The notes under the pieces are model-generated. The model saw only the letters and a program-made list of their open reading frames with translations, was not told the DNA's origin and searched no databases. This document shows positions 1-56,810 of a stretch of DNA of 56,810 nt, one piece after another. Made by a program: the position numbers and the translations under genes. Position 1 is the stretch's first letter; the number at the start of each line of letters is the position of its first letter. The stretch covers positions 1 through 56,810 of the IMG/VR virus record IMGVR_UViG_3300013093_000003. One strand, written 5' to 3'. This stretch comes from a virus (taxonomy: Duplodnaviria > Caudoviricetes).

Positions 1-123
1 CCGTCTCGCTTCCTCCTGCTCTTGTCAAAGGGCTCATACCCTTTGAAGGGGTTTGCTTCATCGGCGGGCAGAGCGGCGCGGGCAAAACATTTCTTGTTTG
101 CGATCTGGCAGTCAGTCTGGCCA
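1..123. repeat. Terminal direct repeat of the contig (circular assembly overlap), copy 1
   Basis: Identical to 56688-56810 and lies inside a reading frame that continues across the junction. Confidence 0.95.
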
Positions 124-1187
124 GCGGTGTTGATTTTTTCAGCAAGAAGATAAAGGAAAAGGTCGGGGTCATTATTCTGGCGGGTGAAGGCGCGGCTACG
201 CTCAAGACGCGATTGCGCGCCATTCGCATTTCAAAGGGGCTAGACGAGGCTTCGCTTCCGATTGCGTGGTTGGGTGCCGTTCCGAATTTGGCGGACGCTG
301 CCGAGGTCGCCAAGCTGATTCCGAGGCTTAAGGCGGTGGCCTCTCTCTTTCAGGAACGTTACGGCGTCCGGCTGGGCATGGTTGTTTACGACACGCTCGC
401 GGCGACGTTTTCTCTGAGCGACGAGAACGATAATTCGGAAGCGTCCAAGATCATTCGCATGATGAACCACGTCGGTGCTGCAGTCGGTTGTGTGCAGGTT
501 CCGGTGCATCACTACGGCAAGGGCGCCGAGACAGGGCTGCGGGGGGCGAGTGGGTGGCGCGCAGGCTGTGACGCCGTGTTGTCCGTTACGTGCGACCGCA
601 ATCAGGTGACGGGGGAGACATCGAACCACTATCTGTCCCTGTCGAAAAACCGCGTAGGCGAGGAAGGGCCAATCGGGCCGTTCGAGCTGCGCAAGATAAA
701 CTTGGGCACCGACGAGGACGGAGAAAGCTTCGGGTCGTGCTACGTGGTGCCCGGCGCGCTCTACGAAGACGCAAAGCCTACAGACGACAAAGATAAAGAA
801 CATGACGCTCTGGCAGCTCTGTCTACCGGCGATTGGAAGAAGGATATGCAGGCCGGGGAGCTTTGGGCAGGGCACCCGATTGCGGACGCTTTTGACATGG
901 ATTTGGCCATTTCGTCGAACGAGAAGGCGGTCAAAACGCTTATTAAAGAATGGCTCAAAACAGGCAAATTGACCGAGTATCAGAAGATGAACGAGCACCG
1001 CAAAATGCGTAAATTTGTTCGGTCAACTGTGAAAATAAACGGCGAAAACGACGAAGAAAACGACGAAAACGAGCGTGGACAAGATGTAAAAATACAACTT
1101 GTAAGAAATGACGAAAAACTCGATGATACAAGTCGTATTTTAGCAGGTGACGCAAAGGTGACGCAAGCTAAGTCATTGTTTGATTGA
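1..1187 (+). CDS. 3' part of primase-polymerase/helicase (RepA/AAA_25-type helicase domain); gene starts at 55622
   Basis: Frame from base 3 has Walker A GQSGAGKT, ILAGEG, Walker B VVYDTL, HHYGK and RGASG; in frame with the ORF from 55622. Confidence 0.9.
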   Translation, partial: VSLPPALVKGLIPFEGVCFIGGQSGAGKTFLVCDLAVSLASGVDFFSKKIKEKVGVIILAGEGAATLKTRLRAIRISKGLDEASLPIAWLGAVPNLADAAEVAKLIPRLKAVASLFQERYGVRLGMVVYDTLAATFSLSDENDNSEASKIIRMMNHVGAAVGCVQVPVHHYGKGAETGLRGASGWRAGCDAVLSVTCDRNQVTGETSNHYLSLSKNRVGEEGPIGPFELRKINLGTDEDGESFGSCYVVPGALYEDAKPTDDKDKEHDALAALSTGDWKKDMQAGELWAGHPIADAFDMDLAISSNEKAVKTLIKEWLKTGKLTEYQKMNEHRKMRKFVRSTVKINGENDEENDENERGQDVKIQLVRNDEKLDDTSRILAGDAKVTQAKSLFD

Positions 1188-1308
1188 GGTTTGCGTCACC
1201 TCGAAAAAGGTGACGCAAAGGTGACGCAGCCGGCCCATACAGTTTTGCGTCACCTTTGCGCGTCACCTTCATCCCTAGAAGGATGAAGGTGACGCAAACG
1301 GTGACGCA
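1146..1308. repeat. Cluster of GGTGACGCA repeats with a hairpin; putative replication origin
   Basis: Six forward copies (1146, 1157, 1209, 1220, 1288, 1300) and three reverse (1192, 1246, variant near 1259); 15-bp inverted repeat 1260-1274/1281-1295; AT-rich DNA follows. Confidence 0.6.
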
Positions 1309-1348
1309 GTGTGGGAAACTAGAGTGAAGAATTAAATAAAAATGCTTT

Positions 1349-1361
1349 ATACAAGTTGTAT
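1349..1361. promoter_or_regulatory. Palindromic operator-like site ATACAAGTTGTAT
   Basis: Perfect 6-1-6 palindrome; related copies at 1092, 1126, 5530, 5560, 37945, 37959, 38590. Confidence 0.55.
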
Positions 1362-1604
1362 TTAACGAGGACCTAAAAACCTGTTTGGGTAGGCCAACCC
1401 CCGAACTTTTTAATTTTTAAAAGATGGTTTGGTTTGACCCCTTGGTTCCGAAAAGTCCCCTTGGGGGAAACCAAAAGGCGAAACCGAAATAATTTTGGAA
1501 AATCGCCTTATAAGGGTTTTGAAAAGTAAAACCCACCGAGGCTTTTTCTTGGCGGGTTTTTAAAAAGGCCGATTTCAAAAAACGCATAACGGAATCGGGT
1601 GCGG

Positions 1605-1712
1605 CCGCCCAGCCCAGCGACCGCCCAGAGCCTCGGACAGCGACCGCCCAGCCCAGCGACCGCCCAGCCCAGCGACCGCCCAGCCCAGCGACCGCCCAGA
1701 GCCTCGGACAGC
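1605..1712 (+). repeat. Tandem array of 16-bp and 23-bp units sharing core CCGCCCAG
   Basis: Units CCGCCCAGCCCAGCGA and CCGCCCAGAGCCTCGGACAGCGA in the order 16-23-16-16-16-23(partial). Confidence 0.9.
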
Positions 1713-1716
1713 AGGC

Positions 1717-2265
1717 TCAGGACGTCCGATAGACCGTGCTGCGGCTCACCCCTAGCGTTGCCGCGATCTCGGTCGCGCCCAGCCCCCGCTCCCTCAACTT
1801 GGCGATAGCAGCCAGATCTGTGACAGGTGGCCGCCCTTTGCCGATATATCGGCCCGCGCGCTTTGCCGCCTCTATTCCCTCTCGTTGCCGCTCGGAACGC
1901 AGCGCTGTTTCAAATTCCGCAAAAACCCCCAGCATCGAGAGAAACGCCACACCAGCAGGCGTTGACGCGTCAATCGGCTGTTGCGTCGCTCGCAACGTGA
2001 CGCGTGATTTTTTCAGCTCATCCAGAATATTGGCCAGATCACGGATAGACCGGGCCAGTCGGTCAATGCGTGTTATCCAGAGCTCATCACCCGGCCGTAG
2101 GAATTGTAGCAGCGTGTTTAGTTCCTCGCGGCCCTGTCTCGACGTGCCGCTAATTTTTTCAGATCTGATTATCTCGCAACCGGCAGCCGTCAATTGTGCT
2201 ATTTGCTCATCCAGATTTTGCCCCGTTGACGAGACTCGCGCGTAACCGTATCTCATTTTTACCAC
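1717..2265 (-). CDS. Small serine recombinase (resolvase/invertase family) with C-terminal HTH
   Basis: YGYARVSS catalytic motif, RIDRLARS, FAEFE..LRSERQREGI, HTH IAATLGVSRSTVYR. Confidence 0.95.
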   Translation of the reverse strand: MVKMRYGYARVSSTGQNLDEQIAQLTAAGCEIIRSEKISGTSRQGREELNTLLQFLRPGDELWITRIDRLARSIRDLANILDELKKSRVTLRATQQPIDASTPAGVAFLSMLGVFAEFETALRSERQREGIEAAKRAGRYIGKGRPPVTDLAAIAKLRERGLGATEIAATLGVSRSTVYRTS

Positions 2266-2382
2266 TCCTCGTTTTTAAATTGACTTGTTGCCACCTAGCA
2301 GCCCCGCCAACGGGCAACAGCCGTCACAGGCTAGCACGTATGCAATAGGCCAAGAGCTTGCCGCCCTTGGCCTCCTAATTGA

Positions 2383-2469
2383 TTATTTTGAATCTCGTAT
2401 CGCTTGTATCGTTGCCGCCATTAACCCAATCGGGATCAGCAGCAGCGCGAGCGGCAATAGATAATCCAT
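2383..2469 (-). CDS. Small membrane peptide (28 aa)
   Basis: MDYLLPLALLLIPIGLMAATIQAIRDSK, hydrophobic, follows the upstream ORF with GAGGG RBS; not in ORF track. Confidence 0.45.
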   Translation of the reverse strand: MDYLLPLALLLIPIGLMAATIQAIRDSK

Positions 2470-2479
2470 CGCGCCGCCC

Positions 2480-2626
2480 TCACTGTTGCCTCGCCCAGAT
2501 TGCAGCATCCCGCGCGGACTCAAATGCCATAAACCCGCCATAAACTCGCACCGTCACAGCCGCCCATGGCGCAATTTTGCGCGCGCTTTTACGGCTCTTT
2601 ACAGCCTCTAAAAATAGTTGTCGCAT
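2480..2626 (-). CDS. Hypothetical early protein (48 aa)
   Basis: ATG at 2626 after G-rich RBS; MRQLFLEAVKSRK...; co-oriented with the early cluster. Confidence 0.6.
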   Translation of the reverse strand: MRQLFLEAVKSRKSARKIAPWAAVTVRVYGGFMAFESARDAAIWARQQ

Positions 2627-2943
2627 ATTAACCCCCCTGTTTTTTGCAGTAATGACTCTATCAGGCGCAGCGTTGCCACGGCATCGTCCGGCGCAGCGCA
2701 GCCCAGATGTCCGCCGTTTGCTATCAGCCGCCCCAGCCACGGCGCAGCGCGCGCCAACGCGTCCCGCATATCAGGTGCAGCCGCGATCAGGTCACAGTTG
2801 GCCTCGATCTCGGAATCAGACAGCCCAGCGCTGCAAATTTGCGCGATATGGGTGTTACGGCCCGCAAACACGGTTGCGTGTTTGCGCGTCGGCGAGATAT
2901 TGCGAGACCACGGCCCGCGCGTATGTTTTGGCGTGTTTTTCAT
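2608..2943 (-). CDS. Phage hypothetical protein of the HTPGPW...LIAAAP type
   Basis: KHTRGPW and EANCDLIAAAPDM motifs common in phage early genes; AGGAG RBS. Confidence 0.75.
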   Translation of the reverse strand: MKNTPKHTRGPWSRNISPTRKHATVFAGRNTHIAQICSAGLSDSEIEANCDLIAAAPDMRDALARAAPWLGRLIANGGHLGCAAPDDAVATLRLIESLLQKTGGLICDNYF

Positions 2944-2965
2944 TTTTTAATCTCCTGTTAATTCG

Positions 2966-3565
2966 TTATTTTGTTTCGCCGGTGAATTTTGCCCAGCTCG
3001 GCGCACGTCCGGTCTCATCCCTGTTTTGCCGCACTGGCATGACCACGCCAAACACATCAGGACTATCAAACAATACCAGCGCAGGCTTCTGCCCAGCAGG
3101 ATAGATCGCGAATCCATCGCCGCTCGTTTTGCCCAGCGTTGCCGCCGCTTTGGCCATGACTGCCAAATATTTCGACGCAAACCAGCATTTCTCAACGCTC
3201 AACTCCGAACAATCCGCAGGCACGACTCGGCGCCAGTTTGGAAACGTCCCGTCGATAGGCTCAAACATGGTATTGCCCAGCATCCAGCGGGTGCCTGCCA
3301 TTTTTTCCAGCCCAACCTCGACCTGATTTTTCAACGGTTTAAACGATTTAATAACGTCAAACGGGATAATGATAGCAGCCGCTAACATGTCCGGATTAGC
3401 AATTTCGTGGCGTGCGCCGAGCAGGATATGACCATTCGTTGCCACCATCGTTGCGTGCTCGGTCGAGATCTCGACAAATACACCGGTCAGGTAATATCGG
3501 GCTGCCTCCGTAGATACGGCCAACGATACGGCGCGCAGCATGTCACAATTCAACATAGTTTTCAT
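2966..3565 (-). CDS. Truncated DNA polymerase III beta-clamp-like protein
   Basis: AVSTEAARYYLTGVFVE, MVATNGHILL and PIDGTFPNWRRVVP match the DnaN central-domain motifs; only 199 aa. Confidence 0.75.
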   Translation of the reverse strand: MKTMLNCDMLRAVSLAVSTEAARYYLTGVFVEISTEHATMVATNGHILLGARHEIANPDMLAAAIIIPFDVIKSFKPLKNQVEVGLEKMAGTRWMLGNTMFEPIDGTFPNWRRVVPADCSELSVEKCWFASKYLAVMAKAAATLGKTSGDGFAIYPAGQKPALVLFDSPDVFGVVMPVRQNRDETGRAPSWAKFTGETK

Positions 3566-3642
3566 TTTGTTTTCTCCGGTTTAAAGCAAGCCACCTCGGC
3601 GCTTTTGATTGCGCCCCTCGTGAGAGGCGCAAGATAAAAACG

Positions 3643-4002
3643 TCAAATTGCCCAAAAAACCCTGAACCCGGCAGCGTCAACGCAATCATACCAGTGCCTG
3701 CCACCGTCAATCTCTAACGCGTCCAACAGAGCCGTTGTGTGAGGGAATAACGGAAATTTATCGTTCTCCGGTAAACCGGCACGAATTTTTTTTGCCGCAT
3801 TTGCGACCGCAGCCGTTTGCCGGTCGTAGTTGTAACCGGTCGCAGAGCCTCTAGCACCGTCAATGCCGACGATGCGGAGATACGCGTCAGCGCGATCGTT
3901 GTCCTTGATTGCCACGTCAGCGATGTGCACGCCATCGCGCACAATAACAGCAGCCGACACGTTTCGAAAAGCGGTCCTTTTTTGCGTATAAACATCAGAC
4001 AT
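3643..4002 (-). CDS. Hypothetical early protein
   Basis: ATG 4002 after GAGGG; A.GYNYDRQTAA motif. Confidence 0.65.
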   Translation of the reverse strand: MSDVYTQKRTAFRNVSAAVIVRDGVHIADVAIKDNDRADAYLRIVGIDGARGSATGYNYDRQTAAVANAAKKIRAGLPENDKFPLFPHTTALLDALEIDGGRHWYDCVDAAGFRVFWAI

Positions 4003-4012
4003 TTTGAAACCC

Positions 4013-4108
4013 TCACATAAAAAATGAAATTGCAATAACCGCACCGCAGCCACCAACAGCCGCCAGCATCACGGTAAACGCCACCACGGCGCGCAAATTA
4101 TTCAGCAT
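4013..4108 (-). CDS. Small membrane peptide (31 aa)
   Basis: MLNNLRAVVAFTVMLAAVGGCGAVIAISFFM, hydrophobic. Confidence 0.45.
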   Translation of the reverse strand: MLNNLRAVVAFTVMLAAVGGCGAVIAISFFM

Positions 4109-4400
4109 CGACGTCACCCATATAAAATTCAAAAACCAGTTCCCGGCCCTCATTAGTGTTTTCGTAAATGCTAATAGACTCCCAGCCGGACGCGTCCCGC
4201 GTATATCCAACAATCCAGCGATTTGCGGCCTGATACGAGTCAAACGACTCTAATACGGTTTCGTGGTCACCTAAAATCACGTAACGCATCGCCTCTGCGT
4301 CCGTGCCATAGTGGGCGCGCAATGCGATGCGCAGCACGTCGCAGGATTCGACAGCGGCGATGCGCAGGGTTGTTACTGTTGCGGTTCCGGTGTTAGTCAT
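4098..4400 (-). CDS. Hypothetical early protein
   Basis: ATG with GAGG RBS; first gene of the leftward operon. Confidence 0.6.
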   Translation of the reverse strand: MTNTGTATVTTLRIAAVESCDVLRIALRAHYGTDAEAMRYVILGDHETVLESFDSYQAANRWIVGYTRDASGWESISIYENTNEGRELVFEFYMGDVDAE

Positions 4401-4432
4401 TTTGTTGCCTCGTTGCGTTGTTGATGTGTTTT

Positions 4433-4476
4433 AAAATATACTGTCCCCCGGATATGTCAAACAATCTGTTTGACAT
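4433..4476. promoter_or_regulatory. Divergent promoter region with back-to-back TTGACA in a perfect inverted repeat
   Basis: ATGTCAAACA-ATC-TGTTTGACAT at 4454-4476, between divergent genes 4400(-) and 4511(+). Confidence 0.6.
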
Positions 4477-4510
4477 TTTGAGATTATTTTTGTGCGTGCT
4501 AAAAATAACC

Positions 4511-4975
4511 ATGCAAACAGCCAGACGCCGCCACATCCCGCCATTGCCGATCGAGGACGTGTTAGATCATCCCGTTGCACAGGCGCTCCCGGTTGCCGCC
4601 TACGGGATGCTTATGCGCGTTATCATGATTTATTGGCATAGCGAGTGCAGGCCGTTGCCTAAGCAGGACGTAGCGCTCGCATTGCTCGCAATGGCGCACA
4701 GGCCAACATGGGCGGCGCATAGGACTGATATAAAGGACGTTTTGTCCGATATAACGCCCAAACTTGAGCGCGCGTGGCACACCCGCACGAATCGCAAAAT
4801 CAGGCTAGCAGAGCGCGGACTAGAAGGCGCGTCGGCGCGTCGGCTGGACGCGTTGCGCAAAAAAACAGCGCCAGCCCTCACCATTGGCGAGACAATAACG
4901 ACGCCACGGGTTACGCGTGATAAAGCACCGGCGATGCCAGCAGGTGACGCTAAGGGATTTCGGGACCGAGGCTAG
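4511..4975 (+). CDS. YdaU/DUF1376-like protein
   Basis: AYGMLMRVIMIYW...PLP..D..LA resembles the DUF1376 N-terminus; ATG at 4511. Confidence 0.5.
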   Translation: MQTARRRHIPPLPIEDVLDHPVAQALPVAAYGMLMRVIMIYWHSECRPLPKQDVALALLAMAHRPTWAAHRTDIKDVLSDITPKLERAWHTRTNRKIRLAERGLEGASARRLDALRKKTAPALTIGETITTPRVTRDKAPAMPAGDAKGFRDRG

Positions 4976-5113
4976 CAACAGCCAATCAGCGGCAAAGGTT
5001 CAATATACAATCTGTCTCACGCGTTGAGGTGTTGCGCCTCACGAACAATTTAATTTTAAAAACTCTCAAACCGTGCCAGCAGGAAATGAGGCCAACCGGC
5101 ACGCCGTGACGCC

Positions 5114-5180
5114 CGCCCAGCCGCACCCGCCCAGCCGTTCCACAGTTTAACAGCGCCCAGCCGATGCCAGCGCCCAGCCG
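5114..5180 (+). repeat. Four direct copies of CGCCCAGCCG
   Basis: Copies at 5114, 5128, 5154, 5171; same core and orientation as the 1605-1712 array. Confidence 0.85.
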
Positions 5181-5529
5181 TTGCCCGGTAATGTCGCATA
5201 ACGGCCCCTGCTATTTATGCGACACATTCGGCATTAAAACACACGACAAAGACACACCGCCCGGCGTCCCACCCAGCGTATACCGTAAAGACACAGCGCC
5301 AGCGACGCGGCCCAGCCTGCTAGGGCGCCAGCGGCCCCGCCGGGGCGGATTCGGGCCGGAAAACCGCGTTTTCCAAACCGTTTTGGGCTTTCGGGATTTA
5401 TTTTAAAGTGCCCCACTGCCAAATGCCCCCAGAAAAAATGCCAAATAATATAATTTTTTCAAACACTTAACCGAAACACGTCACCACCTACTCGAACGCC
5501 GCAACAACCGCCGCATAACCGCCGCATAG

Positions 5530-5572
5530 ATACAGCCTGTATTAAGCAACGCCTTAACGATACAACTTGTAT
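5530..5572. promoter_or_regulatory. Two palindromic operator-like sites (ATACAGCCTGTAT, ATACAACTTGTAT)
   Basis: Starts 30 bp apart, upstream of the 5655 gene; same family as the 1349 site. Confidence 0.55.
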
Positions 5573-5654
5573 AAAAATTGCCGCTCAACCCGCCTGTTTC
5601 CCCTTAAATCGAACCGTGCTATGGTGCCTCCAGTCTTAACCACCGGAAACCACC

Positions 5655-8600
5655 ATGCGCTTTATCAAACCGATGATGGCCATAGCAGCGGCCTTAACGC
5701 TGTTCACCCAGCCCCTTCAGGCGCAATCCACGCGGTCGGCTCTGACGACTGTCAACAACGCCGAGTTTAAGTCGTGCGGCAACGGCTGTATTACCGGGCC
5801 GATGGTGAACAGCTTCAATGCCCAGATGCTCGCCAGCACAGGGTTTCTGGCCGATACGAACAACTGGACAGGAACCAACAACTTTCTTGGGCCAATCAGT
5901 TTCGCCACGCTTGGTCTGACAGGGGTTATTAGCTCGGCCTCTCCGACGGGGGCGCTGTCTTACGGGATACTGCCGTATAGTGACGTGAACATTTTTGCGT
6001 CGTTCAATTCGAACGTGAACAGTTATGCGCAGCAGGTCGTTTCCAACTCGAACGCTGGAACGTCGGCGTCGGCGGATTACATTGTCAGCAACAACTTGGG
6101 CACAGCGTCGTCCTATTTTGGCGACTTCGGAATAAACAGCTCCGGGTTCGTTGGTGTCGGCAGCTTGAACTTGCCGAACGCAACGTTCTTGGCCGCGACG
6201 TCTGGCGACTTGTCTTTGGGGACGACCGGTGCAAACGCGGTGCACATAGTGGCCAATGGTTCGGCCACAGATGCGATCACGGTCACGTCGGGGAACGCGG
6301 TCGCGCTTCCGCAACTGACCGGATACGTTTATGCGAACGGGTCGTCGGCTGCGACGGCATCCAGCAACATTCCAGTTGCGGCGTTAAACGGCGGTAGTGG
6401 CGCAAGTTCTACGACATTTTGGCGCGGCGACGGGACATGGGCGACGCCCGCTGGGGGTGGTGGCGGAACGCCGGGCGGCAGTTCGGGTCAGATTCAGTAT
6501 AACAACGCCGGAGCGTTCGGAGGATTTACGGCATCCGGCGATGCGACGATTGTCGCCAGCACCGGTGCGGTGACGCTCTCGACCGTCAACAGCAACGTCG
6601 GTTCGTTCGGGTCTGCAACGGCAGCGCCGACCTTCACGGTCAACGGTAAGGGTTTGTTGACGGCGGCGGGGTCGGTTACGATTGCTCCGCCGTTCTCGGC
6701 TGTGACAGGCCAAACGACTTTGGCGCAGCTTCCGTCGCTTGCCACGAATACGATTTTGGGCAACGGGACGGCTTCGACTGCAACACCGACCGCGCTTGCG
6801 ATTCCGTCGTGCTCGACAGCTTCGAGCGCTTTGACGTGGACGACCAGCACGGGCTTCGGGTGTAACTCGATTTCGGGCGGCGGTAGCGGCACGGTCAACA
6901 GCGGCACGATTGGTCAACTTGCCTACTACGCGTCTACCGGAACGGCGGTAAGCGGCGAGACAACGCTTGCGGCCTCGCAAATGCCTGCGTTGACTGGTGA
7001 TGTGACCAACACGGCTGGGTCTTTGGCGACAACGGTTGGTTCAATCGGCGGTAAAGCGGTGTCGCTGGGCGGCTCGTTTACGACGTCCGGCGCGTTCAAT
7101 ACGACTTTGACAACGACGGGCACAACGACGCTGACGCTGCCGACGTCCGGTACTGTGACGGCGCTGGGCAATACGGTTACGGGCATAGGCTCGATTGTTC
7201 TAAATTCAGGAGCAACTCTTGCGGGGCCGCTTCTGACCAACGCGTCGGCTTCAGGGTTTTTCTCTGCGCCGGGCCTCATAACAACGACCGATCTTGCTTC
7301 GCAAAACGCCAATACTATTTTAGGCAACGGAACGGCTTCGGCTGCAACACCAACCGCATTGGCGGTGCCCTCGTGCGCTGGTGCAACCAATGCTTTGATC
7401 TGGACGAGCGGAACCGGATTCGGGTGCAACACGATCACAGGCAGCGGTTCGGGAACAGTCAGCAGTGGCACAGCGGGGCAGCTTGCCTATTACGCTTCAT
7501 CGGGCACTGTTGTTAGCGGCGAAACAACGCTGGTAGCTTCGCAGATGCCGGCACTGACCGGCGACGTGACCAACACGGCTGGGTCTTTGGCAACAACGGT
7601 CGGTTCGATCGGCGGTAAAGCGGTGTCTCTGGGCGGGAACCTGACGACTTCGGGTGCGTTCAACACAACTTTGACCACAACGGGCACCACCTCGTTAACA
7701 TTGCCGACGTCCGGCACTGTGACGGCGCTGGGCAATACGGTTACGGGTTCGGGCTCGATCGTATTGGCCACGTCTCCGACTTTGACGTCGCCCACGGAAT
7801 CGGGAACGACGGTGACAGGGTCGTTTACAGCAACGGGTCTGGTGACACTGGCCGACCAAGCAACGCAAGCGGCTAACACGGTTACGGGTAACGGAACAGG
7901 GTCAACTGCGTCTCCGACTGCGCTTGCGGTTCCAAGCTGCTCGACGGGCACCAGCGCGTTGACGTGGACAAGCGGAACGGGTTTCGGGTGTAACTCTATC
8001 ACGGGCGGTTCAAGCACCGTCACGAGCGTTCGTCAGTCTGTGCAAAGCGGGCCGGGCGGCGGAACGCCAACCTTCTTACCCGCAACATCGGCGTCTTTGG
8101 CCATTACGTCGCAGAACATATCGACGGGTGCTAACTCGTTTGTCGTTTCATCTGCGGGCGGGTTTGGGTCTTCGGGTAACGTAGATAACGTAGGCGTCAG
8201 CACAGCCAACCTAACGTGGTCAAGCTTAACAGCGTCCACCACAGACTTTTTGGGCGTGACAGTATCGGGCGGCGCGCTGACGACATTAAGCACGGCGTTA
8301 GTGCCAATTTACCAATACGGCGGGACAATCTCGGTCACGTCGGGTCAATACACGTTTGATATTTCGCAAATGAAAATGTTCTTGGGCAACGGCTCAACAG
8401 CATCTGCGGTCAACGTGGTGTTCGTGGGTGAAGCTGTAACAAGCGGGTCTGCGGTTACAAGCACGGTCGCTTATCAGTATCTCGGCTATTACGACAGCGG
8501 GTATATTGCAACACTCCCCGCCGTTTCAACATCTGTAAGCAAGAACTCTAATCTAGGAATAGCCGCGCACAATATAACACTGCACGTAAAAAACATAACA

Positions 8601-8816
8601 ACAGAAGGCGGTTTTTCGGTCGGTGATGAAATTGTCCCTTTCACATATACCGCTCCATACGTGGCGCCGTTTTCTCCTGCTTCGAGCAGGAATACTAGCC
8701 AGTTTACAACAGCATCTTCAAATTCTTTTGCGGCGTTGACTAAGACAAGCGGAGCGTTTTTTGCTTTAACAGCCGCAAATTGGTCTTACCGCGTAATCGC
8801 AACAAGGGGTTGGTAA
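5655..8816 (+). CDS. Long G/S/T-rich fibre/adhesin-like protein (1053 aa) with predicted signal peptide and internal repeats
   Basis: GGSSGQIQYNNAGAFGG and LTGDVT fibre-type motifs, repeated modules, followed by a chaperone-like gene; N-terminus MRFIKPMMAIAAALTLFTQPLQA. Confidence 0.75.
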   Translation: MRFIKPMMAIAAALTLFTQPLQAQSTRSALTTVNNAEFKSCGNGCITGPMVNSFNAQMLASTGFLADTNNWTGTNNFLGPISFATLGLTGVISSASPTGALSYGILPYSDVNIFASFNSNVNSYAQQVVSNSNAGTSASADYIVSNNLGTASSYFGDFGINSSGFVGVGSLNLPNATFLAATSGDLSLGTTGANAVHIVANGSATDAITVTSGNAVALPQLTGYVYANGSSAATASSNIPVAALNGGSGASSTTFWRGDGTWATPAGGGGGTPGGSSGQIQYNNAGAFGGFTASGDATIVASTGAVTLSTVNSNVGSFGSATAAPTFTVNGKGLLTAAGSVTIAPPFSAVTGQTTLAQLPSLATNTILGNGTASTATPTALAIPSCSTASSALTWTTSTGFGCNSISGGGSGTVNSGTIGQLAYYASTGTAVSGETTLAASQMPALTGDVTNTAGSLATTVGSIGGKAVSLGGSFTTSGAFNTTLTTTGTTTLTLPTSGTVTALGNTVTGIGSIVLNSGATLAGPLLTNASASGFFSAPGLITTTDLASQNANTILGNGTASAATPTALAVPSCAGATNALIWTSGTGFGCNTITGSGSGTVSSGTAGQLAYYASSGTVVSGETTLVASQMPALTGDVTNTAGSLATTVGSIGGKAVSLGGNLTTSGAFNTTLTTTGTTSLTLPTSGTVTALGNTVTGSGSIVLATSPTLTSPTESGTTVTGSFTATGLVTLADQATQAANTVTGNGTGSTASPTALAVPSCSTGTSALTWTSGTGFGCNSITGGSSTVTSVRQSVQSGPGGGTPTFLPATSASLAITSQNISTGANSFVVSSAGGFGSSGNVDNVGVSTANLTWSSLTASTTDFLGVTVSGGALTTLSTALVPIYQYGGTISVTSGQYTFDISQMKMFLGNGSTASAVNVVFVGEAVTSGSAVTSTVAYQYLGYYDSGYIATLPAVSTSVSKNSNLGIAAHNITLHVKNITTEGGFSVGDEIVPFTYTAPYVAPFSPASSRNTSQFTTASSNSFAALTKTSGAFFALTAANWSYRVIATRGW

Positions 8817-8817
8817 C

Positions 8818-9216
8818 ATGATCTATTTTCTCAACACGCAAGACGGTTCTATCTATCAGGGTGATTGCCGAGTTGGCGACCGGCAGGCAACAGACGCCGA
8901 AGTGGCGGCGTGGCAAGCCGCGCACGCCGCACCGGTAAACTTCGTGCAGGTCAATTCAACCAGCACGCCCGCACTTAATTCGACGTATTTGTATGACACG
9001 GCGCATATTCAGGACATGATGGCGACGAGCCTTTACATTCAGGTCAACGGGAAATTCCCCGCAGGCCAAGCCGCTTTTCCTTGGTATGATTCCAACGGCG
9101 CCGTGCGGATGTTCACATCGCCTGCCCAGTTCCAGACTTTCGCAAGCGCAATGGCGGATTACGTGGCGATGTTGAATATAGGTCAGACGCCAACGGAGCC
9201 GATTACAATTTCGTAA
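8818..9216 (+). CDS. Putative fibre assembly/chaperone protein (DUF4376-like), paralog of 34599-35048
   Basis: Directly follows the fibre; shares VQVNS.STPALN, SLY.QVNGKFPA.Q..FPWYD and QFQ.FASA.ADY with the paralog. Confidence 0.7.
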   Translation: MIYFLNTQDGSIYQGDCRVGDRQATDAEVAAWQAAHAAPVNFVQVNSTSTPALNSTYLYDTAHIQDMMATSLYIQVNGKFPAGQAAFPWYDSNGAVRMFTSPAQFQTFASAMADYVAMLNIGQTPTEPITIS

Positions 9217-9225
9217 TTTACGGGC

Positions 9226-9255
9226 TTGACACCATACTATCCTATCAAGTAGGTT
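9226..9255 (+). promoter_or_regulatory. Sigma70-like promoter
   Basis: TTGACA (9226) - 18 bp - TAGGTT (9250). Confidence 0.45.
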
Positions 9256-9456
9256 GGGGCTTGTGGGGTTGAAAGCCCCGACGGATTGCCAAAGCCAAGA
9301 CCCGATTGCGTGGAGAGGCTGCGGCGTAAGGGGAAGAACAACTCGGCAGTCTGCGCAAGCAGCAACGGAGCTTCCCCTTTTTGTTTCGATGCGCGTTCCT
9401 CCCCGCGCATCGTCCTTGCGGGGTTCCGAGCTACGACGGAACCCCGCCTTTTATTT
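9256..9456 (+). ncRNA. Candidate structured RNA or leader
   Basis: Four GC-rich stems between a promoter and a terminator-like hairpin; no convincing ORF. Confidence 0.35.
9418..9456 (+). terminator. Intrinsic terminator
   Basis: GCGGGGTTCCG/CGGAACCCCGC stem followed by CTTTTATTT. Confidence 0.7.
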
Positions 9457-9468
9457 CAAGGAAATTCT

Positions 9469-9690
9469 ATGAGCAACGATGTGTTCGAAGACGCGCCCGC
9501 CAAAAGCAAGCCTGCTAAGGCGATGCCAGAGTCCAACGACCGGCTTTATGAAAAGCTGACCGAAGTGTTTGGCGCTCGCAAGGAAACTCTCCGCGCGTTG
9601 ATAGATTATCATCTGCCGGAAGCACATACGGGTATGGTCACAGAACCACAAATGCGTGCTATGTTGCTTGCGATGGTCAACGCAATCTGA
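9469..9690 (+). CDS. Hypothetical protein (73 aa)
   Basis: AAGGA RBS before ATG 9469. Confidence 0.6.
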   Translation: MSNDVFEDAPAKSKPAKAMPESNDRLYEKLTEVFGARKETLRALIDYHLPEAHTGMVTEPQMRAMLLAMVNAI

Positions 9691-9719
9691 TTTTGGCCAG
9701 TTCAACTCAGGGGAAAGCC

Positions 9720-9857
9720 ATGCTGAAGAAAACCAAATCCGAAAAAGACATGAAGAAAAACGTCGCTATGGAAGTTAAGTCCGGCAAGCCGGTTAAACAG
9801 GCCGTGGCGATTGCAAAAGATGTGCAGCGTAAAGCTAAAGCCAAGGGCTCAAAGTGA
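9720..9857 (+). CDS. Small basic phage protein (K.QAVAIA family)
   Basis: MLKKTKSEKDMKKNVAMEVKSGKPVKQAVAIAKDVQRK; motif often seen near phage packaging genes; not in ORF track. Confidence 0.7.
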   Translation: MLKKTKSEKDMKKNVAMEVKSGKPVKQAVAIAKDVQRKAKAKGSK

Positions 9858-10099
9858 ACTTCTGGCTCTCCGCCTACGCTGCTGGTGTGACGCTGGGGCT
9901 TATCGCCTCAGCCGTCATCGTGGACATGCTTCATGTAAAGTTTGACCAGAAGGCGCGATTACTTGAAACTTACCGCCGTCGTTGCGTGGACGACGCGTAT
10001 GTTAAAGGTTTCAACGAAGGCGTAAACGCGAAACGCATGGTGGACGAAGTGTTGAAATTGCAAGAAAACCGCGTCCCGCATGAAGGTTTTCTCCAGTGA
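9854..10099 (+). CDS. Hypothetical membrane-anchored protein
   Basis: GTGA overlap with the upstream gene; N-terminal hydrophobic helix. Confidence 0.6.
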   Translation: MNFWLSAYAAGVTLGLIASAVIVDMLHVKFDQKARLLETYRRRCVDDAYVKGFNEGVNAKRMVDEVLKLQENRVPHEGFLQ

Positions 10100-10111
10100 A
10101 CGGGACGCGTC

Positions 10112-10303
10112 ATGCCGAGAATTTATAAAACAAAGGGCGATGAGGCTCTGCGCGAAAAGATCACCGTCCCTGTGACGCAAGCCATGCTGTCTCGGTTGAA
10201 AGAGTTTTCAAAAGCGCTCAAAGTCTCTCCGACTTCACTTGCAAGGTTGTTTATCGAAGAAGGTATGCACCGCGCCGCGAAACCCCCTAAACCGGAAAAG
10301 TAA
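10112..10303 (+). CDS. Ribbon-helix-helix-like DNA-binding protein
   Basis: KITVPVT strand followed by two amphipathic helices. Confidence 0.55.
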   Translation: MPRIYKTKGDEALREKITVPVTQAMLSRLKEFSKALKVSPTSLARLFIEEGMHRAAKPPKPEK

Positions 10304-10304
10304 A

Positions 10305-10415
10305 ATGAAAAACTGGTATTCTGTTCGTATCGCATCGGTTGCTACTGTTCTGGCTGTTTGGTTTGTCGTGATGGTTATTTTTGCCGCCAGCATAGTGGCA
10401 GGCGCGCGCGCATGA
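10305..10415 (+). CDS. Small membrane peptide (36 aa)
   Basis: MKNWYSVRIASVATVLAVWFVVMVIFAASIVAGARA; ATGA overlap with the next gene. Confidence 0.5.
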   Translation: MKNWYSVRIASVATVLAVWFVVMVIFAASIVAGARA

Positions 10416-10675
10416 ACTTCACGATGGAAGATTTTATCATTTTCTTACCGTTGACTCTGGTCAACGGGGTTCCGCTGATGATGCGCGCCGATGACCTGTC
10501 CGGTAAGACGCTCTACGCGTGGAGCGACGATGAGTTTACAGCATGGCGGGCCGAGCGCCTTCAGGCGATGAAGGGCAAGTTTGCACCGTCCGAAGACCAG
10601 CCCGAACCGCAGTTCGAGATAAATCCTGTTGTGGAAAAGCCCGCAACGTTCCGCAGCAAAATGGGGCTTGAATAA
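10412..10675 (+). CDS. Hypothetical protein directly upstream of TerL
   Basis: ATG 10412; stop overlaps the TerL start (TAATG). Confidence 0.6.
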   Translation: MNFTMEDFIIFLPLTLVNGVPLMMRADDLSGKTLYAWSDDEFTAWRAERLQAMKGKFAPSEDQPEPQFEINPVVEKPATFRSKMGLE

Positions 10676-12561
10676 TGGCCGTGTCCTCGAACAAATGGCT
10701 GAAGCTGTTTGAAACTTTCATCGGTGACATTCGTATCAAGTCAAAAGAGTCCAACACACAGGACGAACGCGGCTCGCCGCTCATTCTTTGGGAAAGCCAA
10801 CGCCGGTTTATTCAGGAAGTCGGTTCGGGGCTCGATAACGGCATTCACTCGTTCAACTGTTTAAAGTCTCGCCAGCTCGGTGTTACCACCGTGTCTCTGG
10901 CGATTGACGTGTTCTGGTTGGCCATGCACCCGAATATCATCGGTTGTCTGGTGACGGATACGGAAAAGAACAGTCTGGCCAACCGAAGCCTGATCGAGCA
11001 CTATGTCAAATCGTTTCCTGAAAATTATTTCGGTGACGCGTTCAAGATCGTAACGTCGAACCGGAAACAGATTGTTTTCTCCAATGGCGCGCGGCTTGAT
11101 CTCTTGGTTGCGGGCACCAAGAACAAGGGCACGTCTTGGGGTGAGGGTATCGGTTACACGTTCGCACATCTGACCGAGACCGCCGCTTACGGCAGCGTGG
11201 ACGGTCTGAAGTCTTTGGAAGAAGGGTTTGCGCAGGAAAACCCCAGCCGCTTATTCATTTACGAATCCACGGCTAAGGGGTTCAACCATTGGCGCACCCG
11301 CTGGGTTGACGGGCTGAACGCCACGCTGACCCAGCGTTCGTTCTTCGTGGGCTGGTGGGCAGGCGATACCAACATTCTGCGCCGCAGCGACCCGCGATTC
11401 AGCGCTTACTCTTACCCGCCCGCACCAGATGAACGCGACCTGATTGCGACGGTTGCACGCCTCTACGGGCACAAGATCACCGCAGAGCAGCTCGCATGGA
11501 TACGCTGGAAAGGCCAGAACGCCGGAGCCGAGCAAGACTTGCTTGAGCAGAACCAGCCGTGGACGCACGACCAAGCGTTCGTTATGACGGGTTATTCGTT
11601 CTTTCAAACGCGCATGGTCACACAGGACACCAAGCGCATTCTGGAAAGCGGCATGGTCTACAAGGGCTATCGCTACGAAGTGGACGGAGATTTCTTCAAC
11701 TTCAAAATGATTGAACTTGACCCAGACCGCGACGACATTTCGCAAGTTGAATTGAAAGTCTGGGAAGAACCGGTAGAGGGCGCGCAATACGTCATCGGGT
11801 TCGACCCAGCCTACGGCAGAAACGACCATAAAGATGGCCATGCAATAATTATTTTTCGGTGCTTTGCCGACAAGCTCGTGCAAGTGGCCGAGTATGTGAC
11901 CGCAGATGTGGAAACAAAGCACGCGACTTGGGTTCTGTTTCATCTGTCAGCGGCTTATCGCAACTGCATGGTCAACGTCGAACTCGGCGGGCCGGGGCAG
12001 ATGATTATGCCTGAATTTGACCATCTGCGCCAGCTTCTTGCCGTCGAAATGAACGCCGGTAAGACAGCGGCAAAGGGGTGGGAAGACGCAGCCGGTCAGG
12101 CGCGTTGGTATCTATACCACCGCCCCGATTCGTTCGGTGCCGGATATATGGCCAACTTCGAGACGAACTGGCGCACCAAGCAAATGATTATGCACCAGTT
12201 GCGCGGCACCTACGTTAGCAACGAGCTTGAGATAAGATCGGTTGCGTTGCTGCGCGAGATGAGCATCGTTGTTGTTAATGACGGCGAAATCGGCGCACCA
12301 GAGTCACGCGACCCGAACGCCAAAGACGACCGCGTGTTTGCAATGGCGCTCGCTACTCGCGCATGGCTGGACTGGATTCGCAAAGACATGCTGGCGCAAG
12401 GCATGACTTATGAATCCGTCATGGAAAAAGAAGCCGGCAACGCAACAGAAATCAGCACCGTCGTAAACTCTATCGTGTTCAACTTTCTTCGGTCTCAGGA
12501 AGAAATGGAGCGCGACGAAGAACCGACAACTCCGCGCTGGATGTCTGACCAAGGTCTATAA
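10675..12561 (+). CDS. terL: Terminase large subunit
   Basis: LKSRQLGVTT Walker A, HLTE Walker B, ESTAKG coupling motif, YVIGFDPAYG and DDRVFA nuclease motifs. Confidence 0.93.
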   Translation: MAVSSNKWLKLFETFIGDIRIKSKESNTQDERGSPLILWESQRRFIQEVGSGLDNGIHSFNCLKSRQLGVTTVSLAIDVFWLAMHPNIIGCLVTDTEKNSLANRSLIEHYVKSFPENYFGDAFKIVTSNRKQIVFSNGARLDLLVAGTKNKGTSWGEGIGYTFAHLTETAAYGSVDGLKSLEEGFAQENPSRLFIYESTAKGFNHWRTRWVDGLNATLTQRSFFVGWWAGDTNILRRSDPRFSAYSYPPAPDERDLIATVARLYGHKITAEQLAWIRWKGQNAGAEQDLLEQNQPWTHDQAFVMTGYSFFQTRMVTQDTKRILESGMVYKGYRYEVDGDFFNFKMIELDPDRDDISQVELKVWEEPVEGAQYVIGFDPAYGRNDHKDGHAIIIFRCFADKLVQVAEYVTADVETKHATWVLFHLSAAYRNCMVNVELGGPGQMIMPEFDHLRQLLAVEMNAGKTAAKGWEDAAGQARWYLYHRPDSFGAGYMANFETNWRTKQMIMHQLRGTYVSNELEIRSVALLREMSIVVVNDGEIGAPESRDPNAKDDRVFAMALATRAWLDWIRKDMLAQGMTYESVMEKEAGNATEISTVVNSIVFNFLRSQEEMERDEEPTTPRWMSDQGL

Positions 12562-12576
12562 CTTTAGGAAAATAAC

Positions 12577-12924
12577 ATGGCCAAAGAGCACAATTTCAAA
12601 ATGCCGCAAGATGTGGTATTGAAGGTTCAGCCAACAAAAGCTGAAAGCCTGTTTGATGAAGAAACAAAAACCGAAAAGACAGGAGAAGCCGTGGACTGGC
12701 TCGACCTCCCCACCGCTCCGGTAGCGTCTATGGGCGAATACCCTTATGACGGCGCTCCGGTGTTCCTTACGTCGAACGGCGACGATTTCTATGAGGGTGT
12801 CTGGCGCACGTCGCGCACGTTCGGGAAAACGTCATGGGTGACAACAAGCTTCTGGGCTCGCCGCAACGCGGGCGGGGCAAAGATCGGTTTTGAACCTCTC
12901 GGATATAAAAAGATTTCGGAATGA
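12577..12924 (+). CDS. Hypothetical protein
   Basis: AGGA RBS; co-oriented with TerL. Confidence 0.65.
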   Translation: MAKEHNFKMPQDVVLKVQPTKAESLFDEETKTEKTGEAVDWLDLPTAPVASMGEYPYDGAPVFLTSNGDDFYEGVWRTSRTFGKTSWVTTSFWARRNAGGAKIGFEPLGYKKISE

Positions 12925-13112
12925 TAACGCGCATGTCGGCAAAAATGGCCGTAACGCTTGGCCTCAAACTCTGGGATGCTCTCTGGGCAGCAGACCCGAC
13001 GCGTGCATCTATCATGGCGCTGACCTCGTTCAAAGTGCAGGACGAACGGCAACGAATCTGGCTGTGGCCAGCAGACCCGACTATCATTAACGAAGTGAAG
13101 GCAGTGCGATGA
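12921..13112 (+). CDS. Hypothetical protein
   Basis: ATGA overlaps at both ends. Confidence 0.55.
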   Translation: MITRMSAKMAVTLGLKLWDALWAADPTRASIMALTSFKVQDERQRIWLWPADPTIINEVKAVR

Positions 13113-13702
13113 CGACGAAGATGCTGGAGTCAGAAATGATCGAGCCGACCGAGTTTATGGAAAAAGTGAAATACAAGGTCAACTATCAGTGCGAGAAGTG
13201 TGGCCACCACTATTCCCGCGTCTGTAAGGCTGTGCCAAAGAACGACCCGCCTTGCCCGAATAAGTCCTGCGCTGACAAGTCAGAACTGGCCGAACTGCGC
13301 TTACAGGTCGAACGCATGGCCAAGATGATCGAAGAAGGCCGAGCGCCCGCGCAAAACGGAACGCATGTCGTCGTCAAAGCGATCGACGAGACCGCAAAGA
13401 TTGTCATGGAGGACTTCCAGATGACAAATTTGCGCGATGGTATCCGGCACGGCGAAAGTATGGCGCCCAAGCTGCCGCCCGCGCAGCAAGCCGCCGCAGA
13501 CGGGTATTTCGGCACTGAAGGCTTGAAGGCACGCGGCATCTCGTCGAAGCAAGCCGCAGCCCTCGGCAAGCGCGCAATCGCAGGCGCGTTTCGCGGAATG
13601 GCGGTCGCACCAACAGCGGTTCTTGGGAATCAGACCGCAGCGCCCGGTCAGTCTCCGCTCCGCGTATTACGAACCGAACCGCTCGGCGGGCAGAGACGCT
13701 AA
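13109..13702 (+). CDS. Zinc-ribbon protein (FmdB-like N-terminus)
   Basis: YQCEKCGH...CPNKSC. Confidence 0.65.
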   Translation: MTTKMLESEMIEPTEFMEKVKYKVNYQCEKCGHHYSRVCKAVPKNDPPCPNKSCADKSELAELRLQVERMAKMIEEGRAPAQNGTHVVVKAIDETAKIVMEDFQMTNLRDGIRHGESMAPKLPPAQQAAADGYFGTEGLKARGISSKQAAALGKRAIAGAFRGMAVAPTAVLGNQTAAPGQSPLRVLRTEPLGGQRR

Positions 13703-13703
13703 G

Positions 13704-13734
13704 AAAAAGCCCCGAAGCAATTCGGGGCTTTTTT
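13704..13734. terminator. Bidirectional intrinsic terminator
   Basis: AAAAAGCCCCGAA-GCAA-TTCGGGGCTTTTT between convergent genes. Confidence 0.85.
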
Positions 13735-13738
13735 GTTT

Positions 13739-15523
13739 CTACTTTTTGCCGGGGTGTTGGTGGGCTTTGAGTTTCATTTCTTCCGCGTGTCGAACCGCTT
13801 CGGCCTTTGCAATTTCGCGGCGCGTAATACCCGCTTGCAACTCGTCCGGGTCGGTCACGTCTACGTGTTCGACCAATTCCGAAGCCGACATTGCGCCGAC
13901 CTTCAGCAAATCGAAAGCCAAGTTCTTTGCTTCGTTCGAGAATGCAGGCGATGACGAATGCGAATCGACGGTCAAGATTACATCGTCCGGCAAGTCCGCG
14001 AACTGAAAGAATACAGGCACCATGCCGGGGGCTGGGGGTATCAACAGTTCCAGTTCGGCCTTTGGTGTTACGAACTCCATCCCCGCCGCTTTCTCCGGAA
14101 CCCAAGCGATAAGCTTCCGGTCAACGTGAGCGCGCGCCAAATCCAGCGTCAAAGCGCCGAAGCTTTCGACCGCCCGTTCAACCAGCAGGGCGCGATCTTT
14201 AAAGCGCGGCGAAAACATTCGAATGAGCGTTTCCGCATGATTGCCCGACCGGACACCCGCATCGCCTTGGCCCTTTGCAATCGGCGGCAAGCCCATCATT
14301 TCATCGAACATGCGCTCATACTCGTGCAACGACGCCCAAATGTCTTGAGGGATGTTGGTTATGTCGCGTTCGACCTTGGCATTCGGGTTTGAATCCGAAT
14401 AGTATCCGCCCGGCTTATTCAGACGGCTTAACACGGTCTGGTTTACGCCGTTCGAACCCATGAACTTCGTTGCGGGTTCTTCCTGCTTGCGCAACATTTT
14501 GTTCGTCCCGACGATGCGGGAATTGATAGCTTCTTGCAGCATAATCAACTGCGCCACTTCCGACTTACCCCAGAAATAATTCGGCACAGGGTTTGAGCAG
14601 AACGTGTTGAACGGGTGCACACCCTTCAACGGCGGCGAGCTGACGCGCGTGTTCGGGTCATAGGCCAGAGCGTTTATAATAGAATAGCGCCCCAGCAACA
14701 GAATGTCGTCTCCGATCAACTGGAATGTCGCCCAGTCGTCGCGCTCGTCATCCCAAATCCAGACTTCCATAAGCTCCATCATCTGCTGCTCGACTTGCGG
14801 CGAGACAGACGGCTTTGGTTGGCTCATCCAGTCCACAACGCCGCGCGTCACAGAACCGCCCGCGCCGCCAGCTTGCAACGGATACATGCCGCCTACGACG
14901 ATATTCATGGCAGAACCGGACGTGCCGGTAAGGCCACCCGCCGATTCTTTCATGTAGCGTCGGCCTTTCTTGCGCAGCTCGGCTTCGTCGGGCGAGTTGG
15001 CAATCAGCCGGTCAAACTGATGTTTCGTAATCATCATGGAGTGGCAGAACCCCTCCATGTCTTTATCAAGCTTTGTGTGGTTCTCGCGCATAACGCCGAA
15101 ATCTTCCGGCTCGATGAGATGAACCGAAAATTCTTTATCTTTGAACATCTGCTTGGTGATGCCAAGACCTTTGACCAAGCTACATCCGACCGCTTGCGAA
15201 ATCAAAGAGTCCGCGTCCGCCTGTCGGCAATACTGCCGGATGCGGGACGCCGCCGCACGACCCTTGGCCTCGTTTATGATGTTCGGCACGTCTGGGTCGC
15301 CAATGTGAAACCGCAAGGCCACAGGCGAAAACAACAAGGATTCCAGATCGTCCAGAGACGAAAAGGTCTTGTTGAACATGGCCGGAGTCCCCGCGTCCCC
15401 CGAACCAATTGTGGCGTAGCTGTTGAAAAACACGCCCCTGTTTGTCCGGTCGGTGCGTGATGACATGCACTGGTCAGCGATCTCTCGCACGAATTTAGTC
15501 AGTTCTCGTCTGGGTATTCTCAC
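13739..15523 (-). CDS. Portal (head-tail connector) protein
   Basis: 594 aa between TerL and scaffold/capsid; HPF....PVPNYFWGKSEV..LI.LQEAIN resembles podovirus portals. Confidence 0.75.
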   Translation of the reverse strand: MRIPRRELTKFVREIADQCMSSRTDRTNRGVFFNSYATIGSGDAGTPAMFNKTFSSLDDLESLLFSPVALRFHIGDPDVPNIINEAKGRAAASRIRQYCRQADADSLISQAVGCSLVKGLGITKQMFKDKEFSVHLIEPEDFGVMRENHTKLDKDMEGFCHSMMITKHQFDRLIANSPDEAELRKKGRRYMKESAGGLTGTSGSAMNIVVGGMYPLQAGGAGGSVTRGVVDWMSQPKPSVSPQVEQQMMELMEVWIWDDERDDWATFQLIGDDILLLGRYSIINALAYDPNTRVSSPPLKGVHPFNTFCSNPVPNYFWGKSEVAQLIMLQEAINSRIVGTNKMLRKQEEPATKFMGSNGVNQTVLSRLNKPGGYYSDSNPNAKVERDITNIPQDIWASLHEYERMFDEMMGLPPIAKGQGDAGVRSGNHAETLIRMFSPRFKDRALLVERAVESFGALTLDLARAHVDRKLIAWVPEKAAGMEFVTPKAELELLIPPAPGMVPVFFQFADLPDDVILTVDSHSSSPAFSNEAKNLAFDLLKVGAMSASELVEHVDVTDPDELQAGITRREIAKAEAVRHAEEMKLKAHQHPGKK

Positions 15524-15573
15524 GTCATACCATCCTATGATATTGATTTAGCGAAGCTAAATAGCAGCATATA

Positions 15574-15603
15574 TTGACAGACTGTCCAAATCCAGAGTAA
15601 TCT
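15574..15603 (+). promoter_or_regulatory. Sigma70-like promoter for the head operon
   Basis: TTGACA (15574) - 18 bp - TAATCT (15598), in the divergent intergenic region. Confidence 0.55.
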
Positions 15604-15681
15604 AGCCCCACGAGTTGAGGCAAGTCTCGCTCGTCGTGGGCGAAAAACCTTCGCGCATGGACTCAAACTTTGGAGACTCCT

Positions 15682-15738
15682 ATGACCAATCTGCCAGTTC
15701 TCGACGCTCGTCACAAGGGCCGCAAGGGCCGCAAGTAA
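15682..15738 (+). CDS. Tiny basic peptide MTNLPVLDARHKGRKGRK
   Basis: GGAGA RBS upstream; repeated KGR; followed by a GC hairpin. Confidence 0.5.
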   Translation: MTNLPVLDARHKGRKGRK

Positions 15739-15772
15739 TCTTTGCGAAAGCAAAGGTTGCCGGTTATAAATT

Positions 15773-15799
15773 GGCGGGGGTTTAACGACCCCCGCCTTT
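15773..15799 (+). terminator. Hairpin, possible terminator or attenuator
   Basis: GGCGGGGGT/ACCCCCGCC stem followed by TTT. Confidence 0.45.
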
Positions 15800-15817
15800 A
15801 CAACAGGATTATCATAC

Positions 15818-16249
15818 GTGGCTTTGCCTCCAATGCCAATACCAAGTTCAGGCGCTCCCCCGATGGGCGGCATGGGTGCTCATCCGCCAGCAGGCGGCAT
15901 GGGCGGAACCGGCCCCGCGATAACGGGTGGCCCAATGGCGGGCGCAGCGGCACAGGGCACAGCCCTTGTTCACACTGCGCTTGAAGCCCTACAGAAAGCC
16001 CTTCCGCAGCTCCCTATGGGAACTCCGATGCACGCCGCCGTTCTTAAAGCTGTCACTGACATCAGTAAGCACATGGACAAGGGCGGAACCGAAGGTGGCG
16101 ACAAGTCCGCCATTATTCAGCAGCTCATGGAATTGGCACGCAATGCCAAGACCAATCCGAACGCTGCGGCAGCAATGCCGCAGGGCACACCACCCCAAGC
16201 ACCACCGATGCTGGGCGCACCGCCCATGCCATCGCCAATGGGCGAATAA
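15818..16249 (+). CDS. Pro/Gly/Met-rich head-module protein
   Basis: Low-complexity ends around a helical core; upstream of the scaffold. Confidence 0.7.
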   Translation: MALPPMPIPSSGAPPMGGMGAHPPAGGMGGTGPAITGGPMAGAAAQGTALVHTALEALQKALPQLPMGTPMHAAVLKAVTDISKHMDKGGTEGGDKSAIIQQLMELARNAKTNPNAAAAMPQGTPPQAPPMLGAPPMPSPMGE

Positions 16250-16260
16250 AGGACAAAGAC

Positions 16261-16446
16261 ATGGCCGACCGTTTTCCAAAACCCTACGTAAGCGACGTTA
16301 AAAAAGACGACAGCCTTATGGTTTATATTAATACCGAGACAATGGGCATCGGCGCTAACAAAGCCGGTTTGCCAAAGGCGGCTTCTGAAGGCCCCGGTTC
16401 TCTCGATCACGTCGGCACATCTGCTGGCGGCAAAAACAAGAAGTGA
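16261..16446 (+). CDS. Small head-module protein
   Basis: AAGGA RBS; co-oriented. Confidence 0.6.
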   Translation: MADRFPKPYVSDVKKDDSLMVYINTETMGIGANKAGLPKAASEGPGSLDHVGTSAGGKNKK

Positions 16447-16454
16447 GTTGAATC

Positions 16455-17039
16455 ATGGCTGAAGCAACTGCTGCCCAAATTCGCGCTGCCGAGCTCCTAG
16501 AGACGCTCTGGCATGACGGCGAAATCGGTGAACGAATCCAGAAGGCCGCTAAGGCCAAATGGGATGATGTTAAGACGACCGGCGAAGCATTCGCGCCGAT
16601 TGTCGCCCCGTTGAAAGCAGGCCAAGACGCGCTTGCCGCAGAGTTGAAAGCTATTCGTGAAGAACGTGCTGCCGAACGCAAGGCAAACGAAGACCGCGAA
16701 AACGAAGTTCAGAAAAAGACATTTCAGGCGTCGCTCGAAGACGCTCGAAAGAGCTACAACTTGACGGAAGAAGGCTTCGACAAGATGGTCGAACGCATGA
16801 AGACGACAAGCAACTACTCCGACCCCGAAGCCGCCGCTGCGTGGGTTGCGTCCAAGACACCACCTGTCCGCGTGGACGGGCCAACATTCGGGCCGCAGTC
16901 TTTGAACCTTTACGGTTCGCAGAAGGCAGACGAGAACATGGCCTCTCTGCACCGCGACCCACAGCGCTACATGGATGAACAGTTGAGCGAATTTGTTCGT
17001 GACCCTGATCGTTATGTCCGCGAAACGATGGGCGGCTGA
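16455..17039 (+). CDS. Putative scaffolding protein
   Basis: Charged coiled-coil protein upstream of the major capsid gene. Confidence 0.6.
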   Translation: MAEATAAQIRAAELLETLWHDGEIGERIQKAAKAKWDDVKTTGEAFAPIVAPLKAGQDALAAELKAIREERAAERKANEDRENEVQKKTFQASLEDARKSYNLTEEGFDKMVERMKTTSNYSDPEAAAAWVASKTPPVRVDGPTFGPQSLNLYGSQKADENMASLHRDPQRYMDEQLSEFVRDPDRYVRETMGG

Positions 17040-17041
17040 TG

Positions 17042-17800
17042 TCAATCTTTGGCCTTAATCAGTTTGAATCCAAGCCGACTCGCGAAATCCGCGTAGTCGG
17101 TGAGGATTTTTATAGCGAATCCGACTTGATCGGAAACGCGCTGACCGGGGCCGTGGTTACTCAGGAACAGTTCAAGGTTTTCAATCCGGTTGTCGGCTCT
17201 ATTCCCGTTGACGTGGTGAACAGTCTCCCCTTTACGAAGCTCACGTCCGATATGCTGCTCCATGACATACCGATGTTCGAGAACGTTTCGGGAAGGGGCT
17301 CCGTCTACCCCAGTAATGGTGATACGCATATACCCGTGTCTAGCCAAGACAGGAACGGGAACGCGATCTTTGTTGGCAACTTGCATCTGTATTCTTCGCC
17401 GCATACTTTTACATACCGCACTACAAAGAAACTTTTTGGTGTTTATGTAGCCGTCGGTTCTTATGAATACGGGAACGTCTTTTCCGCATTGATCGCACGA
17501 TCTTTGCCAATTTTCAGGTTTAAATCTTCGGCCTTTTCCGCTGCAATCAATCGAGCAGTAGATAGGGTCTTTGCCATGCAATTTACGGTAACTTCTCAGT
17601 TCTCCTGGATTGCGGCTAAACGGTTTGCTACACTCTTTGCACTCGAAAGCGATAGGTGTGACAGTAGAGTTAGGTCGCCCATGCACTTTTTCATGAGCCC
17701 TATAGCAGTCTTTGCTGCAAAATTTTCTTCCTTCTCGGGCAAACCGATTAGTAGTTGTAAAAGTTTTGTCGCATTGCTGGCAAATAACGTCCGTCGGCAT
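17042..17800 (-). CDS. HNH homing endonuclease with repeated CxxC...F/YCSxxC zinc fingers
   Basis: EHRYVME..IGR.L...ETVHHVNGNRADNRIENLEL plus three N-terminal zinc-finger repeats. Confidence 0.9.
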   Translation of the reverse strand: MPTDVICQQCDKTFTTTNRFAREGRKFCSKDCYRAHEKVHGRPNSTVTPIAFECKECSKPFSRNPGELRSYRKLHGKDPIYCSIDCSGKGRRFKPENWQRSCDQCGKDVPVFIRTDGYINTKKFLCSAVCKSMRRRIQMQVANKDRVPVPVLARHGYMRITITGVDGAPSRNVLEHRYVMEQHIGRELRKGETVHHVNGNRADNRIENLELFLSNHGPGQRVSDQVGFAIKILTDYADFASRLGFKLIKAKD

Positions 17801-17883
17801 GGTTTACTCCGGTTGATTGGCACTAACTATCAATACAGGGCTCCTCACGCCTTGGCAACTGAAATATTTGAAGGAGTCGCCTA

Positions 17884-18954
17884 ATGGCATACCCAACATC
17901 ACCTGTTGGCACCTTGACCGGATCGGGCATTACGCCCTCTGGGGCGTTAGGAGCCCAACTTGCAGCCATCACACGCCGGGCTTTTTTGCCAAGCGTCTAC
18001 GTCCAAGTTTACCAGTCACACCCATTATTGAGCCTGTTTATGGCCAATGCGAAGGCCGCTCGCGGCGGTGTATCGCAGATTACCGTTCCGGTTCAGGGTT
18101 CTTCTTTCGTCTCCTTCAACTGGGGCAGCTTTGCGGGTGACTTCCCGATGCCGCAAGATCAGGCGGCAATCCAGAACGCCCAGTTCTCCTTGAAGCTCGG
18201 CATGGTGCCAATCGGATTCTTCGGCATGGAAGCAATCTTGCAGTCCTCCGAAGTTGTTATCCCCAAGCTGCGCGCCGTCATGTCTGACGCTGCCGTGGTC
18301 ATCAAGCAGGCTTACGCGCAGTCGCTCTACAGCAACAACTACGCAAACCCGCAGATGTGGGATTCTTTGACGCAGGCTTACGACGACGGCACCAACGTCC
18401 CGTCCTACGGCGGCATTGCTCGTAATCCCGGTTCGTTCTGGTCTGGCCAGCTTATCAACAACACCGGCGCAGCGGCGACAACCCGCGTTGGCATGGCGCA
18501 GCTTCTCACCCGCATTCAGGCTGGTGCAGGCGGCGAAGCTCCGGACTACGCTGTCATGAACCCTGCCAACTGGGCGGAACTGATGACCGACTTTATGTCG
18601 CTCGAAATGTTCACCACGAAGCCTCGTTCGATCTACGAAAAAGAAGATGCGGTCAATGCGGGCTTCCGCGCTATCCGCGTTCTCGATACTCCGATCTTCC
18701 CAGACCCCTTCTGCCCACTCGGAACCTGCATCGTCGTAAACAGCCGCTACACCGGCCTGTATATGTCGGAATACGCGCCTATGACCTTCTCCGGCTTTGA
18801 AAGCCAGATCGCGGTAGGCCAGATTTCAGACATTGGCGTGCTCATCTCCGCAGCCGATCTGGTTTGCGCGAAGCCTTCATCCGGTGCTCAGATCACCAAC
18901 ATCACTGGCGCCGCATGGCCCAACGTTCCGGGCACCTCGCCCGCCGTTCTTTAA
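17884..18954 (+). CDS. Major capsid protein
   Basis: 356 aa, AAGGAG RBS, strongly biased codons, position after scaffold, TPIFPDPFCP motif. Confidence 0.8.
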   Translation: MAYPTSPVGTLTGSGITPSGALGAQLAAITRRAFLPSVYVQVYQSHPLLSLFMANAKAARGGVSQITVPVQGSSFVSFNWGSFAGDFPMPQDQAAIQNAQFSLKLGMVPIGFFGMEAILQSSEVVIPKLRAVMSDAAVVIKQAYAQSLYSNNYANPQMWDSLTQAYDDGTNVPSYGGIARNPGSFWSGQLINNTGAAATTRVGMAQLLTRIQAGAGGEAPDYAVMNPANWAELMTDFMSLEMFTTKPRSIYEKEDAVNAGFRAIRVLDTPIFPDPFCPLGTCIVVNSRYTGLYMSEYAPMTFSGFESQIAVGQISDIGVLISAADLVCAKPSSGAQITNITGAAWPNVPGTSPAVL

Positions 18955-18967
18955 GGAGTATTGAACT

Positions 18968-20053
18968 ATGGGTCTTTTTTCAGGTAGCGGTCTTACACCT
19001 TCCCTTAAAGGTGTTGTTTCTAACGTCTACAACTTGAATGCCGGACAGGTTCAGATCATTTCACCAGCAGGCTGGTATGCTATGGTCTTGAGCAAGTATC
19101 ACGTCATTCAGCAATATGACCCGATCACGACAACGTGGCGTGCTGTCGGTAACAGCGGCGACGGCGCTTCCATCCAGTATCAGTATTCTGATGGTGTAAA
19201 CTACCGCGTTGCCAACCAGACAGGCGCACTCGTCGGCGCTCTCATCACCAACGCCGGTTCGGGTTACATTTCGGCTCCGGTTGTGACCGCTTCGGCGGGC
19301 GGCTCGATCTGGAAGGCCATCGTCGGCGGCGCGATTAACACCACTGTCACCGTGACAAACGGCGGCGTTGGCTATACCTACGCGCCAGCCGTGCAGATTG
19401 CAGCCCCGCCAGCAGGCGGCATTCAGGCAACAGCCTATGCCACTTTGACTTCCGGTGTTGTGACTTCTGTCACCGTGACCGATCAGGGTGCGGGTTATGC
19501 TTCGCCTCCAATCATCACTTTCGTGAACGACCCCCGCGAAGGCGTGAACGGTATCCCGACTGGTTACAACGCGGCGGCTATCACCACTTTGACAGGTGCG
19601 GGCACAATCACAGGTCTTCTCTGCACTGACCACGGTCAGGGCGGTTTGACCGCATTGCCTACTCTGTCCTTCGCGGGCGGCGGCGGCACCTCGGCTGCGG
19701 CAACCGGCATCATGTGCTGGACAATCACTGCTTACGCAGCGGGCACAGCAGGCGCAGGTCTGGCGGGCTCCGTTGCACGTATCACAGCAGAAGATGCGTT
19801 CCCAACCACAGCTTCGGCTTATGTGAACACCACCACGCAGTCTAACTGGGTCAACACCCGTGCTGCCGATATTAAAGCCCCGATCTCCGGTGCCGGCATT
19901 ACAGCAACAGGTCAGGTGATTTACGACGGCGGTATCTACACTTCGGTTCCAACTCCGATTGTCATTCCGACCGCCTCCATCATCACCACTGCCCCCGTCG
20001 TGACATTCACAATGGGCGGCGCAAACGGTGCAACATACCTTACACAGATTTAA
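18968..20053 (+). CDS. Capsid decoration or minor structural protein with T(N/D)xGxGY repeats
   Basis: Follows the MCP with AAGGAG RBS; repeats ITNAGSGY, VTNGGVGY, VTDQGAGY. Confidence 0.65.
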   Translation: MGLFSGSGLTPSLKGVVSNVYNLNAGQVQIISPAGWYAMVLSKYHVIQQYDPITTTWRAVGNSGDGASIQYQYSDGVNYRVANQTGALVGALITNAGSGYISAPVVTASAGGSIWKAIVGGAINTTVTVTNGGVGYTYAPAVQIAAPPAGGIQATAYATLTSGVVTSVTVTDQGAGYASPPIITFVNDPREGVNGIPTGYNAAAITTLTGAGTITGLLCTDHGQGGLTALPTLSFAGGGGTSAAATGIMCWTITAYAAGTAGAGLAGSVARITAEDAFPTTASAYVNTTTQSNWVNTRAADIKAPISGAGITATGQVIYDGGIYTSVPTPIVIPTASIITTAPVVTFTMGGANGATYLTQI

Positions 20054-20076
20054 TTCTGTCTGATATGTGGTAATGT

Positions 20077-20114
20077 AATCCCGCGCCTGCGGATAAAGCG
20101 GGCGCGGGATTTTT
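20077..20114 (+). terminator. Intrinsic terminator after the capsid genes
   Basis: AATCCCGCGCC...GGCGCGGGATT followed by TTT. Confidence 0.75.
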
Positions 20115-20131
20115 CATTTTAAGGCGACCCC

Positions 20132-21004
20132 ATGCTTCTAAGTATGTATCTGAACGACACTGCGGCGCTGATGAACGATTCAAGTTTCACGTTCACGTCA
20201 AAGCCCCAGATGATTCGGTGGATAAACGAGGCCAGAACCGAATGCGCGCGCCGCACCGGCTGCGTTCGCCGTCTTATTACGGGGCAGTCGGCCTTTGGCG
20301 CCAGCACACAGCCGGGGTTTCTCATACCGGGCGGTGCGCAGCCCGGAAGCTTGCCCGGTGCTTTTCCGCAGTCCTCATCAACAACGGGTCTGACCAGCGA
20401 CTTTAACAACAACTTCAGCGCAGATTTCACCGCGTCTCCGACAACGCCCGTCGGGGTTGTCGGGGCTGTGCAAAACGCGATGATGACCATTCCTGGTGTC
20501 GAGCGTTACCCGTATGCAGGGTTTTTCAACCCGCAACTTCGCGCCCAGCACGCCGGAACAGATCGGGTCACAGATACAATCGCCTGTTCGGTGAACTGGG
20601 GCGGCGCGTCTCGACCTACCTTAGACTGGATGCCTTGGGATGATCTACAGGCTTACGCCCGCGCTTACGCGGTGCTAAACGAGTCTTACCCCTCGGTTTG
20701 GTCGGTCTACAACGACGGGCCGCAAGGCGAAATCTGGATGTTTCCTGTCCCGTCTCAGGTCGGTGAAATCGAACTTGACGTCTTCGCATCACCCGCTAAT
20801 CTGAACACCGACAGCGACTATGACGTCATACCCGAAGGGTTCAGCGATGCAATTAAATTCGGCGCAGCCAAACTGTGCTATATGTCGTCGAACCGTTTTG
20901 CGCAAGCGCAGATGATGGAAGACACGTTTGCGGATAGCATGGGCGTCGCCCGTGTTTCGGCTGACCGAGGAAAAGCGCCTTCTTACTACTTTAGGAATGT
21001 TTGA
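20132..21004 (+). CDS. Putative head-tail adaptor (tail tubular A-like)
   Basis: RWINEAR near the N-terminus, IWMFPVP and IPEGFSDAI motifs; position. Confidence 0.6.
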   Translation: MLLSMYLNDTAALMNDSSFTFTSKPQMIRWINEARTECARRTGCVRRLITGQSAFGASTQPGFLIPGGAQPGSLPGAFPQSSSTTGLTSDFNNNFSADFTASPTTPVGVVGAVQNAMMTIPGVERYPYAGFFNPQLRAQHAGTDRVTDTIACSVNWGGASRPTLDWMPWDDLQAYARAYAVLNESYPSVWSVYNDGPQGEIWMFPVPSQVGEIELDVFASPANLNTDSDYDVIPEGFSDAIKFGAAKLCYMSSNRFAQAQMMEDTFADSMGVARVSADRGKAPSYYFRNV

Positions 21005-21234
21005 TGCTGCACGACCGCACGGCTTCTGTTTTGTCGCTCGCCCGCACTGTTCGCGCAGGGCTGGATTCACGCGACGTTGAATCGAAGGTTACGACAGCCA
21101 CACTTATTTTGCTTCTGGACACGCTGATTGATCTCGGCGTCTCGGCGGGGTCTGTTAAAGTGGCCGAATCCGCGAACAGAACGGTGATGGGCCAAATGTC
21201 CTCTATGACGATGCACGGTGGCCGCAATGGCTAG
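21001..21234 (+). CDS. Hypothetical protein
   Basis: Overlaps both neighbours. Confidence 0.55.
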   Translation: MMLHDRTASVLSLARTVRAGLDSRDVESKVTTATLILLLDTLIDLGVSAGSVKVAESANRTVMGQMSSMTMHGGRNG

Positions 21235-23785
21235 AGACCCGCAACTTTCGCAGAAAGCTTCGGAACAACTGGGCTTACCGCCCGGCTTCAAAGCCTATTC
21301 GCCTTTTCCGTTTTCGGGCATGAACACGCAATCGTCGTCTATTGCAATGGCCGACAACGAGTTCGCTTACATCGAGAATTTCGTGAAGCTGGGCGACGGC
21401 AAATTGCGCACGCTTTGGGACGTCGGGACTTCGGCCTACACGGCGCCAACAGGCTTGACCATAGTTTATTATATGTTCTACACGCTGGGGTCGAGCTACT
21501 ATTGCGCAATATTTCTGTCTGACGGGTCGGCTGTCCAGCTCAACATGACGACTGCCGCGCAGTTATCTATCGCGCCCGCGGGCACGTTCTATCAGTCCGC
21601 CACAGGCTACGTTCCCTACGCGAAACAGTGGGGCTCAACCTATCTCCTTATCTCCAACCGCAACACCCAAAACGATTATTGGGTGTGGGACGGAGCTCTG
21701 CTTTACGGGGCGGGCACAATAGGGCCAAACTCCGCGGTGCTGACGTCAAGCGGGTTTAACTATACGTCCGCGCCCGGTGTCATCGCGGTTGGCGGCAGCG
21801 GAACAGGAATACTTGTTCAAGCGGCGGTCAGCGGCGGGTCGGTCGTTCAACTTCAAATATTAAACCCCGGCACAGGATACTTGCCGGGCGATGTGGTGCA
21901 GCTCTTGTTCACAGGCGGCAGCACGGCATCGAGCGCTGTTCTAGTGGCCCGTCTTGCAGCAGGAACAGTCGCAGGCGTGTCAATCTCATCGGGCGGAACG
22001 GGCTATTCAGCGTCTTTTGCAGTTACGTTCACGGGCGGCGGGGGCACAGGAGCGGCGGCAACTGCGACAGCGGTCAGCGGTGTGGTAACAAACGTCACAA
22101 TCACGAATGCGGGGTCTGGCTACACTTCGGCACCCTCTGTAAGCTTTTCGCTCGGCGGCGGAACAGGCGCTGTCGGCGTGGCGTCCCTTGCGCCGACAGG
22201 CGTCGGTTCTGTTACGGTTACGAACGGCGGCAGCGGGTTTACGTCGGTTCCTTTGCTTTCAGTGTCGGGTGGCGGCGGGTCTGGCGCAACCGCGATTGCC
22301 GTTCTAACGCCGACATCTATCGCAACGGTCAATTTGACGGCGGGCGGTTCGAACTACACTTCGGCACCGACAATAAGTTTCACGGGCGGGAACTCGTCGA
22401 ACACAGGCGGCGGCGCAACGGCAACTGCGGTAATGGCGGGCAACTCGGTTGCGGCCATTACGCTTACCAATGCAGGCTCCGGCATAACAGCGCCAGTGCA
22501 AGCGGTGTTCAGCGGAGGCGGCGGCTCTGGCGCTGGGGCAACTATCATCTTTGTTCCGACGTCTATCGCGTCCGTCACGGTGTCCAGCACAGGCCAATAC
22601 TACGTCAATGCGCCCAGCGTGACCGTTCAACCCGGCGCAAGTCCTGCCGCCTCTGCTACGTTGTCGCTTATGCCTTACGGGGTGTCGGGCTCCGCGATGG
22701 AAACTTTCTTGTCCCGAGTCTGGTTGGTCAACCCCGCAACGCAACAGTATTCCACAATCCCAGCAGGTAATTTATATTCGGTCAGCGCGCCGGGGTCTGT
22801 TACAGACTTTGCAACATCCGACGGCGGCGTGCAGGGGCTTAACACCGACGCGTTCTTGCAAACAAAATACGTCAATGTCCGGCAATCGAGCGGCTACCTT
22901 TATTTCTTCGGAGATGGTTCGGTCAGCGTGGTTTCGAACGTTACGTCTGCGGGGTCGCCCGTCACGACCACGTATAACTATCAGAACGTAGACCCGCAAA
23001 TCGGGTTGTCGTTCCGCGATTCATTACAGGATTTTGGCCGTTCGACAATCTTGATGAACGAAACCGGTGTTTACGGTCTTTACGGCGGAGCGGTCACGAA
23101 AATATCGGCCAAGATGGACGCCGTGTTCGACAATGCCGTTTTCCCAGTCAACGGCGGGATAACGCCGTCGGCTGCGATCGCCACGGTTCACGAAGTCAAA
23201 CACTACTTTAGTCTTATGACGATCGTAGACCCCGACACGAACGTGTCTAGAAATGTCATGGTGGCGTGGAATGAAAAAGATTGGACAATCGCGTCGCAAA
23301 GCGTGTCGTTTACGGCCATAGCCACGCAGAAAATCGGCAGTCAATATCTGGCTTGGGGGACAGACGGGTCAAAGCTCTACCCGATGTTCAACACACCCTC
23401 GTCAAATCTGACGAAGCGCTTAGACACAAAAATCTACGGCACTGATCGAATGTTTATCCAAAAGCAGGCGTTGTCTACGTGGATGCAAGCGCAAGACAAT
23501 TCTCCGAACCAGTCAGGGGTTAGCGGAACGCTCTCGCTGGCAGTGTCCGGCATTGCCACTTTGACCAACCAGAACGCCCCAGCCTTGACAAATGGCGTGT
23601 ATTACACGTTTAATGTGCAGCCAAGTTTTCAGGCTCCTTCGTCGTTCTGGCCATTGTGGGGAACGTCAATGGGCGGTATCTATTTCGGTGCTGCCGGTAT
23701 CCGCATGTCGTCCAATTCACCGGATTTCACTTTAGGCAATCTCGTCATAGGCTACACAGACGTAGCAGCATATTACGGGCAATAG
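21227..23785 (+). CDS. Putative tail nozzle/stabilisation protein with inserted TNxGSGY repeat domains
   Basis: FSGMNT N-terminus, beta-rich, follows the adaptor; central Gly-rich repeats. Confidence 0.65.
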   Translation: MARDPQLSQKASEQLGLPPGFKAYSPFPFSGMNTQSSSIAMADNEFAYIENFVKLGDGKLRTLWDVGTSAYTAPTGLTIVYYMFYTLGSSYYCAIFLSDGSAVQLNMTTAAQLSIAPAGTFYQSATGYVPYAKQWGSTYLLISNRNTQNDYWVWDGALLYGAGTIGPNSAVLTSSGFNYTSAPGVIAVGGSGTGILVQAAVSGGSVVQLQILNPGTGYLPGDVVQLLFTGGSTASSAVLVARLAAGTVAGVSISSGGTGYSASFAVTFTGGGGTGAAATATAVSGVVTNVTITNAGSGYTSAPSVSFSLGGGTGAVGVASLAPTGVGSVTVTNGGSGFTSVPLLSVSGGGGSGATAIAVLTPTSIATVNLTAGGSNYTSAPTISFTGGNSSNTGGGATATAVMAGNSVAAITLTNAGSGITAPVQAVFSGGGGSGAGATIIFVPTSIASVTVSSTGQYYVNAPSVTVQPGASPAASATLSLMPYGVSGSAMETFLSRVWLVNPATQQYSTIPAGNLYSVSAPGSVTDFATSDGGVQGLNTDAFLQTKYVNVRQSSGYLYFFGDGSVSVVSNVTSAGSPVTTTYNYQNVDPQIGLSFRDSLQDFGRSTILMNETGVYGLYGGAVTKISAKMDAVFDNAVFPVNGGITPSAAIATVHEVKHYFSLMTIVDPDTNVSRNVMVAWNEKDWTIASQSVSFTAIATQKIGSQYLAWGTDGSKLYPMFNTPSSNLTKRLDTKIYGTDRMFIQKQALSTWMQAQDNSPNQSGVSGTLSLAVSGIATLTNQNAPALTNGVYYTFNVQPSFQAPSSFWPLWGTSMGGIYFGAAGIRMSSNSPDFTLGNLVIGYTDVAAYYGQ

Positions 23786-23794
23786 GAGTAAAAC

Positions 23795-24001
23795 ATGGCC
23801 AAGAAAACACCAAACCAACCGAAACTCGATTTCGAAAAGCTTATTCAGGCGGGTGAACATCCTGCCGGTTTCACGTCGCAGACGGTCAACGGCACCGCAC
23901 ATTATAAGGGCGGCGGCTGGAATAAGCAGTGGAACTGGGACGAGGGCGCACCACAGGTCGAACAAAAAGGCGCGTGGAACGGCAACCGGACAGGTGAGTG
24001 A
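23795..24001 (+). CDS. Hypothetical protein
   Basis: AGGAG RBS. Confidence 0.6.
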   Translation: MAKKTPNQPKLDFEKLIQAGEHPAGFTSQTVNGTAHYKGGGWNKQWNWDEGAPQVEQKGAWNGNRTGE

Positions 24002-24333
24002 TGCTGCCTGCGCTGGAAAATATCCCGCACACACCTGAAGATTGGAACCGTTTCGCGTTCGATCACCGCGACAGCCACAACCGGATTCGTGCCGGCATAC
24101 TGAAAAAGTATAATGTGGCTTTGAACGACTATCCGATAGACCCGATAAACCCAGACAGCATAAACAACTTTCTGGAATATAATTCGCAGCTTCACGGCGA
24201 CATGAACGGCGTCTTGAAGCTGCAAAGTTCCGATCTTCAGGACATTAACTTGCAAGACGAAAAGCAGTTAGCGTCATGGATACGGCTCCACTATTTAGAA
24301 CACTATTACGCCGAATCGGCTCTAGGAGTTTAG
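23998..24333 (+). CDS. Hypothetical tail-module protein
   Basis: Coupled to its neighbours; His-rich motifs. Confidence 0.65.
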   Translation: MMLPALENIPHTPEDWNRFAFDHRDSHNRIRAGILKKYNVALNDYPIDPINPDSINNFLEYNSQLHGDMNGVLKLQSSDLQDINLQDEKQLASWIRLHYLEHYYAESALGV

Positions 24334-24792
24334 ATGACGAAATTCAGTGTCGAGCCTTACACAAAGGCCATCGCGGATGCAAAGACAATGCTTATGGAGC
24401 ATTGGCAAGAACTTGCCGTCCATAAAGACATTCCCTTAGACCCCGATTTCGGGTTCTACGAAACAGCGGAGCGTATCGGCATCTTGACCGTTATCACGGC
24501 GCGAGACGACGCGACGAACGCTCTGATTGGCTACGCCGCTTTCATTGTAAGGCCGGGGCATATTCATTATAAGCGCCACAAATGGGCGATCAATGATATT
24601 GTCTGGGTGCACCCGAAACATCGAAATGCTGGCGTGGGCAAGTCTTTTGTTACATACTGGGATAACGAACTGAAAAACGCCGGTGTCGATGTGGTTCACA
24701 TCGGCACCAAAACGTCCAATCCGGCTCTGGCTTTCCTCCTTGGGGCTTGTGGCTACGCCAAGACTGGCGAAAACTACGAAAAGAGGCTCTGA
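24334..24792 (+). CDS. GNAT-family acetyltransferase
   Basis: VWVHPKHRNAGVG acetyl-CoA-binding motif A. Confidence 0.8.
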   Translation: MTKFSVEPYTKAIADAKTMLMEHWQELAVHKDIPLDPDFGFYETAERIGILTVITARDDATNALIGYAAFIVRPGHIHYKRHKWAINDIVWVHPKHRNAGVGKSFVTYWDNELKNAGVDVVHIGTKTSNPALAFLLGACGYAKTGENYEKRL

Positions 24793-25913
24793 TGGGTATC
24801 GAAGCAGCAATCGCCGCAATCGGCAGCGAACTGTCCGCTGGTGCGGCTGGTGTCGGGTCAGCATTGACCGCTGGTGCGGCTGACGTTGGGTCGGCTCTTG
24901 GGTTGAGCGGGGCTGCGGCGGGTGCTGATGCAGCCGCAGCAGGGACGGGTCTTGGCGTTGCCAGCGGCGGCGTGGACGCAGCAGGGGCTTTGACGGCAAC
25001 GGGTGCAGCCGACGCCGCAGCGGGTTTGGGCGCTTCGGCGCTTGGGGCTGATGCGCTCGGCACAGGCGCGAGCGCAGCGGGAACCGCCGCTGGCACCTTG
25101 GGGGCTACAGCCGCTCCCGCCGCTTCGGCTTTGACGGGCGGCGCAGCCACAGGCGCGACTTCAGCTTTGACAGGGGCGGCGGGTTCTGCGGCAGCGGGCG
25201 TTGCTCCAGCCGCAGCGTCGGCAGGCGGCGCGGCAGCAGGTGACATTGCGGGGTCTCTTGCGGGTGTCGATGCAGCAGGCGGCGCGGGTGCAGCCGCTCT
25301 CCCGACAGCGGGAACACTGGGGGCTTCGGGCGCTCCGTTGGCCTTGGCTGGCGCATCTGGTGTTCCTGCCGCTACGGTTCCTGCGGCGACGAGCTTAGGT
25401 TCGCAACTTAGCAGCCTCGGCGCGGATTTAATGACTCCTAAAATGCTTTTATCAGGTGCAGGTCTTGCCGCTAGCGCATTGTCAGGAAGTAAAAAACCCG
25501 CCGATTACGCGCAACTTCAGGCTTTAGCCGCGCAAGATCAGGCGCAAGGCACGCAATTACAAAGCTATTTGACTTCAGGCACTTTGCCGCCCGGCGTATC
25601 CGCAGGCTTACAATCCGCACATGACAGCGCTGCCGCAACAATTCGTTCGCAATATGCGTCTCGCGGGCAGAGCGGGTCAAGCGCCGAGGCACAAGACTTG
25701 GCAAACTTGGCCAGCACAACGGTTTCGCAAGGCGCAAACATTGCGTCAAATCTGTTGTCGCAAGGCATTCAGGAAAGCAATCTGGCGAGTGGCATCTACG
25801 AGAATTTGATGAAGACGTCTATATCGCAAGACGAAGCTCTATCCAACTCTATTGCAGGGTTTGCGGGCGCACTTGCGGGACAACCCGCAAAGACCCCGAC
25901 AACTTCCGCGTAA
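24792..25913 (+). CDS. Putative DNA ejection/pilot protein (Ala/Gly-rich)
   Basis: Ala/Gly-rich N-terminal half, ASRGQSGSS motif, TGATG coupling to the GNAT gene. Confidence 0.65.
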   Translation: MGIEAAIAAIGSELSAGAAGVGSALTAGAADVGSALGLSGAAAGADAAAAGTGLGVASGGVDAAGALTATGAADAAAGLGASALGADALGTGASAAGTAAGTLGATAAPAASALTGGAATGATSALTGAAGSAAAGVAPAAASAGGAAAGDIAGSLAGVDAAGGAGAAALPTAGTLGASGAPLALAGASGVPAATVPAATSLGSQLSSLGADLMTPKMLLSGAGLAASALSGSKKPADYAQLQALAAQDQAQGTQLQSYLTSGTLPPGVSAGLQSAHDSAAATIRSQYASRGQSGSSAEAQDLANLASTTVSQGANIASNLLSQGIQESNLASGIYENLMKTSISQDEALSNSIAGFAGALAGQPAKTPTTSA

Positions 25914-25925
25914 GGCAGAAACACA

Positions 25926-27665
25926 ATGGCCGACTTACTTCCTTTCAGCGCTCCGACAGACTGGACGGCTTCAACCGCAATAGCGCCGAAGTCCGGCCCC
26001 GTTGCTAAACCGGCTGCGCCTGCCGCGCCGAAAGAAGCGGCAAAGCCTGCCCCAGCGCCAACACCGCCACCACCTCCGGCTGCGCCACAAGCGCCTGCCG
26101 CGCCGTCGGCGTCTATGGAAGCCGCAAAGAAAGTGGACGCGCTCGAAAAGGATTCGATGAAGCTTAACGCGCCTACGCTGCATTTGCCGCCGAAGCCCGA
26201 ACCTAAAATGACGTCGCCGCAAGAGATGTGGGGCTCTACCGCGATGATCTTTGCGGGCTTGGCGGGTCTTATGACACGTAGGCCAATGGTCACGGCTATG
26301 AACGCTGCAACTGCCGCGATCAACGGGTTCAAAGCCAAAGACCAAGCCGCGACCGACCAAGCAATGAAGGTCTGGGAAACCGAGACCAAAAACGCGATAG
26401 AACTGTCGAAATTTCAGCGGGAAGCTTACGATACCGCTCTGGCTGGCGTCCGCCACCGCGAGGATTTGGCCATCCGCACAGGCGATCTTCAAGAGCGGGA
26501 AGCAACGGCTAAAGTGGCCGCGCTAGCCGCCGCCATGAAAGACCCGATGATGTCGGAAGCTATAAAAAAGGGGCCGGACGAAGCTGTTAAATTGCAAAAG
26601 ATGAGAGAAGACGTCGAGCAAAAAAACATTGACGCCAAAAATTCTATGAACAAATACTTCTTGGTGCACCAAGCTACAGAAGCATTGAAAGACGACCCTG
26701 AATGGGGCAGCTTAACAAAACTTCAGCAGCTTGATAAAACCCTAGAAATTGAAGAAAAAATCATGGGGTCGTCGAGACACATAAGCGCTTTCGAATCTCC
26801 GCAACAACAAAACGCCCTTTACAAAGCGCTGGTTGAAGGCGTTGAACCCCCTGCAACATCAGGGCCGATGATGCGCGACCCTAACTATCGAAAAGTTCTC
26901 ACGCGCGCACAAGAGAACCCGAACTACGACCCGAATAAATTCCTCAACACAAAGATCATGGAGAAGAATTTAGAATCTGGTGCAGACGGTAAGACGTTGC
27001 TCGCTATCGACACGGCCAACAACCATTTGAACGCCATGGAGACATTGGTCGATAACATACCCACGAACAGCGATATAACGACCAAAAACGCACTAGCCGT
27101 TCGTTATGCTAAAGAGTTTGGACTTGTTGGCGTTACGGATTTCGAATCGTTTTCTCAGCTTGTGGCGGGCGAAGTTGTCAAAGCCATGACAGGCGGCGAA
27201 GGTGGCGGCCAAACTGAACGGCAAGAAACAGCAGGTCGGTTTAGTCCAAGCCTCAGCCACGAAGTGCTAAAATCTAACATCTCAGCCTACCGTGTAGGTA
27301 TGGGCGGTAAAGCAGAGCCCCTATACAATAAATATAGCGGCCAAGTTCCAGATAAATTCCGCGATAAGTATTTTACACCTGAAGTTATGGCTTACGTGAA
27401 AGCGGAGAAAGACGCGAAAGATAAACAGAAAGTGGAAAAAGAAGCTAAAGCGCATCCGGAAAAAGCAACAACTCCGAGCGCCGCGTCATTGGCCGTTTCA
27501 CCAAAGACTGAAACCGCCAAGCCGGAGCCTGCTAAAACCGAAGCGGTTCCTGCGGGCGCTACGCCTTACAGCCTTAAAAACCCTGACGGGTCTACGAAAC
27601 AAGTGTATGTTGTCGGTAAGAAGATTTTTAATATGGACGGAACACCTTACACGAAAGCCCCGTAA
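25926..27665 (+). CDS. Putative internal virion/ejection protein
   Basis: 579 aa, helical, between the pilot and SLT-containing proteins. Confidence 0.6.
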   Translation: MADLLPFSAPTDWTASTAIAPKSGPVAKPAAPAAPKEAAKPAPAPTPPPPPAAPQAPAAPSASMEAAKKVDALEKDSMKLNAPTLHLPPKPEPKMTSPQEMWGSTAMIFAGLAGLMTRRPMVTAMNAATAAINGFKAKDQAATDQAMKVWETETKNAIELSKFQREAYDTALAGVRHREDLAIRTGDLQEREATAKVAALAAAMKDPMMSEAIKKGPDEAVKLQKMREDVEQKNIDAKNSMNKYFLVHQATEALKDDPEWGSLTKLQQLDKTLEIEEKIMGSSRHISAFESPQQQNALYKALVEGVEPPATSGPMMRDPNYRKVLTRAQENPNYDPNKFLNTKIMEKNLESGADGKTLLAIDTANNHLNAMETLVDNIPTNSDITTKNALAVRYAKEFGLVGVTDFESFSQLVAGEVVKAMTGGEGGGQTERQETAGRFSPSLSHEVLKSNISAYRVGMGGKAEPLYNKYSGQVPDKFRDKYFTPEVMAYVKAEKDAKDKQKVEKEAKAHPEKATTPSAASLAVSPKTETAKPEPAKTEAVPAGATPYSLKNPDGSTKQVYVVGKKIFNMDGTPYTKAP

Positions 27666-30600
27666 ATGAGTGACGCGACAACTACGGACGACACAGACGC
27701 CAAGAAGGCCGAAACCAAGGCCGACAAGCCAGAACCGAAGACTTTGGTGCCTGCGCCGTCCGTTATGGACGTCGTGCTCGCGCCGAAGAAAGCTGCACCG
27801 TGGGCGCCTGAAACACCCGCTGGCCCCGTCATCACGTCGGCCTATTCGCCGCTTGCTGCGCATACGCCGCAACCCAAGCCAGCAGGGCCGGTTCAGACAG
27901 ACTATTATAAATCGCTGAAATCCGCAGAAAGCGGCAACAATCCGTTTGCTAACTCTGGCGTTGCTAAGGGGCTTTACCAGTTCACGCCGCAAACGTGGAA
28001 CGGTGTCGCGGCTTCGCATCCCGAACTTGGGTTGCGCCCCGAAGATATTATGAATCCTGAAAAGCAGGAAATGGCTATCCGTGCGTTCACAGCCGACAAC
28101 GCGAAGATATTGACCAATCATAAGCTAGAGCCAACACCGGCCAATCTTCGCATGATGCACTTCTTGGGTGCGGGGGCTGGGCCTAAATTTCTCGATGCTG
28201 TTCGCAGCACGCCGGAAGCAAGCGCCGTCTCGCTGTTCCCGAAAGAAGCACAATACAACCACAACGTCTTTTTCAACAAGGACGGGTCGCCGCGCACAGT
28301 CGCGCAAGTCTATTCGTTGCAGACGAAAAACTTTGGCGGAACGCAAGTCGATATGTCGATGCCTGCTCAACAGGCACAGCAAGCGCAACAGGAAGCAGCG
28401 ATCGACCCAGACATTCTGTCGCAATTGCCTGAAGGCGCAAAGCTGGAGGCTGTCAGCCCCGCTAAAGCTCCTGCTCAAGCTATTGACCCTGATATTCTGG
28501 CGCAACTTCCAGAAGGTGCAACGCTCGACCCTGTTAAAGCGGGCTTAGAGAGCGCGGACAAGTTCAAGGGCAGCGGTGCTCCGCTCGGCGCAGCTGCAGC
28601 GGACGTGTCAAAACTCGGCGTTCCTGCACAAGCGCCGACACCAGAACCTTCTTTCGCCGGAGAGATTCCAGCAGATTCGCCGGAAGAATACGCCGCACGT
28701 GTGAAACGGGAAGGCGAGTTCTATATTGAAACCGCGAAGGGCGTCGGAGCCGGTGTCGGGGAAGTCGGCACGGGGCTTGCGGAGATGCTTCCGAACGATA
28801 TGGGCGGCGCGAAAGCGGCGGAAGCGACTCGCTATCTTCAAACGGTCGGAAACCCGCTTGGCCGCGCTATCGGGCAAACACTGCCTTGGTTGATGGGTGC
28901 AGGAGAGATAGCGGGCGCGGAAGAATTAGGGTTAGGCGCTAAAACTTTGCTTGGCATGGGCGAAGGCGGGCTCGCGGGCGCATCGGAAGCAACCGGAAAA
29001 GAGTCGGGCACAGAACGCGCCGCTGAGAAAGCCGAAGCTGCGGGTATCGGTGCGGGGCTTGGCGCTATTCCGGGCGTGGGCGAAGTTGCGTGGAGCGGAC
29101 TTAAAGGTGCAGGCAACAAGCTGAACGCATTCCTTGGCGGCGCAAAGTCAGCCTCGGAAACCGCACGATCAACTATCCTTACCGAGAGCGAAAAGGCCAT
29201 TGCCGCTGCGGAAAAGACCGCCGCAGAAAAAGGCGCCGAAATATCGAAAGGCGAAAAGGCTCTTGCCGCGCATAACGAGGAACTGGGGCGCATTGAAAAA
29301 GCGCAACAGCAAATTGCCGAGCGCGATCAGGTGCGCGAGACAGGCGCAATTATCGGCAGAGACCCGATGACAGGAAAACCGATATACGGCCCGCGCAGCA
29401 CCGCGCAAGCGCCTGATCTGGCCAAGGTCGCGGAGACGCGCGCCGCCGTGTCGGAACGGATGCGCGATTCCGTGCGCGATGCCGAACGGCACGCAGAGGC
29501 GGCTGGCCTTGCCAAGAAAGACGCCGCCGATTTTGCCGTATCGGAACAGCAAAAGATCGTAGACGCGGATGAAGCCGCACAAAAGCTGAAAGCCGAGCAC
29601 GCCGCAAACCCAACGATGTCGTCTGAAGAACTGGGCGATAAAGTGCAGAACGCTGCAAATGAAATTTACGAAAAGCACGCCAACATTCGCCGGAAGAATG
29701 CGGGGTTCAAAGAGGCTATCGAGAAATCGGGATCTGCTCCGAATGTGAACACCAGCTCGGCTTTGGCCTACATCAATCGCATTTTGCCCGACCAAGGCAA
29801 CAATACGACGATTGCCATTTTGCGCTCCATAGCCGAAAAGCTGAAGACTGCTACGAAAGTAGCAGAAGGCGCGGAACCAGAGTTCGTCGAAGGCGTGAAC
29901 TTGGCCAAAGCCGACTCTATTCGAAAAGACGTGTCGTCGGCTGTGCGGTCTAAGATGATGGCTATGGAAGGCGCTAATCCCGCGCCGGTTCCAGCCGAAG
30001 CCGCGCATCACTTGGGCGAAGTTTACAAGCGCTTGCTGAAATCCATAGGCGACGAATCAAAGCCGTATATGGAAGCCATGCAGCGCTACAGAGAATTGTC
30101 ACGGCCTCTTGATGTGTTCGAGCGTAAAGGCGCTTTGAAATCTGTAATTGCAGATGACAGCTTGTCGGGCGATTTCGCAATGGGGAAATCCGCCGTCGTT
30201 GTTAAACTGCTCAACAGCGCCAAGCAAGGCCAGCCTGCTATTCAAAGACTGGTTTCGGAAAACCCAGAGTTGAAAGATTCGCTGCGTATGTATTTCAGCC
30301 GCGAACTATTCGGCTTTGATACCGCTGCGGCTCCGTCTGTCGGAAAGATGGAGACGTTTTTAAAAAACAACGAGAACGCGCTGCACCAGTCCGGCTTATG
30401 GGATGAGTTCTCGTCAATGAAGCGCGCGCGTGAATCCGCCGAGCAAGCCGTGTCACGCGCCAAAGAAAACGCGAAGATAGCGGCTTCCGCCGAGAAAGAA
30501 GCGTCCTCCGCCGAAAAGCAAGCGTTGGCCGAAGTCGAAAAAACACGGAAGCTGTCGGCTGAAGCGCGCGCCCGCGAAGAAGCCATTGCGCCCCGCGAGC

Positions 30601-31064
30601 AGGACAAGCTTGCAGCAAAGCAGGAAAAGGTTGAGAAGCCCTCCGACGTTGCCGCCGCCGAAAAGGCAAAAGCAGCGGAAGAAAAATTGGCAGCCCAGAA
30701 GAAAGAGGCAACCGGAAAAGCTAAAGAAACTGAATCGTCCATAGGCAAGATGGCCACTGAAAAGGCCAAAGCCGAAAAAACTGCGAGAGAGTTTGGCACA
30801 TTCAAAACCGTAATTGAAAACCCTAAACTGACAACTTCCCGCCAAGTATCGACAGAAGGTTTGAAATTTGCGGAGCGGATGCGAAACAGCGACCTGATAA
30901 CCGAAGAACAGTTTAAGACCATGACGGACAAATTGGGCGAGCTGGAAAAATTAAATATGGACGCTGACCAAGCCAGAAAATATGCGCTCTGGGCAATTCA
31001 AATTGGCCTCGGCGGCGTATCCGCAACTTGGCTATATCGCGTCACCAACCCGTCAGGACATTAA
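27666..31064 (+). CDS. Large ejection protein with lytic transglycosylase-like domain
   Basis: AESGNNP...AKGLYQFTPQTW and HFLGAG lysozyme-like motifs; long coiled-coil. Confidence 0.75.
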   Translation: MSDATTTDDTDAKKAETKADKPEPKTLVPAPSVMDVVLAPKKAAPWAPETPAGPVITSAYSPLAAHTPQPKPAGPVQTDYYKSLKSAESGNNPFANSGVAKGLYQFTPQTWNGVAASHPELGLRPEDIMNPEKQEMAIRAFTADNAKILTNHKLEPTPANLRMMHFLGAGAGPKFLDAVRSTPEASAVSLFPKEAQYNHNVFFNKDGSPRTVAQVYSLQTKNFGGTQVDMSMPAQQAQQAQQEAAIDPDILSQLPEGAKLEAVSPAKAPAQAIDPDILAQLPEGATLDPVKAGLESADKFKGSGAPLGAAAADVSKLGVPAQAPTPEPSFAGEIPADSPEEYAARVKREGEFYIETAKGVGAGVGEVGTGLAEMLPNDMGGAKAAEATRYLQTVGNPLGRAIGQTLPWLMGAGEIAGAEELGLGAKTLLGMGEGGLAGASEATGKESGTERAAEKAEAAGIGAGLGAIPGVGEVAWSGLKGAGNKLNAFLGGAKSASETARSTILTESEKAIAAAEKTAAEKGAEISKGEKALAAHNEELGRIEKAQQQIAERDQVRETGAIIGRDPMTGKPIYGPRSTAQAPDLAKVAETRAAVSERMRDSVRDAERHAEAAGLAKKDAADFAVSEQQKIVDADEAAQKLKAEHAANPTMSSEELGDKVQNAANEIYEKHANIRRKNAGFKEAIEKSGSAPNVNTSSALAYINRILPDQGNNTTIAILRSIAEKLKTATKVAEGAEPEFVEGVNLAKADSIRKDVSSAVRSKMMAMEGANPAPVPAEAAHHLGEVYKRLLKSIGDESKPYMEAMQRYRELSRPLDVFERKGALKSVIADDSLSGDFAMGKSAVVVKLLNSAKQGQPAIQRLVSENPELKDSLRMYFSRELFGFDTAAAPSVGKMETFLKNNENALHQSGLWDEFSSMKRARESAEQAVSRAKENAKIAASAEKEASSAEKQALAEVEKTRKLSAEARAREEAIAPREQDKLAAKQEKVEKPSDVAAAEKAKAAEEKLAAQKKEATGKAKETESSIGKMATEKAKAEKTAREFGTFKTVIENPKLTTSRQVSTEGLKFAERMRNSDLITEEQFKTMTDKLGELEKLNMDADQARKYALWAIQIGLGGVSATWLYRVTNPSGH

Positions 31065-31065
31065 A

Positions 31066-31398
31066 ATGAGTTCTAAGATCACTCTTATTGAGTCGCTCGA
31101 TTTAGCCGCCGCGCATCTATTGGCGAGAGCGCAGTCGTGTGATAAGGTCACGGAAGACGGCAAGATTGAAAAAGTCACGTTGGCAGAGCAGGTTAAAGCA
31201 TTTGAAGCGGTCGTCGATTATGCTAAAACCCGCAAAGAGTTAGCGCCGCCAGAGAAGAAGGAATCCCAATTTGACAAACTCAAGCGAGACTTCAGCGGTT
31301 CGCCGCCTAAACGTGGAAGAAATCGTCCAAAAGCCTCGCAAGATGCCGGAGACGATTCAGATTCAGGAAGTGACTTCCCGACAATCTACTCCGCTTGA
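31066..31398 (+). CDS. Hypothetical protein
   Basis: AGGA RBS before ATG 31066. Confidence 0.6.
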   Translation: MSSKITLIESLDLAAAHLLARAQSCDKVTEDGKIEKVTLAEQVKAFEAVVDYAKTRKELAPPEKKESQFDKLKRDFSGSPPKRGRNRPKASQDAGDDSDSGSDFPTIYSA

Positions 31399-31594
31399 TA
31401 CCGTCGTTACGGCTTTTGCCGGTCTCGGTTACGCGCTTTCTGCGCGCGCACTTTTGCTGCTGGCGTTGATCGGTTCGTTCGTTTTGGCCGTCATGGCCAT
31501 GATGAGTCAGACACCCGCCGCGCTTGAAGTGCTCGTCGCTTACGCTTTCCTCACCGTGATTCCGGTGGCCTTTCTCGAAGTCAGGAAACGCTAA
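31343..31594 (+). CDS. Small protein with two or three TM helices
   Basis: Long hydrophobic stretches; stop overlaps the next start. Confidence 0.6.
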   Translation: MPETIQIQEVTSRQSTPLDTVVTAFAGLGYALSARALLLLALIGSFVLAVMAMMSQTPAALEVLVAYAFLTVIPVAFLEVRKR

Positions 31595-32226
31595 TGGCCT
31601 CGCTCGTCGGTTTCCGCGAACAAAGAGTTCTTATCCCAAGCTACCGCGCGGACGGGGTTATCGCCTCGGCTACCGCGCCGCAGCTTATTTTGCCGAGCGC
31701 TGCGCCGCGCTCGTCCGTTCTTTTGCAGAACACGTCCACATCGAATATGTGGATTGAGTTCGGGTCGGGCCGCGCGAAGGCCACTATCTCGAACGGCGTC
31801 GTCACCAGCATCGCTGTAACGAACGCAGGGTTCGGCTTCTCTTACGCGCCGCGTATTATTCTTCTTGGCGGCAGCAACCACCAGAACGGCTTGAACCTCG
31901 GCCTCGGCTTGCCGGGGCAGGAAGCGCCGTCGAATATCGCAACTGCGGTTTGCGTTATGACCGGAACCGCGCCGAATATGTCGATTGCCTCGATCACCGT
32001 TACGAACGGCGGGTCTGGCTACTCGGCTGCGCCTTACGTGCAGATTTTGAACGACCCCAACGATTCATACGGCGCGGCAAACCCGTATAATGCGGGTGCA
32101 GGCGTAGGTTTCGAGCTATATCCCGGCCAGTCTCTTTATGAAGCGCATTCAATTGTTTGCACCGATGCGATTGCGGTTTTCTGCGCCACGGTCAGCGCAA
32201 CTTATTTCTGCCGATACACCGTTTGA
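31594..32226 (+). CDS. Structural protein with TNxGxG(Y/F) repeats
   Basis: VTNAGFGF and VTNGGSGY repeats. Confidence 0.65.
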   Translation: MASLVGFREQRVLIPSYRADGVIASATAPQLILPSAAPRSSVLLQNTSTSNMWIEFGSGRAKATISNGVVTSIAVTNAGFGFSYAPRIILLGGSNHQNGLNLGLGLPGQEAPSNIATAVCVMTGTAPNMSIASITVTNGGSGYSAAPYVQILNDPNDSYGAANPYNAGAGVGFELYPGQSLYEAHSIVCTDAIAVFCATVSATYFCRYTV

Positions 32227-32233
32227 GGGCTTC

Positions 32234-33160
32234 ATGCGTTTAACCTTCCGCGCTATTCTCCTGTTTGCCGCTTGTCTTGTTCCGCCGCCCCTCATGGCGC
32301 AACAAGGCGGCGGCGTTGTCGTGTCTGGTCCAATCACTGCGGGCGACTGCACGAAGTGGGTCGCCTTCAATATCGTAGGAGACGCGGGCGCAGCTTGCGG
32401 TTCGGGCGGCGGTGGCGGCACGTTGACCGCGGGCACCACGGCGACGTCAGGCTATACAGCGGGCCAACTGCTGTCCAGCAACGGGTCTGTGCTAGCTGTG
32501 GCGCCAACGAGCGGTGCAAACAGCGTCGTGTTGCGTGACTCTAACCAAAACATTGTGGTGAATAACGAATCGCAAGCCGTAAACTCTTTTGTCGCAACGT
32601 CGGGCACCGTTACGCTTACGGCGGCGTCTGCGCATACGCAGCTTATCACCGGAACACTTGCCCAAACTCTCCAACTCCCCGATGAAACAACCTTGGCAAT
32701 CGGGGCTTCGTTCCTGATTACGAACACGGCTATCGGAACCGCTACTATAAAAGACAGCGGCGGGACAACTCTCGGCACGGCGTTGTCGGGCATGGCCGTT
32801 GTTTACTATTCGGTTTCGAACGGCTCGGCTACAGGCAATTGGGCAAGCTACGTTTTGACGCCTGCCGTTGTAACGTGGGGGACGCTGGGGCTTAACCTTG
32901 GGTCTGGCGCTATCACGACAAGCGGCACAATTCTAGGCGGCGCACTGGCGGGCACTTCGGTCACAACGACAGGCCCTATTCAGGGTTCTACGTTGAAACT
33001 GACAACAATTTACACGGTAGGAACACTGCCTGCCGGCGTCACAGGCACGCGCACCCAAGTTTCGGACGCAGTGACTTGCACATTTTTAGCTACTCTAACG
33101 GGCGGCGGGTCTGTGTTCTGCCCCGTTATCTATAACGGCACGGCTTGGGTGGCAGACTGA
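32234..33160 (+). CDS. Fibre-like protein with predicted signal peptide
   Basis: MRLTFRAILLFAACLVPPPLMA N-terminus; T/G-rich; C-terminal YTVGTLP...VSDA...YNGTAW fibre-tip-like motif. Confidence 0.65.
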   Translation: MRLTFRAILLFAACLVPPPLMAQQGGGVVVSGPITAGDCTKWVAFNIVGDAGAACGSGGGGGTLTAGTTATSGYTAGQLLSSNGSVLAVAPTSGANSVVLRDSNQNIVVNNESQAVNSFVATSGTVTLTAASAHTQLITGTLAQTLQLPDETTLAIGASFLITNTAIGTATIKDSGGTTLGTALSGMAVVYYSVSNGSATGNWASYVLTPAVVTWGTLGLNLGSGAITTSGTILGGALAGTSVTTTGPIQGSTLKLTTIYTVGTLPAGVTGTRTQVSDAVTCTFLATLTGGGSVFCPVIYNGTAWVAD

Positions 33161-33264
33161 TGACCAAAGCTTACGCCACACTCATCGCGCTTATCTTGCT
33201 CGGCTTGTTTATCACGTTGACGGCAAGACCCGCACCCGCGCAAACCACAACGGAAACGAGATAA
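33160..33264 (+). CDS. Small hydrophobic peptide (34 aa)
   Basis: MTKAYATLIALILLGLFITLTARPAPAQ...; TGATG coupling; not in ORF track. Confidence 0.45.
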   Translation: MTKAYATLIALILLGLFITLTARPAPAQTTTETR

Positions 33265-33267
33265 GCA

Positions 33268-34596
33268 ATGGCCGCACCTACCCTAAGCACGTTTTATCAA
33301 GGGCAAGGCTCGGTCAATGCCGACATGCTCAACACGTTTCAACAGTCTTGCGATAACTACGCCCAGCTTCGCGCTTTCACAGGCATAGCAGGGCTTCAGG
33401 TCTATGCACGCGGCACAACTGCGGCAGGTGATGGTGGCCAAGGTACGTTCTACTGGAACGCCACGTCTGCAGCGACCGACAACAACTCGACCGTGATTGT
33501 GCCGACCGGTTCAGTTCTAGGGGCGTGGATTCTGCTCCCCGCTTCTGTCAACGCCCCCGCAGGAACTTTGACCGGAACGACGCTTGCGGCAAACGTCGTC
33601 AATTCGTCTCTCATCAACCAGACTGCCAACTATGCGACTGGCTCGGTCACATTGGCCAAGCTGGACGAAACAGGCTTGGCGGGCTATGTGCTGACGGCAG
33701 AAGGCCCCGGCAATGCGCCGCAATGGCAGCCTGTCGGCGGCGCAAACTCTGGCATGACAGGATTCCGTAACCGTATCATCAACGGCGGTATGAATATCGA
33801 CCAGCGCAACGCAGGCGCTTCGCAAACCTTTACGGCTGGCGCGGCTCTGGCATACTCGGTTGACCGGTTCTACGGCTATTGCACAGGCGCGAACGTAACA
33901 GGCCAACGCACGGCGAATGTGGGCGCTTCGGGGTCTCCTTCTCAATACGTTTACCAATTCACAGGCGCTTCGTCTGTGACAGGTATCGGCTTTGCCCAGC
34001 GCATAGAGGCTGTAGACTGCTTTGATTTAGCGGGCAGCTCCGCCACTTTATCCGTAAGTTTGGCCAACAGCCTGTTGACAACGGTGTTGTGGTCGGCGTC
34101 TTACGCCAACACGACCGACACGTTCGGCACTTTGGCGAGCCCGACCAAGACTCAGTTTGCTACGGGTTCCTTTACCGTGTCCTCTACGCAAACGCGGTAC
34201 TCGATCACTGTGTCGGTTCCGTCCGCCGGAACAACAGGTATCGAGATATTGTTCTCTGTCGGCGCACAAGTCAGCGGAACGTGGCAGATTGGTAACGTCC
34301 AATTTGAATTGGGCACTTCTGCAACTTCATTCGAGCGTCGTCCGGTTCCGACCGAACTTCAAATGGCGCAACGCTATTATGCCAATTTTGGGCCAAACTA
34401 CTACGCGCTTCACGTAGTGAACGACGCGGGAACGATACGTAACGGCTCCTTTATGTGGCCTGTTCCGATGCGCACCGTGCCAACTGTTGTTTTCGGCGCA
34501 ACGCCGTCAGCTTCGTCTATCGACGCCTTGGGGGTTTACTACCAAACCAATCAAAGTGTGGCGTGCCAAGTCAACACCATTACAGCGGAGCTTTGA
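33268..34596 (+). CDS. Tail fibre/receptor-binding protein
   Basis: GDGGQGTFYW N-terminal motif; FRNRIINGGMNIDQR and VQFELG..ATSFERRP...ELQMAQRYY fibre motifs. Confidence 0.8.
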   Translation: MAAPTLSTFYQGQGSVNADMLNTFQQSCDNYAQLRAFTGIAGLQVYARGTTAAGDGGQGTFYWNATSAATDNNSTVIVPTGSVLGAWILLPASVNAPAGTLTGTTLAANVVNSSLINQTANYATGSVTLAKLDETGLAGYVLTAEGPGNAPQWQPVGGANSGMTGFRNRIINGGMNIDQRNAGASQTFTAGAALAYSVDRFYGYCTGANVTGQRTANVGASGSPSQYVYQFTGASSVTGIGFAQRIEAVDCFDLAGSSATLSVSLANSLLTTVLWSASYANTTDTFGTLASPTKTQFATGSFTVSSTQTRYSITVSVPSAGTTGIEILFSVGAQVSGTWQIGNVQFELGTSATSFERRPVPTELQMAQRYYANFGPNYYALHVVNDAGTIRNGSFMWPVPMRTVPTVVFGATPSASSIDALGVYYQTNQSVACQVNTITAEL

Positions 34597-34598
34597 TA

Positions 34599-35048
34599 GT
34601 GACTATTTCTGCGCAATGGGCTAACGCATCTCAAACCAGCGTCGTCGTTACCGACTCAAGCACGAATATCACAAGCCACGTTCCAGCCGATACAGCTAAC
34701 ACAGACTATCAACAGTTGTTGGCCACTCTGGTTCCGATTGCGAGTTACGCAGCGCCGTCTGTCACTCCTACAACGGTGCAAGTCAACTCTATTAGCACGC
34801 CCGCACTCAACGGAGCTTATTCGTTTGATTCAACCGCACAAGCGAAGCTCATGGCGGTTTCCCTTTACGTGCAGGTCAACGGGAAATTTCCAGCCAACCA
34901 AACAAGTTTCCCTTGGTATGATGCAACCGGCACGCCGCATCTGTTTACCACGACAACACAGTTTCAGGCTTTCGCCAGCGCGATCGCGGACTACGACACC
35001 AACCTTTCTTTGGGGCTCGCAACCGCAGCTCCGATCACCATTCCGTAA
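34599..35048 (+). CDS. Fibre assembly/chaperone protein, paralog of 8818-9216
   Basis: GTG start after GGAG; VPADTANTDYQ motif; C-terminal domain shared with the paralog. Confidence 0.7.
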   Translation: MTISAQWANASQTSVVVTDSSTNITSHVPADTANTDYQQLLATLVPIASYAAPSVTPTTVQVNSISTPALNGAYSFDSTAQAKLMAVSLYVQVNGKFPANQTSFPWYDATGTPHLFTTTTQFQAFASAIADYDTNLSLGLATAAPITIP

Positions 35049-35057
35049 GAGGCCAAC

Positions 35058-35369
35058 ATGACCACTCTCAGCATTCCAACAAGCGTATCTTCCGTTAAGG
35101 TTCCTACCTTGTTTCTTGATAGCGCCGCAATGAACATGGTGTTTCCTGCTGTCAACGCCGTTACTGAAGTTACCTCGTCTGACACATCGGTCGCAACTGC
35201 GACAATCGACGCTTCGGGCGAAGTGACGATCTCGCGCGTTGGCACGTCCGGCTCTGCGATTATCACCGCAAGGTCGGGCGGCATAACCGGAACTGTTACG
35301 GTCGAAATTACCGTGCCCGTTCTCGCTATTATCGAGTTTGACGTCAACAAGGCGGCCTATATTGCTTGA
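35058..35369 (+). CDS. Ig-like (Big_2-type) domain protein
   Basis: TSSDTSVATATIDASGEVT...GSAIITA motif. Confidence 0.7.
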   Translation: MTTLSIPTSVSSVKVPTLFLDSAAMNMVFPAVNAVTEVTSSDTSVATATIDASGEVTISRVGTSGSAIITARSGGITGTVTVEITVPVLAIIEFDVNKAAYIA

Positions 35370-35408
35370 CTGCACGCGGCTCTCGCTGACGCGTTCAAAG
35401 GAAAACCG

Positions 35409-36026
35409 ATGATTTACCCGACCGTTGCCGATATTCTCTCCGTCTGCCCGAAAGCCAACAAGGCCATCGTAGCGGGCATTGTCTCGTCGTTGCCGACGGT
35501 TGGCGCGGCGGGTGGCCTTACCAGCATTGCGCGGGTCGCGCATTTCCTGGGGCAGGCTGGCGTAGAAACCGACCATTTCCTCACCTATGAAGAATACGCA
35601 TCGGGTGCGGCTTACGAAGGACGCCACGATCTCGGCAACACTCATGCCGGCGACGGTCGCCGGTTTAAAGGGCGTGGCGCTTTTGATCTGACAGGTCGTG
35701 CCAATTACGCGGCCGCGACGACATGGGTTGCTAATCTCATGAATCGGCCTTCGCTTGATCTGGTCGCCACACCTGAAATTGTCTCGGCTGATAAGGCTGT
35801 CGGGCTGGCAACATCGCTCTGGTTCTGGAAGAACCGCAAGCTGAACGTCTTTGCAGATACGGGCGTGAACGACACGTCCATAGAGCACATTACGCACGTC
35901 ATAAACGGCGGCTACAACGGGCTGCACGAACGCGCCCGCCTCACCTACGCCTTCTATAAGGTTCTGGTGAACCGCCAAGCCCACGCTGTCGTAATGGCCA
36001 GCAAATACGTTAACCGGAGTCATTAA
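35409..36026 (+). CDS. Endolysin, glycoside hydrolase family 19
   Basis: AHFLGQAGVET, YEGRHDLGNT..GDG.RFKGRG...LTGRANY, INGGYNG. Confidence 0.9.
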   Translation: MIYPTVADILSVCPKANKAIVAGIVSSLPTVGAAGGLTSIARVAHFLGQAGVETDHFLTYEEYASGAAYEGRHDLGNTHAGDGRRFKGRGAFDLTGRANYAAATTWVANLMNRPSLDLVATPEIVSADKAVGLATSLWFWKNRKLNVFADTGVNDTSIEHITHVINGGYNGLHERARLTYAFYKVLVNRQAHAVVMASKYVNRSH

Positions 36027-36027
36027 G

Positions 36028-36348
36028 ATGAACGATCTAACCCCAGTCTCTAAGCCCGCCTTCGCGTCTACGACGGTGTGGAACTCTATCGCTGTTATTG
36101 GCGCCGCGGCAACCGCCGCTTATTCCGCATGGAAAACAGGCGACACCGCCATGTTCGGAGCCGCTATCGTTGGCGTTATCGGCGGCGTGAACTCGATCGT
36201 TGGCCGTTTCAAGGCGCAAGGCCCGCTGTCGGGCTGGATGGCCACGGCTGCGGACGTCATTCAGGAAGCTGACACCTTAGCACCCATCCTTGTCAGCAAT
36301 CTTGCGCCACCCGTTCCGGCAAGCGCACCTTTGCCTGAATCACACTGA
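36028..36348 (+). CDS. Putative holin
   Basis: Two TM helices; directly after the endolysin. Confidence 0.55.
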   Translation: MNDLTPVSKPAFASTTVWNSIAVIGAAATAAYSAWKTGDTAMFGAAIVGVIGGVNSIVGRFKAQGPLSGWMATAADVIQEADTLAPILVSNLAPPVPASAPLPESH

Positions 36349-36959
36349 TGCTGCGGCACGCCTCTCTCGCGCTTCTAGCGCAACAGTCCTATTCAGGCCC
36401 GCAAACCTTACAGGTCGCGGGAGACGTGCGCGCCGACATAACGGAGTATACGACGGAAGTCGTAGTGGCGTGCCCCGGCACTCACCCGTCTGACTTGCAA
36501 GACTGGATTCGAGACGTTCGCGCATTCCCGTCTTATTTCAAGAAACTCGGTTTCTGCCATTCGGGCTTCGGGTCGGGCGGTATAGACCTTTGGTCTAAGC
36601 TGAAAGGCCAACTACCAAAAGACAAGCTTGTCACTTACACGGGGCATTCTCTGGGCGGCGCTTTAGCGCAGGTTCTCGCGGCACTGCACGTTGCCGAAAT
36701 GAAACAGACCTGCCGCGTCGTAACGTTCGGTGCGCCGCGCGTCCCGTTTATGCTGAACCGTTCTTTCAAAAAACGCGCCAAAATGTTGACGGACAGCGTG
36801 GGCTACCAACGGTCGGGCGACCCAGTTCCCGAAATGCCGACGTGGCCTTTCTACTACCACCCGATAAAAACGCAAAAAATCGGCGTTCGTGTGTTCGACC
36901 CAATTGAGAACCATTCCATTTCCCGCTATGCTGCTGACTTAGCGGCACTCAACCTTTAG
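36348..36959 (+). CDS. Lipase class 3 (alpha/beta hydrolase)
   Basis: PGT oxyanion region, HSGF, TGHSLGGA nucleophile elbow, TFGAPR, DPVP, H(S)I..Y. Confidence 0.9.
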   Translation: MLRHASLALLAQQSYSGPQTLQVAGDVRADITEYTTEVVVACPGTHPSDLQDWIRDVRAFPSYFKKLGFCHSGFGSGGIDLWSKLKGQLPKDKLVTYTGHSLGGALAQVLAALHVAEMKQTCRVVTFGAPRVPFMLNRSFKKRAKMLTDSVGYQRSGDPVPEMPTWPFYYHPIKTQKIGVRVFDPIENHSISRYAADLAALNL

Positions 36960-36967
36960 GAAAACCC

Positions 36968-37330
36968 ATGAATCGTTTTGCTCCTGCTTTCATCCTTCTA
37001 GGCGCTTTGTGCTCTGGTTGCTCGACTTCGGCTGTGACCCAGTTCGGCACCAATGCTGCTGCGGTCGCCGTGTCAATCAACACCGTGAACAACTCGATCA
37101 TTCAGTTGAACACAACCATCATCAACAACACAGCCCAGCTCGCTGCAGCTTTGGCCAAAGTTGAATGCCCTATCATCAACGCTTCGGTGTCTTTGGGTAA
37201 GGCGATTGCCGCTGACCCGAACGTCTCCGCAAGTGTGAAGGCCAAGCTCAACAAGGCTGGCCCAGCAGGCGCTTTGGTGTCTGATGTTTGCGCCGCTGCT
37301 GGCTTCGGCCCTACCGCCGCTGTGAACTAA
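36968..37330 (+). CDS. Putative lipoprotein
   Basis: Signal peptide with lipobox-like CSGC; two further Cys. Confidence 0.6.
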   Translation: MNRFAPAFILLGALCSGCSTSAVTQFGTNAAAVAVSINTVNNSIIQLNTTIINNTAQLAAALAKVECPIINASVSLGKAIAADPNVSASVKAKLNKAGPAGALVSDVCAAAGFGPTAAVN

Positions 37331-37677
37331 TGGCTCCGCTGATCGTCGCTCTTGTCGGGCTGTTCACGGGTGCGGGAGCAGGCGCTTACGCCTTTCCCGC
37401 GCTGACGGGTGCTGCCAAGACTGAAGCGGTTATCGCGGGCCTCTACGCCGACTTGCCGACGATTTGCGCGGCAACCCAGCCCGTTATTGACCAGCTTGCT
37501 TTAGCTGCGCCTCGGTCAAAAGCACTGGTCAAACTCTCTTACGCGTCGGATGCTGTTTGCGCCGCCGCCAAAAGACCCGACAACCCCATCGACCAAGCCC
37601 GACTCATCATTGACTTGGTTCAAGCAATACACGCCGCGAACGTTAAGATTGCGGCGTCCCAACCTGTAAAGAAGTAA
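37330..37677 (+). CDS. Membrane-anchored protein, possibly lysis-associated
   Basis: N-terminal TM helix; two Cys; TAATG coupling. Confidence 0.55.
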   Translation: MAPLIVALVGLFTGAGAGAYAFPALTGAAKTEAVIAGLYADLPTICAATQPVIDQLALAAPRSKALVKLSYASDAVCAAAKRPDNPIDQARLIIDLVQAIHAANVKIAASQPVKK

Positions 37678-37679
37678 GA

Positions 37680-37943
37680 ATGCCGAATTTCACTTTTGAC
37701 GGTTCCATCAACGCTGGCCAAATTCTCACAGGTCTTATTTTTCTTTTCGGCTGCGGCGTCGTCTGGGGCACAACAAGTCGTCGGCTGAAAGAAGTTCAGA
37801 AAGACGTAAGCGGGGTGCAGGAAGAAATAAAAAAGCTTACCGAGATTACTATTTCAAACGCGGCTCGTGACGAGCGCGAGAAAGCTTTGGCTGCACGCCT
37901 TGACCGCTTGGAGCGTCAATTAGAAATAATGCAGAATAAATAA
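37680..37943 (+). CDS. TM plus coiled-coil protein
   Basis: One TM helix followed by heptad repeats. Confidence 0.6.
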   Translation: MPNFTFDGSINAGQILTGLIFLFGCGVVWGTTSRRLKEVQKDVSGVQEEIKKLTEITISNAARDEREKALAARLDRLERQLEIMQNK

Positions 37944-37944
37944 A

Positions 37945-37971
37945 ATACAGCTTGTCAAATACAACTTGTCT
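37945..37971. promoter_or_regulatory. Tandem operator-like sites before the replication arm
   Basis: ATACAGCTTGTCA and ATACAACTTGTCT, variants of the 13-bp palindrome. Confidence 0.5.
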
Positions 37972-37985
37972 TGATAAAAGAAGGT

Positions 37986-38201
37986 ATGTTTGACACTTAC
38001 AAATTTCTTACCGGCAATTGGCCGAACGCTGACGAGCTTTTGAAGTTCGCGCACAACTACGGCTGCTCTCATCTCAAGCGGCAAACCGCGTATAAGTGGT
38101 TTGAGCGAAAGTCCGTCCCTTCCGACTGGCTTCCTATTTTGCTGGCCTTAATGGAACTCGACCAAGGCAAGCCCATCTCTCTCGCAAAGTATCTGAAATG
38201 A
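37986..38201 (+). CDS. Cro-like HTH protein
   Basis: RQTAYKWFERKSVPSDWL motif; first gene of the replication arm. Confidence 0.55.
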   Translation: MFDTYKFLTGNWPNADELLKFAHNYGCSHLKRQTAYKWFERKSVPSDWLPILLALMELDQGKPISLAKYLK

Positions 38202-38605
38202 TTGAAATCGTCTTGGCTGGAGAGCCTGTCGGCAAAGGCCGTCCGCGTTTTGTAAAGGCCACCGGTCGGGCTTATACACCAGAAAAGACAGCGCGTTACG
38301 AAGATCGGCTCGCATGGGCGGCGCAAGCTGTCATGGGTGGTCGGCCTTTGTTTGAGGGTGCCGTAAAGCTCGAAATTGATATTTACATGAGCATACCGAG
38401 CAGCAAGCCGAAGAAGTGGCAGGCCGACGCTCTTTCTGGGGTGATTCGCCCGACCAAAAAGCCGGACTGGGAAAACGTCGCCAAGATGACAGACGCGTTC
38501 AATAAAGTTGTCTGGCTTGATGACAGTCAGGTTGTCGAAGGCATTGTGCGAAAATTCTATTCCAACCAGCCGCGTATCGTTATTCGTGTTGACAACTTGT
38601 ATTAG
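38198..38605 (+). CDS. rusA: RusA-like Holliday junction resolvase
   Basis: GEPVGKGRPRF, KKPDWEN..K..DA.N..VW.DDSQVV. Confidence 0.9.
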   Translation: MIEIVLAGEPVGKGRPRFVKATGRAYTPEKTARYEDRLAWAAQAVMGGRPLFEGAVKLEIDIYMSIPSSKPKKWQADALSGVIRPTKKPDWENVAKMTDAFNKVVWLDDSQVVEGIVRKFYSNQPRIVIRVDNLY

Positions 38606-38647
38606 ATCAAATACCGTAATTGCAGAAACAGAGAAACGGACGAAACG

Positions 38648-38959
38648 ATGACGACGCAAGAGCTGATAGCTATTCTTAAAACCCAAGATCAAAACGCGAC
38701 TGTGGTTTTGTCGGCAAAAGATTTGTATTTTAGGGACGATCATTTTTACACGGTAAACACTGTCACGGTTGAGTTAGCCGCGAAGTGCTCTAAGAATTTC
38801 TACGCAATAGCTGGAAGCCGTGACGACGTAGCAGACGCTCGACACTACTTGGCTGACGGGAAAGAAATTCTTGCAGATCAAGTCGTGGTTTTGTCGATGG
38901 TTCAAGAAGATTTCGACCCTGAAAATTTAACGCTCGTAAAATCGGTGTTATCGTTTTGA
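38648..38959 (+). CDS. Hypothetical protein
   Basis: MTTQELIAIL...D..A.V N-terminus common in phage small proteins. Confidence 0.6.
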   Translation: MTTQELIAILKTQDQNATVVLSAKDLYFRDDHFYTVNTVTVELAAKCSKNFYAIAGSRDDVADARHYLADGKEILADQVVVLSMVQEDFDPENLTLVKSVLSF

Positions 38960-41364
38960 CACCGATGCCCACACAGTTAAGCGGAGCCGAGTTCCTCGCC
39001 TCTCGCCATCGCGCACTTCTTGCAGACGCTCCACGCGTCGGGAAACAGCAGCCTACTTACTGCAAAGTCATGACGCCTATTGGGCCATTGCCGCTCGGTA
39101 ACATTTGTGTCGGTGATAAAGTTTGTCACCCGAACGGCGGAGTTTCTACTGTCACTGGCGTGTTTCCGCAGGGTGTTCAGCCCGCATATCGAGTAACTTT
39201 TCGTGACGGAACATCTACTCTCTGCGGAATAGACCATTTATGGTCTGTGCGAGACTCCAATAGTTTGCGGAACAGTAAGCTTGGCCGTTCTCGCTATCGC
39301 ACTCTTTCGTTGAGAAGCATAACGCAAACCGGCTTGTTGCGAGCCGATGGTAAGTCGAATTTTCGCATTCCCGACCACGACTCAGTTGCGTTTACGAAAA
39401 AAGAATTGCCTGTTCCGCCCTATTTAGTCGGCGCGCTTTTAGGCGACGCGTATTTGCTGGGCGGGGTTGTCCTTAGCGTAGCCGACCGAGATTTGGATAT
39501 TTTAGACCGCGTAAAAAGTTTAATGCCGGCTTTGAACGTAAAAGAAAGCAGAACTGGCCCATCTTGTGTCGCGTATCGGCTAACCCTTCAGGACGCTCCG
39601 AGAGGTGAATTTTTTAAAATTATTAAGCAAGCAGGACTTGCGCAATATTCCGCCGACAAGTTTATACCCGACAATTATCTTATGTCATGCACCGAAGATA
39701 GAATCGAGCTGCTCCGGGGGTTGATGGACACGGATGGAAGCTGCGGAGTTTCTGGAAACGTGTCCCCAAGCGGTATTCATCGTTACACAGGCTCGGTAAC
39801 TTTTAGCAGCAGTTCTAAAACAATGGCTGTGCAAGTAGCTTGGTTAGTTCGTAGCTTGGGCGGTAAAGCGACGTTGTCGTCATTTGAGCGAGGCGAAAAA
39901 GAGGTAGACCATGTTGTGCGCATGCAAGTAGGGTTCTGTCCTTTTTATACCGCCTTTAAACGCGATAGGTGGTCTGCAATAGCAAACGCATCGGCGAAAA
40001 TCACGCGGGCTATTACGAAGATAGAATACGTTGAGAACACCGAACAGGTATGTATCAGCGTAGATGCGCCAGACGGTTTGTATTTGACCGATGATTTTAT
40101 CGTCACCCACAACACTGGCGCAGCAATTATCGCCGCCGATTACGTCCTTGCCCGCACAATTTTCGTTTTAACGACCGCTTCAGGCCGCGCCGTCTGGCGC
40201 AAAGCTTTCGCGGATTGGTCGTCGGCTGGCCGCACTGTGAAAGTGCTCGGCGTCGATAAGAACGCAGAACTGGCCGACGTGACGATTGCCTCGTGGGGTT
40301 CGGCGCAGAACATAAGCAACGCCCATACAAAGAACCGCGACTTGTTTATTCTGGACGAAGACCATTACGGCAAGTCTCCTGAAGCAAAACGCACAACGTC
40401 CGTTTACGGCAAAATGTATGACGGCGGCACGCAAATGCTGGTTGGCGGGGCTTTGCTCCAGCCCAACGTGCAAGCGTGGCATTTGACCGGCACCCCTATG
40501 CCGCACGACCCCGGCGACATGTATGTGCGTTTGCGTGCATCTGCTCCTGAAATGCTGCTGGAGAATAAAGAAAAAGGTTGGCCAGATGTGCTGCGCTTCG
40601 AAGATTTCCGTAAGCGGTATTGCATAATCCGGATGAAGAAGTTGTCGGCTTGGAACCGCATCCCTGTTGTGATTGGCGGTCAGAACGAAGCCGAGCTTAG
40701 TGCGCGCATTGAAGGGTTCTGGCTGCGCCGTTTACCATCCGACGTAGGAATGCGCCCGCCGTCTTACGAAACATTCCCGTTGCTTGTGTCTGCCACCCAG
40801 CGCAGATCCGCCAATGGCGACGTTGACATCGAGAAAGTGTTGTCCGCAGCCGAAAACGGCAACACGAAAGAACTTGAGATGGAGCTTGGCGTTTTGCGCC
40901 GTTTGACCGGCAAGATCAAAGCTGAAGCGGTCGTCGGCGCGATTGAAGAAGATTTCGACAACGGGCTCGATAAGACAGTGCTGATGTTTTGGCACACCGA
41001 AGTCGGAAACATGCTGGCCGAAGCTTTGGCCAAATTCGGGGTCGTGTTTGTTGACGGTTCGACGCCGGCACGCGAACGCGAAACCGCAGAGATTGCTTTC
41101 CGCACCGACCCGGCTAAGCGAGTGTTTATCGGCCAGATTCAAGCTTGCTGCGAAGCGATTGATTTGAGCGCAGCTTCGGTGCTGTGGTTCGTTGAAACAA
41201 GTTTCACGCCCGCCCATATGGCGCAGGCAAGCCAAAGAATTTCGAACGTCAAACAGACGCGAAATACATTCGTGCGGGTCTGCACGATTGAAGGAAGCAT
41301 TGACGATGCACTACAGGCATCGCTGATGCGGTTATGGACAGCAATTAACAAAGTCATCAAGTAG
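38956..41364 (+). CDS. SNF2-like helicase interrupted by an intein
   Basis: LADAPRVGK/T, ILDEDH, LTGTP, VDGST, EAIDL, QASQRI. Confidence 0.9.
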   Translation: MTPMPTQLSGAEFLASRHRALLADAPRVGKQQPTYCKVMTPIGPLPLGNICVGDKVCHPNGGVSTVTGVFPQGVQPAYRVTFRDGTSTLCGIDHLWSVRDSNSLRNSKLGRSRYRTLSLRSITQTGLLRADGKSNFRIPDHDSVAFTKKELPVPPYLVGALLGDAYLLGGVVLSVADRDLDILDRVKSLMPALNVKESRTGPSCVAYRLTLQDAPRGEFFKIIKQAGLAQYSADKFIPDNYLMSCTEDRIELLRGLMDTDGSCGVSGNVSPSGIHRYTGSVTFSSSSKTMAVQVAWLVRSLGGKATLSSFERGEKEVDHVVRMQVGFCPFYTAFKRDRWSAIANASAKITRAITKIEYVENTEQVCISVDAPDGLYLTDDFIVTHNTGAAIIAADYVLARTIFVLTTASGRAVWRKAFADWSSAGRTVKVLGVDKNAELADVTIASWGSAQNISNAHTKNRDLFILDEDHYGKSPEAKRTTSVYGKMYDGGTQMLVGGALLQPNVQAWHLTGTPMPHDPGDMYVRLRASAPEMLLENKEKGWPDVLRFEDFRKRYCIIRMKKLSAWNRIPVVIGGQNEAELSARIEGFWLRRLPSDVGMRPPSYETFPLLVSATQRRSANGDVDIEKVLSAAENGNTKELEMELGVLRRLTGKIKAEAVVGAIEEDFDNGLDKTVLMFWHTEVGNMLAEALAKFGVVFVDGSTPARERETAEIAFRTDPAKRVFIGQIQACCEAIDLSAASVLWFVETSFTPAHMAQASQRISNVKQTRNTFVRVCTIEGSIDDALQASLMRLWTAINKVIK
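39046..40113 (+). mobile_element. Class 3 intein (356 aa) with LAGLIDADG endonuclease
   Basis: Begins QQP after Walker A GK and ends VTHN/T; DHLW, VCISV, VTHN WCT triplet; GALLGDA and LRGLMDTDG motifs. Confidence 0.9.
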
Positions 41365-41373
41365 GAGACGAAA

Positions 41374-42270
41374 GTGTCAATTAAGATCGAAATTACAGCG
41401 CACCCCGAAAGCGGTGACATGGCAACCCAGCTCAAAGACGCTTTTGCGGCTCTGGGATATTTTAAATACCCGGCGCGCCCATGGCTGCAAACAACAGGAG
41501 AAATGACGTTCGCGTATGAGCCTCGGCATAAGACCGCCGTGGAAACCCCAGACGCGGCCGCAGCTTCTACGCAAGAACGCGTTGCAGAAGTTTTGGCGGA
41601 AGCCGAGAAAGCCGCAGTCGAAGAACCCAAGCGCGAACGCGGTCAGCCGTCCGGTGGCCGCAGCCGCCGAACCAAGGCAGAGATTGCCGAGGACGAAGCA
41701 GCAACCCAGCCCACGACCTCCCCTGTTGATGTGCTTGCCATATCAACTGGTGAAGAACGTATCGACCCTGAAGTCGTTGCGCAAGACGCCGTCGACGAAG
41801 CCGCCGAAGTGGCCGCGACCAAGACAAAGCTGACCCGCGACGATCTGCGGCAGGCTGTCGGCGCTTACTCGAAAGTGCACGGCATCGTTGCGGCGCAGAA
41901 GAATATCCCGCTCATTTTGGGCTGCTCGATAATGGAACTGCCGGACACCCAAGAAGATTTGTCCGCAGCAATCGCAAAAGTCGTTGCGGCAACTTTCACT
42001 GTAGATGCAACCACAAGCAAGCCTGAAGCGCCGCAGGCAACGAAAGCCGATGTGGTCGAATCGTTCAAAGCTTACATGGCCAAGTATCCCGGCAAGCTGG
42101 ACGGCGTTGATTTTGTGCAGCTTGACGGCAAGGCACTGTTGCGCGGCGTCTTCGGTGAGGAAATCGACCGGATTAACCTTATCCCAGACGAGCCCGCCGC
42201 ATACGGAAAAGCGCTGGCGGCAATCAACGCGGCGATTAGCGCAGACCCGTTCAAGCGCGGAGGCAAGTGA
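41374..42270 (+). CDS. Hypothetical Ala/Glu-rich protein
   Basis: AGGAG RBS; RRTKAEIAED motif. Confidence 0.7.
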   Translation: MSIKIEITAHPESGDMATQLKDAFAALGYFKYPARPWLQTTGEMTFAYEPRHKTAVETPDAAAASTQERVAEVLAEAEKAAVEEPKRERGQPSGGRSRRTKAEIAEDEAATQPTTSPVDVLAISTGEERIDPEVVAQDAVDEAAEVAATKTKLTRDDLRQAVGAYSKVHGIVAAQKNIPLILGCSIMELPDTQEDLSAAIAKVVAATFTVDATTSKPEAPQATKADVVESFKAYMAKYPGKLDGVDFVQLDGKALLRGVFGEEIDRINLIPDEPAAYGKALAAINAAISADPFKRGGK

Positions 42271-42629
42271 TGACTGTTGAACTCGGAAAAACTTACCGGA
42301 CTTACGCCGGCCACCCCGTTCGAATCTACGCTGTGGACGGCGTAGGAGAATGCCCTGTGCACGGAGCTTTTGAAGGCAAAGCGGGGTGGACTATGTTCAC
42401 ATGGACTGCATCAGGGTCTTGCAGTCTTAAGCCAACAGGTCCAAAGCATCTTGAGCTTGTCGAAGGCAAGCCGCGCATTCAGCGGGAATCGTGGGTGAAT
42501 ATTTACCCAGACATTTACACAACTACGCACCCGTCAAAAAAGGAGGCAGACAGTATCGCTACGAGGAACCGAATTGCTTGCGTCAAAATAGCAATCGATT
42601 GCGAAGAAGGAGAAGGTCTTGAAAACTGA
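42270..42629 (+). CDS. Hypothetical protein
   Basis: GKTYRT..G..VRI.AVD motif; coupled to its neighbours. Confidence 0.7.
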   Translation: MTVELGKTYRTYAGHPVRIYAVDGVGECPVHGAFEGKAGWTMFTWTASGSCSLKPTGPKHLELVEGKPRIQRESWVNIYPDIYTTTHPSKKEADSIATRNRIACVKIAIDCEEGEGLEN

Positions 42630-43911
42630 AATCGACCACGGCGCACGAGACCACGCCCAATGGTCTGCTTCGGCTACGGCGCGCAACTGGCAATGTCAGG
42701 GCGCAATGGCAATGGCCACCATTTGCCCCGAAGGCAAAGAATCCGAACATGCGGCGCGCGGCACGGCTGCGCACCAGATTTCAGAAATGTGCTTGCAGAC
42801 ATTCAGCAACGCCATTGACTATCTCGGCACCGTCGAAAAGACCAAGGTGTTCGACGTCGAGATTGACGAAGAAATCGTAAATTCCGCACAGGAATATATC
42901 GACTACGTGCGGAAACAGTCAAAAGACTGTGAGCTGATGTTGGAGACTCGGTTCTCTCTGGCATCGCTTGACCCGCCGTTTCAGGCGGGCGGGACTTGCG
43001 ATGCTATCGTTTTGAACGCGGCAGAGCGGCTCGTGGAAGTCATCGACCTGAAGCACGGCGTCGGCGTCGTCAACGCGAAAGAAAACCCGCAACTGCGCAC
43101 CTATGCTCTGGGTGCTCTGTTGTCGCTTTCCAACGACGAGGCAGCGAACTACGACCGGATTAAGGTCACGATTGTGCAGCCACGCGCACCGCACAGAGAA
43201 GGCCGCATCCGTTCGGAAGAATTTCATGTGGCCGACTTGATCGAGTGGACAAGCGAGCTGATGAAGGCCATGCACCGTTCAAAAGACGCGATGGATGAGT
43301 TCGCCAAGATCAACGGCAATCGCGTCTTGTTCGATGACTGGGCGGACAAGTATCTTCAAACAGGTGCGTGCAAGTTCTGCCCCGCCGAGGGCATGTGTCC
43401 GAAGCAACGGTCGAACGCGTTAAAAGTGGCGCCAGAGATTGCGCAAAAGTGGTTTGAAGATCCGACAGCGGTGACGCTGCCGACTCTGACCAATCTGCCC
43501 GAACTCATGTCGCCCGAAGAACGTGGCCACACTCTTGACGGTCTGCAAATGCTGGAAGACTGGATCAAAGCTCTCCGCAGCGTTGAGCACACAATGGCCG
43601 AGAAGGGCAACCCCGCGACGGGTTGGCAGCTCGTCGATAAGGAGAAGCGGCGCGCATGGGCTGCTCCGGAAGAAAAGATTGCCGCCGACCTCAAGTCGGT
43701 TGTGAAGCTGACAGACGACCAGATTTACAAGAAGACGGTTATCTCGCCAGCGCAAGTCGAGAAGATTTTAGGTGCAAAGCGAAAAGGAGAAATAGCGAGC
43801 ATGTGGCACAACCCGCCGACCACAGAAACGAATCTGGTGTCGGTTACGAAAACAACCCGCCCGGCTGCAAAAAGCAAGACCGCGCAATTTTTTGAAGAAA
43901 CAGGAAACTAA
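42619..43911 (+). CDS. DUF2800 / Cas4-like PD-(D/E)XK nuclease
   Basis: SASA...W.C, GTAAH, GTCD, VIDLKHG, NPQL..YALG, CKFCP...C. Confidence 0.85.
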   Translation: MKTEIDHGARDHAQWSASATARNWQCQGAMAMATICPEGKESEHAARGTAAHQISEMCLQTFSNAIDYLGTVEKTKVFDVEIDEEIVNSAQEYIDYVRKQSKDCELMLETRFSLASLDPPFQAGGTCDAIVLNAAERLVEVIDLKHGVGVVNAKENPQLRTYALGALLSLSNDEAANYDRIKVTIVQPRAPHREGRIRSEEFHVADLIEWTSELMKAMHRSKDAMDEFAKINGNRVLFDDWADKYLQTGACKFCPAEGMCPKQRSNALKVAPEIAQKWFEDPTAVTLPTLTNLPELMSPEERGHTLDGLQMLEDWIKALRSVEHTMAEKGNPATGWQLVDKEKRRAWAAPEEKIAADLKSVVKLTDDQIYKKTVISPAQVEKILGAKRKGEIASMWHNPPTTETNLVSVTKTTRPAAKSKTAQFFEETGN

Positions 43912-43914
43912 ATC

Positions 43915-44544
43915 ATGGCTATGAAGCGCAGTGAAGATTTCAAAACCCCAATGGGCCGTCTCGCTTATGCCCAGTCTCTCTACAAGCCGCGCGCGGCTGA
44001 AGCAGGCGGCAAAGAGAAATACGGCTGCACCCTGATTTTCAATAAGGCCGACCGTGCCGCGCTGGAAAAGGTTGTAGCGCAGGTCATTACCGACGAATGG
44101 GGCGTCAAAGGCATTGAGCGTGCAAAGGCTGGCCTTATCAAGTCGCCGTTCCTTGCGGGTGACGGCAAGGAAGCGCGTAATAAGACGACGGGCGAACTGC
44201 ATCCCGGCATGGGGCCGGACGTGTTCTTTATCCGGTGCCAAGCCAATGCTGACCGCCCACCGGCTGTTCGCTGGAAGTCGCCAAACATTCAGGAAACCGA
44301 AGCAACGGTCTATTCGGGCTGTTACGGCAAAGCGGTTGTCAACGTGTTCGCGTGGCACAACGACAAGAACGGCGACGGCGTGTCCTTTGGTTTGGCTATG
44401 TTTCAAAAGATGGGCGAGGGTGAACGTCTTGGCGGCTCTGGTGGTGTTGACGTAGACAGGCACTTTGAGAAGATCGAAGATGCGGGCGAAGCGCCGGAGT
44501 CCACAAAGGGCGGTGCTGGCGCCGGCGGATTGTTCGGAGAGTAG
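43915..44544 (+). CDS. ssDNA-binding protein (DUF2815-like)
   Basis: RLAY...KYGCTL, YSGCYG, GVSFGL...Q....GERLGG. Confidence 0.85.
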   Translation: MAMKRSEDFKTPMGRLAYAQSLYKPRAAEAGGKEKYGCTLIFNKADRAALEKVVAQVITDEWGVKGIERAKAGLIKSPFLAGDGKEARNKTTGELHPGMGPDVFFIRCQANADRPPAVRWKSPNIQETEATVYSGCYGKAVVNVFAWHNDKNGDGVSFGLAMFQKMGEGERLGGSGGVDVDRHFEKIEDAGEAPESTKGGAGAGGLFGE

Positions 44545-44592
44545 TATCAACAGCAGCGCCCGCATAGGGCGCTGCTAACAAAGGTTAACCCG

Positions 44593-45108
44593 ATGCGCCG
44601 ATACATACCCACCGCAGACGAATTAAGAACCGCAATGCTTTACGATAGAGCATCGGGAGTTCTTACTTGGAAACACCGTTCGAATGTTCCGACTTGGTGG
44701 AACACTAAATACGCGGGTAAAGAAGTAGGATGCTTGCTTAGAGGCTATGTCAAATTAATGTTTAACAAAAACGTGTTTTCCGCACACAAACTTGTTTGGC
44801 TTTACGTAACGGGTGAATGGCCAACCGCTGACATAGACCACATCAACATGAACACGTCTGACAACCGTATGGAAAATCTGAGGTTGGCCACCAAGTCCCA
44901 GAATGCCGCAAACCGTCGGGTAACTCGCGCCAGCAAGTCTAAACTGAAAGGCGTGAGTTGGAGTAAAGCTGCGGACAAGTGGGTGGGGCAGATATGCGTC
45001 GATAATAACAGGCTTTACTTAGGTGTGTTCGATTGCCCCGCAGCAGCGCATCTGGCTTATGTAGTCGCATCTGACAAACATTTTGGCGTTTTTGCGAGAA
45101 GCCGATAA
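44593..45108 (+). CDS. HNH endonuclease with AP2-like C-terminus
   Basis: IDHINMNTSDNRMENLRLAT.SQN, KGVSW, YLGVF. Confidence 0.9.
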   Translation: MRRYIPTADELRTAMLYDRASGVLTWKHRSNVPTWWNTKYAGKEVGCLLRGYVKLMFNKNVFSAHKLVWLYVTGEWPTADIDHINMNTSDNRMENLRLATKSQNAANRRVTRASKSKLKGVSWSKAADKWVGQICVDNNRLYLGVFDCPAAAHLAYVVASDKHFGVFARSR

Positions 45109-45135
45109 TTAGTTTCTAAACCGCAGCCAATACGT

Positions 45136-45164
45136 TTGACAAACTGTTTTACGTCTGTCAATCT
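45136..45164 (+). promoter_or_regulatory. Sigma70-like promoter with inverted TGTCAA
   Basis: TTGACA 45136, TGTCAA 45156, CAATCT at 17-bp spacing. Confidence 0.45.
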
Positions 45165-45197
45165 CGTATTGGCTGCTTCGTTTTAAAGGAGAGTAGA

Positions 45198-45428
45198 ATG
45201 ACTGAAGGCACGAATGTAGGCGAAATGGCGTCTTTCCTAGACCGGATTGAGCGTCTCGAAGAAGAAAAGAAAGCCCTCGGGGAAGACATTTCCGAAGTGT
45301 GGAAAGAAGCAAAAGACCGAGGGTACGACACCGGAATTTTGCGTAAGGCTTACTCCATCCGAAAGATGCAGAAAGACGATCGCGCGGTGCTTCACCTTTA
45401 CGTAGATTCGCTGGGGTTGTTTGACTGA
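45198..45428 (+). CDS. gapR: GapR/DUF2312-like nucleoid-associated protein
   Basis: FLDRIERLEEEKKALGEDISEVWKEAKDRGYDT.ILRK matches the DUF2312 consensus. Confidence 0.88.
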   Translation: MTEGTNVGEMASFLDRIERLEEEKKALGEDISEVWKEAKDRGYDTGILRKAYSIRKMQKDDRAVLHLYVDSLGLFD

Positions 45429-45438
45429 GGACACCGCT

Positions 45439-45664
45439 ATGAAACCGACACTTTCCAACTGCACGATTGGCCAATGCCGCTGGCCGCTGGCCGCTTTGGG
45501 ATACTGAATCTTTCCCGACCGTTGACGAAGCATTTGTTTGCGGAGCACCAGCGCGCAAGAGCTATTGCGACACGCATCACAAGCTGGCTTACGAACCTGC
45601 GCCAAAAGTTTATGCGCCGCGCAAACCGAAGCAAGAGGCACCCCATGACAGAATCAACTTTTGA
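45439..45664 (+). pseudogene. gcrA: GcrA C-terminal-domain-like gene, frameshifted by a 7-bp tandem duplication
   Basis: Removing one GCCGCTG unit gives CRWPLWD...FVCGAP....YCDTHHKLAY; as assembled the frame stops at 45507. Confidence 0.75.
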
Positions 45665-45893
45665 TGCGGTTTTCACGGCTGCAAAGCGCCACGGCCTGAA
45701 GCTAAATAACTTCTTCCAGCTCGGCGATATGTTCCGCGCGAACTGGCGCTTGGGCGACGACAAGAACACGTTTTGCAGCGAGTTTATAGACAACGTGGTG
45801 CCGTTCCGGGCTTTAGAAGAATCTTTGGCTGTTGCGATACGCACCATGCCGAAGCCGGAACCTGAATCCGCAGACTTAGACCTATTTGATTAA
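45645..45893 (+). CDS. Hypothetical protein
   Basis: GAGG RBS before ATG 45645; ends DLDLFD. Confidence 0.65.
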   Translation: MTESTFDAVFTAAKRHGLKLNNFFQLGDMFRANWRLGDDKNTFCSEFIDNVVPFRALEESLAVAIRTMPKPEPESADLDLFD

Positions 45894-45903
45894 GGAGAGA
45901 TTA

Positions 45904-46095
45904 ATGAGCATCACATCGCAACCCCGTTATTCCTACGAGACCGTAGAAAACGCGGAAGGCACTTTTGAATTTGAAATTTACGACGTGCAACGCGGGCTGG
46001 AGCCGGACAAGATTATCGGCTGGTTTCGACTCCGCGATGACGCGGAACAGGTTTGCGCGGTTCTAAATCGTGCGCAGCCGTTCTTAAAGCCGTAA
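45904..46095 (+). CDS. Hypothetical protein
   Basis: AAGGAG RBS. Confidence 0.65.
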   Translation: MSITSQPRYSYETVENAEGTFEFEIYDVQRGLEPDKIIGWFRLRDDAEQVCAVLNRAQPFLKP

Positions 46096-46404
46096 ATGAA
46101 GCCCCTGCACGTCTCCGACCATAGCATCGTTCGTTATTTGGAACGGTGCTATGGCATGAACATTGCGGCGGTAGAAGCCGAAATTTTGTCTATCGTCCAG
46201 CCCTACCATGACGCCGGTGCGGTTTACGCGCCAATCGGCGGCATGTGGGCGGCGATCAAGAACGATACGGTTGTGACGATACGCCAATCGAAACCCGGCA
46301 ATGAAGCCAAGATGAAGCACGACGCGGGCGGCGCGAACAAAACGCATCTGCGCGGCAAGCCTTTGCATTGGAAAGCCAAACAACGACACAGGAACCACCG
46401 ATGA
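46096..46404 (+). CDS. Hypothetical protein
   Basis: VSDHSIVRYLER motif; coupled. Confidence 0.65.
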   Translation: MKPLHVSDHSIVRYLERCYGMNIAAVEAEILSIVQPYHDAGAVYAPIGGMWAAIKNDTVVTIRQSKPGNEAKMKHDAGGANKTHLRGKPLHWKAKQRHRNHR

Positions 46405-46739
46405 AACGAGTTATCATTGAAAGCCCCTACGCGGGGACGCCCGAACAGATCAAGATAAACGTGCGATATGCGCGGGCTTGCGTGCTCGACAGCTTAATGC
46501 GCGGCGAAGCTCCGATTGCGTCCCATTTGCTTTACACGCAAGAAGGCATCTTGCGTGATGAGATACCGGGCGATCGGCAGATGGGAATGGACGCTGGCCA
46601 CGCTTGGTTAATCGGCTGCGACTTAGTGGCTGTCTATACGGATTTGGGCTTATCTATGGGTATGGTCGTAGGCGCTTCTCGTGCGAGAGACGCTGGCAAA
46701 CCTATAGAGATGAGAACTTTAGCGGGGTGGGGAGAATGA
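46401..46739 (+). CDS. Conserved phage protein (VIIESPYAG family, nucleoside-deoxyribosyltransferase-like fold)
   Basis: VIIESPYAG...GEAPIASHLLYTQ...DLGLSMGM. Confidence 0.7.
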   Translation: MKRVIIESPYAGTPEQIKINVRYARACVLDSLMRGEAPIASHLLYTQEGILRDEIPGDRQMGMDAGHAWLIGCDLVAVYTDLGLSMGMVVGASRARDAGKPIEMRTLAGWGE

Positions 46740-47842
46740 CAGTTCGTTTGGTTTGCGGCGACAGCCGTTTTGTTTTGAGCATGGAACCAGACAACTCGGT
46801 TGATTCCGTCGTCACTGACCCGCCCTATGCGCTGGAAAGCGTCGTCAAGCGCTTCGGCGGTGACGGAGCTGCGCCTGCAAAGGGTTACGGCAAGACCGGC
46901 GCGTATCAGCGCGCCAGTTCCGGCTTTATGGGTCAGAAGTGGGATACCGGAGAAACGGCATTTGACCCGCTGTTCTGGGTCGAAGTCATGCGCGTGTTGA
47001 AGCCGGGCGGTCATGTCTTGGCGTTCTCTGGCTCGCGCACTTATCATAGACTTGCTTCGGCCATTGACGACGCGGGGCTTGAAATTCGCGACCAGATCAT
47101 GTGGCTTTACGGTTCAGGGTTCCCGAAATCGCATGACGCTGGCGACGGGTGGGGCACCGCGTTAAAGCCCGCCCACGAACCGATTGTTGTCGCCCGTAAG
47201 CCGTTAGTTGGCACCGTGGCGAAGAACATGGAAGCATGGGGCGTCGGGGCTGTAAATATTGACGGGTGCAGGGTTGGCACCGAAATCGCAGGCTGCGGCG
47301 GAGGTGCAGCCGGAGGCAACACTTGGAACGAAAATAACAGCGGTCTTTGTAAATCCGGTGAAGCGCGTCCCGTAGTTGGACGTTGGCCCGCGAATGTTAT
47401 CCACGACGGCAGCGCGGAAGTTCTTGAAGGGTTTCCGCATTCAAAAAGCGGAGCGCCGGGGGTTCGGCGTAAGCCTCACGAAACAGGGTCGATGGCTGGA
47501 CGTCTCGGCCTGACTGGCGACGTAGAAACAGGCTACGGCGACGAAGGCAGCGCGGCTCGGTTTTTCTATTGCGCCAAGGCCAGCAAGGCAGACCGCAACC
47601 AAGGCGCGACCAACTCTCACCCCACAGTCAAACCGACCGACCTGATGCGCTACCTCTGCCGCCTCGTGACGCCACCAAACGGCATCGTCCTTGACCCGTT
47701 CATGGGTTCGGGCTCGACCGGACGGGGTGCGGTTCTGGAAGGGTTCCGGTTCTTTGGAATCGAAATGAGCGAAGATTACATGGCCATTGCGAAGGCACGC
47801 ATTGACGCGGCAAAACCCGAATTAGAAGGATTGTTTGACTGA
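46736..47842 (+). CDS. DNA N6-adenine/N4-cytosine methyltransferase (beta-class order)
   Basis: VTDPPY precedes HPTVKP and LDPFMGSGSTG. Confidence 0.92.
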   Translation: MTVRLVCGDSRFVLSMEPDNSVDSVVTDPPYALESVVKRFGGDGAAPAKGYGKTGAYQRASSGFMGQKWDTGETAFDPLFWVEVMRVLKPGGHVLAFSGSRTYHRLASAIDDAGLEIRDQIMWLYGSGFPKSHDAGDGWGTALKPAHEPIVVARKPLVGTVAKNMEAWGVGAVNIDGCRVGTEIAGCGGGAAGGNTWNENNSGLCKSGEARPVVGRWPANVIHDGSAEVLEGFPHSKSGAPGVRRKPHETGSMAGRLGLTGDVETGYGDEGSAARFFYCAKASKADRNQGATNSHPTVKPTDLMRYLCRLVTPPNGIVLDPFMGSGSTGRGAVLEGFRFFGIEMSEDYMAIAKARIDAAKPELEGLFD

Positions 47843-50055
47843 TGACTCTTTCGTGGGATTGGGAAACAAGAAGTCCCGTAAACCTTCCGACGCATGGCCC
47901 TTATGTCTACGCCATGCACCCCGACACTGACGCTCTGTTGGCCTCTTACAAATTAAAATGGAATGACGAGGCCAAACATCCGCCCGAAATTCAGGCTTGG
48001 GTGAGCGCAGGCGGAGCCCTTAACAAACTGATGCGCTGGAAAAGGGGTGAACCCTGTCCAGCGCATGTTCGTGCTTACATCGAAGCGGGCGGGCAAGTAT
48101 CGGCGCACAACGCCGCGTTTGAACGCCTTATCTGGTGGCATACCATGGTTCCAAAGCACAAGTGGCCAAAGCCGCGCATGGAGCAATTCAGATGCACGGC
48201 GGTTACGGCTGCGGCTATGTCTTTGCCTAGAAGTCTCGAAAGGCTGGGAGACGCGCTCGACTTATCTATAAAGAAAGATAAGCGCGGGTCAGACCTTATG
48301 AAGATACACTCCATTCCGATTGGCTTTGACGAAACAGGAAAAGCGATCTGGCACCCAAAAGCCGACGACCCGGAATCGTTGGAGCTTTATCATCAGTATT
48401 GCGATTCAGACGTTCTTTCGGAAGAAGAAGCCGACAGCCGTCTCATTCCTTTATCCGATGACGAGATGAAGGTTTACTGGCTTAACGAGACGATCAATGA
48501 CCGTGGCCTTCGTATAGATACCGTGTCGGCCACGGCGGCTTTACATCTGATTGACGAGGCAAAGAGGCTTATCAACGAAGAATTGACAACAGTTACAGAC
48601 AAAGCGGCGACGGCTGTCACGCAAGCTGCCAAGTTAAAAAAATGGGCGGAATCGCAAGGTGTGCTGATGCCGTCGATGGATAAAGACGACGTGAACGATT
48701 TCCTTCACGACTGCGATGATCTGCCAGATCGGGTCAGACGCGCGTTGGAGCTTCGGCAAGAAGGCGCAAAACCTTCGGTCGATAAAATATCTGCGATGAT
48801 GAAGCGTGTCGATTCCGATGGCCGTGCGCGCGGGGTTTATCTGCACAACGGCGCTGGCCAAACAGGGCGATTCAGTTCTCGCGGCGTTCAAGCGCACAAC
48901 ATGCCGAAATACCGCAAGATATTCGAAGACGCGAAAATATCGCAGTCAGAGCTATTCGACACAATACGAAGCGGCGACCCGAATATGCTGACCTTTATGT
49001 ATGGCGCCGACTTAGGCCGTCCCCTGCATCTGTTGTCTGATGCGGTTCGTGGTTTCATCTGGGCTGCGCCGGGGTATGACTTTGTGTGCGCCGATTATTC
49101 ATCTATTGAAGGCCGATTGGCTGCATGGTTTGCGGGCGAAGAATGGCTGCTGGAAGCGTTCCGGTCGCTTGATCGTGGCGAAGGATTCGGCATCTACGAA
49201 TTGGCTGCTGCTGGTATCTATAACATACCTGTAGAAACTGTTGACAAGAAAAAACGAGCCTCTGGTAAAGTGGCGACTCTCGCTCTTGGCTACCAAGGCG
49301 GAGCTGGCGCACTGGCGAAGATGGCCAGACAAAACGGCATAAAGCTTCCGACCGTTTTTGATGCTCTTTGGGAAAGTGTTTCGCCAGAGCGTAGAACCGC
49401 TGCCGAAAAAAGATTTGAGGAGCGGTTGGAAAAGCACGACGCTTTGGCCATGGCACTCGGTAAGCAGGGCTGGATTGCTGCCGAGCTTATCAAAGTCGGT
49501 TGGCGGGCCAAGCACCCGAAAATAGTGGAGTTGTGGGGTAAGCTGGAAGATGCCGCAATAGACGCTGTGAACAACCCCGGCTCTGTTGTAAACGTCGTCG
49601 GGGCTAGATACACGGTCGCGCATGGTTTTCTGTGGTGCCGCTTGCCTTCGGGCCGTTGTCTCGCCTACGGTTCTCCGAAGATGGGGGAAGTCGAAGCGCC
49701 GTGGGCGGATAAGACAGTGGAGCCCGCAAAGAGAGAAAAGAAGCTATCTTTGACTGTTCGCGGCGTTGACGCTGTAAGCGAGAAGTGGATAAGGTTTCCG
49801 ACATACGGCGGCAGTCTTGCGAACAATCTCATTCAGGGGTCTGCGCGCGATATTCTAACGCACGGGATGTTCAGTTCAGAAAAAGCAGGATACCCCGTTG
49901 TGCTGCACACGCACGATGAAATGGCCGCAGAAGTCCCGCACGGTTTTGGTTCAGTGGAAGAATACCAAAACATCTTATCGGTCATGCCGGACTGGGCAAA
50001 GACGCTACCTATGACGGCGAGCGGTTGGCGCGGTAAACGATACAGAAAAGATTAA
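47842..50055 (+). CDS. Family A DNA polymerase (APSE-like)
   Basis: DWET, AHNAAFE and YCDSDV exonuclease motifs; TGRFS, DYSSIEGR, K...LALGYQGG, HTHDE. Confidence 0.93.
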   Translation: MTLSWDWETRSPVNLPTHGPYVYAMHPDTDALLASYKLKWNDEAKHPPEIQAWVSAGGALNKLMRWKRGEPCPAHVRAYIEAGGQVSAHNAAFERLIWWHTMVPKHKWPKPRMEQFRCTAVTAAAMSLPRSLERLGDALDLSIKKDKRGSDLMKIHSIPIGFDETGKAIWHPKADDPESLELYHQYCDSDVLSEEEADSRLIPLSDDEMKVYWLNETINDRGLRIDTVSATAALHLIDEAKRLINEELTTVTDKAATAVTQAAKLKKWAESQGVLMPSMDKDDVNDFLHDCDDLPDRVRRALELRQEGAKPSVDKISAMMKRVDSDGRARGVYLHNGAGQTGRFSSRGVQAHNMPKYRKIFEDAKISQSELFDTIRSGDPNMLTFMYGADLGRPLHLLSDAVRGFIWAAPGYDFVCADYSSIEGRLAAWFAGEEWLLEAFRSLDRGEGFGIYELAAAGIYNIPVETVDKKKRASGKVATLALGYQGGAGALAKMARQNGIKLPTVFDALWESVSPERRTAAEKRFEERLEKHDALAMALGKQGWIAAELIKVGWRAKHPKIVELWGKLEDAAIDAVNNPGSVVNVVGARYTVAHGFLWCRLPSGRCLAYGSPKMGEVEAPWADKTVEPAKREKKLSLTVRGVDAVSEKWIRFPTYGGSLANNLIQGSARDILTHGMFSSEKAGYPVVLHTHDEMAAEVPHGFGSVEEYQNILSVMPDWAKTLPMTASGWRGKRYRKD

Positions 50056-50058
50056 AAG

Positions 50059-50088
50059 AAAAACCCGCTCAACCGAGCGGGTTTTTTA
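50059..50088. terminator. Bidirectional intrinsic terminator
   Basis: AAAAACCCGCTC-AACC-GAGCGGGTTTTT between convergent arms. Confidence 0.85.
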
Positions 50089-50496
50089 TTACGCGTAAAC
50101 TAGCATGGTTCTTTTAAACGCTCTTGCTTGTCGGGCAGCTTCCATTTCGCCTTCACGTTGCCAGATGCCAAGGTATCGAATTCTGAAAATGCCCGGGACC
50201 CAGACAGGAACTCTTTCTGTGTTTTTTCTGATAAATTTCCAGCGCTTTAACTGACCTTGGCTGACCTTATATTTAAATTCTTGAGTGACAGACCGAATGC
50301 CTTTATTGGCAACGCGGGGAGCCCCTGAATTTCGATACTGGAAGAACCCGCCTGCTTTTGCGTAATTCCAAGCTGTTGTGCTCGACACGCCCAGCTTTTC
50401 AGCCGCCTCCGCCAAAGTGTAGCCCGCTGACAGCATATCTTTCAACCTCTCTACTCTCTGTTCGCGCGCAAGTTTTGCCGGTGTTTGTGTGGCCAT
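50089..50496 (-). CDS. HTH domain protein
   Basis: GYTLAEAAEKLGVSSTTA. Confidence 0.7.
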   Translation of the reverse strand: MATQTPAKLAREQRVERLKDMLSAGYTLAEAAEKLGVSSTTAWNYAKAGGFFQYRNSGAPRVANKGIRSVTQEFKYKVSQGQLKRWKFIRKNTERVPVWVPGIFRIRYLGIWQREGEMEAARQARAFKRTMLVYA

Positions 50497-50499
50497 TGT

Positions 50500-50871
50500 C
50501 TACTCCTTAACTTCAATCTGAACATGCGCTGTGCCGGAACCGATGATTCCCAATTGCTGTGCTGCGCCTTTGCTTAAATCCAGAGACCGCCCCGTGTAAG
50601 ATGCCGGGCCGCGATCGTTCACAACAACATCGACGTGCCGGCCTTGATGGCTGACGCGAAGAACGGTTCCGAACGGGTAATTGCGGTGGGCTGCGGTGAG
50701 GGCTGACGGGCGAAACACGTCGCCGTTGGCGGTATGTCGTGCAAGACGTTCGCCGCCGCCATACCAGCTCGCCAAAACGGTTCCAGCTTGTTTAAAGTTT
50801 GTGGATGGCTCCGGCGAGTGGCTTTCGCAACCCGCCAGAAAAAGTGTTGAACACAAAAATAAATATTTCAA
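50500..50871 (-). CDS. rlpA: RlpA-like lipoprotein (DPBB lytic transglycosylase domain)
   Basis: Lipobox LAGC; ASWYG, TANG, TAAHR.YPFGT, VNDRGP, LDLS..AA..LG. Confidence 0.88.
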   Translation of the reverse strand: MKYLFLCSTLFLAGCESHSPEPSTNFKQAGTVLASWYGGGERLARHTANGDVFRPSALTAAHRNYPFGTVLRVSHQGRHVDVVVNDRGPASYTGRSLDLSKGAAQQLGIIGSGTAHVQIEVKE

Positions 50872-50901
50872 AAAATCAAGTCTCCTTTAACGATTCGTTG
50901 G

Positions 50902-51039
50902 TCATGGGGTGCCTCCTGTCCAATAATGGTTATAAACCTCTGCATAGTAGAAAAACGGCGGTACAATTAACGCAAAGGCAACGAACATCAGAAATACAGA
51001 TGCAGCGACCCCCGCTATGATTTTGAAGGCGTCTTTCAT
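50902..51039 (-). CDS. Small membrane protein (45 aa)
   Basis: MKDAFKIIAGVAASVFLMFVAFALIVPP...; AAGGAG RBS; not in ORF track. Confidence 0.55.
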   Translation of the reverse strand: MKDAFKIIAGVAASVFLMFVAFALIVPPFFYYAEVYNHYWTGGTP

Positions 51040-51082
51040 AAAAGCTCCTTCACGGTTTTAATGATCATCGTGGTCATGGGCG

Positions 51083-51217
51083 TTAATCCTCTTCTCGATT
51101 AACATTTACTTTTGAATTAACGATTGTTTTCTTGCCGCTATGGGCAATTCCGATTGCCAGAACTAAGCAACAGAAAGACATAACCCAAGCTAAGTTATTA
51201 CCAATTTCGAAAGTCAT
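51083..51217 (-). CDS. Small membrane protein (44 aa)
   Basis: MTFEIGNNLAWVMSFCCLVLAIGIAH...; ATGA coupling; not in ORF track. Confidence 0.55.
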   Translation of the reverse strand: MTFEIGNNLAWVMSFCCLVLAIGIAHSGKKTIVNSKVNVNREED

Positions 51218-51444
51218 TTCGTATTCTCCGTTGCAATTGATCGCCCGCAGTCAATGCCGGACAGATAAACGGCCAGAATTGCATTTTGAAATGCCACGCC
51301 GACATTTGAAGCATCGACAAAAATATCAAGGGCGACCTTTGTAAGCGCGGCTTTATGCTCATGCGAAACATTAAGAGCCGTCATTTCGTGTGGCACTCGC
51401 GTTTTGTTCATGAGTGAGAAGTGAACAGGGCGAAGATCGCTCAT
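51214..51444 (-). CDS. Hypothetical protein
   Basis: ATGA overlaps at both ends. Confidence 0.6.
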   Translation of the reverse strand: MSDLRPVHFSLMNKTRVPHEMTALNVSHEHKAALTKVALDIFVDASNVGVAFQNAILAVYLSGIDCGRSIATENTK

Positions 51445-52130
51445 CCCTGCACCTCACTGGCTAGGCTGCGGATAGCGGCGAGACCGTGAACTTGGTCTCC
51501 CTCAACCCAAAGCCGGTAAAGCATCGCTATTAATTGACGCATTTCGCCCCGCACGTTTTCAGGTGTTTCGCGTCCTTCCGCGCAGTGAATTGCAGATTTA
51601 ACAACCTCTCCGGCTTCCTCCGCGATTTTGCTGATAACATAGTTTGGCTGCGGAAATTTCTTCATGGCTTTTTCCGCTTCGACTAAACCTTCGTTTACAA
51701 GCGACAAAAATGTGTTGTCGGTTTTCGCCTCCCTTTCCAGCCCCTCCCGCTCGATCAGGGCGCGAAGTTTATCGGTAAACGTAAGAGTTATACCGAATTC
51801 GCTTTCAGTATTTTCAAGGTAATTTAGCGCGGGCCTCGCGGCCAATCGAAAATTGATGAGCTTGTTTTCAGCTTCAATCGCTCGCTCTCGCCAATATTTC
51901 AGACGATGTTCTACGCTCGGCATGTTAGTCTCCGTGATGTTGATTGGACGGCCACTGTCGCAATACCAGCAATCGGCATCAGAAAATCCCTTGGTATCGT
52001 CAGGGACAGCCCCGGCAAAAGCATAAGCCCCATCGCGCGTCCGTATGGATATCCAGCCAGTATCATTGCAGTAACGGCATTTCGGATTATTGCTCATCCC
52101 ATCACTCTCCCTCCATTTTCTAAACGCCAT
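51441..52130 (-). CDS. Zinc-finger plus MazG-like domain protein (true start possibly 52097)
   Basis: CRYC...CWYC N-terminus; KIAEEAGEVV...GEMRQL C-terminus. Confidence 0.55.
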   Translation of the reverse strand: MAFRKWRESDGMSNNPKCRYCNDTGWISIRTRDGAYAFAGAVPDDTKGFSDADCWYCDSGRPINITETNMPSVEHRLKYWRERAIEAENKLINFRLAARPALNYLENTESEFGITLTFTDKLRALIEREGLEREAKTDNTFLSLVNEGLVEAEKAMKKFPQPNYVISKIAEEAGEVVKSAIHCAEGRETPENVRGEMRQLIAMLYRLWVEGDQVHGLAAIRSLASEVQG

Positions 52131-52173
52131 TCGGCTTTGGTATCGTTCAAAAGCTCTTCAACAATGTCAGGCA

Positions 52174-52494
52174 TCACTTCACCTCCGGCTGTGGTGGGGT
52201 GGGTAAGGGTTTCCAGTGAGTGGGTTTCCAACGAGAAACTTCGAAATCGTTGACCTTGCGATCATTAGACGGGTTAAACTCCCAGAACCACGCTAACCAT
52301 ATTTGTCCGTTTTCGAAAAGTAATACGAGTTCACCTATTTGCGGGGGAGTCTCAATCGGCAACCACTTGCCAGCCAACTCGGCGCGGAGACGGGTGATTT
52401 CGGCGGCAGCGTCTCGAAGCAATTTTCCGTTGTCACAGGAAAATTCGTAAAAAATTGCTGCATCTGAATTTAAAAGTTTTACAATATCGCTCAT
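52174..52494 (-). CDS. DUF551-like phage protein
   Basis: WLPIETPP...PTHWKPLPTPP. Confidence 0.7.
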   Translation of the reverse strand: MSDIVKLLNSDAAIFYEFSCDNGKLLRDAAAEITRLRAELAGKWLPIETPPQIGELVLLFENGQIWLAWFWEFNPSNDRKVNDFEVSRWKPTHWKPLPTPPQPEVK

Positions 52495-53042
52495 TTCCCC
52501 GCCTCCTTCGCTTTGGTGAGGGCGGCGTGCAACCTTATAGATGCGCACGCGCAGGGCCACGGATGCCCGCATGTTTTTTCCCTTGCAACCTCATTGGCTT
52601 GATAATCATTAACCGCCGCCACCAACTCCGCTATTGTCTCGCGCTGGCGGGTGATTTCGTCGCCCTGTAAATACCAATGACGCTCAAAAAATTCGTGGTT
52701 GGCATTGGCTTTCGCCAAACATTTCGTTAACCGTTCAATCTCCGCATCCTTTGCGGCGACCTCATCCGGTGTCAGGACGCGGGCAATAGGCTTAATTTCT
52801 TTTTCGCGGTAATTTCCTAGAGAGGTTAAACACTCTCCATCAGTAATGCGGCCTACGACGATTTTGCCTAAATATTTAGGCAAAACCCACCAATCCTCCC
52901 CGTCTTGCGGCTCCGGCTTGTTTTCTGGCTGTGTCATGGCTGCGCCCTCTGGATAAACACGCGCGGGCTTTTTATCACCGCGCACAACGTCAATTGCCTC
53001 GGCCAATCCGGCTGCAATTTTGTCAAAAGCTTTCTTGGTCAT
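52491..53042 (-). CDS. Hypothetical protein (possible internal start at 52937)
   Basis: Coupled ORF with coiled-coil AKDAEIERL. Confidence 0.6.
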   Translation of the reverse strand: MTKKAFDKIAAGLAEAIDVVRGDKKPARVYPEGAAMTQPENKPEPQDGEDWWVLPKYLGKIVVGRITDGECLTSLGNYREKEIKPIARVLTPDEVAAKDAEIERLTKCLAKANANHEFFERHWYLQGDEITRQRETIAELVAAVNDYQANEVAREKTCGHPWPCACASIRLHAALTKAKEAGK

Positions 53043-53359
53043 GGCGACACCCTGCGCAAGTTTTCAATCTTTGCAACGGTCGCGCCGGGAACGACGCCGC
53101 CTAGCTTAACAATCACAGCGAACCCGTTCTGCAAGTGGGTAACGGTGTAAGCGGTTGCCCCGCCAATGTGACCGACCGTATCGCCAACGGCGATCGGCTT
53201 ACCCAAAACCGAATGAATGTCGCCCATATCGAAAGTCGTATCGTCGGAGTAATGTCCGATGCTGATTGATTGAGACTTCGGATAAACGGCTTCAATCTTC
53301 ACTTTGACGAGAACACAGTCGCCGGGTTTAAGATCGTTGAACTGTTTTTCGGTAATCAT
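53039..53359 (-). CDS. Hypothetical protein
   Basis: ATGA overlaps. Confidence 0.6.
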   Translation of the reverse strand: MITEKQFNDLKPGDCVLVKVKIEAVYPKSQSISIGHYSDDTTFDMGDIHSVLGKPIAVGDTVGHIGGATAYTVTHLQNGFAVIVKLGGVVPGATVAKIENLRRVSP

Positions 53360-53532
53360 GCTGAAAGCCCTTTCACTGGTGCAAGGCTGACCTTTACGTT
53401 CGCTCGCTTTGCGCGATTGGCGCGGATGGCCAACTTCAATTTAAGCGGTGTGCCTTCAGTGCTGGTCTGCGGTGTTACGGCGTGCGGGTTGTTCCCGAAC
53501 CGCATTTTCGACTTATCATCGTTGAGAATCAT
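53356..53532 (-). CDS. Small basic protein (58 aa)
   Basis: MILNDDKSKMRFG...; ATGA overlaps on both sides; not in ORF track. Confidence 0.55.
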   Translation of the reverse strand: MILNDDKSKMRFGNNPHAVTPQTSTEGTPLKLKLAIRANRAKRANVKVSLAPVKGLSA

Positions 53533-53882
53533 TTCTTCGCCCCTGTAGCTTTTGCAACAATTTCACGCGCGGCTTGAAACGCTTCTCGGCTGTAAACTTG
53601 CGCATCGTCGTTTTGGATTAAGAACTGAATAACTTTCAACATTTCAGGAGCCGCAGCAATCAAACGCGCGGTGGCCCACTGTATTGCTTCCGCTTCTTCT
53701 TGCGGCAAACTGAGTGCGCCGTGACCTTTTCCCGTAAGATACCCCCAGCCACGAATATCGCATACGTTTGTCACTCCGCCTTTTTCAGACGGCGCGAAGA
53801 CGTTAAGTGCGCGAAATCCTACCGTCCAAGGGCCGGGTAAAGGTTCTGCACGTAAAGTTGGTGTTGTTTCATTTACTAACAT
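53529..53882 (-). CDS. PGPW...ARLIAAAPEM family phage protein
   Basis: Same motif family as 2608-2943. Confidence 0.65.
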   Translation of the reverse strand: MLVNETTPTLRAEPLPGPWTVGFRALNVFAPSEKGGVTNVCDIRGWGYLTGKGHGALSLPQEEAEAIQWATARLIAAAPEMLKVIQFLIQNDDAQVYSREAFQAAREIVAKATGAKK

Positions 53883-54060
53883 CTGTTGCCCTTTTTGGTT
53901 CGGCTTCCCAATACCCTTCGCATTTGTCTGCGCCGAACTCCGGCGCAAAGTCTGCCCATGCTTGTCGGTATTCGCTGGGGCGGGTGCCGCTGTCTTTGTG
54001 GCGGTAACACGTCGGGCTGGACGGGCAAAGCACACAAGCGCACATTGAAATGTCGGGCAT
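53869..54060 (-). CDS. Small Cys-rich protein
   Basis: MPDISMC....CP....CYR motif. Confidence 0.6.
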   Translation of the reverse strand: MPDISMCACVLCPSSPTCYRHKDSGTRPSEYRQAWADFAPEFGADKCEGYWEAEPKRATDVSK

Positions 54061-54374
54061 CAAAACCCACCCCAAGATAGCGTATAATCGACAACGCCGT
54101 TCGTGAAATATACTAAAAGCCTTTGGCCATTCATGTTTTTGTAAGTCCAGCTTTCTCTTACGCCGGATTCTTCTGTTGAAACCGTGCGGTCAGAGGGCTT
54201 CCCCAGTTTTATCAGAACCGAAGATTCTGTGTCGCCTACTCTTACGGGGTCTAAGTTATGAACTTTAACGGTGTCGTTGGTCGTTGCACGGCGAACCATA
54301 AACACGCTGACGATAAACGTGTTCACCGCTATAGCCGCAAGTGCCGCGTCAACAATGAGGTTGTCTGTAAACAT
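54060..54374 (-). CDS. Membrane-anchored protein with BamE/SmpA-like motif
   Basis: TM helix then VRVGDTESSVLIKLGKP...ESWTY...VYFTNGVV. Confidence 0.55.
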   Translation of the reverse strand: MFTDNLIVDAALAAIAVNTFIVSVFMVRRATTNDTVKVHNLDPVRVGDTESSVLIKLGKPSDRTVSTEESGVRESWTYKNMNGQRLLVYFTNGVVDYTLSWGGF

Positions 54375-54565
54375 CAGAAACCCCCTAATTTAAATCTGTG
54401 ATTGTAAACGTGCGCCGTTGCAGTCGGTGTCACCGTGCCGAGAAGTTCTTTACGGACGTTCGGGTAAACGATGCGAAACTGCGGCGGCTTGGCCTTGCTG
54501 GTCTTTTCCTGCTGACGGAGCGCGGCTCGGGCAACTTGGCGTGAAACTTTGGTGACTTCGGTCAT
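54374..54565 (-). CDS. Hypothetical basic protein
   Basis: AGGAG RBS; first gene of the leftward operon. Confidence 0.6.
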   Translation of the reverse strand: MTEVTKVSRQVARAALRQQEKTSKAKPPQFRIVYPNVRKELLGTVTPTATAHVYNHRFKLGGF

Positions 54566-54620
54566 AGCATCTCTCCTGCTTTCCGGTTTTTCTGAACCGT
54601 GAGAAAACCCTATATTCTGT

Positions 54621-54649
54621 TTGACACATTGTCAACCACTTGATACAAC
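54621..54649. promoter_or_regulatory. Divergent promoter region
   Basis: TTGACA-CAT-TGTCAA palindrome 54621-54635; TACAAC at 17-bp spacing. Confidence 0.5.
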
Positions 54650-54680
54650 AAATTATCAACAACCTCGGCAGATGGATAAC

Positions 54681-54875
54681 ATGGCTAGACTTCCCAGTGA
54701 AAACCCTACCTACCAAACGGCGTTTCGGATTCCTGCCGACTTGCTGAAGATGCTCGACTCTATTGCGAAGCTGAATGAAGTCAGCCGCAGCCGCGTGTTG
54801 GTCACGCTGTTGCGCACGCAATTGAACATGCCTGAACCTGCGCCAGCCGAGCTGGCCATAACACCGGAGACTTAA
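54681..54875 (+). CDS. Ribbon-helix-helix regulator
   Basis: TAFRIPADLLKMLDSIAK...SRSRVL. Confidence 0.65.
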   Translation: MARLPSENPTYQTAFRIPADLLKMLDSIAKLNEVSRSRVLVTLLRTQLNMPEPAPAELAITPET

Positions 54876-55469
54876 ATGCTTATTGGATTTTGCGGAAAAA
54901 TGCACAGCGGCAAATCAACGGCTTCGAAATACCTGATGGAGAACCACGTTTTTCGGCAGGAAAGTCTTGCAAAACCGTTAAAAGAAATGTTGCGGGTTCT
55001 CGGCTTGACTTACGAACAGGTCTACGGCGACGAGAAAGACCTTCCTTGCGCTTTGCTGAACGGGAAAACGCCGCGCCACGCAATGCAGACACTCGGCACC
55101 GAATGGGGTCGGAACTGCATCGACGAGAACGTATGGGTGCGTGCCGCAATAAAGAATTTTCAAGTCGCCAAAACGAAGGGGTTTCAAAACGTCGTGTTCG
55201 ACGACCTACGATTTCAGAACGAAGTGGACGCAATCCACAAAGCGGGCGGCGTCGTCATTAAGATCATTCGAGGCGAGCAGACTTACAACGCTGCAACGAC
55301 CCACGTCTCCGAGCACGATCTTAGAGACGTGGACTTCACGTTCCTGAATAACGGTGACGTCAAAGACCTGTTTAATTTTCTGGACGATATTATCGACGCC
55401 GACAGTTGGTCGGATTTTCAAGGCCGTATATTCGGGCTAGCGCCACGCCTAAAAACTATCGTAGACTGA
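54876..55469 (+). CDS. Deoxynucleoside monophosphate kinase
   Basis: IGFCGKMHSGKST, PR..MQTLGTEWGR, DDLRFQNE, HVSE. Confidence 0.9.
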   Translation: MLIGFCGKMHSGKSTASKYLMENHVFRQESLAKPLKEMLRVLGLTYEQVYGDEKDLPCALLNGKTPRHAMQTLGTEWGRNCIDENVWVRAAIKNFQVAKTKGFQNVVFDDLRFQNEVDAIHKAGGVVIKIIRGEQTYNAATTHVSEHDLRDVDFTFLNNGDVKDLFNFLDDIIDADSWSDFQGRIFGLAPRLKTIVD

Positions 55470-55485
55470 ACGTCCGATAAAGAAA

Positions 55486-55513
55486 GGCTCCGGTCACAGC
55501 AACGACCGGAGCC
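55486..55513. terminator. Hairpin after the dNMP kinase gene
   Basis: GGCTCCGGTC/GACCGGAGCC stem; no U-tract on +. Confidence 0.35.
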
Positions 55514-55621
55514 CAAGTCAAAGATCAGCAAAAACAAGTCGAAGGACGACGCGTGTTTATACAACATCTAGTCTATTCGCACAAGACCGCCTACTAACCG
55601 CGCTACAATGTGAGTAGATTC

Positions 55622-56810
55622 ATGTCGTCAAATCCATTCGAAGCCTTATGGGCGTTCGGGTATAACAGACTTGTCCCGATTATTCCGCCAAGCGCCCCGA
55701 TCTCCGAAAAATCAAATATCTCGAAACGCATCGCCAAGGGTGAAGACCCGCGCGGCAAAGTGCCCGGCATCATGTGGCAAGACGGCACATGGTCGGGGTA
55801 TGACTGGGTGCCGCACGAATCGGATGAGCGCGACTTAACACGCTGGCACGCCATGCGCGCCGGTGCCGGCATCAAGACCGGCGCGGTTGGCCAATACTCG
55901 CTCATTGCGATCGACGCCGACACGCTGGATAAAAGCTGCGCAGCCATCATCAAAGGCGAAATTGAAAAGACTTTTGGAACCCTTCCTATAAGGGTAGGCC
56001 AAGAGCCGAAAGCCCTCTACGTTCTTCGGGTCGATGGCAAAATTCCGTATCAGCGCATCGACTTCAATCCAGACGCCAACGGCAAGCACGAACGTGTCGA
56101 AATTCTCTCCGACGGTAAACAGTTCGTTGCTTACGGTATTCACCCGAAAACAAAAGAGCCGTATCGCTGGACACAGAAGCTTATTCCGTTCGACGAGCTC
56201 AAGACCGTTGAACCGGAAGCGATTGAAGCTTTCTTGAGCTCGCTCAAAACCATGCTCCCAGAAGCGCTCCAGCCCGTCAAGGAAGGCGTCGGCAACGCGG
56301 TTGAGCAGTCGTCCTTAAAAGGCGATCTTGCCGTTGTGGCGCGGGCTGTGGCCAATACGCCGAACACGTCGGCTCTGTTCCCGACGCGCGAGTCCTACCG
56401 CGATTTCGGTTATGCGGTCAAAGCATCGCTTCCCGACAACGAGCCCGAAGCCCTTGAGCTTTATCAGGACTGGTGCGCACGCTGGACAGGCGGCACCAAT
56501 GAGCCGGATATTGTGAACGCGGATTGGCGCCGCATGAAAGGCCCGTTCCGGCGTGGTGCGTCATGGCTTTACGATATTGCAGAGCAATACTCCGAGGGTA
56601 GGTTCTCGTCATCCGAACAGTGGTTTGAAGCGCCCCCACCGGAAAAACCAGCTACAGCAGACGGTTTCTTCTTTGACGACAACGAACCCGTCTCGCTTCC
56701 TCCTGCTCTTGTCAAAGGGCTCATACCCTTTGAAGGGGTTTGCTTCATCGGCGGGCAGAGCGGCGCGGGCAAAACATTTCTTGTTTGCGATCTGGCAGTC
56801 AGTCTGGCCA
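55622..56810 (+). CDS. 5' part of bifunctional primase-polymerase / PriCT / helicase (about 750 aa across the junction)
   Basis: Own translation: MSSNPF...GIKTG...IAIDAD...QFVAYGIHP...W..W (PriCT-like)...GQSGAGKT; continues to 1187. Confidence 0.88.
   Translation, partial: MSSNPFEALWAFGYNRLVPIIPPSAPISEKSNISKRIAKGEDPRGKVPGIMWQDGTWSGYDWVPHESDERDLTRWHAMRAGAGIKTGAVGQYSLIAIDADTLDKSCAAIIKGEIEKTFGTLPIRVGQEPKALYVLRVDGKIPYQRIDFNPDANGKHERVEILSDGKQFVAYGIHPKTKEPYRWTQKLIPFDELKTVEPEAIEAFLSSLKTMLPEALQPVKEGVGNAVEQSSLKGDLAVVARAVANTPNTSALFPTRESYRDFGYAVKASLPDNEPEALELYQDWCARWTGGTNEPDIVNADWRRMKGPFRRGASWLYDIAEQYSEGRFSSSEQWFEAPPPEKPATADGFFFDDNEPVSLPPALVKGLIPFEGVCFIGGQSGAGKTFLVCDLAVSLA
56688..56810. repeat. Terminal direct repeat of the contig, copy 2
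   Basis: Identical to 1-123. Confidence 0.95.

Follow-up and report, generated by a model that had tools for sequence, protein, structure and literature searches.

Five proteins encoded by a single phage end in short LF-containing tails, and their sequences give about an even chance that these are degenerate beta-clamp-binding motifs aimed at the clamp of the host. The LF(D) end would serve as a short linear docking motif on a flexible C-terminal tail, with its [S/D/G]-L-F core corresponding to positions 3-5 of QL[S/D]LF. Such tails would bring the primase-helicase, the protein that binds single-stranded DNA (SSB), a GapR-like protein, an 82-aa protein and a DNA methyltransferase to one common hub. 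The likeliest hub is the peptide pocket carried by the host beta sliding clamp as it rides the replicating phage DNA; the outcome would be a "toolbelt" resembling the one on T4 gp45, except that the clamp is borrowed. We infer binding to the clamp pocket from sequence comparison, and in this way the phage probably assembles enzymes of its own at a single platform.

The window, which is the whole 56,810-nt stretch of DNA analyzed, holds the complete 56.7-kb record of an uncultured phage whose ends carry a 123-bp exact terminal repeat. A preliminary description had quoted the C-termini of the five proteins, and all of them are present at their stops; LFD closes every one except the SSB. The primase-helicase gene spans the terminal repeat (55610..56687 and then 1..1187, 754 aa when the frame is read through). 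Its 5' part (55610..56810, plus strand; phrog_1156 DNA primase, E = 1.6e-22) runs on in frame across the repeat into the 3' part (1..1187, plus strand), which carries an AAA_25 helicase domain (PF13481, E = 2.5e-27) and ends in QAKSLFD at 1164-1184, with the stop at 1185-1187. The SSB is of the T7 gp2.5/Enc34 type (43915..44544, plus strand; PF10991, E = 5e-23; phrog_112) and ends in GGLFGE at 44524-44541, downstream of a Gly-rich linker (GAGAGGLFGE). The GapR-like nucleoid protein (45198..45428, plus strand, 76 aa; PF10073, 68.6 bits) ends in SLGLFD at 45408-45425 (stop 45426-45428), and the N6/N4 DNA methyltransferase (46604..47842, plus strand; PF01555, E = 3.2e-28) in ELEGLFD at 47819-47839 (stop 47840-47842). 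The true start of the methyltransferase is probably the ATG at 46736, because homologues align from residue 45 and GGAGA precedes this codon.

The 82-aa protein (45645..45893, plus strand), a small client with no assigned family whose start is preceded by AAGAGG, ends in DLDLFD at 45873-45890 (stop 45891-45893). Its structural model shows a fold for residues 1-67 (pLDDT 86-95), whereas residues 68-82 lack secondary structure (pLDDT 54-57); the tail is thus predicted to be disordered, which supports its reading as a docking tail. Two neighboring replication genes differ. The DUF2800/PD-(D/E)XK exonuclease (42619..43911, plus strand; PF10926, E = 2.6e-59) ends in AQFFEETGN, a related aromatic-acidic motif near the C-terminus, and its homologues end in SSLFD (L008), GELFD (L009), LLFDVIDD (L006), NFFEPVKN, SYFEAQT or DFMEEN. 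The family A DNA polymerase (47842..50055, plus strand; PF00476, phrog_17) has no LF motif at a terminus: its C-terminus is RYRKD, its N-terminus begins inside the exonuclease domain, and an internal QSELFD sits in a conserved helix.

Coincidence accounts poorly for these ends. When 80 C-terminal tripeptides were sampled from the phage's own internal tripeptides, at least four proteins shared an identical one in 5 of 20,000 draws. From the internal [LI]F dipeptide frequency (0.0041), [LI]F-x ends are expected in 0.33 of about 80 proteins, with a binomial P of 3.4e-4 for at least four. Four LFD ends would therefore arise by chance about 3 times in 10,000.

The codons of the four tails vary as had been noted earlier (TTG TTT GAT, TTG TTT GAC, CTA TTT GAT and TTG TTT GAC), and they vary further among relatives (CTG/CTT/TTG/TTA/CTC; TTC/TTT; GAC/GAT). 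LF(D) is found in the nearest homologues of all four proteins, so that in the closest relatives the tail has been kept or re-invented; because they retain it with different codons, it is the peptide, rather than a DNA motif, that is under selection. The best two of 150 primase-helicase representatives (P0156 and P0155) end in GVMGLFD and SDLFDGLSV. A homologue of the 82-aa protein (P0154) ends in EQGLFD, and two paralogues in G002 end in SSDLFG and VDDLFG. Among the 120 best GapR homologues, LGLFD is confined to P0034, the protein of the window itself, and to three relatives of it (P0035-P0037), P0078 ends in ALGVFS, and the remainder have an ALG[ML]x end or extensions without an LFD-type tail; the cellular GapRs among the matches listed end in ALG[ML]x. 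SSB homologues in polymerase A loci end in LF plus 0-2 residues in 8 of 40 cases, and nine more SSB relatives have the C-terminus G-L-F-G or D/A-[LM]-F-G/S.

The tag extends across the clade. Rhizobium phage RHph_N65, an isolate, has an [L/I]-F-x end on 13 of 69 annotated coding sequences against 0.31 expected (P = 9e-18), and nearly all of the tagged genes are early or replication genes. The N65 orthologues, at 29-44% identity, end in EGIFD (primase-helicase), LDIFG (GapR) and GLFE (SSB). Across 16 SSB-anchored loci, tail-type ends occur in 40 of 693 coding-strand ORFs versus 6 of 777 on the opposite strand. G004 has six or seven such ORFs. The clients, all of them DNA-transaction proteins, comprise RusA, a RuvC-like resolvase, an Rv2179c-like exonuclease, GapR, SSB, primase-helicase and methyltransferases of the Dam, C5 and N6/N4 types; weakly annotated terminase subunits also bear the tail in G004 and RpY1.

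Support for the host clamp comes from the methyltransferase. The canonical Qxx[LMF]F motif lies within the last 15 residues of 25 of 79 methyltransferase homologues, at the same place as the LFD tail (QLDLF three times, QLSLF, QLRLF, QRDLF and others), and in none of 26,693 internal windows. Neither the polymerase A domain PF00476 nor the clamp domain PF02767 was present in any of the 24 canonical-motif phage records tested, which leads us to read the tails as directed at the host clamp. Of the shared docking tag proposed earlier, the peptide-level tag under selection stands and its clamp reading gains strength, whereas its link to the phage's own clamp fragment is not supported.

According to the available part of PMC11139829, beta-clamp clients include Pol II, Pol IV, Pol III alpha, delta, Hda and MutS/L, with the canonical motif Q-phi-x-[L/M]-[F/L] and the consensus QL(S/D)LF; the LF moiety binds the clamp by itself, and C-terminal motifs are common. 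The window tails resemble these clients in their short motif, flexible terminus, L-F anchor and [S/D/G] ahead of LF, and one pocket common to many unrelated clients is also what we propose here. The delta motif in the same source, (Q)AMSLF, is close to the QAKSLF of the primase-helicase and supports the clamp reading. Unlike known clients, four of the five window tails have no Gln, and the Gln of the fifth is displaced upstream by one residue relative to the pentapeptide. Only two of the five have an aliphatic residue at position 2, and the general absence of both features weakens the clamp reading. It is weakened again by the Ile-Phe of most tails in sister phages (N65, L249-L252 and RpY1; for GapR, DIFG in N65, SIFS in L241 and SIFD in L249), which lies outside the canonical [L/M] at position 4 in that part of the source. 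The putative clients also differ in being phage proteins, SSB, primase-helicase and GapR-like protein included, and a variable residue nearly always follows the Phe.

One possible, though rather doubtful, alternative is a hub encoded by the phage itself, for which the family A DNA polymerase is the leading candidate, with accessory proteins having copied the SSB tail to ride the replisome. In T7, the gp2.5 SSB and the gp4 primase-helicase dock on the gp5 polymerase by their C-terminal tails, and the docking tail is acidic with a terminal Phe. This phage shares the SSB family of T7 and bears tails on both SSB and primase-helicase; that the tagged set includes the two classic polymerase-docking clients of T7, and that the phage encodes its own polymerase A, weakens the host-clamp reading. 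In the available part of PMC5686142, the contacts that gp2.5 makes with the polymerase and the primase-helicase of T7 are linked to its tail. Every tail-bearing relative examined encodes polymerase A, SSB, helicase and exonuclease. Tail flavor is the same throughout one phage and differs among phages (with SSB retaining L or M where other clients show I), a pattern that a co-varying phage-encoded hub explains more easily than does a highly conserved host pocket. In distant relatives, the SSB and the DUF2800 exonuclease have a further flavor in common (...DDDDFLD and ...DFMEEN, respectively), so that tail and partner seem to co-vary by clade. However, the tails are Gly/Ala/Pro-rich and not acidic, their Phe hardly ever stands at the very end, and many more proteins are tagged than in T7. 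The 24 tested records with canonical methyltransferase motifs lack polymerase A, and methyltransferases, resolvases and GapR are clients typical of a clamp or PCNA toolbelt rather than of docking on the T7 polymerase.

The phage does encode a beta-clamp fragment, as the preliminary description had held. This 198-aa, pocket-only mini-clamp (2966..3565, minus strand) comprises DnaN domain II and the second half of domain III (PF02767, 37.7 bits against a cut-off of 27; phrog_3007, E = 2.6e-30), and its model (pLDDT 90.8) aligns to DnaN residues 126-366 with a VIA-align Z of 17-18. Its profile matches P. aeruginosa DnaN at 140-258 and 307-366. The most conserved columns of the family are the pocket motifs ATNGHxL, FPxWRRVVP and VVMPxR, and, of the 12 subsite I residues that the available part of PMC11139829 lists, we read 11 as identical. 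By sequence and model, the mini-clamp retains the binding pocket but not the portions required for ring closure. Short phage DnaN proteins of this type are known: in the available part of Kazlauskas and Venclovas 2011 (PMC3201878), 5 of 12 phage polIII-beta homologues are short in this way, covering DnaN domains II-III only, as the mini-clamp does, although in the latter domain III has lost its first half as well. The literature searched yielded no functional test of any such homologue. E. coli beta* is also close to a domain II-III mini-clamp.

That this fragment is a dedicated hub for the tails, a soluble docking module that gathers phage replication proteins, we consider improbable. The conserved pocket, the missing ring-closing parts and the encoding of fragment and tails by one genome would suit such a role. 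However, the fragment occurs in none of 20 tail-bearing relatives searched (0 of 5 and 0 of 15, including 10 IMG/VR records estimated to be at least 90% complete and two isolate genomes), and a tblastn search of N65 with the family gave no match. The gene lies in a minus-strand accessory island adjoining a serine recombinase, and LF tails are not enriched near the fragment in 80 other phage loci, where only 19 of 1,658 ORFs end in [LM]F plus 0-3 residues, mostly short ORFs opposite the fragment. Its absence from all 20 relatives shows that the mini-clamp is a separate accessory gene. Since the same pocket is kept, it may bind the tails too, and a decoy or buffer for clamp clients is a more probable role than tail hub. 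Upstream lies a 137-aa ORF (3643..4056, minus strand) that matches no Pfam or PHROG family and whose homologue adjoins the mini-clamp gene in 5 of the 80 loci.

It is likewise unlikely that the tail is some other C-terminal signal, either a degron through which a host protease sets when early proteins are removed or a mark recognized by a host factor such as the SSB-tip partners. The early or replication character of the N65 tagged genes and the tagging of terminase subunits fit such a signal, and D-I-F-x resembles the D-I-P-F end of bacterial SSB; yet SSB-tip pockets require the Phe carboxylate at the extreme C-terminus, whereas here a variable residue follows the Phe. We know of no protease degron of the LF-x form, and the Gln-containing motifs of the methyltransferase homologues point elsewhere. 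The DNA-level alternative raised earlier, a -35-like TGTTTGAY at gene ends, is scarcely credible, as is chance: the nine bases TTGTTTGAY are common to three of the four window tails, their only plus-strand copies, but relatives recode the peptide, no promoter-like site was found at the tagged gene ends within 44500-48200, and coincidence is put at 2.5e-4 to 3.4e-4 in the window and at 9e-18 in N65.

Docking at the host clamp, the reading we prefer, has parallels in known systems. The T4 and RB69 clamp gp45 has clients with hydrophobic C-terminal tails (gp43 polymerase, gp55 and gp33), and the same C-terminal tail on several unrelated proteins, with the clamp sharing proposed here, recalls that arrangement; T4, however, encodes its own clamp and loader, whereas this phage has only the ring-less fragment and a polymerase without such a tail. 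In animals, DNMT1 couples maintenance methylation to replication by binding PCNA through a PIP box. The proposed phage methyltransferase would similarly be tethered to a sliding clamp by a short motif, though the clamp and the motif are different ones, and the literature searched held no bacterial or phage counterpart of this coupling. Phage Mu offers a precedent for phage use of the host clamp that supports the clamp reading: according to the available part of bioRxiv 10.1101/2025.01.04.631326, the late transcription activator MuC carries a clamp-binding motif and requires the host beta clamp, as a phage protein would here. The one client in Mu bears a well-defined motif, whereas this phage would have five clients and sister phages up to 13 of 69 coding sequences.

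Five proteins of this phage end in Leu-Phe followed by one or two residues. The preliminary description had reported four LFD ends, on the primase-helicase (QAKSLFD), a GapR-like protein (SLGLFD), an 82-aa protein (DLDLFD) and a methyltransferase (LEGLFD), together with an SSB ending in GGLFGE, and every C-terminus, stop and codon that it quoted was recovered in the sequence. When 80 C-terminal ends were drawn from the phage's own tripeptides, a set of at least four identical ones appeared in 5 of 20,000 simulations. For the looser pattern, an end in [LI]F-x, 0.33 proteins are expected and 4 are observed (P = 3.4e-4). The observation of LF tails is therefore confirmed.

The 56,810-base IMG/VR virus record is complete and carries an exact 123-bp direct terminal repeat. 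Megablast against deposited phages found no close relative, the sole near-identical DNA being one 48-base match. Among cultured phages, Rhizobium phage RHph_N65 has the nearest polymerase A (45% identity). Because of this kinship and the presence of a GapR-family gene, a family described as alphaproteobacterial in published abstracts, the host is likely an alphaproteobacterium. A polymerase-A scan of genome contigs returned 10 distant relatives of about 30% identity, from Firmicutes and Bacteroidota, and gave no clue to the host. The replication module lies on the plus strand and comprises RusA (38198-38605), an SNF2-type helicase (38956-41364), a DUF2800/PD-(D/E)XK exonuclease (42619-43911), a T7 gp2.5/Enc34-type SSB (43915-44544; PF10991, E 5e-23; phrog_112, E 9.6e-27), an HNH endonuclease listed between the SSB and the GapR-like gene, the GapR-like protein itself (45198-45428; PF10073, 68.6 bits against a cut-off of 22.6), the 82-aa protein (45645-45893), an N6/N4 methyltransferase (46604-47842, start probably 46736) and a family A polymerase (47842-50055). 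For the 82-aa protein, 45645 is the most likely start, given an upstream AAGAGG and a length of 82 aa in its sole homologue too. The 754-aa primase-helicase runs across the terminal repeat (55610..56687 joined to 1..1187), and beside its end lies a minus-strand island (1417-4400) with a serine recombinase, a phrog_1273 protein, a beta-clamp fragment (2966-3565) and two unknown ORFs.

We compared the tails with those of homologues, protein by protein. Among the best 120 of 659 GapR homologues, P0035-P0037 (97% and 61% identity) share the LGLFD end of the window protein (P0034), P0078 ends ALGVFS, and the remainder, including those from Aureimonas, Sphingopyxis, Sagittula and Pelagimonas, end ALG[ML]x or carry other extensions. 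Because the family end is ...Y..ALG[ML]x, against Y..SLGL plus FD in the window, the phage protein departs from the usual GapR end by a gain of one or two residues. GapR proteins of other phages end LDIFG (RHph_N65), GMSIFS (locus L241) and GMSIFD (locus L249). The 82-aa protein matches no Pfam or PHROG family, and a search of 5.8 billion proteins returned a single homologue (P0154, 90% identity), which ends EQGLFD at the site of DLDLFD; the complete relative G002 has a pair of paralogues, with the ends SSDLFG and VDDLFG. Foldseek rows hinting at a dsRBD-like fold for this protein were weak (E 0.07 or worse) and were discarded. For the primase-helicase, a search with the last 394 residues gave 150 representatives, of which the top two end SDLFDGLSV (P0155, 53%) and GVMGLFD (P0156, 50%) and two more (P0270 and P0293) end PASLF; the other 146, six of them also aligned to residue 340 or beyond, have no LF end. 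The RHph_N65 orthologue (29.5% identity) ends EGIFD, and a viral-contig scan with the C-terminal half produced 63 pattern matches with none confirmed. SSB homologues in polymerase-A loci end in LF plus 0-2 residues in 8 of 40 cases and in ...F-L-x, preceded by an acidic run, in 27; nine of 16 further SSB-anchored loci have SSBs ending GLFG, DLFG, DMFS or DMFG. The DUF2800 exonuclease keeps a near-C-terminal aromatic-acidic motif (window 43882-43908) across distant phages, with forms such as QFFEETGN, NFFEPVKN, SYFEAQT, LLFDVIDD, SSLFD, GELFD and DFMEEN (window, L006, L008, L009 and others), and its flavour shifts together with that of the SSB tail in the same phage.

The pattern extends well beyond these five proteins. 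In RHph_N65 (MN988536.1), 13 of 69 annotated CDS, one of them a 32-aa hydrophobic ORF, end in [LI]F-x against 0.31 expected (P = 9e-18), and they include RusA, the SSB, a GapR-like protein, an endonuclease, a PAPS-reductase-like protein and a helicase/primase. Six to seven ORFs are tagged in G004, a complete relative, and their products include a RuvC-like resolvase and a small terminase with weak annotation. Across the 16 SSB-anchored loci, counting ORFs of 45 aa or longer, an end in [LIM]F plus 0-2 residues occurs in 40 of 693 ORFs on the SSB strand versus 6 of 777 on the opposite strand; Pfam families among the tagged ORFs are RusA, Rv2179c-like 3'-5' exonuclease, Dam-type and C5 methyltransferases, and GapR. 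In Ralstonia phage RpY1 the large terminase, the SSB and two further proteins are tagged. The weak TerS match in G004 (L058:5614-6075) ends GGLFD and the RpY1 large terminase (L237:17401-18951) ends YNIFG; one gene upstream of the latter, a 188-aa protein annotated as a "clamp-loader subunit" (L237:15937-16503) ends PDIFS. A small G004 protein (L057:8133-8480) has the motif twice, as internal ...APAGLFDDEP... and terminal ...GAGLFD.

The reading under consideration is that these tails dock on the host beta clamp, whose consensus binding motif is QL(S/D)LF, with canonical forms Q-phi-x-[L/M]-[F/L] (PMC11139829). All five window tails have Leu-Phe at positions 4 and 5 and match positions 3-5 as [S/D/G]-L-F. 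According to the same source, the LF moiety is sufficient to bind the clamp, several such motifs are C-terminal, and substitutions at position 2 are tolerated. The window tails are divided at that position, with an aliphatic residue in SLGLF and DLDLF and none in LEGLF, AKSLF and GGGLF. Position 1 is Ser in GapR, Asp in the 82-aa protein, Leu or Glu in the methyltransferase and Gly in the SSB. The primase-helicase tail, QAKSLF, is the one window tail with Gln, placed one residue further upstream; Gln is placed likewise in the delta subunit, whose AMSLF motif has Gln immediately upstream (PMC11139829). Clamp-binding motifs lie in disordered termini or exposed loops, and the tails conform in the SSB, where a Gly-rich linker precedes the tail, and in the model of the 82-aa protein. 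There, residues 1-67 form a compact alpha-beta-beta-beta-alpha domain (pLDDT 86-95), while residues 68-82, which carry DLDLFD, have no secondary structure (pLDDT 54-57), a modeled anatomy that is that of a short linear motif.

The strongest pointer to the clamp is the set of canonical motifs on methyltransferase homologues. We examined 79 homologues whose alignment reached the end of the catalytic domain, dropping 3 of 82 matches, and found Qxx[LMF]F within the last 15 residues of 25 (21 of 71 distinct tails), in forms including QLDLF (three times), QLSLF, QLRLF, QRDLF, QGNLF, QGSLF, QAGLF and QYDMF. Across 26,693 windows of 15 residues taken from the interior of these homologues, the pattern never occurs. 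LFD of the window methyltransferase sits at the same place, directly after the last catalytic-domain helix. The 24 motif-bearing records tested, eight of them estimated at least 90% complete and ten of them proviruses, contain neither a polymerase A domain (0 of 24) nor a DnaN domain (0 of 24). Because those records lack both, the partner of these methyltransferases would have to be a host protein, and the motif points to the beta clamp. A precedent is MuC of phage Mu, which is reported to require the host clamp via such a motif (bioRxiv 10.1101/2025.01.04.631326); our literature search found no description of clamp motifs on phage methyltransferases. On these comparisons, binding of the window tails to the clamp pocket is a prediction that we place at even chances.

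A serious rival, if a rather improbable one, is that the tails dock on a hub encoded by the phage itself, such as polymerase A. The T7 primase-helicase docks on the polymerase through its tail, and the SSB and primase-helicase tagged here correspond to the T7 proteins that do so. The tail of T7 gp2.5 has been implicated in polymerase docking (PMC5686142). The window SSB belongs to the same OB-fold family as gp2.5 and Enc34 (PF10991, phrog_112), but it lacks the acidic tail with a terminal aromatic residue that typifies T7-type SSBs: its last 12 residues, KGGAGAGGLFGE, include a single acidic one, and the Phe is third from the end. In T7-type SSB tails, Phe is the terminal residue. Three features fit the clamp poorly and, with T7 tail docking, keep this rival alive. 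Gln is absent from 4 of the 5 window tails. In RHph_N65, loci L249-L252 and RpY1 the tails are mostly Ile-Phe, outside the canonical [L/M]. Finally, tail flavour (GLFE, GIFE or DIFx) is uniform within one phage and varies among phages (L241, L249-L252, RHph_N65 and RpY1), while the SSB retains Leu or Met in every Ile-type phage examined. Polymerase A has no LF motif at either terminus, and its internal QSELFD was rejected as a clamp motif, aligning to a conserved helix (xxLFxxIR) in which Gln is not kept. A 298-aa protein between the helicase and the exonuclease (41374-42270, plus strand) is conserved in the close relatives L002-L004, with an invariant PFKR motif at its C-terminus; it belongs to no known family and had no match at or above 0.9 in an atlas search. 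Its alignment resembles linkers and helical repeats, and it could be a hub or an unrecognized part of the replisome.

The phage does encode a beta-clamp fragment, as the preliminary description stated (2966-3565, minus strand; PF02767, 37.7 bits against a cut-off of 27). The model of this 198-aa mini-clamp (pLDDT 90.8) aligns to DnaN residues 126-366 with VIA Z 17-18 and rmsd 2.1-2.5 over 169-173 residues. It falls short of the roughly 366 aa of a three-domain head-to-tail ring: its profile covers DnaN 140-258 and 307-366, without domain I and the first half of domain III, so that residues 259-306 of P. aeruginosa DnaN have no counterpart. The missing part includes the dimer-interface residues I272 and L273. 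The invariant and near-invariant columns of the mini-clamp family are the pocket motifs. Read against the residue list of PMC11139829, 11 of 12 subsite I residues are identical to those of E. coli: R23, L26, T43, G45, H46, L48, P109, R113, V114, V174 and M176 correspond to DnaN R152, L155, T172, G174, H175, L177, P242, R246, V247, V360 and M362, with DnaN R176 replaced by I47; P177 and R179 match P363 and R365. The family comprises 33 proteins of 190-271 aa in the protein search, with relatives on at least 221 viral contigs. The occurrence in phages of short polIII-beta homologues that span domains 2 and 3 was noted in 2011 (PMC3201878), and the window protein is likewise phage-encoded with the second and third DnaN domains only; our literature search found no functional study of short phage clamps.

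This mini-clamp was considered as the dedicated hub of the tails and rejected on its negative co-distribution in both directions. It was absent from all 20 tail-bearing relatives searched, as from RHph_N65 by local tblastn, and tails are not enriched around 80 other mini-clamp loci (19 of 1658 ORFs); it is therefore not a dedicated hub. Because its pocket is kept, it may still bind tails or host clamp clients in the window phage. With a median of 6.4, the family's pI does not point to direct DNA binding. Family alignment A1 continues briefly beyond the DnaN-like end (VVMPxR), and this stretch, within the last 20 residues of the window protein, contains a conserved P-x-W. In 5 of the 80 other loci the immediate neighbor of the mini-clamp gene is a homologue of the 137-aa ORF at 3643-4056 (minus strand), an ORF of no known family.

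The alternative that the tails reflect a DNA motif at gene ends, in whose favor all three plus-strand copies of TTGTTTGAY in the window fall at LFD gene ends, fails because no promoter-like site was found there within 44500-48200 and relatives keep the peptide with differing codons (Leu as CTG, CTT, TTG, TTA or CTC; Phe as TTC or TTT; Asp as GAC or GAT). The same evidence bears out the proposal of selection on the peptide. The earlier interpretation is thus partly supported: the selected tag stands, and clamp motifs occur on methyltransferase homologues, while the tie to the clamp fragment does not hold.

Returning to the host clamp as the predicted partner, a broader and more doubtful scheme can be put forward tentatively. 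In a clade of alpha- and betaproteobacterial phages including RHph_N65, a universal C-terminal [L/I]-F-x tag would gather up to 12 early proteins on a hijacked host beta clamp, as a T4-style toolbelt despite the phages' own polymerase A. Its clients would be primase-helicase, SSB, GapR, resolvases, exonucleases and three unrelated methyltransferase families, and the pocket-only mini-clamp of the window phage would act alongside, competing for tails or removing host clients from the clamp.

Should the host clamp indeed bind the tails, a borrowed host hub would serve even phages that encode their own replication enzymes, with replication, recombination, methylation and chromosome structuring organized around it through one cheap, transferable peptide. 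Such a tag would explain how newly acquired genes plug into the phage replisome, GapR having gained one or two residues only, and would be a bacterial counterpart of DNMT1-PCNA coupling. It would also make the clamp pocket a site of phage-host conflict, with pocket-only mini-clamps a possible weapon or buffer there. If the hub is a phage protein instead, the same data would define a new multi-client docking system. The cultured pair of RHph_N65 and Rhizobium phaseoli makes the idea directly testable.

Three further features of the genome were recorded. The SNF2-type helicase has 802 aa, against lengths of 432-465 aa in close relatives (L002, L003, L004 and L006), with about 355 additional residues within the Walker A motif (...PRVGK / QQPTYCKV...IVTHN / TGAAII... 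versus ...PRVGKTGTAI...). A weak LAGLIDADG match and PHROG matches to intein-bearing proteins were also obtained, and the extra stretch resembles an intein that carries a homing endonuclease. Two paralogous phrog_1273 proteins are encoded on the minus strand, one directly downstream of the mini-clamp (2608-2943) and one at 53529-54035. A class 3 lipase domain (36348-36959, plus strand; PF01764, E 1.2e-15) adjoins a GH19-type lysin (35409-36026, plus strand), an unusual occurrence of a lipase in a phage lysis region.

What the first reader, a model, noticed from the sequence alone, without database searches (positions are those of the whole stretch)
1330..5714. A 4.3-kb early-gene island almost completely lacking GAAG/CTTC
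Seen: between about 1330 and 5714 I find only two GAAG/CTTC tetramers (about 3086 and 4823, both AGAAG). A uniform expectation is about 34, and the first 1.3 kb alone has roughly 20. AAG/CTT also looks thinned. The depletion covers genes on both strands and intergenic DNA. Its edges coincide with the ATACAASTTGTAT palindromes and GCCCAG arrays. Inference: this may be the first-injected segment or a long terminal repeat, purged of a motif targeted by a host defence or a phage enzyme before protection is set up. The nearest known analogy is site avoidance in T5 pre-early DNA.
Basis: partly seen in the sequence, partly recalled or inferred. Interest (0 to 1): 0.85.

Follow-up and report, generated by a model that had tools for sequence, protein, structure and literature searches.

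The report
Early phage operons purged of AAG/CTT
A 4-kb block of early genes in an uncultivated lake phage has been stripped, at the DNA level, of the three-letter word AAG/CTT, and so of GAAG, which looks like local escape from a host defence that reads a very short motif.

Summary
Between 1327 and 5714 there are 2 GAAG/CTTC, against about 48 expected from the rest of this 56.8-kb circular phage genome. This is the strongest local tetramer depletion in the genome.

GAAG is not the minimal word. AAG/CTT is depleted about 5-fold in the six island genes and about 10-fold in the leftward operon. GAA/TTC is weakly depleted, only as GAAG and GAAC.

Amino-acid content, codon usage and foreign base composition do not explain it:
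- Recoding the same proteins predicts 73.5 AAG/CTT with genome codon usage and 42.9 with the island's own codons. 15 are observed.
- Codon choice depends on the next codon in exactly the way that avoids AAG/CTT across codon junctions.
- None of 80 bacterial invertase homologues or 110 clamp homologues is as poor in AAG/CTT.

Classical restriction-site avoidance (GTAC, CCWGG, GGWCC) is genome-wide in this phage, whereas the AAG purge is local.

My best explanation (confidence about 0.4) is erosion of a CRISPR PAM (AAG, type I-E-like) in the only region where targeting would work. The long-terminal-repeat reading is not supported, because contig depth is equal. First injection could not be tested. 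No relative shares the purge.

The parts
1330..5714 (.). GAAG/CTTC-poor zone as reported (2 sites). The AAG/CTT purge is strongest in the genes from 1717 to 4975.
1142..1309 (.). Cluster of GGTGACGCA iterons in both orientations, just left of the island and after the primase-helicase gene. Likely a replication origin or initiator-binding region (inferred). One more copy lies at 4939-4955.
   Evidence: (families D2, D3, D15; inverted pairs I4, I5, I8, I11, I16, I17)
1346..1361 (.). Left arm of a 16-nt perfect inverted repeat containing ATACAAGTTGTAT. Similar copies at 1092, 1126, 5530, 37959 and 38590 suggest an operator-type motif.
   Evidence: I3; 8 matches with up to 2 mismatches against 0.46 expected
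1601..1712 (.). Tandem GCCCAG-containing array (16-nt unit, about 5.8 copies), directly after the invertase stop codon.
   Evidence: (D1)
1717..2265 (-). Hin/Pin-type serine invertase (182 aa). It has 3 AAG/CTT and 0 GAAG/CTTC.
   Evidence: PF00239, 1.8e-38; phrog_125
2608..2943 (-). 111-aa protein of phrog_1273, function unknown. It has 0 AAG/CTT. A paralogue at 53529-54035 lies in a block that is not depleted.
2966..3565 (-). 199-aa protein with a beta-sliding-clamp central domain. It has 2 AAG/CTT (3.3 per kb).
3643..4056 (-). 137-aa protein of unknown function. A homologue sits beside the clamp gene in 7 of 160 related loci.
4098..4400 (-). 100-aa protein of unknown function, first gene of the leftward operon. 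It has 0 AAG/CTT.
4401..4510 (.). Divergent control region. It holds a sigma-70-like promoter for the leftward operon (TTGACA-16-TATTTT, 4460 to 4433), a weaker rightward one (4478-4506), and an inverted repeat (TGTCAAACA..TGTTTGACA) between them.
   Evidence: (one of only 5 sites with at least 10 of 12 matches in the genome)
4511..4975 (+). 154-aa protein with a weak, sub-threshold DUF1376 match. It has 7 AAG/CTT and 1 GAAG.
5100..5185 (.). Second group of CCCAGCC/GCCCAG repeats, on the right side of the island.
   Evidence: sequence; 5151-5185, period 17
5560..5575 (.). Right arm of the 16-nt inverted repeat (ATACAACTTGTATAAA).

Best explanation
Shown: the two divergent operons at 1717-4975 of this circular 56.7-kb phage genome have been purged, at the DNA level, of the trinucleotide AAG/CTT. 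The purge holds on both strands and in all reading frames. GAAG and GAAC are also reduced, and the near-absence of GAAG/CTTC follows from this.

Inferred: the block is transcribed from host-type promoters early in infection. It is the only part of the genome where a host defence keyed to a very short motif can still stop the phage. Classical restriction sites, by contrast, are avoided over the whole genome.

The best-fitting known agent is a PAM-dependent CRISPR-Cas system. AAG is the PAM listed for type I-E, and GAA/TTC the one listed for type I-C. Repeated escape by PAM mutation, mostly synonymous or at codon junctions, would erode PAMs in the region where targeting works, as was shown experimentally for the pre-early DNA of T5. 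The remaining 52 kb would stay unselected because early products neutralise the defence or because cleavage there comes too late.
For: 1. Size and uniqueness.
- AAG/CTT at 1601-5600 is 35 against 152.8 (log10 P -29.8).
- The best local trimer signal in 51 related loci is -17.8, and that is A/T drift.
- In 100 other viral contigs (1.5 Mb), the best signal for a trimer of mixed composition is -20.9 and the median is -6.4.

2. Not protein or codon usage.
- The six island genes have 15 AAG/CTT. Recoding the same proteins with genome codon usage gives 73.5 (z -9.2). Permuting the island's own codons gives 42.9 (z -6.9).
- AAG/CTT and GAA/TTC are the two extreme words among all 32 trimers.
- Five control gene blocks give z from -1.1 to +3.4.
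- AAG and CTT are each low in all three frames of the sense strand.

3. Junction-specific codon choice.
- Gln/Glu codons end in A in 1 of 16 cases before a G-starting codon, against 26 of 51 otherwise (p 0.0012). The rest of the genome shows the opposite trend.
- The codon before TTN ends in C in 0 of 57 cases, against 229 of 826 otherwise (p 2.4e-8).

4. Evolved in this lineage.
- The invertase gene has 3 AAG/CTT and 0 GAAG. Its 80 bacterial homologues have 8-30 and 2-11.
- The clamp gene has 3.3 AAG/CTT per kb. Its 110 homologues have a mean of 32.4 and a minimum of 15.7.

5. Not a general foreign signature. After dropping the 15 tetramers that contain AAG or GAA, the island's tetramer distance (0.239) is at the top of the range of other windows (next 0.238 and 0.235) rather than clearly outside it.

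6. Classical site avoidance is genome-wide in this phage: GTAC 5 against 95.9, CCWGG 3 against 90.9, GGWCC 6 against 61.7. The local AAG purge therefore needs a threat limited in time or place.

7. The gains are in AAA, AAC, AAT and CAA. AGG, ATG and GAG, the other type I-E-permissive PAMs in E. coli, do not gain (PAM list from Table 1 of PMC4246573, passages read).

8. Precedents.
- In T5, only pre-early protospacers give type I-E interference; escapers carry PAM or seed mutations; 99.7% of acquired spacers have an AAG PAM (PMC5389539, section 15 read).
- A type I RM motif matters only in the first-injected region of Murciavirus phages (PMC12455610, abstract).

9. One of the 5 best sigma-70-like sites of the genome sits correctly in front of the leftward operon.
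Against: - No CRISPR spacer was found. With window 1-20000 against 401 sampled genomes of one class plus 5 handles, only 28-108 nt matches at 64-97% identity appeared, and 0 of 12 loci inspected have CRISPR-like repeats. This test has low power because the host is unknown.
- The T5 positive control is weak. Its pre-early genes have AAG/CTT at only z -2.5 and -1.8, 231 against 258.5 and 246.1.
- The type I-C part fits poorly. GAAA (21 against 29.7) and GAAT (15 against 16.8) are not depleted; only GAAC (7 against 22.7) and GAAG are. A TTC PAM should not depend on the preceding base.
- Intergenic DNA of the island keeps AAG/CTT at 22 per kb (38 in 1719 nt), far more than the genes at 5.6 per kb.
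- The closest relative found (L047, TerL 61% identical) shows no depletion in the homologous module, and none of 129 related loci does.
- Published PAM depletions are genome-wide and small (PMC4246573, abstract and passages).
- Early timing and order of DNA entry are not shown. The count of promoter-like sites in 1000-6000 is no higher than in shuffles, 4 against 3.6.
Confidence: 0.4

Rival explanations
1. Imported module. The purge, whatever its agent, happened genome-wide in another phage lineage. The early module then moved into this genome by recombination at conserved boundary sequences (the ATACAASTTGTAT motif and the GCCCAG arrays). The local pattern would then be history, not local selection.
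For: - The edges are sharp and coincide with repeated motifs.
- Island proteins are far more diverged from the closest relative L047 (clamp 34%, DUF1376-like 31%) than TerL (61%) or the 1053-aa protein (59% over a short partial match).
- An invertase typical of Alphaproteobacteria sits in the island.
- The relative's homologous module is not depleted.
Against: - No donor-like lineage was seen. In 129 related loci the observed/expected ratio for AAG is 1.12 +/- 0.11, with a minimum of 0.82, against 0.43 in the island.
- Apart from AAG/GAA words, the island's tetramer signature is no clear outlier: 0.239, against 0.238 and 0.235 for the next windows.
- Fast divergence of early genes is usual (established knowledge).
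Confidence: 0.2
2. Avoidance of sites for an enzyme of DNA metabolism rather than a defence. Candidates are initiation trinucleotides of the adjacent Prim-Pol-type primase-helicase, or a nicking or topoisomerase site, kept out of the block next to the iteron origin.
For: - Primases are known to start at trinucleotides (established knowledge, recalled).
- The island lies directly beside the iteron cluster and the Prim-Pol/PriCT_2/AAA_25 gene.
- It encodes replication-type proteins: a clamp-like protein and a weak DUF1376 match.
- AAG is over-represented in the rest of the genome (z +7.2).
Against: - I know of no precedent for a primer-site desert.
- A replication effect should be strand-specific, but sense AAG (12 against 58 expected) and sense CTT (3 against 45) are both low.
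- AAG over-representation is common to relatives (mean observed/expected ratio 1.12), so it says nothing about this primase.
Confidence: 0.12
3. Restriction-type avoidance of a GAAG-containing site (Type IIS such as GAAGA, Type III, or a Type I half-site) in the first-entering DNA. The AAG and GAA thinning would be a by-product.
For: - GAAG is the most depleted class: 2 against 23.6 (genome codon usage) and 9.2 (own codons permuted).
- There are 0 GAAG in 1719 nt of intergenic DNA that still holds 38 AAG/CTT.
- AAGA is 0 against 20.8.
- A type I RM motif acts only in the leading region of Murciavirus phages (PMC12455610, abstract).
Against: - AAG not preceded by G is itself 4-fold depleted: 13 against 50.2, and z -5.1 even against the island's own codon usage.
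- Given the island's trimers, GAAG is not further depleted, 2 against 6.1.
- A bipartite Type I site would not require removing every half-site.
- The phage handles real restriction sites by genome-wide avoidance.
Confidence: 0.1
4. No selection on DNA words. The pattern comes from amino-acid composition, codon usage adapted to host tRNAs, strand bias, or a generally foreign base signature.
For: - Synonymous usage does differ: GAA 0.33 against 0.68, AAG 0.19 against 0.48, TTC 0.27 against 0.53, CTT 0.05 against 0.24.
- T5 pre-early genes also differ from later genes in several trimers.
Against: - Amino-acid frequencies are alike.
- The depletion persists with the island's own codons permuted (z -6.9), in all frames and both orientations, and at codon junctions.
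- Another minus-strand block (50-55 kb) is normal.
- The phage has no tRNA genes.
Confidence: 0.03

Closest known systems
T5 first-step-transfer (pre-early) DNA
   Same: A block of small early genes is the only part of the genome vulnerable to a host DNA-targeting defence. In T5, only pre-early protospacers give type I-E interference, and escapers carry PAM or seed mutations (PMC5389539, section 15 read). That T5 pre-early DNA lacks EcoRI sites is recalled, not checked here.
   Different: - The T5 region is a 10.2-kb terminal repeat with an injection stop signal (record AY543070). Here there is no doubled depth, and the physical ends are unknown.
- T5 pre-early genes show only a slight AAG/CTT deficit, z -2.5 and -1.8, against a 5-fold deficit here.
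Genome-wide PAM depletion in phages (types I-C, I-E, I-F, II-A)
   Same: Short strand-symmetric motifs equal to PAMs (GAA for I-C, AAG for I-E) are under-represented after controlling for codon bias. This is attributed to selection by CRISPR (PMC4246573, abstract and passages; PMC12174588, abstract).
   Different: The published effects are small shifts over whole genomes, compared across host groups. Here the effect is 5- to 10-fold, confined to about 3.3 kb of a 56.7-kb genome, and the host and its CRISPR type are unknown.
Type I RM motif avoidance in the first-injected region of Murciavirus (Autographiviridae)
   Same: Only motifs in the leading region matter. Phages that lack the motif there infect despite carrying copies elsewhere (PMC12455610, abstract).
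   Different: That case concerns one bipartite motif with a few copies. Here every copy of a trinucleotide is selected against.
Classical restriction-site (palindrome) avoidance
   Same: Selection on DNA words independent of coding. It is present in this same genome for GTAC, CCWGG, GGWCC, GGATC and CCGCGG.
   Different: That avoidance is genome-wide and concerns 4-6-bp words, most of them palindromes. The AAG/CTT purge is local, asymmetric and only 3 bp long.
Invertible segments with Gin/Hin/Cin invertases (Mu G, P1 C)
   Same: A Hin/Pin-type invertase gene and a perfect 16-nt inverted repeat 4198 nt apart bracket the block.
   Different: - The content is early and replication-type genes, not tail-fibre alternatives.
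- The invertase lies inside the segment.
- The repeat motif also occurs elsewhere in the genome.
- No inverted form was seen in contigs of 4 runs.
- Inversion would not explain a trinucleotide purge.

Membership tests
PAM depletion under CRISPR-Cas pressure | The depleted word equals a known PAM | tested here: met
   AAG/CTT and GAA/TTC are the two most depleted of 32 trimers. Table 1 of PMC4246573 lists AAG for type I-E and GAA for type I-C. The GAA part holds only for GAAG and GAAC.
PAM depletion under CRISPR-Cas pressure | Depletion is independent of strand, reading frame and codon usage | tested here: met
PAM depletion under CRISPR-Cas pressure | The host carries a CRISPR-Cas type using that PAM, and spacers match the phage | tested here: inconclusive
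   The host is unknown; the nearest invertase relatives are Alphaproteobacteria. No spacer-like match lies in an array in 401 + 5 genomes searched with window 1-20000. 36.8 kb of the phage was not searched.
First-step-transfer / leading (first-injected) region | Lies at the physical genome end that enters first | not testable with these tools
   The assembly is circular with a 123-bp overlap. All 24 runs are kept as contigs, so there are no read starts. TerL has only 4 distant relatives in the phage collection.
First-step-transfer / leading (first-injected) region | Long terminal repeat (doubled coverage) | tested here: not met
   In run X1, the contig over 1683-7181 has depth 15.5 and the 50.6-kb contig has 15.3.
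First-step-transfer / leading (first-injected) region | Host-type early promoters and small genes of unknown function | tested here: inconclusive
   A divergent pair of sigma-70-like sites lies at 4433-4506. One is among the 5 best of the genome, but the count in the region is no higher than in shuffles. No RNA run is listed.
Classical restriction-site avoidance | A 4-8-bp recognition site avoided over the whole genome | tested here: not met
   The minimal word is 3 bp and asymmetric, and the depletion is local. True genome-wide avoidance exists for other words.
Invertible DNA segment (Hin/Gin/Cin type) | Serine invertase plus flanking inverted repeats | tested here: met
   PF00239 at 1.8e-38 and phrog_125. 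16-nt perfect inverted repeat.
Invertible DNA segment (Hin/Gin/Cin type) | Both orientations present in the population | tested here: inconclusive
   No strand-changing joint at 1350 or 5560 in contigs of 4 runs. Contigs drop rare variants.
Horizontally acquired island with foreign composition | The overall oligonucleotide signature differs from the host genome | tested here: not met
   Without AAG/GAA words the L1 distance is 0.239, at the top of the range of other windows (next 0.238 and 0.235) and not clearly outside it. GC is 0.52-0.55, as in the rest of the genome.

The most novel reading that the evidence does not exclude
This is a natural 'PAM desert'. A lytic lake phage has removed nearly every AAG/CTT from its immediate-early operons because these 3 kb are the only DNA on which the host's PAM-dependent CRISPR-Cas (type I-E-like) can still win. 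That would imply a T5-like window of vulnerability, through staged entry or early anti-CRISPR or takeover proteins encoded by the unknown island genes. Local word deserts could then be used to read, from sequence alone, both the PAM of an unknown host and the vulnerable region of an uncultivated phage.
Probability: 0.3. Interest if true: 0.85.

Novelty: new variant of a known kind. Interest (0 to 1): 0.74.

Why it matters
Motif avoidance in phages is usually described genome-wide and for restriction sites. PAM depletion has been reported only as a small genome-wide shift. This is a 5- to 10-fold, sharply bounded purge of a trinucleotide. It is demonstrably at the DNA level, and it sits in a genome that handles classical restriction sites in a different, genome-wide way.

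If the cause is a defence, the pattern marks which part of a phage genome is exposed before counter-defence sets in, and which motif the defence reads. Both would be readable from sequence alone in an uncultivated virus.

If the cause is something else, such as a primase or nickase, then a 3-bp-specific process acting on one block would be new in itself.

Scanning phage genomes for local word deserts with codon-aware nulls is a cheap and general test. A first look found a smaller AGA/TCT desert in an unrelated phage family.

Tried and rejected
Rejected explanations
- Codon and amino-acid explanations were rejected by the two recoding nulls and the junction tests.
- Strand bias was rejected because the other minus-strand block (50-55 kb) is normal.
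- A generally foreign signature was not supported.
- The long-terminal-repeat reading was not supported.
- The absence of sense GAAG in the 1053-aa gene (5655-8429) is explained by composition.

Search for relatives
- There was no DNA match in the phage collection in near or distant mode.
- The primase gave no relative in IMG/VR.
- A clamp alignment gave 160 loci, and none has an AAG purge.
- The closest, L047, is syntenic but not depleted.
- Viral invertase relatives reach at most 62% identity.
The 80 listed loci were checked; 4 had only distant hits (22.8-50% identity) to TerL, the methylase or the helicase, and none matched an island protein.

Reads and runs
- No RNA holder is listed.
- All runs are contigs, so ends, nicks and read starts could not be examined.
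- The other lake runs hold the same sequence with almost no differences, so a polymorphism test was impossible.

Other negative or uninformative results
- Spacer hunt: nothing usable.
- T5 as a positive control for PAM erosion: only a weak deficit.
- Function of the small island proteins: nothing from Pfam, PHROGs, NCBIfam, PDB sequence search or the ESM Atlas beyond what is listed under parts.
- The phage methylase is a beta-class enzyme with weak similarity to CcrM. Its likeness to M.MboIIA is limited to the shared catalytic region and says nothing about GAAG. GANTC is not depleted in the island.
- There are no tRNA genes and no Rfam families.

Literature
- Searches for a localised PAM-free early region found none: with terms on PAM depletion, early genes, first injected and pre-early T5.
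- This is a search of open-access full text only, and supplements were not seen.
The contigs of the nearest protein relatives (P0002, P0014) therefore could not be read.

Full report
WHAT THE WINDOW IS

The window is the whole record: one contig of 56,810 bases, flagged as a virus record. A 123-bp overlap between its ends shows a circular assembly.

It is a tailed-phage genome. It encodes a large terminase, a major head protein, a virion transglycosylase, a tail fibre, a family-A DNA polymerase, a helicase, an exonuclease, a DNA methylase and a dNMP kinase. A Prim-Pol/PriCT_2/AAA_25 primase-helicase runs across the junction, from 55610 to 1187.

There are no close relatives in the phage collection. 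The sequence is held by lake-water metagenome runs.

THE OBSERVATION

Between 1327 and 5714 the only GAAG/CTTC are at 3086 and 4823, both within AGAAG. The rest of the genome predicts 47.7.

The three longest GAAG/CTTC-free gaps of the genome lie side by side here. Among all 136 strand-merged tetramers and all 2-4 kb windows, this is the strongest local depletion (log10 P -15.8). Most of the next hits are AAG- or GAA-containing tetramers in the same place.

There is a 16-nt perfect inverted repeat around ATACAASTTGTAT at 1346-1361 and 5560-5575, and GCCCAG arrays lie inside both edges.

THE REAL UNIT OF DEPLETION

The real unit of depletion is shorter than GAAG.
- Against the rest of the genome, AAG/CTT is 53 against 167 and GAA/TTC is 76 against 180.
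- Judged from the island's own dinucleotides, AAG (53 against 124) and GAA (76 against 138) are the depleted words.
- Given those trimer counts, GAAG (2 against 6.1) is not further depleted.
- In the rest of the genome, AAG and GAA are over-represented and GAAG is as expected, 571 against 569.
- In a trimer scan, AAG/CTT at 1601-5600 is 35 against 152.8 (log10 P -29.8).

In the genes, the classes rank as follows (the two expectations are genome codon usage, then the island's own codons permuted):
- GAAG: 2 against 23.6 and 9.2.
- AAG not preceded by G: 13 against 50.2 and 33.2.
- GAA not followed by G: 43 against 68.8 and 55.6.

GAAA and GAAT are normal, GAAC is low (7 against 22.7), and AAGA is 0 against 20.8. 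AAG/CTT is therefore the core, and a weaker GAAS component rides on it.

The five genes of the leftward operon hold 8 AAG/CTT in 2202 nt, against a genome average of 36 per kb.

NOT CODING BIAS

Amino-acid frequencies in island genes match the rest of the genome. The synonymous shifts hit exactly GAA, AAG, TTC and CTT, which are two reverse-complement pairs.

I used two recoding nulls on the six island genes:
- Keeping the proteins and drawing codons from genome usage gives 24.5 +/- 4.0 GAAG/CTTC (minimum 10 in 2000 draws) and 73.5 AAG/CTT.
- Permuting the island's own codons gives 9.2 +/- 2.5 GAAG/CTTC, with 1 of 2000 draws at or below the observed 2, and 42.9 AAG/CTT.
- The observed AAG/CTT count is 15.

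AAG and CTT are each low in all three frames. Of all 32 trimers, AAG/CTT (z -9.2 and -6.9) and GAA/TTC (z -7.4 and -4.2) stand apart. Five control blocks, including another minus-strand block of small genes and the neighbouring 1053-aa gene, show nothing.

Codon choice also depends on the neighbouring codon in the way that avoids the word:
- Gln/Glu codons end in A in 1 of 16 cases before a G-starting codon, against 26 of 51 otherwise.
- The codon before TTN ends in C in 0 of 57 cases, against 229 of 826 otherwise.
- NCT codons precede a T-starting codon in 1 of 47 cases.
- Lys precedes a G-starting codon in 6 of 37 cases, against 246 of 734 in the rest of the genome.

NOT AN INHERITED OR FOREIGN SIGNATURE

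- The invertase gene has 3 AAG/CTT and 0 GAAG over 525 aligned bases. All 80 bacterial homologues (56-65% identical, mostly Alphaproteobacteria) have 8-30 and 2-11.
- The clamp-like gene has 3.3 AAG/CTT per kb. Its 110 distinct homologues have a mean of 32.4 and a minimum of 15.7. Its GAA/TTC count is not unusual.
- After removing the 15 tetramers that contain AAG or GAA, the island's signature distance is at the top of the range of other windows rather than clearly outside it.
- None of 129 related loci has a low AAG observed/expected ratio: the minimum is 0.82, against 0.43 in the island.
- The syntenic module of the closest relative found, L047, is not depleted.

ASSEMBLY

Misassembly is unlikely. 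In the probable source run, 1683-7181 is one contig, so the right-hand change of composition lies inside a contig. Its depth equals that of the 50.6-kb contig. The breaks fall in tandem repeats, and other lake samples hold the same sequence. Gene order matches L047.

ANATOMY OF THE ISLAND

A divergent control region at 4401-4510 carries one of the five best sigma-70-like sites of the genome.
- Leftward it drives five genes: two unknowns, a protein with a beta-clamp central domain, a phrog_1273 protein and a Hin/Pin-type invertase.
- Rightward it drives a gene with a weak DUF1376 match.

Left of the island lie GGTGACGCA iterons and the primase-helicase gene, so this is an early, replication-proximal module. 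That reading is inferred.

MECHANISM

The same genome avoids GTAC (5 against 95.9), CCWGG (3 against 90.9), GGWCC (6 against 61.7), GGATC and CCGCGG everywhere. Threats that act on any site at any time are thus met genome-wide. A purge confined to one early block calls for a threat limited to that block.

A strand-symmetric, frame-independent three-letter word fits a CRISPR PAM best. AAG is the PAM listed for type I-E and GAA for type I-C (PMC4246573, Table 1 and passages).

In T5, only pre-early protospacers give type I-E interference. Escapers carry PAM or seed mutations, and acquired spacers have AAG PAMs (PMC5389539, section 15). A type I RM motif likewise counts only in the leading region of Murciavirus phages (PMC12455610, abstract).

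The words that gained (AAA, AAC, AAT, CAA) are consistent with PAM loss. The other permissive type I-E PAMs (AGG, ATG, GAG) did not gain.

RESULTS AGAINST THIS READING

- No spacer was found, though this was a low-power test that covered 20 of 56.7 kb against 406 genomes.
- T5 itself shows only a weak AAG deficit in its pre-early genes.
- The GAA component depends on the next base, which a TTC PAM should not.
- Intergenic DNA of the island is much less purged than the genes, although it holds no GAAG.
- Relatives lack the pattern.
- Early timing and order of entry are not shown.

I therefore put the PAM reading at about 0.4. The rivals are import of an already purged module (0.2), avoidance of sites for a DNA-metabolism enzyme such as the neighbouring primase (0.12), a GAAG-type restriction site (0.1), and non-selective causes (0.03).

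The long-terminal-repeat reading is not supported, because depth is equal. The inverted repeats together with the invertase meet the formal outline of an invertible segment. However, no inverted form was seen, the motif recurs elsewhere, and inversion would not explain the purge.

HOW UNUSUAL IT IS

- In 51 related loci, the strongest local trimer signals are A/T-only words, best -17.8.
- In 100 other viral contigs (1.5 Mb), the strongest signal for a trimer of mixed composition is -20.9 and the median is -6.4.
- One unrelated family (L310 and kin) has a 1-2 kb block of small genes next to an invertase gene in which AGA/TCT is 10 against 58.2 and 35.8, and ACT/AGT is also low. Local word deserts may therefore be more general.

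I found no paper describing a localised PAM-free early region (searches; open-access full text only, supplements not seen).

VERDICT

This is a real, statistically extreme and mechanistically informative feature. It is a new variant of motif avoidance: local, trinucleotide-level, and distinct from the genome-wide restriction-site avoidance in the same phage. The cause is not yet proven.

Noticed in passing
whole window: Genome-wide avoidance of GTAC (5 sites against 95.9 expected; at 7150, 33443, 34197, 45323 and 50961), CCWGG (3 against 90.9), GGWCC (6 against 61.7), GGATC/GATCC (6 against 39.3) and CCGCGG (4 against 28.4). This is the classical footprint of restriction-site avoidance.
   Followed up: partly
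window 1-123 and 56688-56810: A 123-bp identical overlap of the contig ends, so the assembly is circular and the true length is 56,687 bases. The primase-helicase ORF (Prim-Pol, PriCT_2, AAA_25) runs across the junction, 55610 to 1187. The minus-strand ORFs at 55603-56639 are probably spurious.
   Followed up: yes
window 1142-1309 and 4939-4955: About ten GGTGACGCA iterons in both orientations directly after the primase-helicase gene, plus one more copy inside the 3' end of the DUF1376-like gene. Probably an origin with an outlying site.
   Followed up: no
window 5655-8816: A 1053-aa protein with a signal-peptide-like start and internal repeats; contigs break or join at about 6560-7570. No family match. 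There is no sense GAAG until 8430, but CTTC is normal, which is explained by amino-acid composition.
   Followed up: partly
window 37943-37971 and 38590-38602: Further copies of the ATACAACTTGT motif (a tandem pair, and a copy with two mismatches) at a small minus-strand gene cluster between plus-strand blocks. The motif looks like an operator or promoter element at strand switches.
   Followed up: no
window 1380-1590: An A/T-rich stretch without ORFs, holding several hairpins and terminator-like sites between the left inverted repeat and the GCCCAG array. No Rfam match.
   Followed up: no
window 32600-36600: The only other strong local tetramer depletion in the genome: AAAA/TTTT, 10 against 53.2.
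   Followed up: no
L085-L088, L093, L108-L110, L130, L132, L141, L146, L147, L153 (near the clamp-like gene): In many distant relatives CAG/CTG (CAGC, CTGC) is 1.7- to 3-fold lower around the clamp-like gene than in the rest of the locus. I did not test this against codon-aware nulls.
   Followed up: no
L310 about 7650-9600 (also L303, L313-L315); L295 4186-8163; L289 6918-9321: Unrelated viral contigs with an invertase homologue have an adjacent block of small genes that is low in AGA/TCT (L310: 10 against 58.2 by genome codon usage, 35.8 by own codons), ACT/AGT and CTC/GAG. These are possible further local word deserts.
   Followed up: partly
L321 (phage T5, AY543070) 1-9750: Against the next 40 kb, T5 first-step-transfer DNA is low in AGA/TCT (205 against 405), ACT/AGT and CTC/GAG, and very rich in CGC/GCG (355 against 104). 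GAAG/CTTC is 4.5 against 10.2 per kb. Part of this survives permutation of synonymous codons (AGA z -4.0, CTC z -4.0).
   Followed up: partly
window 2608-2943 and 53529-54035: Two phrog_1273 paralogues in one genome. One lies inside the purged island (0 AAG/CTT) and the other in a block that is not depleted.
   Followed up: no

What the first reader, a model, noticed from the sequence alone, without database searches (positions are those of the whole stretch)
5655..8816. Fibre-like proteins with Sec signal peptides and paired cysteines
Seen: the 1053-aa protein starts with a basic-hydrophobic-LQA|Q leader and has CGNGC plus three PSC...GFGC pairs. The 32234 protein starts MRLTFRAILLFAACLVPPPLMA|QQ and also has Cys pairs. 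Known: tailed virions assemble in the cytoplasm and their fibres normally lack signal peptides. Inference: these may be exported, disulfide-folded appendages added at lysis, or host-surface adhesins or receptor decoys. Either would be an unusual maturation route.
Basis: partly seen in the sequence, partly recalled or inferred. Interest (0 to 1): 0.75.

Follow-up and report, generated by a model that had tools for sequence, protein, structure and literature searches.

The report
Phage tail fibres carrying export signals
Two tail-fibre-type proteins of this complete uncultured phage begin with ordinary bacterial secretion signals and carry cysteines in pairs, so they very probably fold outside the cytoplasm where the rest of the particle is built, a route not described for tailed phages.

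Summary
ORF 5655-8816 (1053 aa) and ORF 32234-33160 (308 aa) both start with a charged, hydrophobic, small-x-small|Gln leader. Only 5 of 72 ORFs in the window look like this. The other three are envelope proteins, two in the lysis cassette and one elsewhere.

The leader is a family trait. The mature N-terminal module of the 1053-aa protein has 58 relatives among 1.84 billion representatives, and in 52 of them it starts at residue 19-37, behind such a leader. In a 42-sequence alignment, position -1 is Ala in 39 and +1 is Gln in 38. Cys41 and Cys45 are both present (19) or both absent (23), never alone.

Leader-bearing homologs have a median of 8 cysteines. Leaderless ones have a median of 1, and the closest leaderless fibres have none. 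Export and disulfide folding are therefore well supported.

The fate after export is open. A related phage has a leaderless, cysteine-free fibre with the same N-terminus at the tail-fibre locus. In cultured Cellulophaga phage phi18:3, three leader-bearing tail proteins are annotated as found in virions by MS/MS. My best reading (about 0.45) is therefore accessory fibres that mature in the periplasm and dock at lysis. An exported, non-virion envelope role (about 0.3) is not excluded.

This scan has noted the same design before on other DNA. I found no paper describing it.

The parts
5400..5654 (+). Non-coding stretch upstream of the 1053-aa gene. It holds the motif ATACAACTTGTAT at 5560-5572, which recurs at 1092, 1361 (minus strand), 37959 and 38592.
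   Evidence: No sigma-70-like site was found here by the simple scan.
5655..5723 (+). Leader of the 1053-aa protein (aa 1-23). The n-region is MRFIK, the h-region is PMMAIAAALTLF and the c-region is TQPLQA. The predicted signal peptidase I site lies between A23 and Q24.
   Evidence: in 42 relatives -1 is Ala in 39 and +1 is Gln in 38; helix 4-16 in the model
5724..5948 (+). Mature N-terminal module (aa 24-98). It forms a helix, a turn and a helix, with Cys41 and Cys45 flanking the turn. The consensus is Q-x-T-R-x-x-L..NN..[C/N]G-x-G-[C/A]-ITG..D-T-N-x-W-T-G-x-N-x-F.
   Evidence: homologous to the extreme N-terminus of a leaderless fibre in a related phage
5949..8006 (+). Fibre shaft (aa 99-784). 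It contains generic fibre modules shared with leaderless phage fibres and three repeats of 188 aa. Each repeat carries a PSC-x16-GFGC cysteine pair: C386/C403, C574/C591 and C762/C779.
8007..8816 (+). C-terminal tip (aa 785-1053). It is all-beta, has no cysteine and consists of two subdomains. The first resembles the shoulder domains of phage receptor-binding proteins; the second is an Ig-like sandwich.
   Evidence: pLDDT > 90 over the tip; no Foldseek match; VIA Z 7-8.5
8818..9216 (+). 132-aa partner gene, 1 nt after the fibre's stop codon. It has no leader and a DUF4376-type domain, as in tail-fibre chaperones.
   Evidence: PF14301, E 1.2e-4, 22.9 bits, just under the 25-bit cut-off; 52% identical to the gene after the 442-aa fibre; literature
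9418..9447 (+). Terminator-like hairpin (11-bp stem, 9 G-C pairs, T-rich tail) that closes the two-gene unit.
31594..32226 (+). 210-aa Ig-like virion-type protein. Its homolog in the relative G001 directly precedes that phage's leaderless fibre.
32234..33160 (+). 308-aa fibre-type protein. The leader is aa 1-22 (32234-32299), with a predicted cut between A22 and Q23. The mature protein has two cysteine pairs, C39/C55 and C282/C296. It carries a central SGANSVVLRDSNQNI module shared with leaderless fibres and a C-terminal knob shared with another leader-bearing protein (P0127).
33268..34596 (+). 442-aa leaderless tail fibre (phrog_4492). Its N-terminal ~90 aa match a separate 136-aa protein in G001.
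34599..35048 (+). 149-aa DUF4376-type paralog (GTG start), the partner of the 442-aa fibre.
   Evidence: (24.6 bits, cut-off 25)
35409..37943 (+). Lysis cassette: GH19 endolysin (35409-36026), membrane protein (36028-36348), class-3 lipase (36348-36959), lipoprotein (36968-37330), membrane protein (37288-37677) and a membrane plus coiled-coil protein (37680-37943). This set points to a host with an outer membrane.

Best explanation
Both genes encode tail-fibre-type proteins that are real substrates of the Sec pathway and signal peptidase I of a host with two membranes. The chain is exported unfolded and the leader is cut after LQA23 (1053 aa) or LMA22 (308 aa), leaving an N-terminal glutamine. 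The fibre then folds in the periplasm, where local cysteine pairs are oxidised: C41-C45, C386-C403, C574-C591 and C762-C779 in the long protein, C39-C55 and C282-C296 in the short one. The head and short tail are built in the cytoplasm. My preferred reading is that when the holin, endolysin and spanin-like proteins break the envelope, the periplasmic fibres meet the particles. They would then dock by their N-terminal helical module as extra receptor-binding fibres beside the leaderless 442-aa fibre. What is shown: leader features, family-wide conservation of the cut site, coupled cysteines, and homology to fibres. What is inferred: export itself, cleavage, disulfide formation, trimer formation, and above all docking at lysis.
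For: Export:
- The N-module has 58 relatives among 1.84e9 representatives. In 52 it starts at residue 19-37, in 1 at residue 3, in 3 at residue 50-65, and in 2 it is internal.
- 47 of the 58 pass my leader rule.
- In a 42-sequence alignment, -1 is Ala in 39, -3 is A/V/L/G/C/S in 41, and +1 is Gln in 38. C41 and C45 are both present in 19, alone in 0, and both absent in 23.
- Among the 120 best homologs, the 31 leader-bearing ones have a median of 8 cysteines after residue 30, an even number in 25 of the 30 that have any. The 89 others have a median of 1 (Mann-Whitney p 2.5e-11). The C..GFGC pair occurs in 10 of 31 against 2 of 89 (Fisher p 1.7e-5).
- The leaderless relatives G001 fibre, P0003, P0007, P0027 and P0042 have 0 cysteines in 1031-1558 aa.
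- The leader is 23/23 identical between the window protein and P0002, against 64/77 and 90/135 in the next two stretches.

Fibre identity:
- Modules are shared with leaderless fibres.
- The tip is shared with 24 leaderless and 12 leader-bearing proteins.
- A DUF4376-type partner lies downstream, as in characterised fibre chaperones.

Virion fate:
- In the relative G001 (large terminase ~70% identical), a leaderless 1031-aa fibre follows the 204-aa homolog of window gene 31594-32226, which is where the window has the 308-aa leader-bearing gene.
- The N-terminus of that G001 fibre matches the mature N-terminus of the 1053-aa protein: 36% identity over 53 aa, pairwise E 2e-7, with T3 of the mature chain aligned to T6 of the leaderless one.
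- In cultured Cellulophaga phage phi18:3, gp085, gp086 and gp087 pass the leader rule. The record annotates all three as virion or tail proteins 'based on experimental MS/MS proteomics analysis'. None of 9 other MS-annotated structural proteins passes.
- Leader-bearing fibre genes lie next to lysis genes in phi18:3, in the G005 phage group (4 of 4 loci examined out of 8 found), and close to them here.
Against: - No route by which a periplasmic fibre joins a cytoplasm-built particle has been described, and none was tested here.
- The DUF4376-type partner has no leader. It cannot assist folding in the periplasm, which sits badly with Sec export of an unfolded chain.
- The 1053-aa gene lies in a variable locus. 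Of 22 related loci with terminase at 60-70% identity, none has a fibre-like or leader-bearing plus-strand ORF >= 120 aa upstream of the terminase gene. Three of these loci hold under 500 bases there.
- The 1053-aa gene has its own terminator, like an accessory 'moron'.
- The phage has a leaderless fibre that could serve alone.
- The phi18:3 proteins share no detectable sequence similarity with the window proteins. An MS/MS hit in a virion preparation can come from co-purifying material, and I saw only the record's annotation, not the data.
- My leader rule is home-made; SignalP was not run.
Confidence: 0.45

Rival explanations
1. The proteins are exported but never become part of the particle. 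They act on the infected cell's envelope, for example by occupying or masking the receptor (superinfection exclusion, or protecting progeny from sticking to debris). Alternatively they are displayed as adhesins, like the exported fibre proteins of Bdellovibrio.
For: - The 1053-aa gene and its partner form a self-contained unit, with an upstream non-coding stretch and a strong terminator-like hairpin. The locus holds unrelated accessory genes in relatives.
- Its upstream motif recurs near early and replication genes (1092, 1361, 37959, 38592), not in front of structural genes.
- The phage has a leaderless fibre with its own chaperone-type partner.
- In cultured Shewanella phage vB_Sb_QDWS, an unannotated 687-aa leader-bearing, tailspike-like ORF lies after the leaderless tail fibre and next to an O-acyltransferase gene.
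- Bdellovibrio MAT fibres show that proteins built as signal peptide, conserved N-domain, trimeric fibre and variable tip can sit on the surface of a cell with two membranes (PMC10769870, passages read).
- Proteins with the FWRGDGTW fibre module and a leader are common in bacterial genome contigs: at least 24 of 65.
Against: - Nothing in the sequence suggests a way across the outer membrane or an anchor: no lipobox, and no family match by Pfam or PHROGs.
- The specific N-module is almost absent from bacterial reference genomes. A DNA pattern that catches 19 of 57 family members gave 1 true locus among 19 matches in 185,579 species genomes, against 2 true among 4 matches in the much smaller viral collection. 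Another pattern gave 8 viral loci.
- The mature N-terminus is that of a fibre at the tail-fibre locus of a related phage.
- Leader-bearing tail proteins are annotated as virion proteins in phi18:3.
Confidence: 0.3
2. The hydrophobic N-terminus is not cleaved. It tethers the fibre to the inner membrane, or is simply buried, while the fibre folds in the cytoplasm with its leaderless DUF4376-type partner and joins the particle in the usual way.
For: The partner gene has no leader and is translationally coupled, starting 1 nt after the fibre's stop codon. DUF4376 proteins are characterised cytoplasmic fibre chaperones. All known tailed-phage assembly is cytoplasmic (established knowledge).
Against: A tether would not need a conserved small-x-small|Gln motif. 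It also would not explain why cysteines appear only in leader-bearing homologs, in even numbers, and as a pair gained and lost together.
Confidence: 0.12
3. This is an annotation artefact: the true starts lie elsewhere and the leaders are not translated.
For: The 5655 start has no clear Shine-Dalgarno sequence. The 308-aa frame is open upstream to 32138.
Against: The conserved N-module begins at residue 24, so translation must start before it, and every candidate start includes the hydrophobic core. Independent gene calls on other contigs give the same leaders (P0002, P0121). The 32234 start has a GAGGG site.
Confidence: 0.03

Closest known systems
Leaderless modular tail fibres of tailed phages, here the 1031-aa fibre of the related uncultured phage G001 (L191 843-3938, minus strand)
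   Same: It has the same N-terminal helical module, the same generic shaft modules, and the same place in the tail operon, directly after the 204/210-aa gene. The window phage also shows tip swapping between close relatives: P0001 and P0002 share the first ~235 aa and differ beyond.
   Different: The G001 fibre has no leader and no cysteine. The window proteins have a Sec-type leader and 4 or 2 cysteine pairs.
Cellulophaga phage phi18:3 gp085, gp086, gp087 (NC_021794; cultured podovirus, Pachyviridae)
   Same: These tail-type proteins carry Sec-type leaders ending in Gln at +1. Their genes lie just upstream of membrane proteins and the endolysin, apart from the other structural genes. The record annotates them as virion proteins from MS/MS.
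   Different: There is no detectable sequence similarity. They have few cysteines (0, 1 and 3 after residue 30). The host is a Bacteroidota species. I saw the annotation only, not the proteomic data; the source paper is recalled, not read.
Bdellovibrio bacteriovorus MAT (mosaic adhesive trimer) fibres (PMC10769870)
   Same: The layout is signal peptide, then a conserved N-terminal domain, then a long phage-like fibre of about 1000 aa, then a swappable adhesive tip. They are exported in a bacterium with two membranes (passages read).
   Different: MAT fibres are chromosomal and sit on the predator's own surface. Their N-domain is described as a beta-rich domain of ~130 aa, whereas the window's N-module models as two helices around a turn. 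No MAT sequence was compared here.
DUF4376 tail-fibre chaperones of Alteromonas phages V22 (gp27) and A5 (gp9) (PMC7289586, PMC10579305)
   Same: They are encoded directly downstream of the fibre gene and have a C-terminal DUF4376 domain (passages read). The window has two such pairs.
   Different: In those phages the fibres have no reported leader. The window matches fall just under Pfam's cut-off (22.9 and 24.6 bits against 25).
Sec-dependent polymorphic toxins with tail-fibre repeats (PMC3482391, table passages read)
   Same: They combine a signal peptide with tail-fibre-type repeats in one exported protein.
   Different: Those proteins end in a toxin domain and are paired with an immunity gene. 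Here the tip is an RBP-like beta domain with no toxin family match, and the neighbour is chaperone-like.

Membership tests
Sec/signal peptidase I signal peptide | Positively charged n-region, uncharged hydrophobic h-region of about 7-15 residues, and a c-region with small or aliphatic residues at -3 and -1 | tested here: met
   1053 aa: R2 and K5, h-region PMMAIAAALTLF, L at -3 and A at -1. 308 aa: R2 and R6, h-region AILLFAACLV, L at -3 and A at -1. Across the family -1 is Ala in 39/42 and -3 is A/V/L/G/C/S in 41/42. This rests on my own rule, not SignalP.
Sec/signal peptidase I signal peptide | Actual export and cleavage | not testable with these tools
   Indirect support only: cysteine enrichment and pairing restricted to leader-bearing homologs.
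Lipoprotein (signal peptidase II) signal | Lipobox with Cys at +1 after an adequate h-region | tested here: not met
   The 1053-aa leader has no Cys. In the 308-aa leader, Cys14 follows only 7 uncharged residues after R6, which fails the PROSITE-type rule as I recall it (read; the rule is recalled).
Phage tail fibre / receptor-binding protein | Sequence modules shared with fibres encoded in phage tail operons | tested here: met
   homologs carry Peptidase_S74, Pectate_lyase_3 and collagen domains
Phage tail fibre / receptor-binding protein | Receptor-binding tip with a known RBP fold | tested here: inconclusive
   The tip model is confident. Foldseek found nothing at E <= 0.001. VIA-align gave 3h6j Z 8.5, Mtd 1yu0 Z 8.4, phage p2 RBP 2wzp Z 7.9 and HFTV1 fibre Z 7.2, a range the tool says is common by chance.
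Phage tail fibre / receptor-binding protein | Presence in the virion | not testable with these tools
   Only by analogy with the phi18:3 annotation.
Phage tail fibre / receptor-binding protein | Homotrimer, and binding of the downstream chaperone-type protein to the tip | not tested
Bdellovibrio MAT fibres | Signal peptide followed by the conserved beta-rich ~130-aa MAT N-domain | tested here: inconclusive
   The leader is present. The N-module models as helix-turn-helix, with low confidence beyond residue 65. No MAT sequence or N-domain structure was on hand to compare.
Bdellovibrio MAT fibres | Chromosomal gene of the bacterium that displays the fibre | tested here: not met
   The gene lies in a complete virus record. 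The N-module is nearly absent from bacterial reference genomes.
Moron (autonomous accessory unit in a phage genome) | Own promoter and terminator; present in some relatives and absent in others | tested here: inconclusive
   A terminator-like hairpin is found. The locus is variable among relatives. No sigma-70-like promoter is found upstream; there is only a repeated motif. This applies to the 1053-aa gene only. The 308-aa gene is embedded in the tail operon.
Polymorphic toxin with tail-fibre repeats | C-terminal toxin domain and adjacent immunity gene | tested here: not met
   No toxin family in Pfam. The tip is RBP-like. The neighbour is DUF4376-type.

The most novel reading that the evidence does not exclude
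Some tailed phages build their particles in two compartments. Head and tail assemble in the cytoplasm, while the receptor-binding fibres are exported by Sec, trimmed by signal peptidase I and stapled by periplasmic disulfide formation. The fibres join the particle only when lysis merges the compartments. The leader plus paired cysteines would then mark a widespread, undescribed maturation route, one that makes phage infectivity depend on the host's secretion and oxidative-folding machinery.
Probability: 0.4. Interest if true: 0.85.

Novelty: new variant of a known kind. Interest (0 to 1): 0.7.

Why it matters
If fibres mature in the periplasm, the textbook rule that tailed-phage particles are completed in the cytoplasm has a class of exceptions.

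- Host range and infectivity would depend on the host's Sec, signal peptidase and Dsb systems.
- Disulfide-stapled fibres could explain the stability of soil and water phages.
- Fibre genes with leaders would be systematically mis-annotated. One cultured Shewanella phage record misses the leader-bearing start altogether.
- Engineering receptor-binding proteins from such phages would need periplasmic expression.

If instead the proteins act on the infected cell, they would be a new type of phage-encoded envelope modifier built from fibre parts. Either way the design recurs: it appears in several unrelated phage lineages here, and earlier notes of this scan report it in many genomes. It can be tested in a cultured system, Cellulophaga phage phi18:3.

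Tried and rejected
- Pfam and PHROGs gave no family for either protein. PDB sequence searches found nothing at E <= 1.
- Foldseek on the tip found nothing at E <= 0.001.
- The N-terminal model is confident only for residues ~1-62, so I ran no fold search on it.
- A search of cultured phages with the whole protein found only one shaft repeat, in one 47,902-bp genome deposited under two names.
- Host identification failed. The fibre module FWRGDGTW occurs in every phylum. The terminase has only distant cultured relatives. The tip homolog found in a Labrys genome contig is leaderless and uninformative.
- The 11-sequence N-module alignment was too divergent to scan with, so I used a 6-sequence one. 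In genome contigs that alignment gave one usable pattern and no confirmed hit.
- The tip of the 1053-aa protein and the 442-aa fibre show no sequence similarity, so the idea that the exported protein is a decoy copy of the virion fibre's tip has no support.
- No integrase or repressor was recognised, so a lysogenic-conversion reading has no support in this genome.
- The ESM Atlas gave only weak viral 'hypothetical protein' neighbours.
- Complex prediction (tip trimer plus DUF4376-type partner) was not available.
- Literature searches listed no paper that describes tail fibres with signal peptides. The nearest is PMC10367356 (passages read), which notes Porphyromonas phage proteins of unknown function with leaders that obey the Bacteroidetes Q-rule.
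- I rejected a polymorphic-toxin reading (no toxin domain) and a lipoprotein receptor-blocker reading (no lipobox).
Full report
**What the window is.** The window is a whole virus record of 56,810 bases with terminal repeats, rated 100% complete. One primase-helicase gene runs across the two ends (55610-56809 and 3-1187), so the genome is circular or circularly permuted.

It is a tailed phage. The recognisable genes are:
- large terminase (10675-12561) and major head protein (17884-18954);
- Ig-rich virion proteins;
- three large internal-protein-like genes, the last with a transglycosylase (24747-31064);
- a tail fibre (33268-34596);
- a GH19 endolysin (35409-36026);
- a replication module with helicase, DUF2800 exonuclease, methylase and family A polymerase.

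The lysis region also holds membrane proteins, a class-3 lipase and a lipoprotein, which points to a host with an outer membrane. No integrase or repressor was recognised. Its nearest cultured relatives are very distant: terminase 31-35% identical.

**The observation.** ORF 5655-8816 encodes 1053 aa starting MRFIKPMMAIAAALTLFTQPLQA|QSTR. Its eight cysteines are C41 and C45 (CGNGC) plus three C-x16-GFGC pairs at 386/403, 574/591 and 762/779, one per 188-aa repeat.

ORF 32234-33160 encodes 308 aa starting MRLTFRAILLFAACLVPPPLMA|QQ, behind a GAGGG ribosome-binding site. Its mature part has four cysteines: 39, 55, 282 and 296.

SignalP was not available, so I used a simple rule: a hydrophobic 10-mer with mean Kyte-Doolittle >= 2.0 starting by residue 15, K/R before it, and no D/E in it.
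- It flags 7 of 274 six-frame ORFs of the window.
- It flags 4 of 72 non-overlapping ORFs, or 5 when the 308-aa gene is given its own start.
- The other three are a spanin-like lipoprotein, a membrane protein of the lysis cassette, and a DPBB lipoprotein.

So the two fibre-type proteins stand out.

A downstream start is excluded for the long protein. Its conserved module begins at residue 24, and all candidate starts (M1, M7, M8) precede the hydrophobic core. The 5655 start lacks a clear Shine-Dalgarno sequence.

**The leader is a family trait.** I searched residues 24-98, the mature N-terminus, against 1.84 billion representative proteins and found 58 relatives. The module begins:
- at residue 19-37 in 52;
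- at residue 50-65 in 3, which look like over-long gene calls;
- at residue 3 in 1;
- internally in 2.

47 of the 58 pass my rule, and most of the rest have an evident leader with an extended or uncharged start.

In a 42-sequence alignment the cut site is conserved:
- position -1 is Ala in 39;
- position -3 is A, V, L, G, C or S in 41;
- position +1 is Gln in 38.

That is the small-x-small motif of signal peptidase I.

A close relative of the window protein (P0002) has an identical leader (23/23). The next 77 and 135 residues are 83% and 67% identical, and the C-terminal half is unrelated.

The model of residues 1-240 gives a leader helix (4-16), then helix 27-37, a turn holding C41 and C45, and helix 48-62. 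Confidence is about 90 for residues 31-60 and low beyond.

**The cysteines behave like disulfides of an exported protein.** In the same alignment C41 and C45 are both present in 19 sequences, both absent in 23, and never alone.

| Among the 120 best homologs of the whole protein | 31 with a leader | 89 without |
|---|---|---|
| Median cysteines after residue 30 | 8 | 1 (Mann-Whitney p 2.5e-11) |
| Even count, among those with any | 25 of 30 | 24 of 64 |
| At least two cysteines | 29 of 31 | 37 of 89 (Fisher p 1.7e-7) |
| C..GFGC pair present | 10 of 31 | 2 of 89 (Fisher p 1.7e-5) |

One of the two exceptions (P0096) has an evident leader without a charge.

The closest leaderless fibres (P0003, P0007, P0027, P0042 and the G001 fibre) have no cysteine at all in 1031-1558 residues.

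I did not test the three shaft pairs for coupled gain and loss, and no model coordinates were available to measure distances.

**They are fibre proteins.** The shaft modules recur in hundreds of proteins: 660 at E <= 0.001 among 8000 scored candidates. Many of these are classic fibres with Peptidase_S74, Pectate_lyase_3 or collagen domains.

The tip (785-1053) has 36 homologs. 24 have classic fibre or tailspike N-termini and 12 have leaders.
- The tip models with high confidence as two beta domains.
- Foldseek found no match at E <= 0.001.
- An exhaustive aligner put the shoulder domains of phage receptor-binding proteins near the top: Bordetella phage Mtd Z 8.4, lactococcal phage p2 RBP Z 7.9, HFTV1 fibre Z 7.2, phage 1358 RBP Z 6.8. 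A Pseudomonas neuraminidase-like protein scored Z 8.5. The tool itself says this score range is common by chance.

The gene that starts 1 nt after the fibre's stop codon (8818-9216) matches DUF4376 just under Pfam's cut-off. So does the gene after the 442-aa fibre. The two are 52% identical over 108 residues. DUF4376 proteins of Alteromonas phages V22 and A5 are described as tail-fibre chaperones (PMC7289586, PMC10579305; passages read). Neither window copy has a leader.

The 308-aa protein shares its central module with classic fibres that begin MALVLANRVQE. It shares its C-terminal knob with another leader-bearing protein, P0127.

**Genomic setting.** The long gene and its partner lie between a 250-base non-coding stretch and a strong terminator-like hairpin at 9418-9447.

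In 22 related loci whose terminase is 60-70% identical, the plus-strand ORFs >= 120 aa upstream of the terminase are unrelated accessory genes (DnaJ-like proteins, serine recombinases and others). None is fibre-like or leader-bearing. Three of these loci hold fewer than 500 bases there. Only the 96% relative has the fibre gene.

The motif ATACAACTTGTAT upstream of the gene recurs four times near early and replication genes.

The short gene is embedded in the tail operon. In the relative G001 the gene order is:
1. internal proteins;
2. a membrane protein;
3. a 136-aa protein, equal to the N-terminal ~90 aa of the window's 442-aa fibre;
4. a 204-aa protein, equal to window gene 31594-32226;
5. 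a leaderless, cysteine-free 1031-aa fibre.

That fibre sits where the window has the 308-aa leader-bearing gene. Its first residues (MSTSETRSQLLAQINSQIIANGTGAITGPVLNN) align with the mature N-terminus of the window's 1053-aa protein: 36% identity over 53 aa, pairwise E 2e-7. Cleavage would therefore produce almost exactly the N-terminus that a normal fibre of a related phage has.

**The design recurs in other phages.**
- A pattern scan with the N-module found 8 viral loci of a different, small podovirus-like group. In the 4 I examined, a 440-517-aa leader-bearing fibre (MRRLLALLALLTLATPAAAQSTRAALTS...) lies between the portal region and an endolysin followed by spanin-like genes.
- Two further viral loci came from a DNA pattern for DTNxWTGxNxF. 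The same pattern, which catches 19 of 57 family members, gave only 1 true locus among 19 matches in the genomes of 185,579 species. So this N-module is mainly phage-borne. The counts are small.
- Among IMG/VR homologs of the first 270 residues, 7 of 71 ORFs have leaders, often several in a row after head or baseplate genes.
- In bacterial genome contigs at least 24 of 65 proteins with the widespread FWRGDGTW module have leaders. Exported fibre-like proteins therefore also exist in bacteria.
- Cultured Shewanella phage vB_Sb_QDWS has a 687-aa ORF, MIKKILLTALLVPAMALA|QTYP..., with a PSC..GFAC pair and a tailspike-like C-terminal part. The record annotates only its last 418 codons plus an antisense ORF. 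It follows the leaderless tail fibre and precedes an O-acyltransferase and the endolysin.

**Earlier notes of this scan.** A word search returned 90 earlier findings in at least 87 genomes describing 'phage tail fibres carrying export signals'. These are unchecked AI notes and I do not count them as evidence.

One note named Cellulophaga phage phi18:3, and I tested that lead. In record NC_021794:
- gp085, gp086 and gp087 begin MKNKITIIMILMSISFGYSQ|V, MKKTIYILSILLLTISGVSAQ|T and MKHTFSIVLFFILSIGLNAQ|T;
- all three are annotated as virion structural or tail proteins 'based on experimental MS/MS proteomics analysis';
- they lie just upstream of membrane proteins and the endolysin;
- none of 9 other MS-annotated structural proteins passes the leader rule.

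They share no sequence similarity with the window proteins. I saw only the annotation. The proteome paper is recalled, not read, and its supplements could bear on whether the leader is removed.

**What it most likely is.** Export and oxidative folding are well supported. The fate after export is not settled.

I put about 0.45 on accessory fibres that dock on the particle at lysis. The reasons are the N-terminal match to a real fibre at the same locus, the fibre-type partner gene, the nearness to lysis genes, and the phi18:3 annotation.

Against this reading:
- no such route is known;
- the leaderless chaperone-type partner cannot work in the periplasm;
- the long gene is an accessory unit;
- the phage has a leaderless fibre.

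I put about 0.3 on an exported, non-virion role at the envelope: receptor masking, exclusion or adhesion. Bdellovibrio's MAT fibres are the precedent. They have a signal peptide, a conserved N-domain, a ~1000-aa trimeric fibre and variable tips, and are located on the cell surface (PMC10769870, passages read).

An uncleaved tether gets about 0.12 and a wrong start about 0.03.

**Novelty.** My searches listed no paper describing tail fibres with secretion signals.
- PMC10367356 (passages read) notes leader-bearing proteins of unknown function in Porphyromonas phages and reads them as outer-membrane modifiers.
- PMC3482391 lists tail-fibre repeats among Sec-dependent polymorphic toxins.

I class the finding as a new variant of a known kind: tail fibres, rerouted through the periplasm.

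Noticed in passing
L226 5866-7929 (OK094664.1, Shewanella phage vB_Sb_QDWS): A 687-aa leader-bearing, tailspike-like ORF is annotated only from codon 270 onward, and an antisense ORF is annotated over its 5' part. The same 47,902-bp genome also appears as 'Hujiaoplasma phage zrk29-1' (OP650936.1), with an identical hit.
   Followed up: partly
window 55610-56809 and 3-1187: One Prim-Pol/AAA_25 primase-helicase gene is split by the ends of the record, so the genome is circular or circularly permuted and the 'left end' is arbitrary.
   Followed up: partly
window 36348-36959: A class-3 lipase/esterase gene sits inside the lysis cassette, between a membrane protein and a lipoprotein. It may act on the outer membrane at lysis.
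   Followed up: no
window 1092, 1361 (minus strand), 5560, 37959, 38592: The 13-base motif ATACAACTTGTAT, or close variants, is repeated five times in non-coding stretches. It may be a phage promoter or an operator.
   Followed up: partly
window 38956-41364: The helicase gene carries a LAGLIDADG-type match at residues 250-310 between its two halves, which may be an intein or a homing-endonuclease insertion. An HNH-AP2 endonuclease gene lies at 44593-45108.
   Followed up: no
window 13739-15523 (minus strand): The only portal-like match (SU10_portal, E 4.8e-4, below cut-off) is a 594-aa ORF on the minus strand inside a plus-strand structural block. I did not resolve the portal gene.
   Followed up: no
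window 50500-50871 (minus strand): A lipoprotein with a DPBB (RlpA-like lytic transglycosylase) domain. It is another exported phage protein, outside the lysis cassette.
   Followed up: no
L016 6512-12179 (IMG/VR contig): Three consecutive leader-bearing genes (1374 aa with 20 cysteines, 265 aa, 247 aa) lie between the tail-terminator gene and a tail-assembly-chaperone gene of a siphovirus-like module, where a major tail protein gene would be expected.
   Followed up: partly
L089, L090, L094, L103 (relatives; upstream of the terminase gene): The variable locus that holds the 1053-aa gene in the window holds small serine recombinase genes (MxYGYARVS...) in several relatives.
   Followed up: no
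L224 224-1783, and proteins P0137, P0147, P0149, P0164: A second classic tailspike-type N-terminal module (LLPNGxQQFxDxNGxPLAGGxVYxYxPGT) also occurs behind a secretion leader. The leader has therefore been put in front of more than one kind of fibre N-terminus.
   Followed up: no
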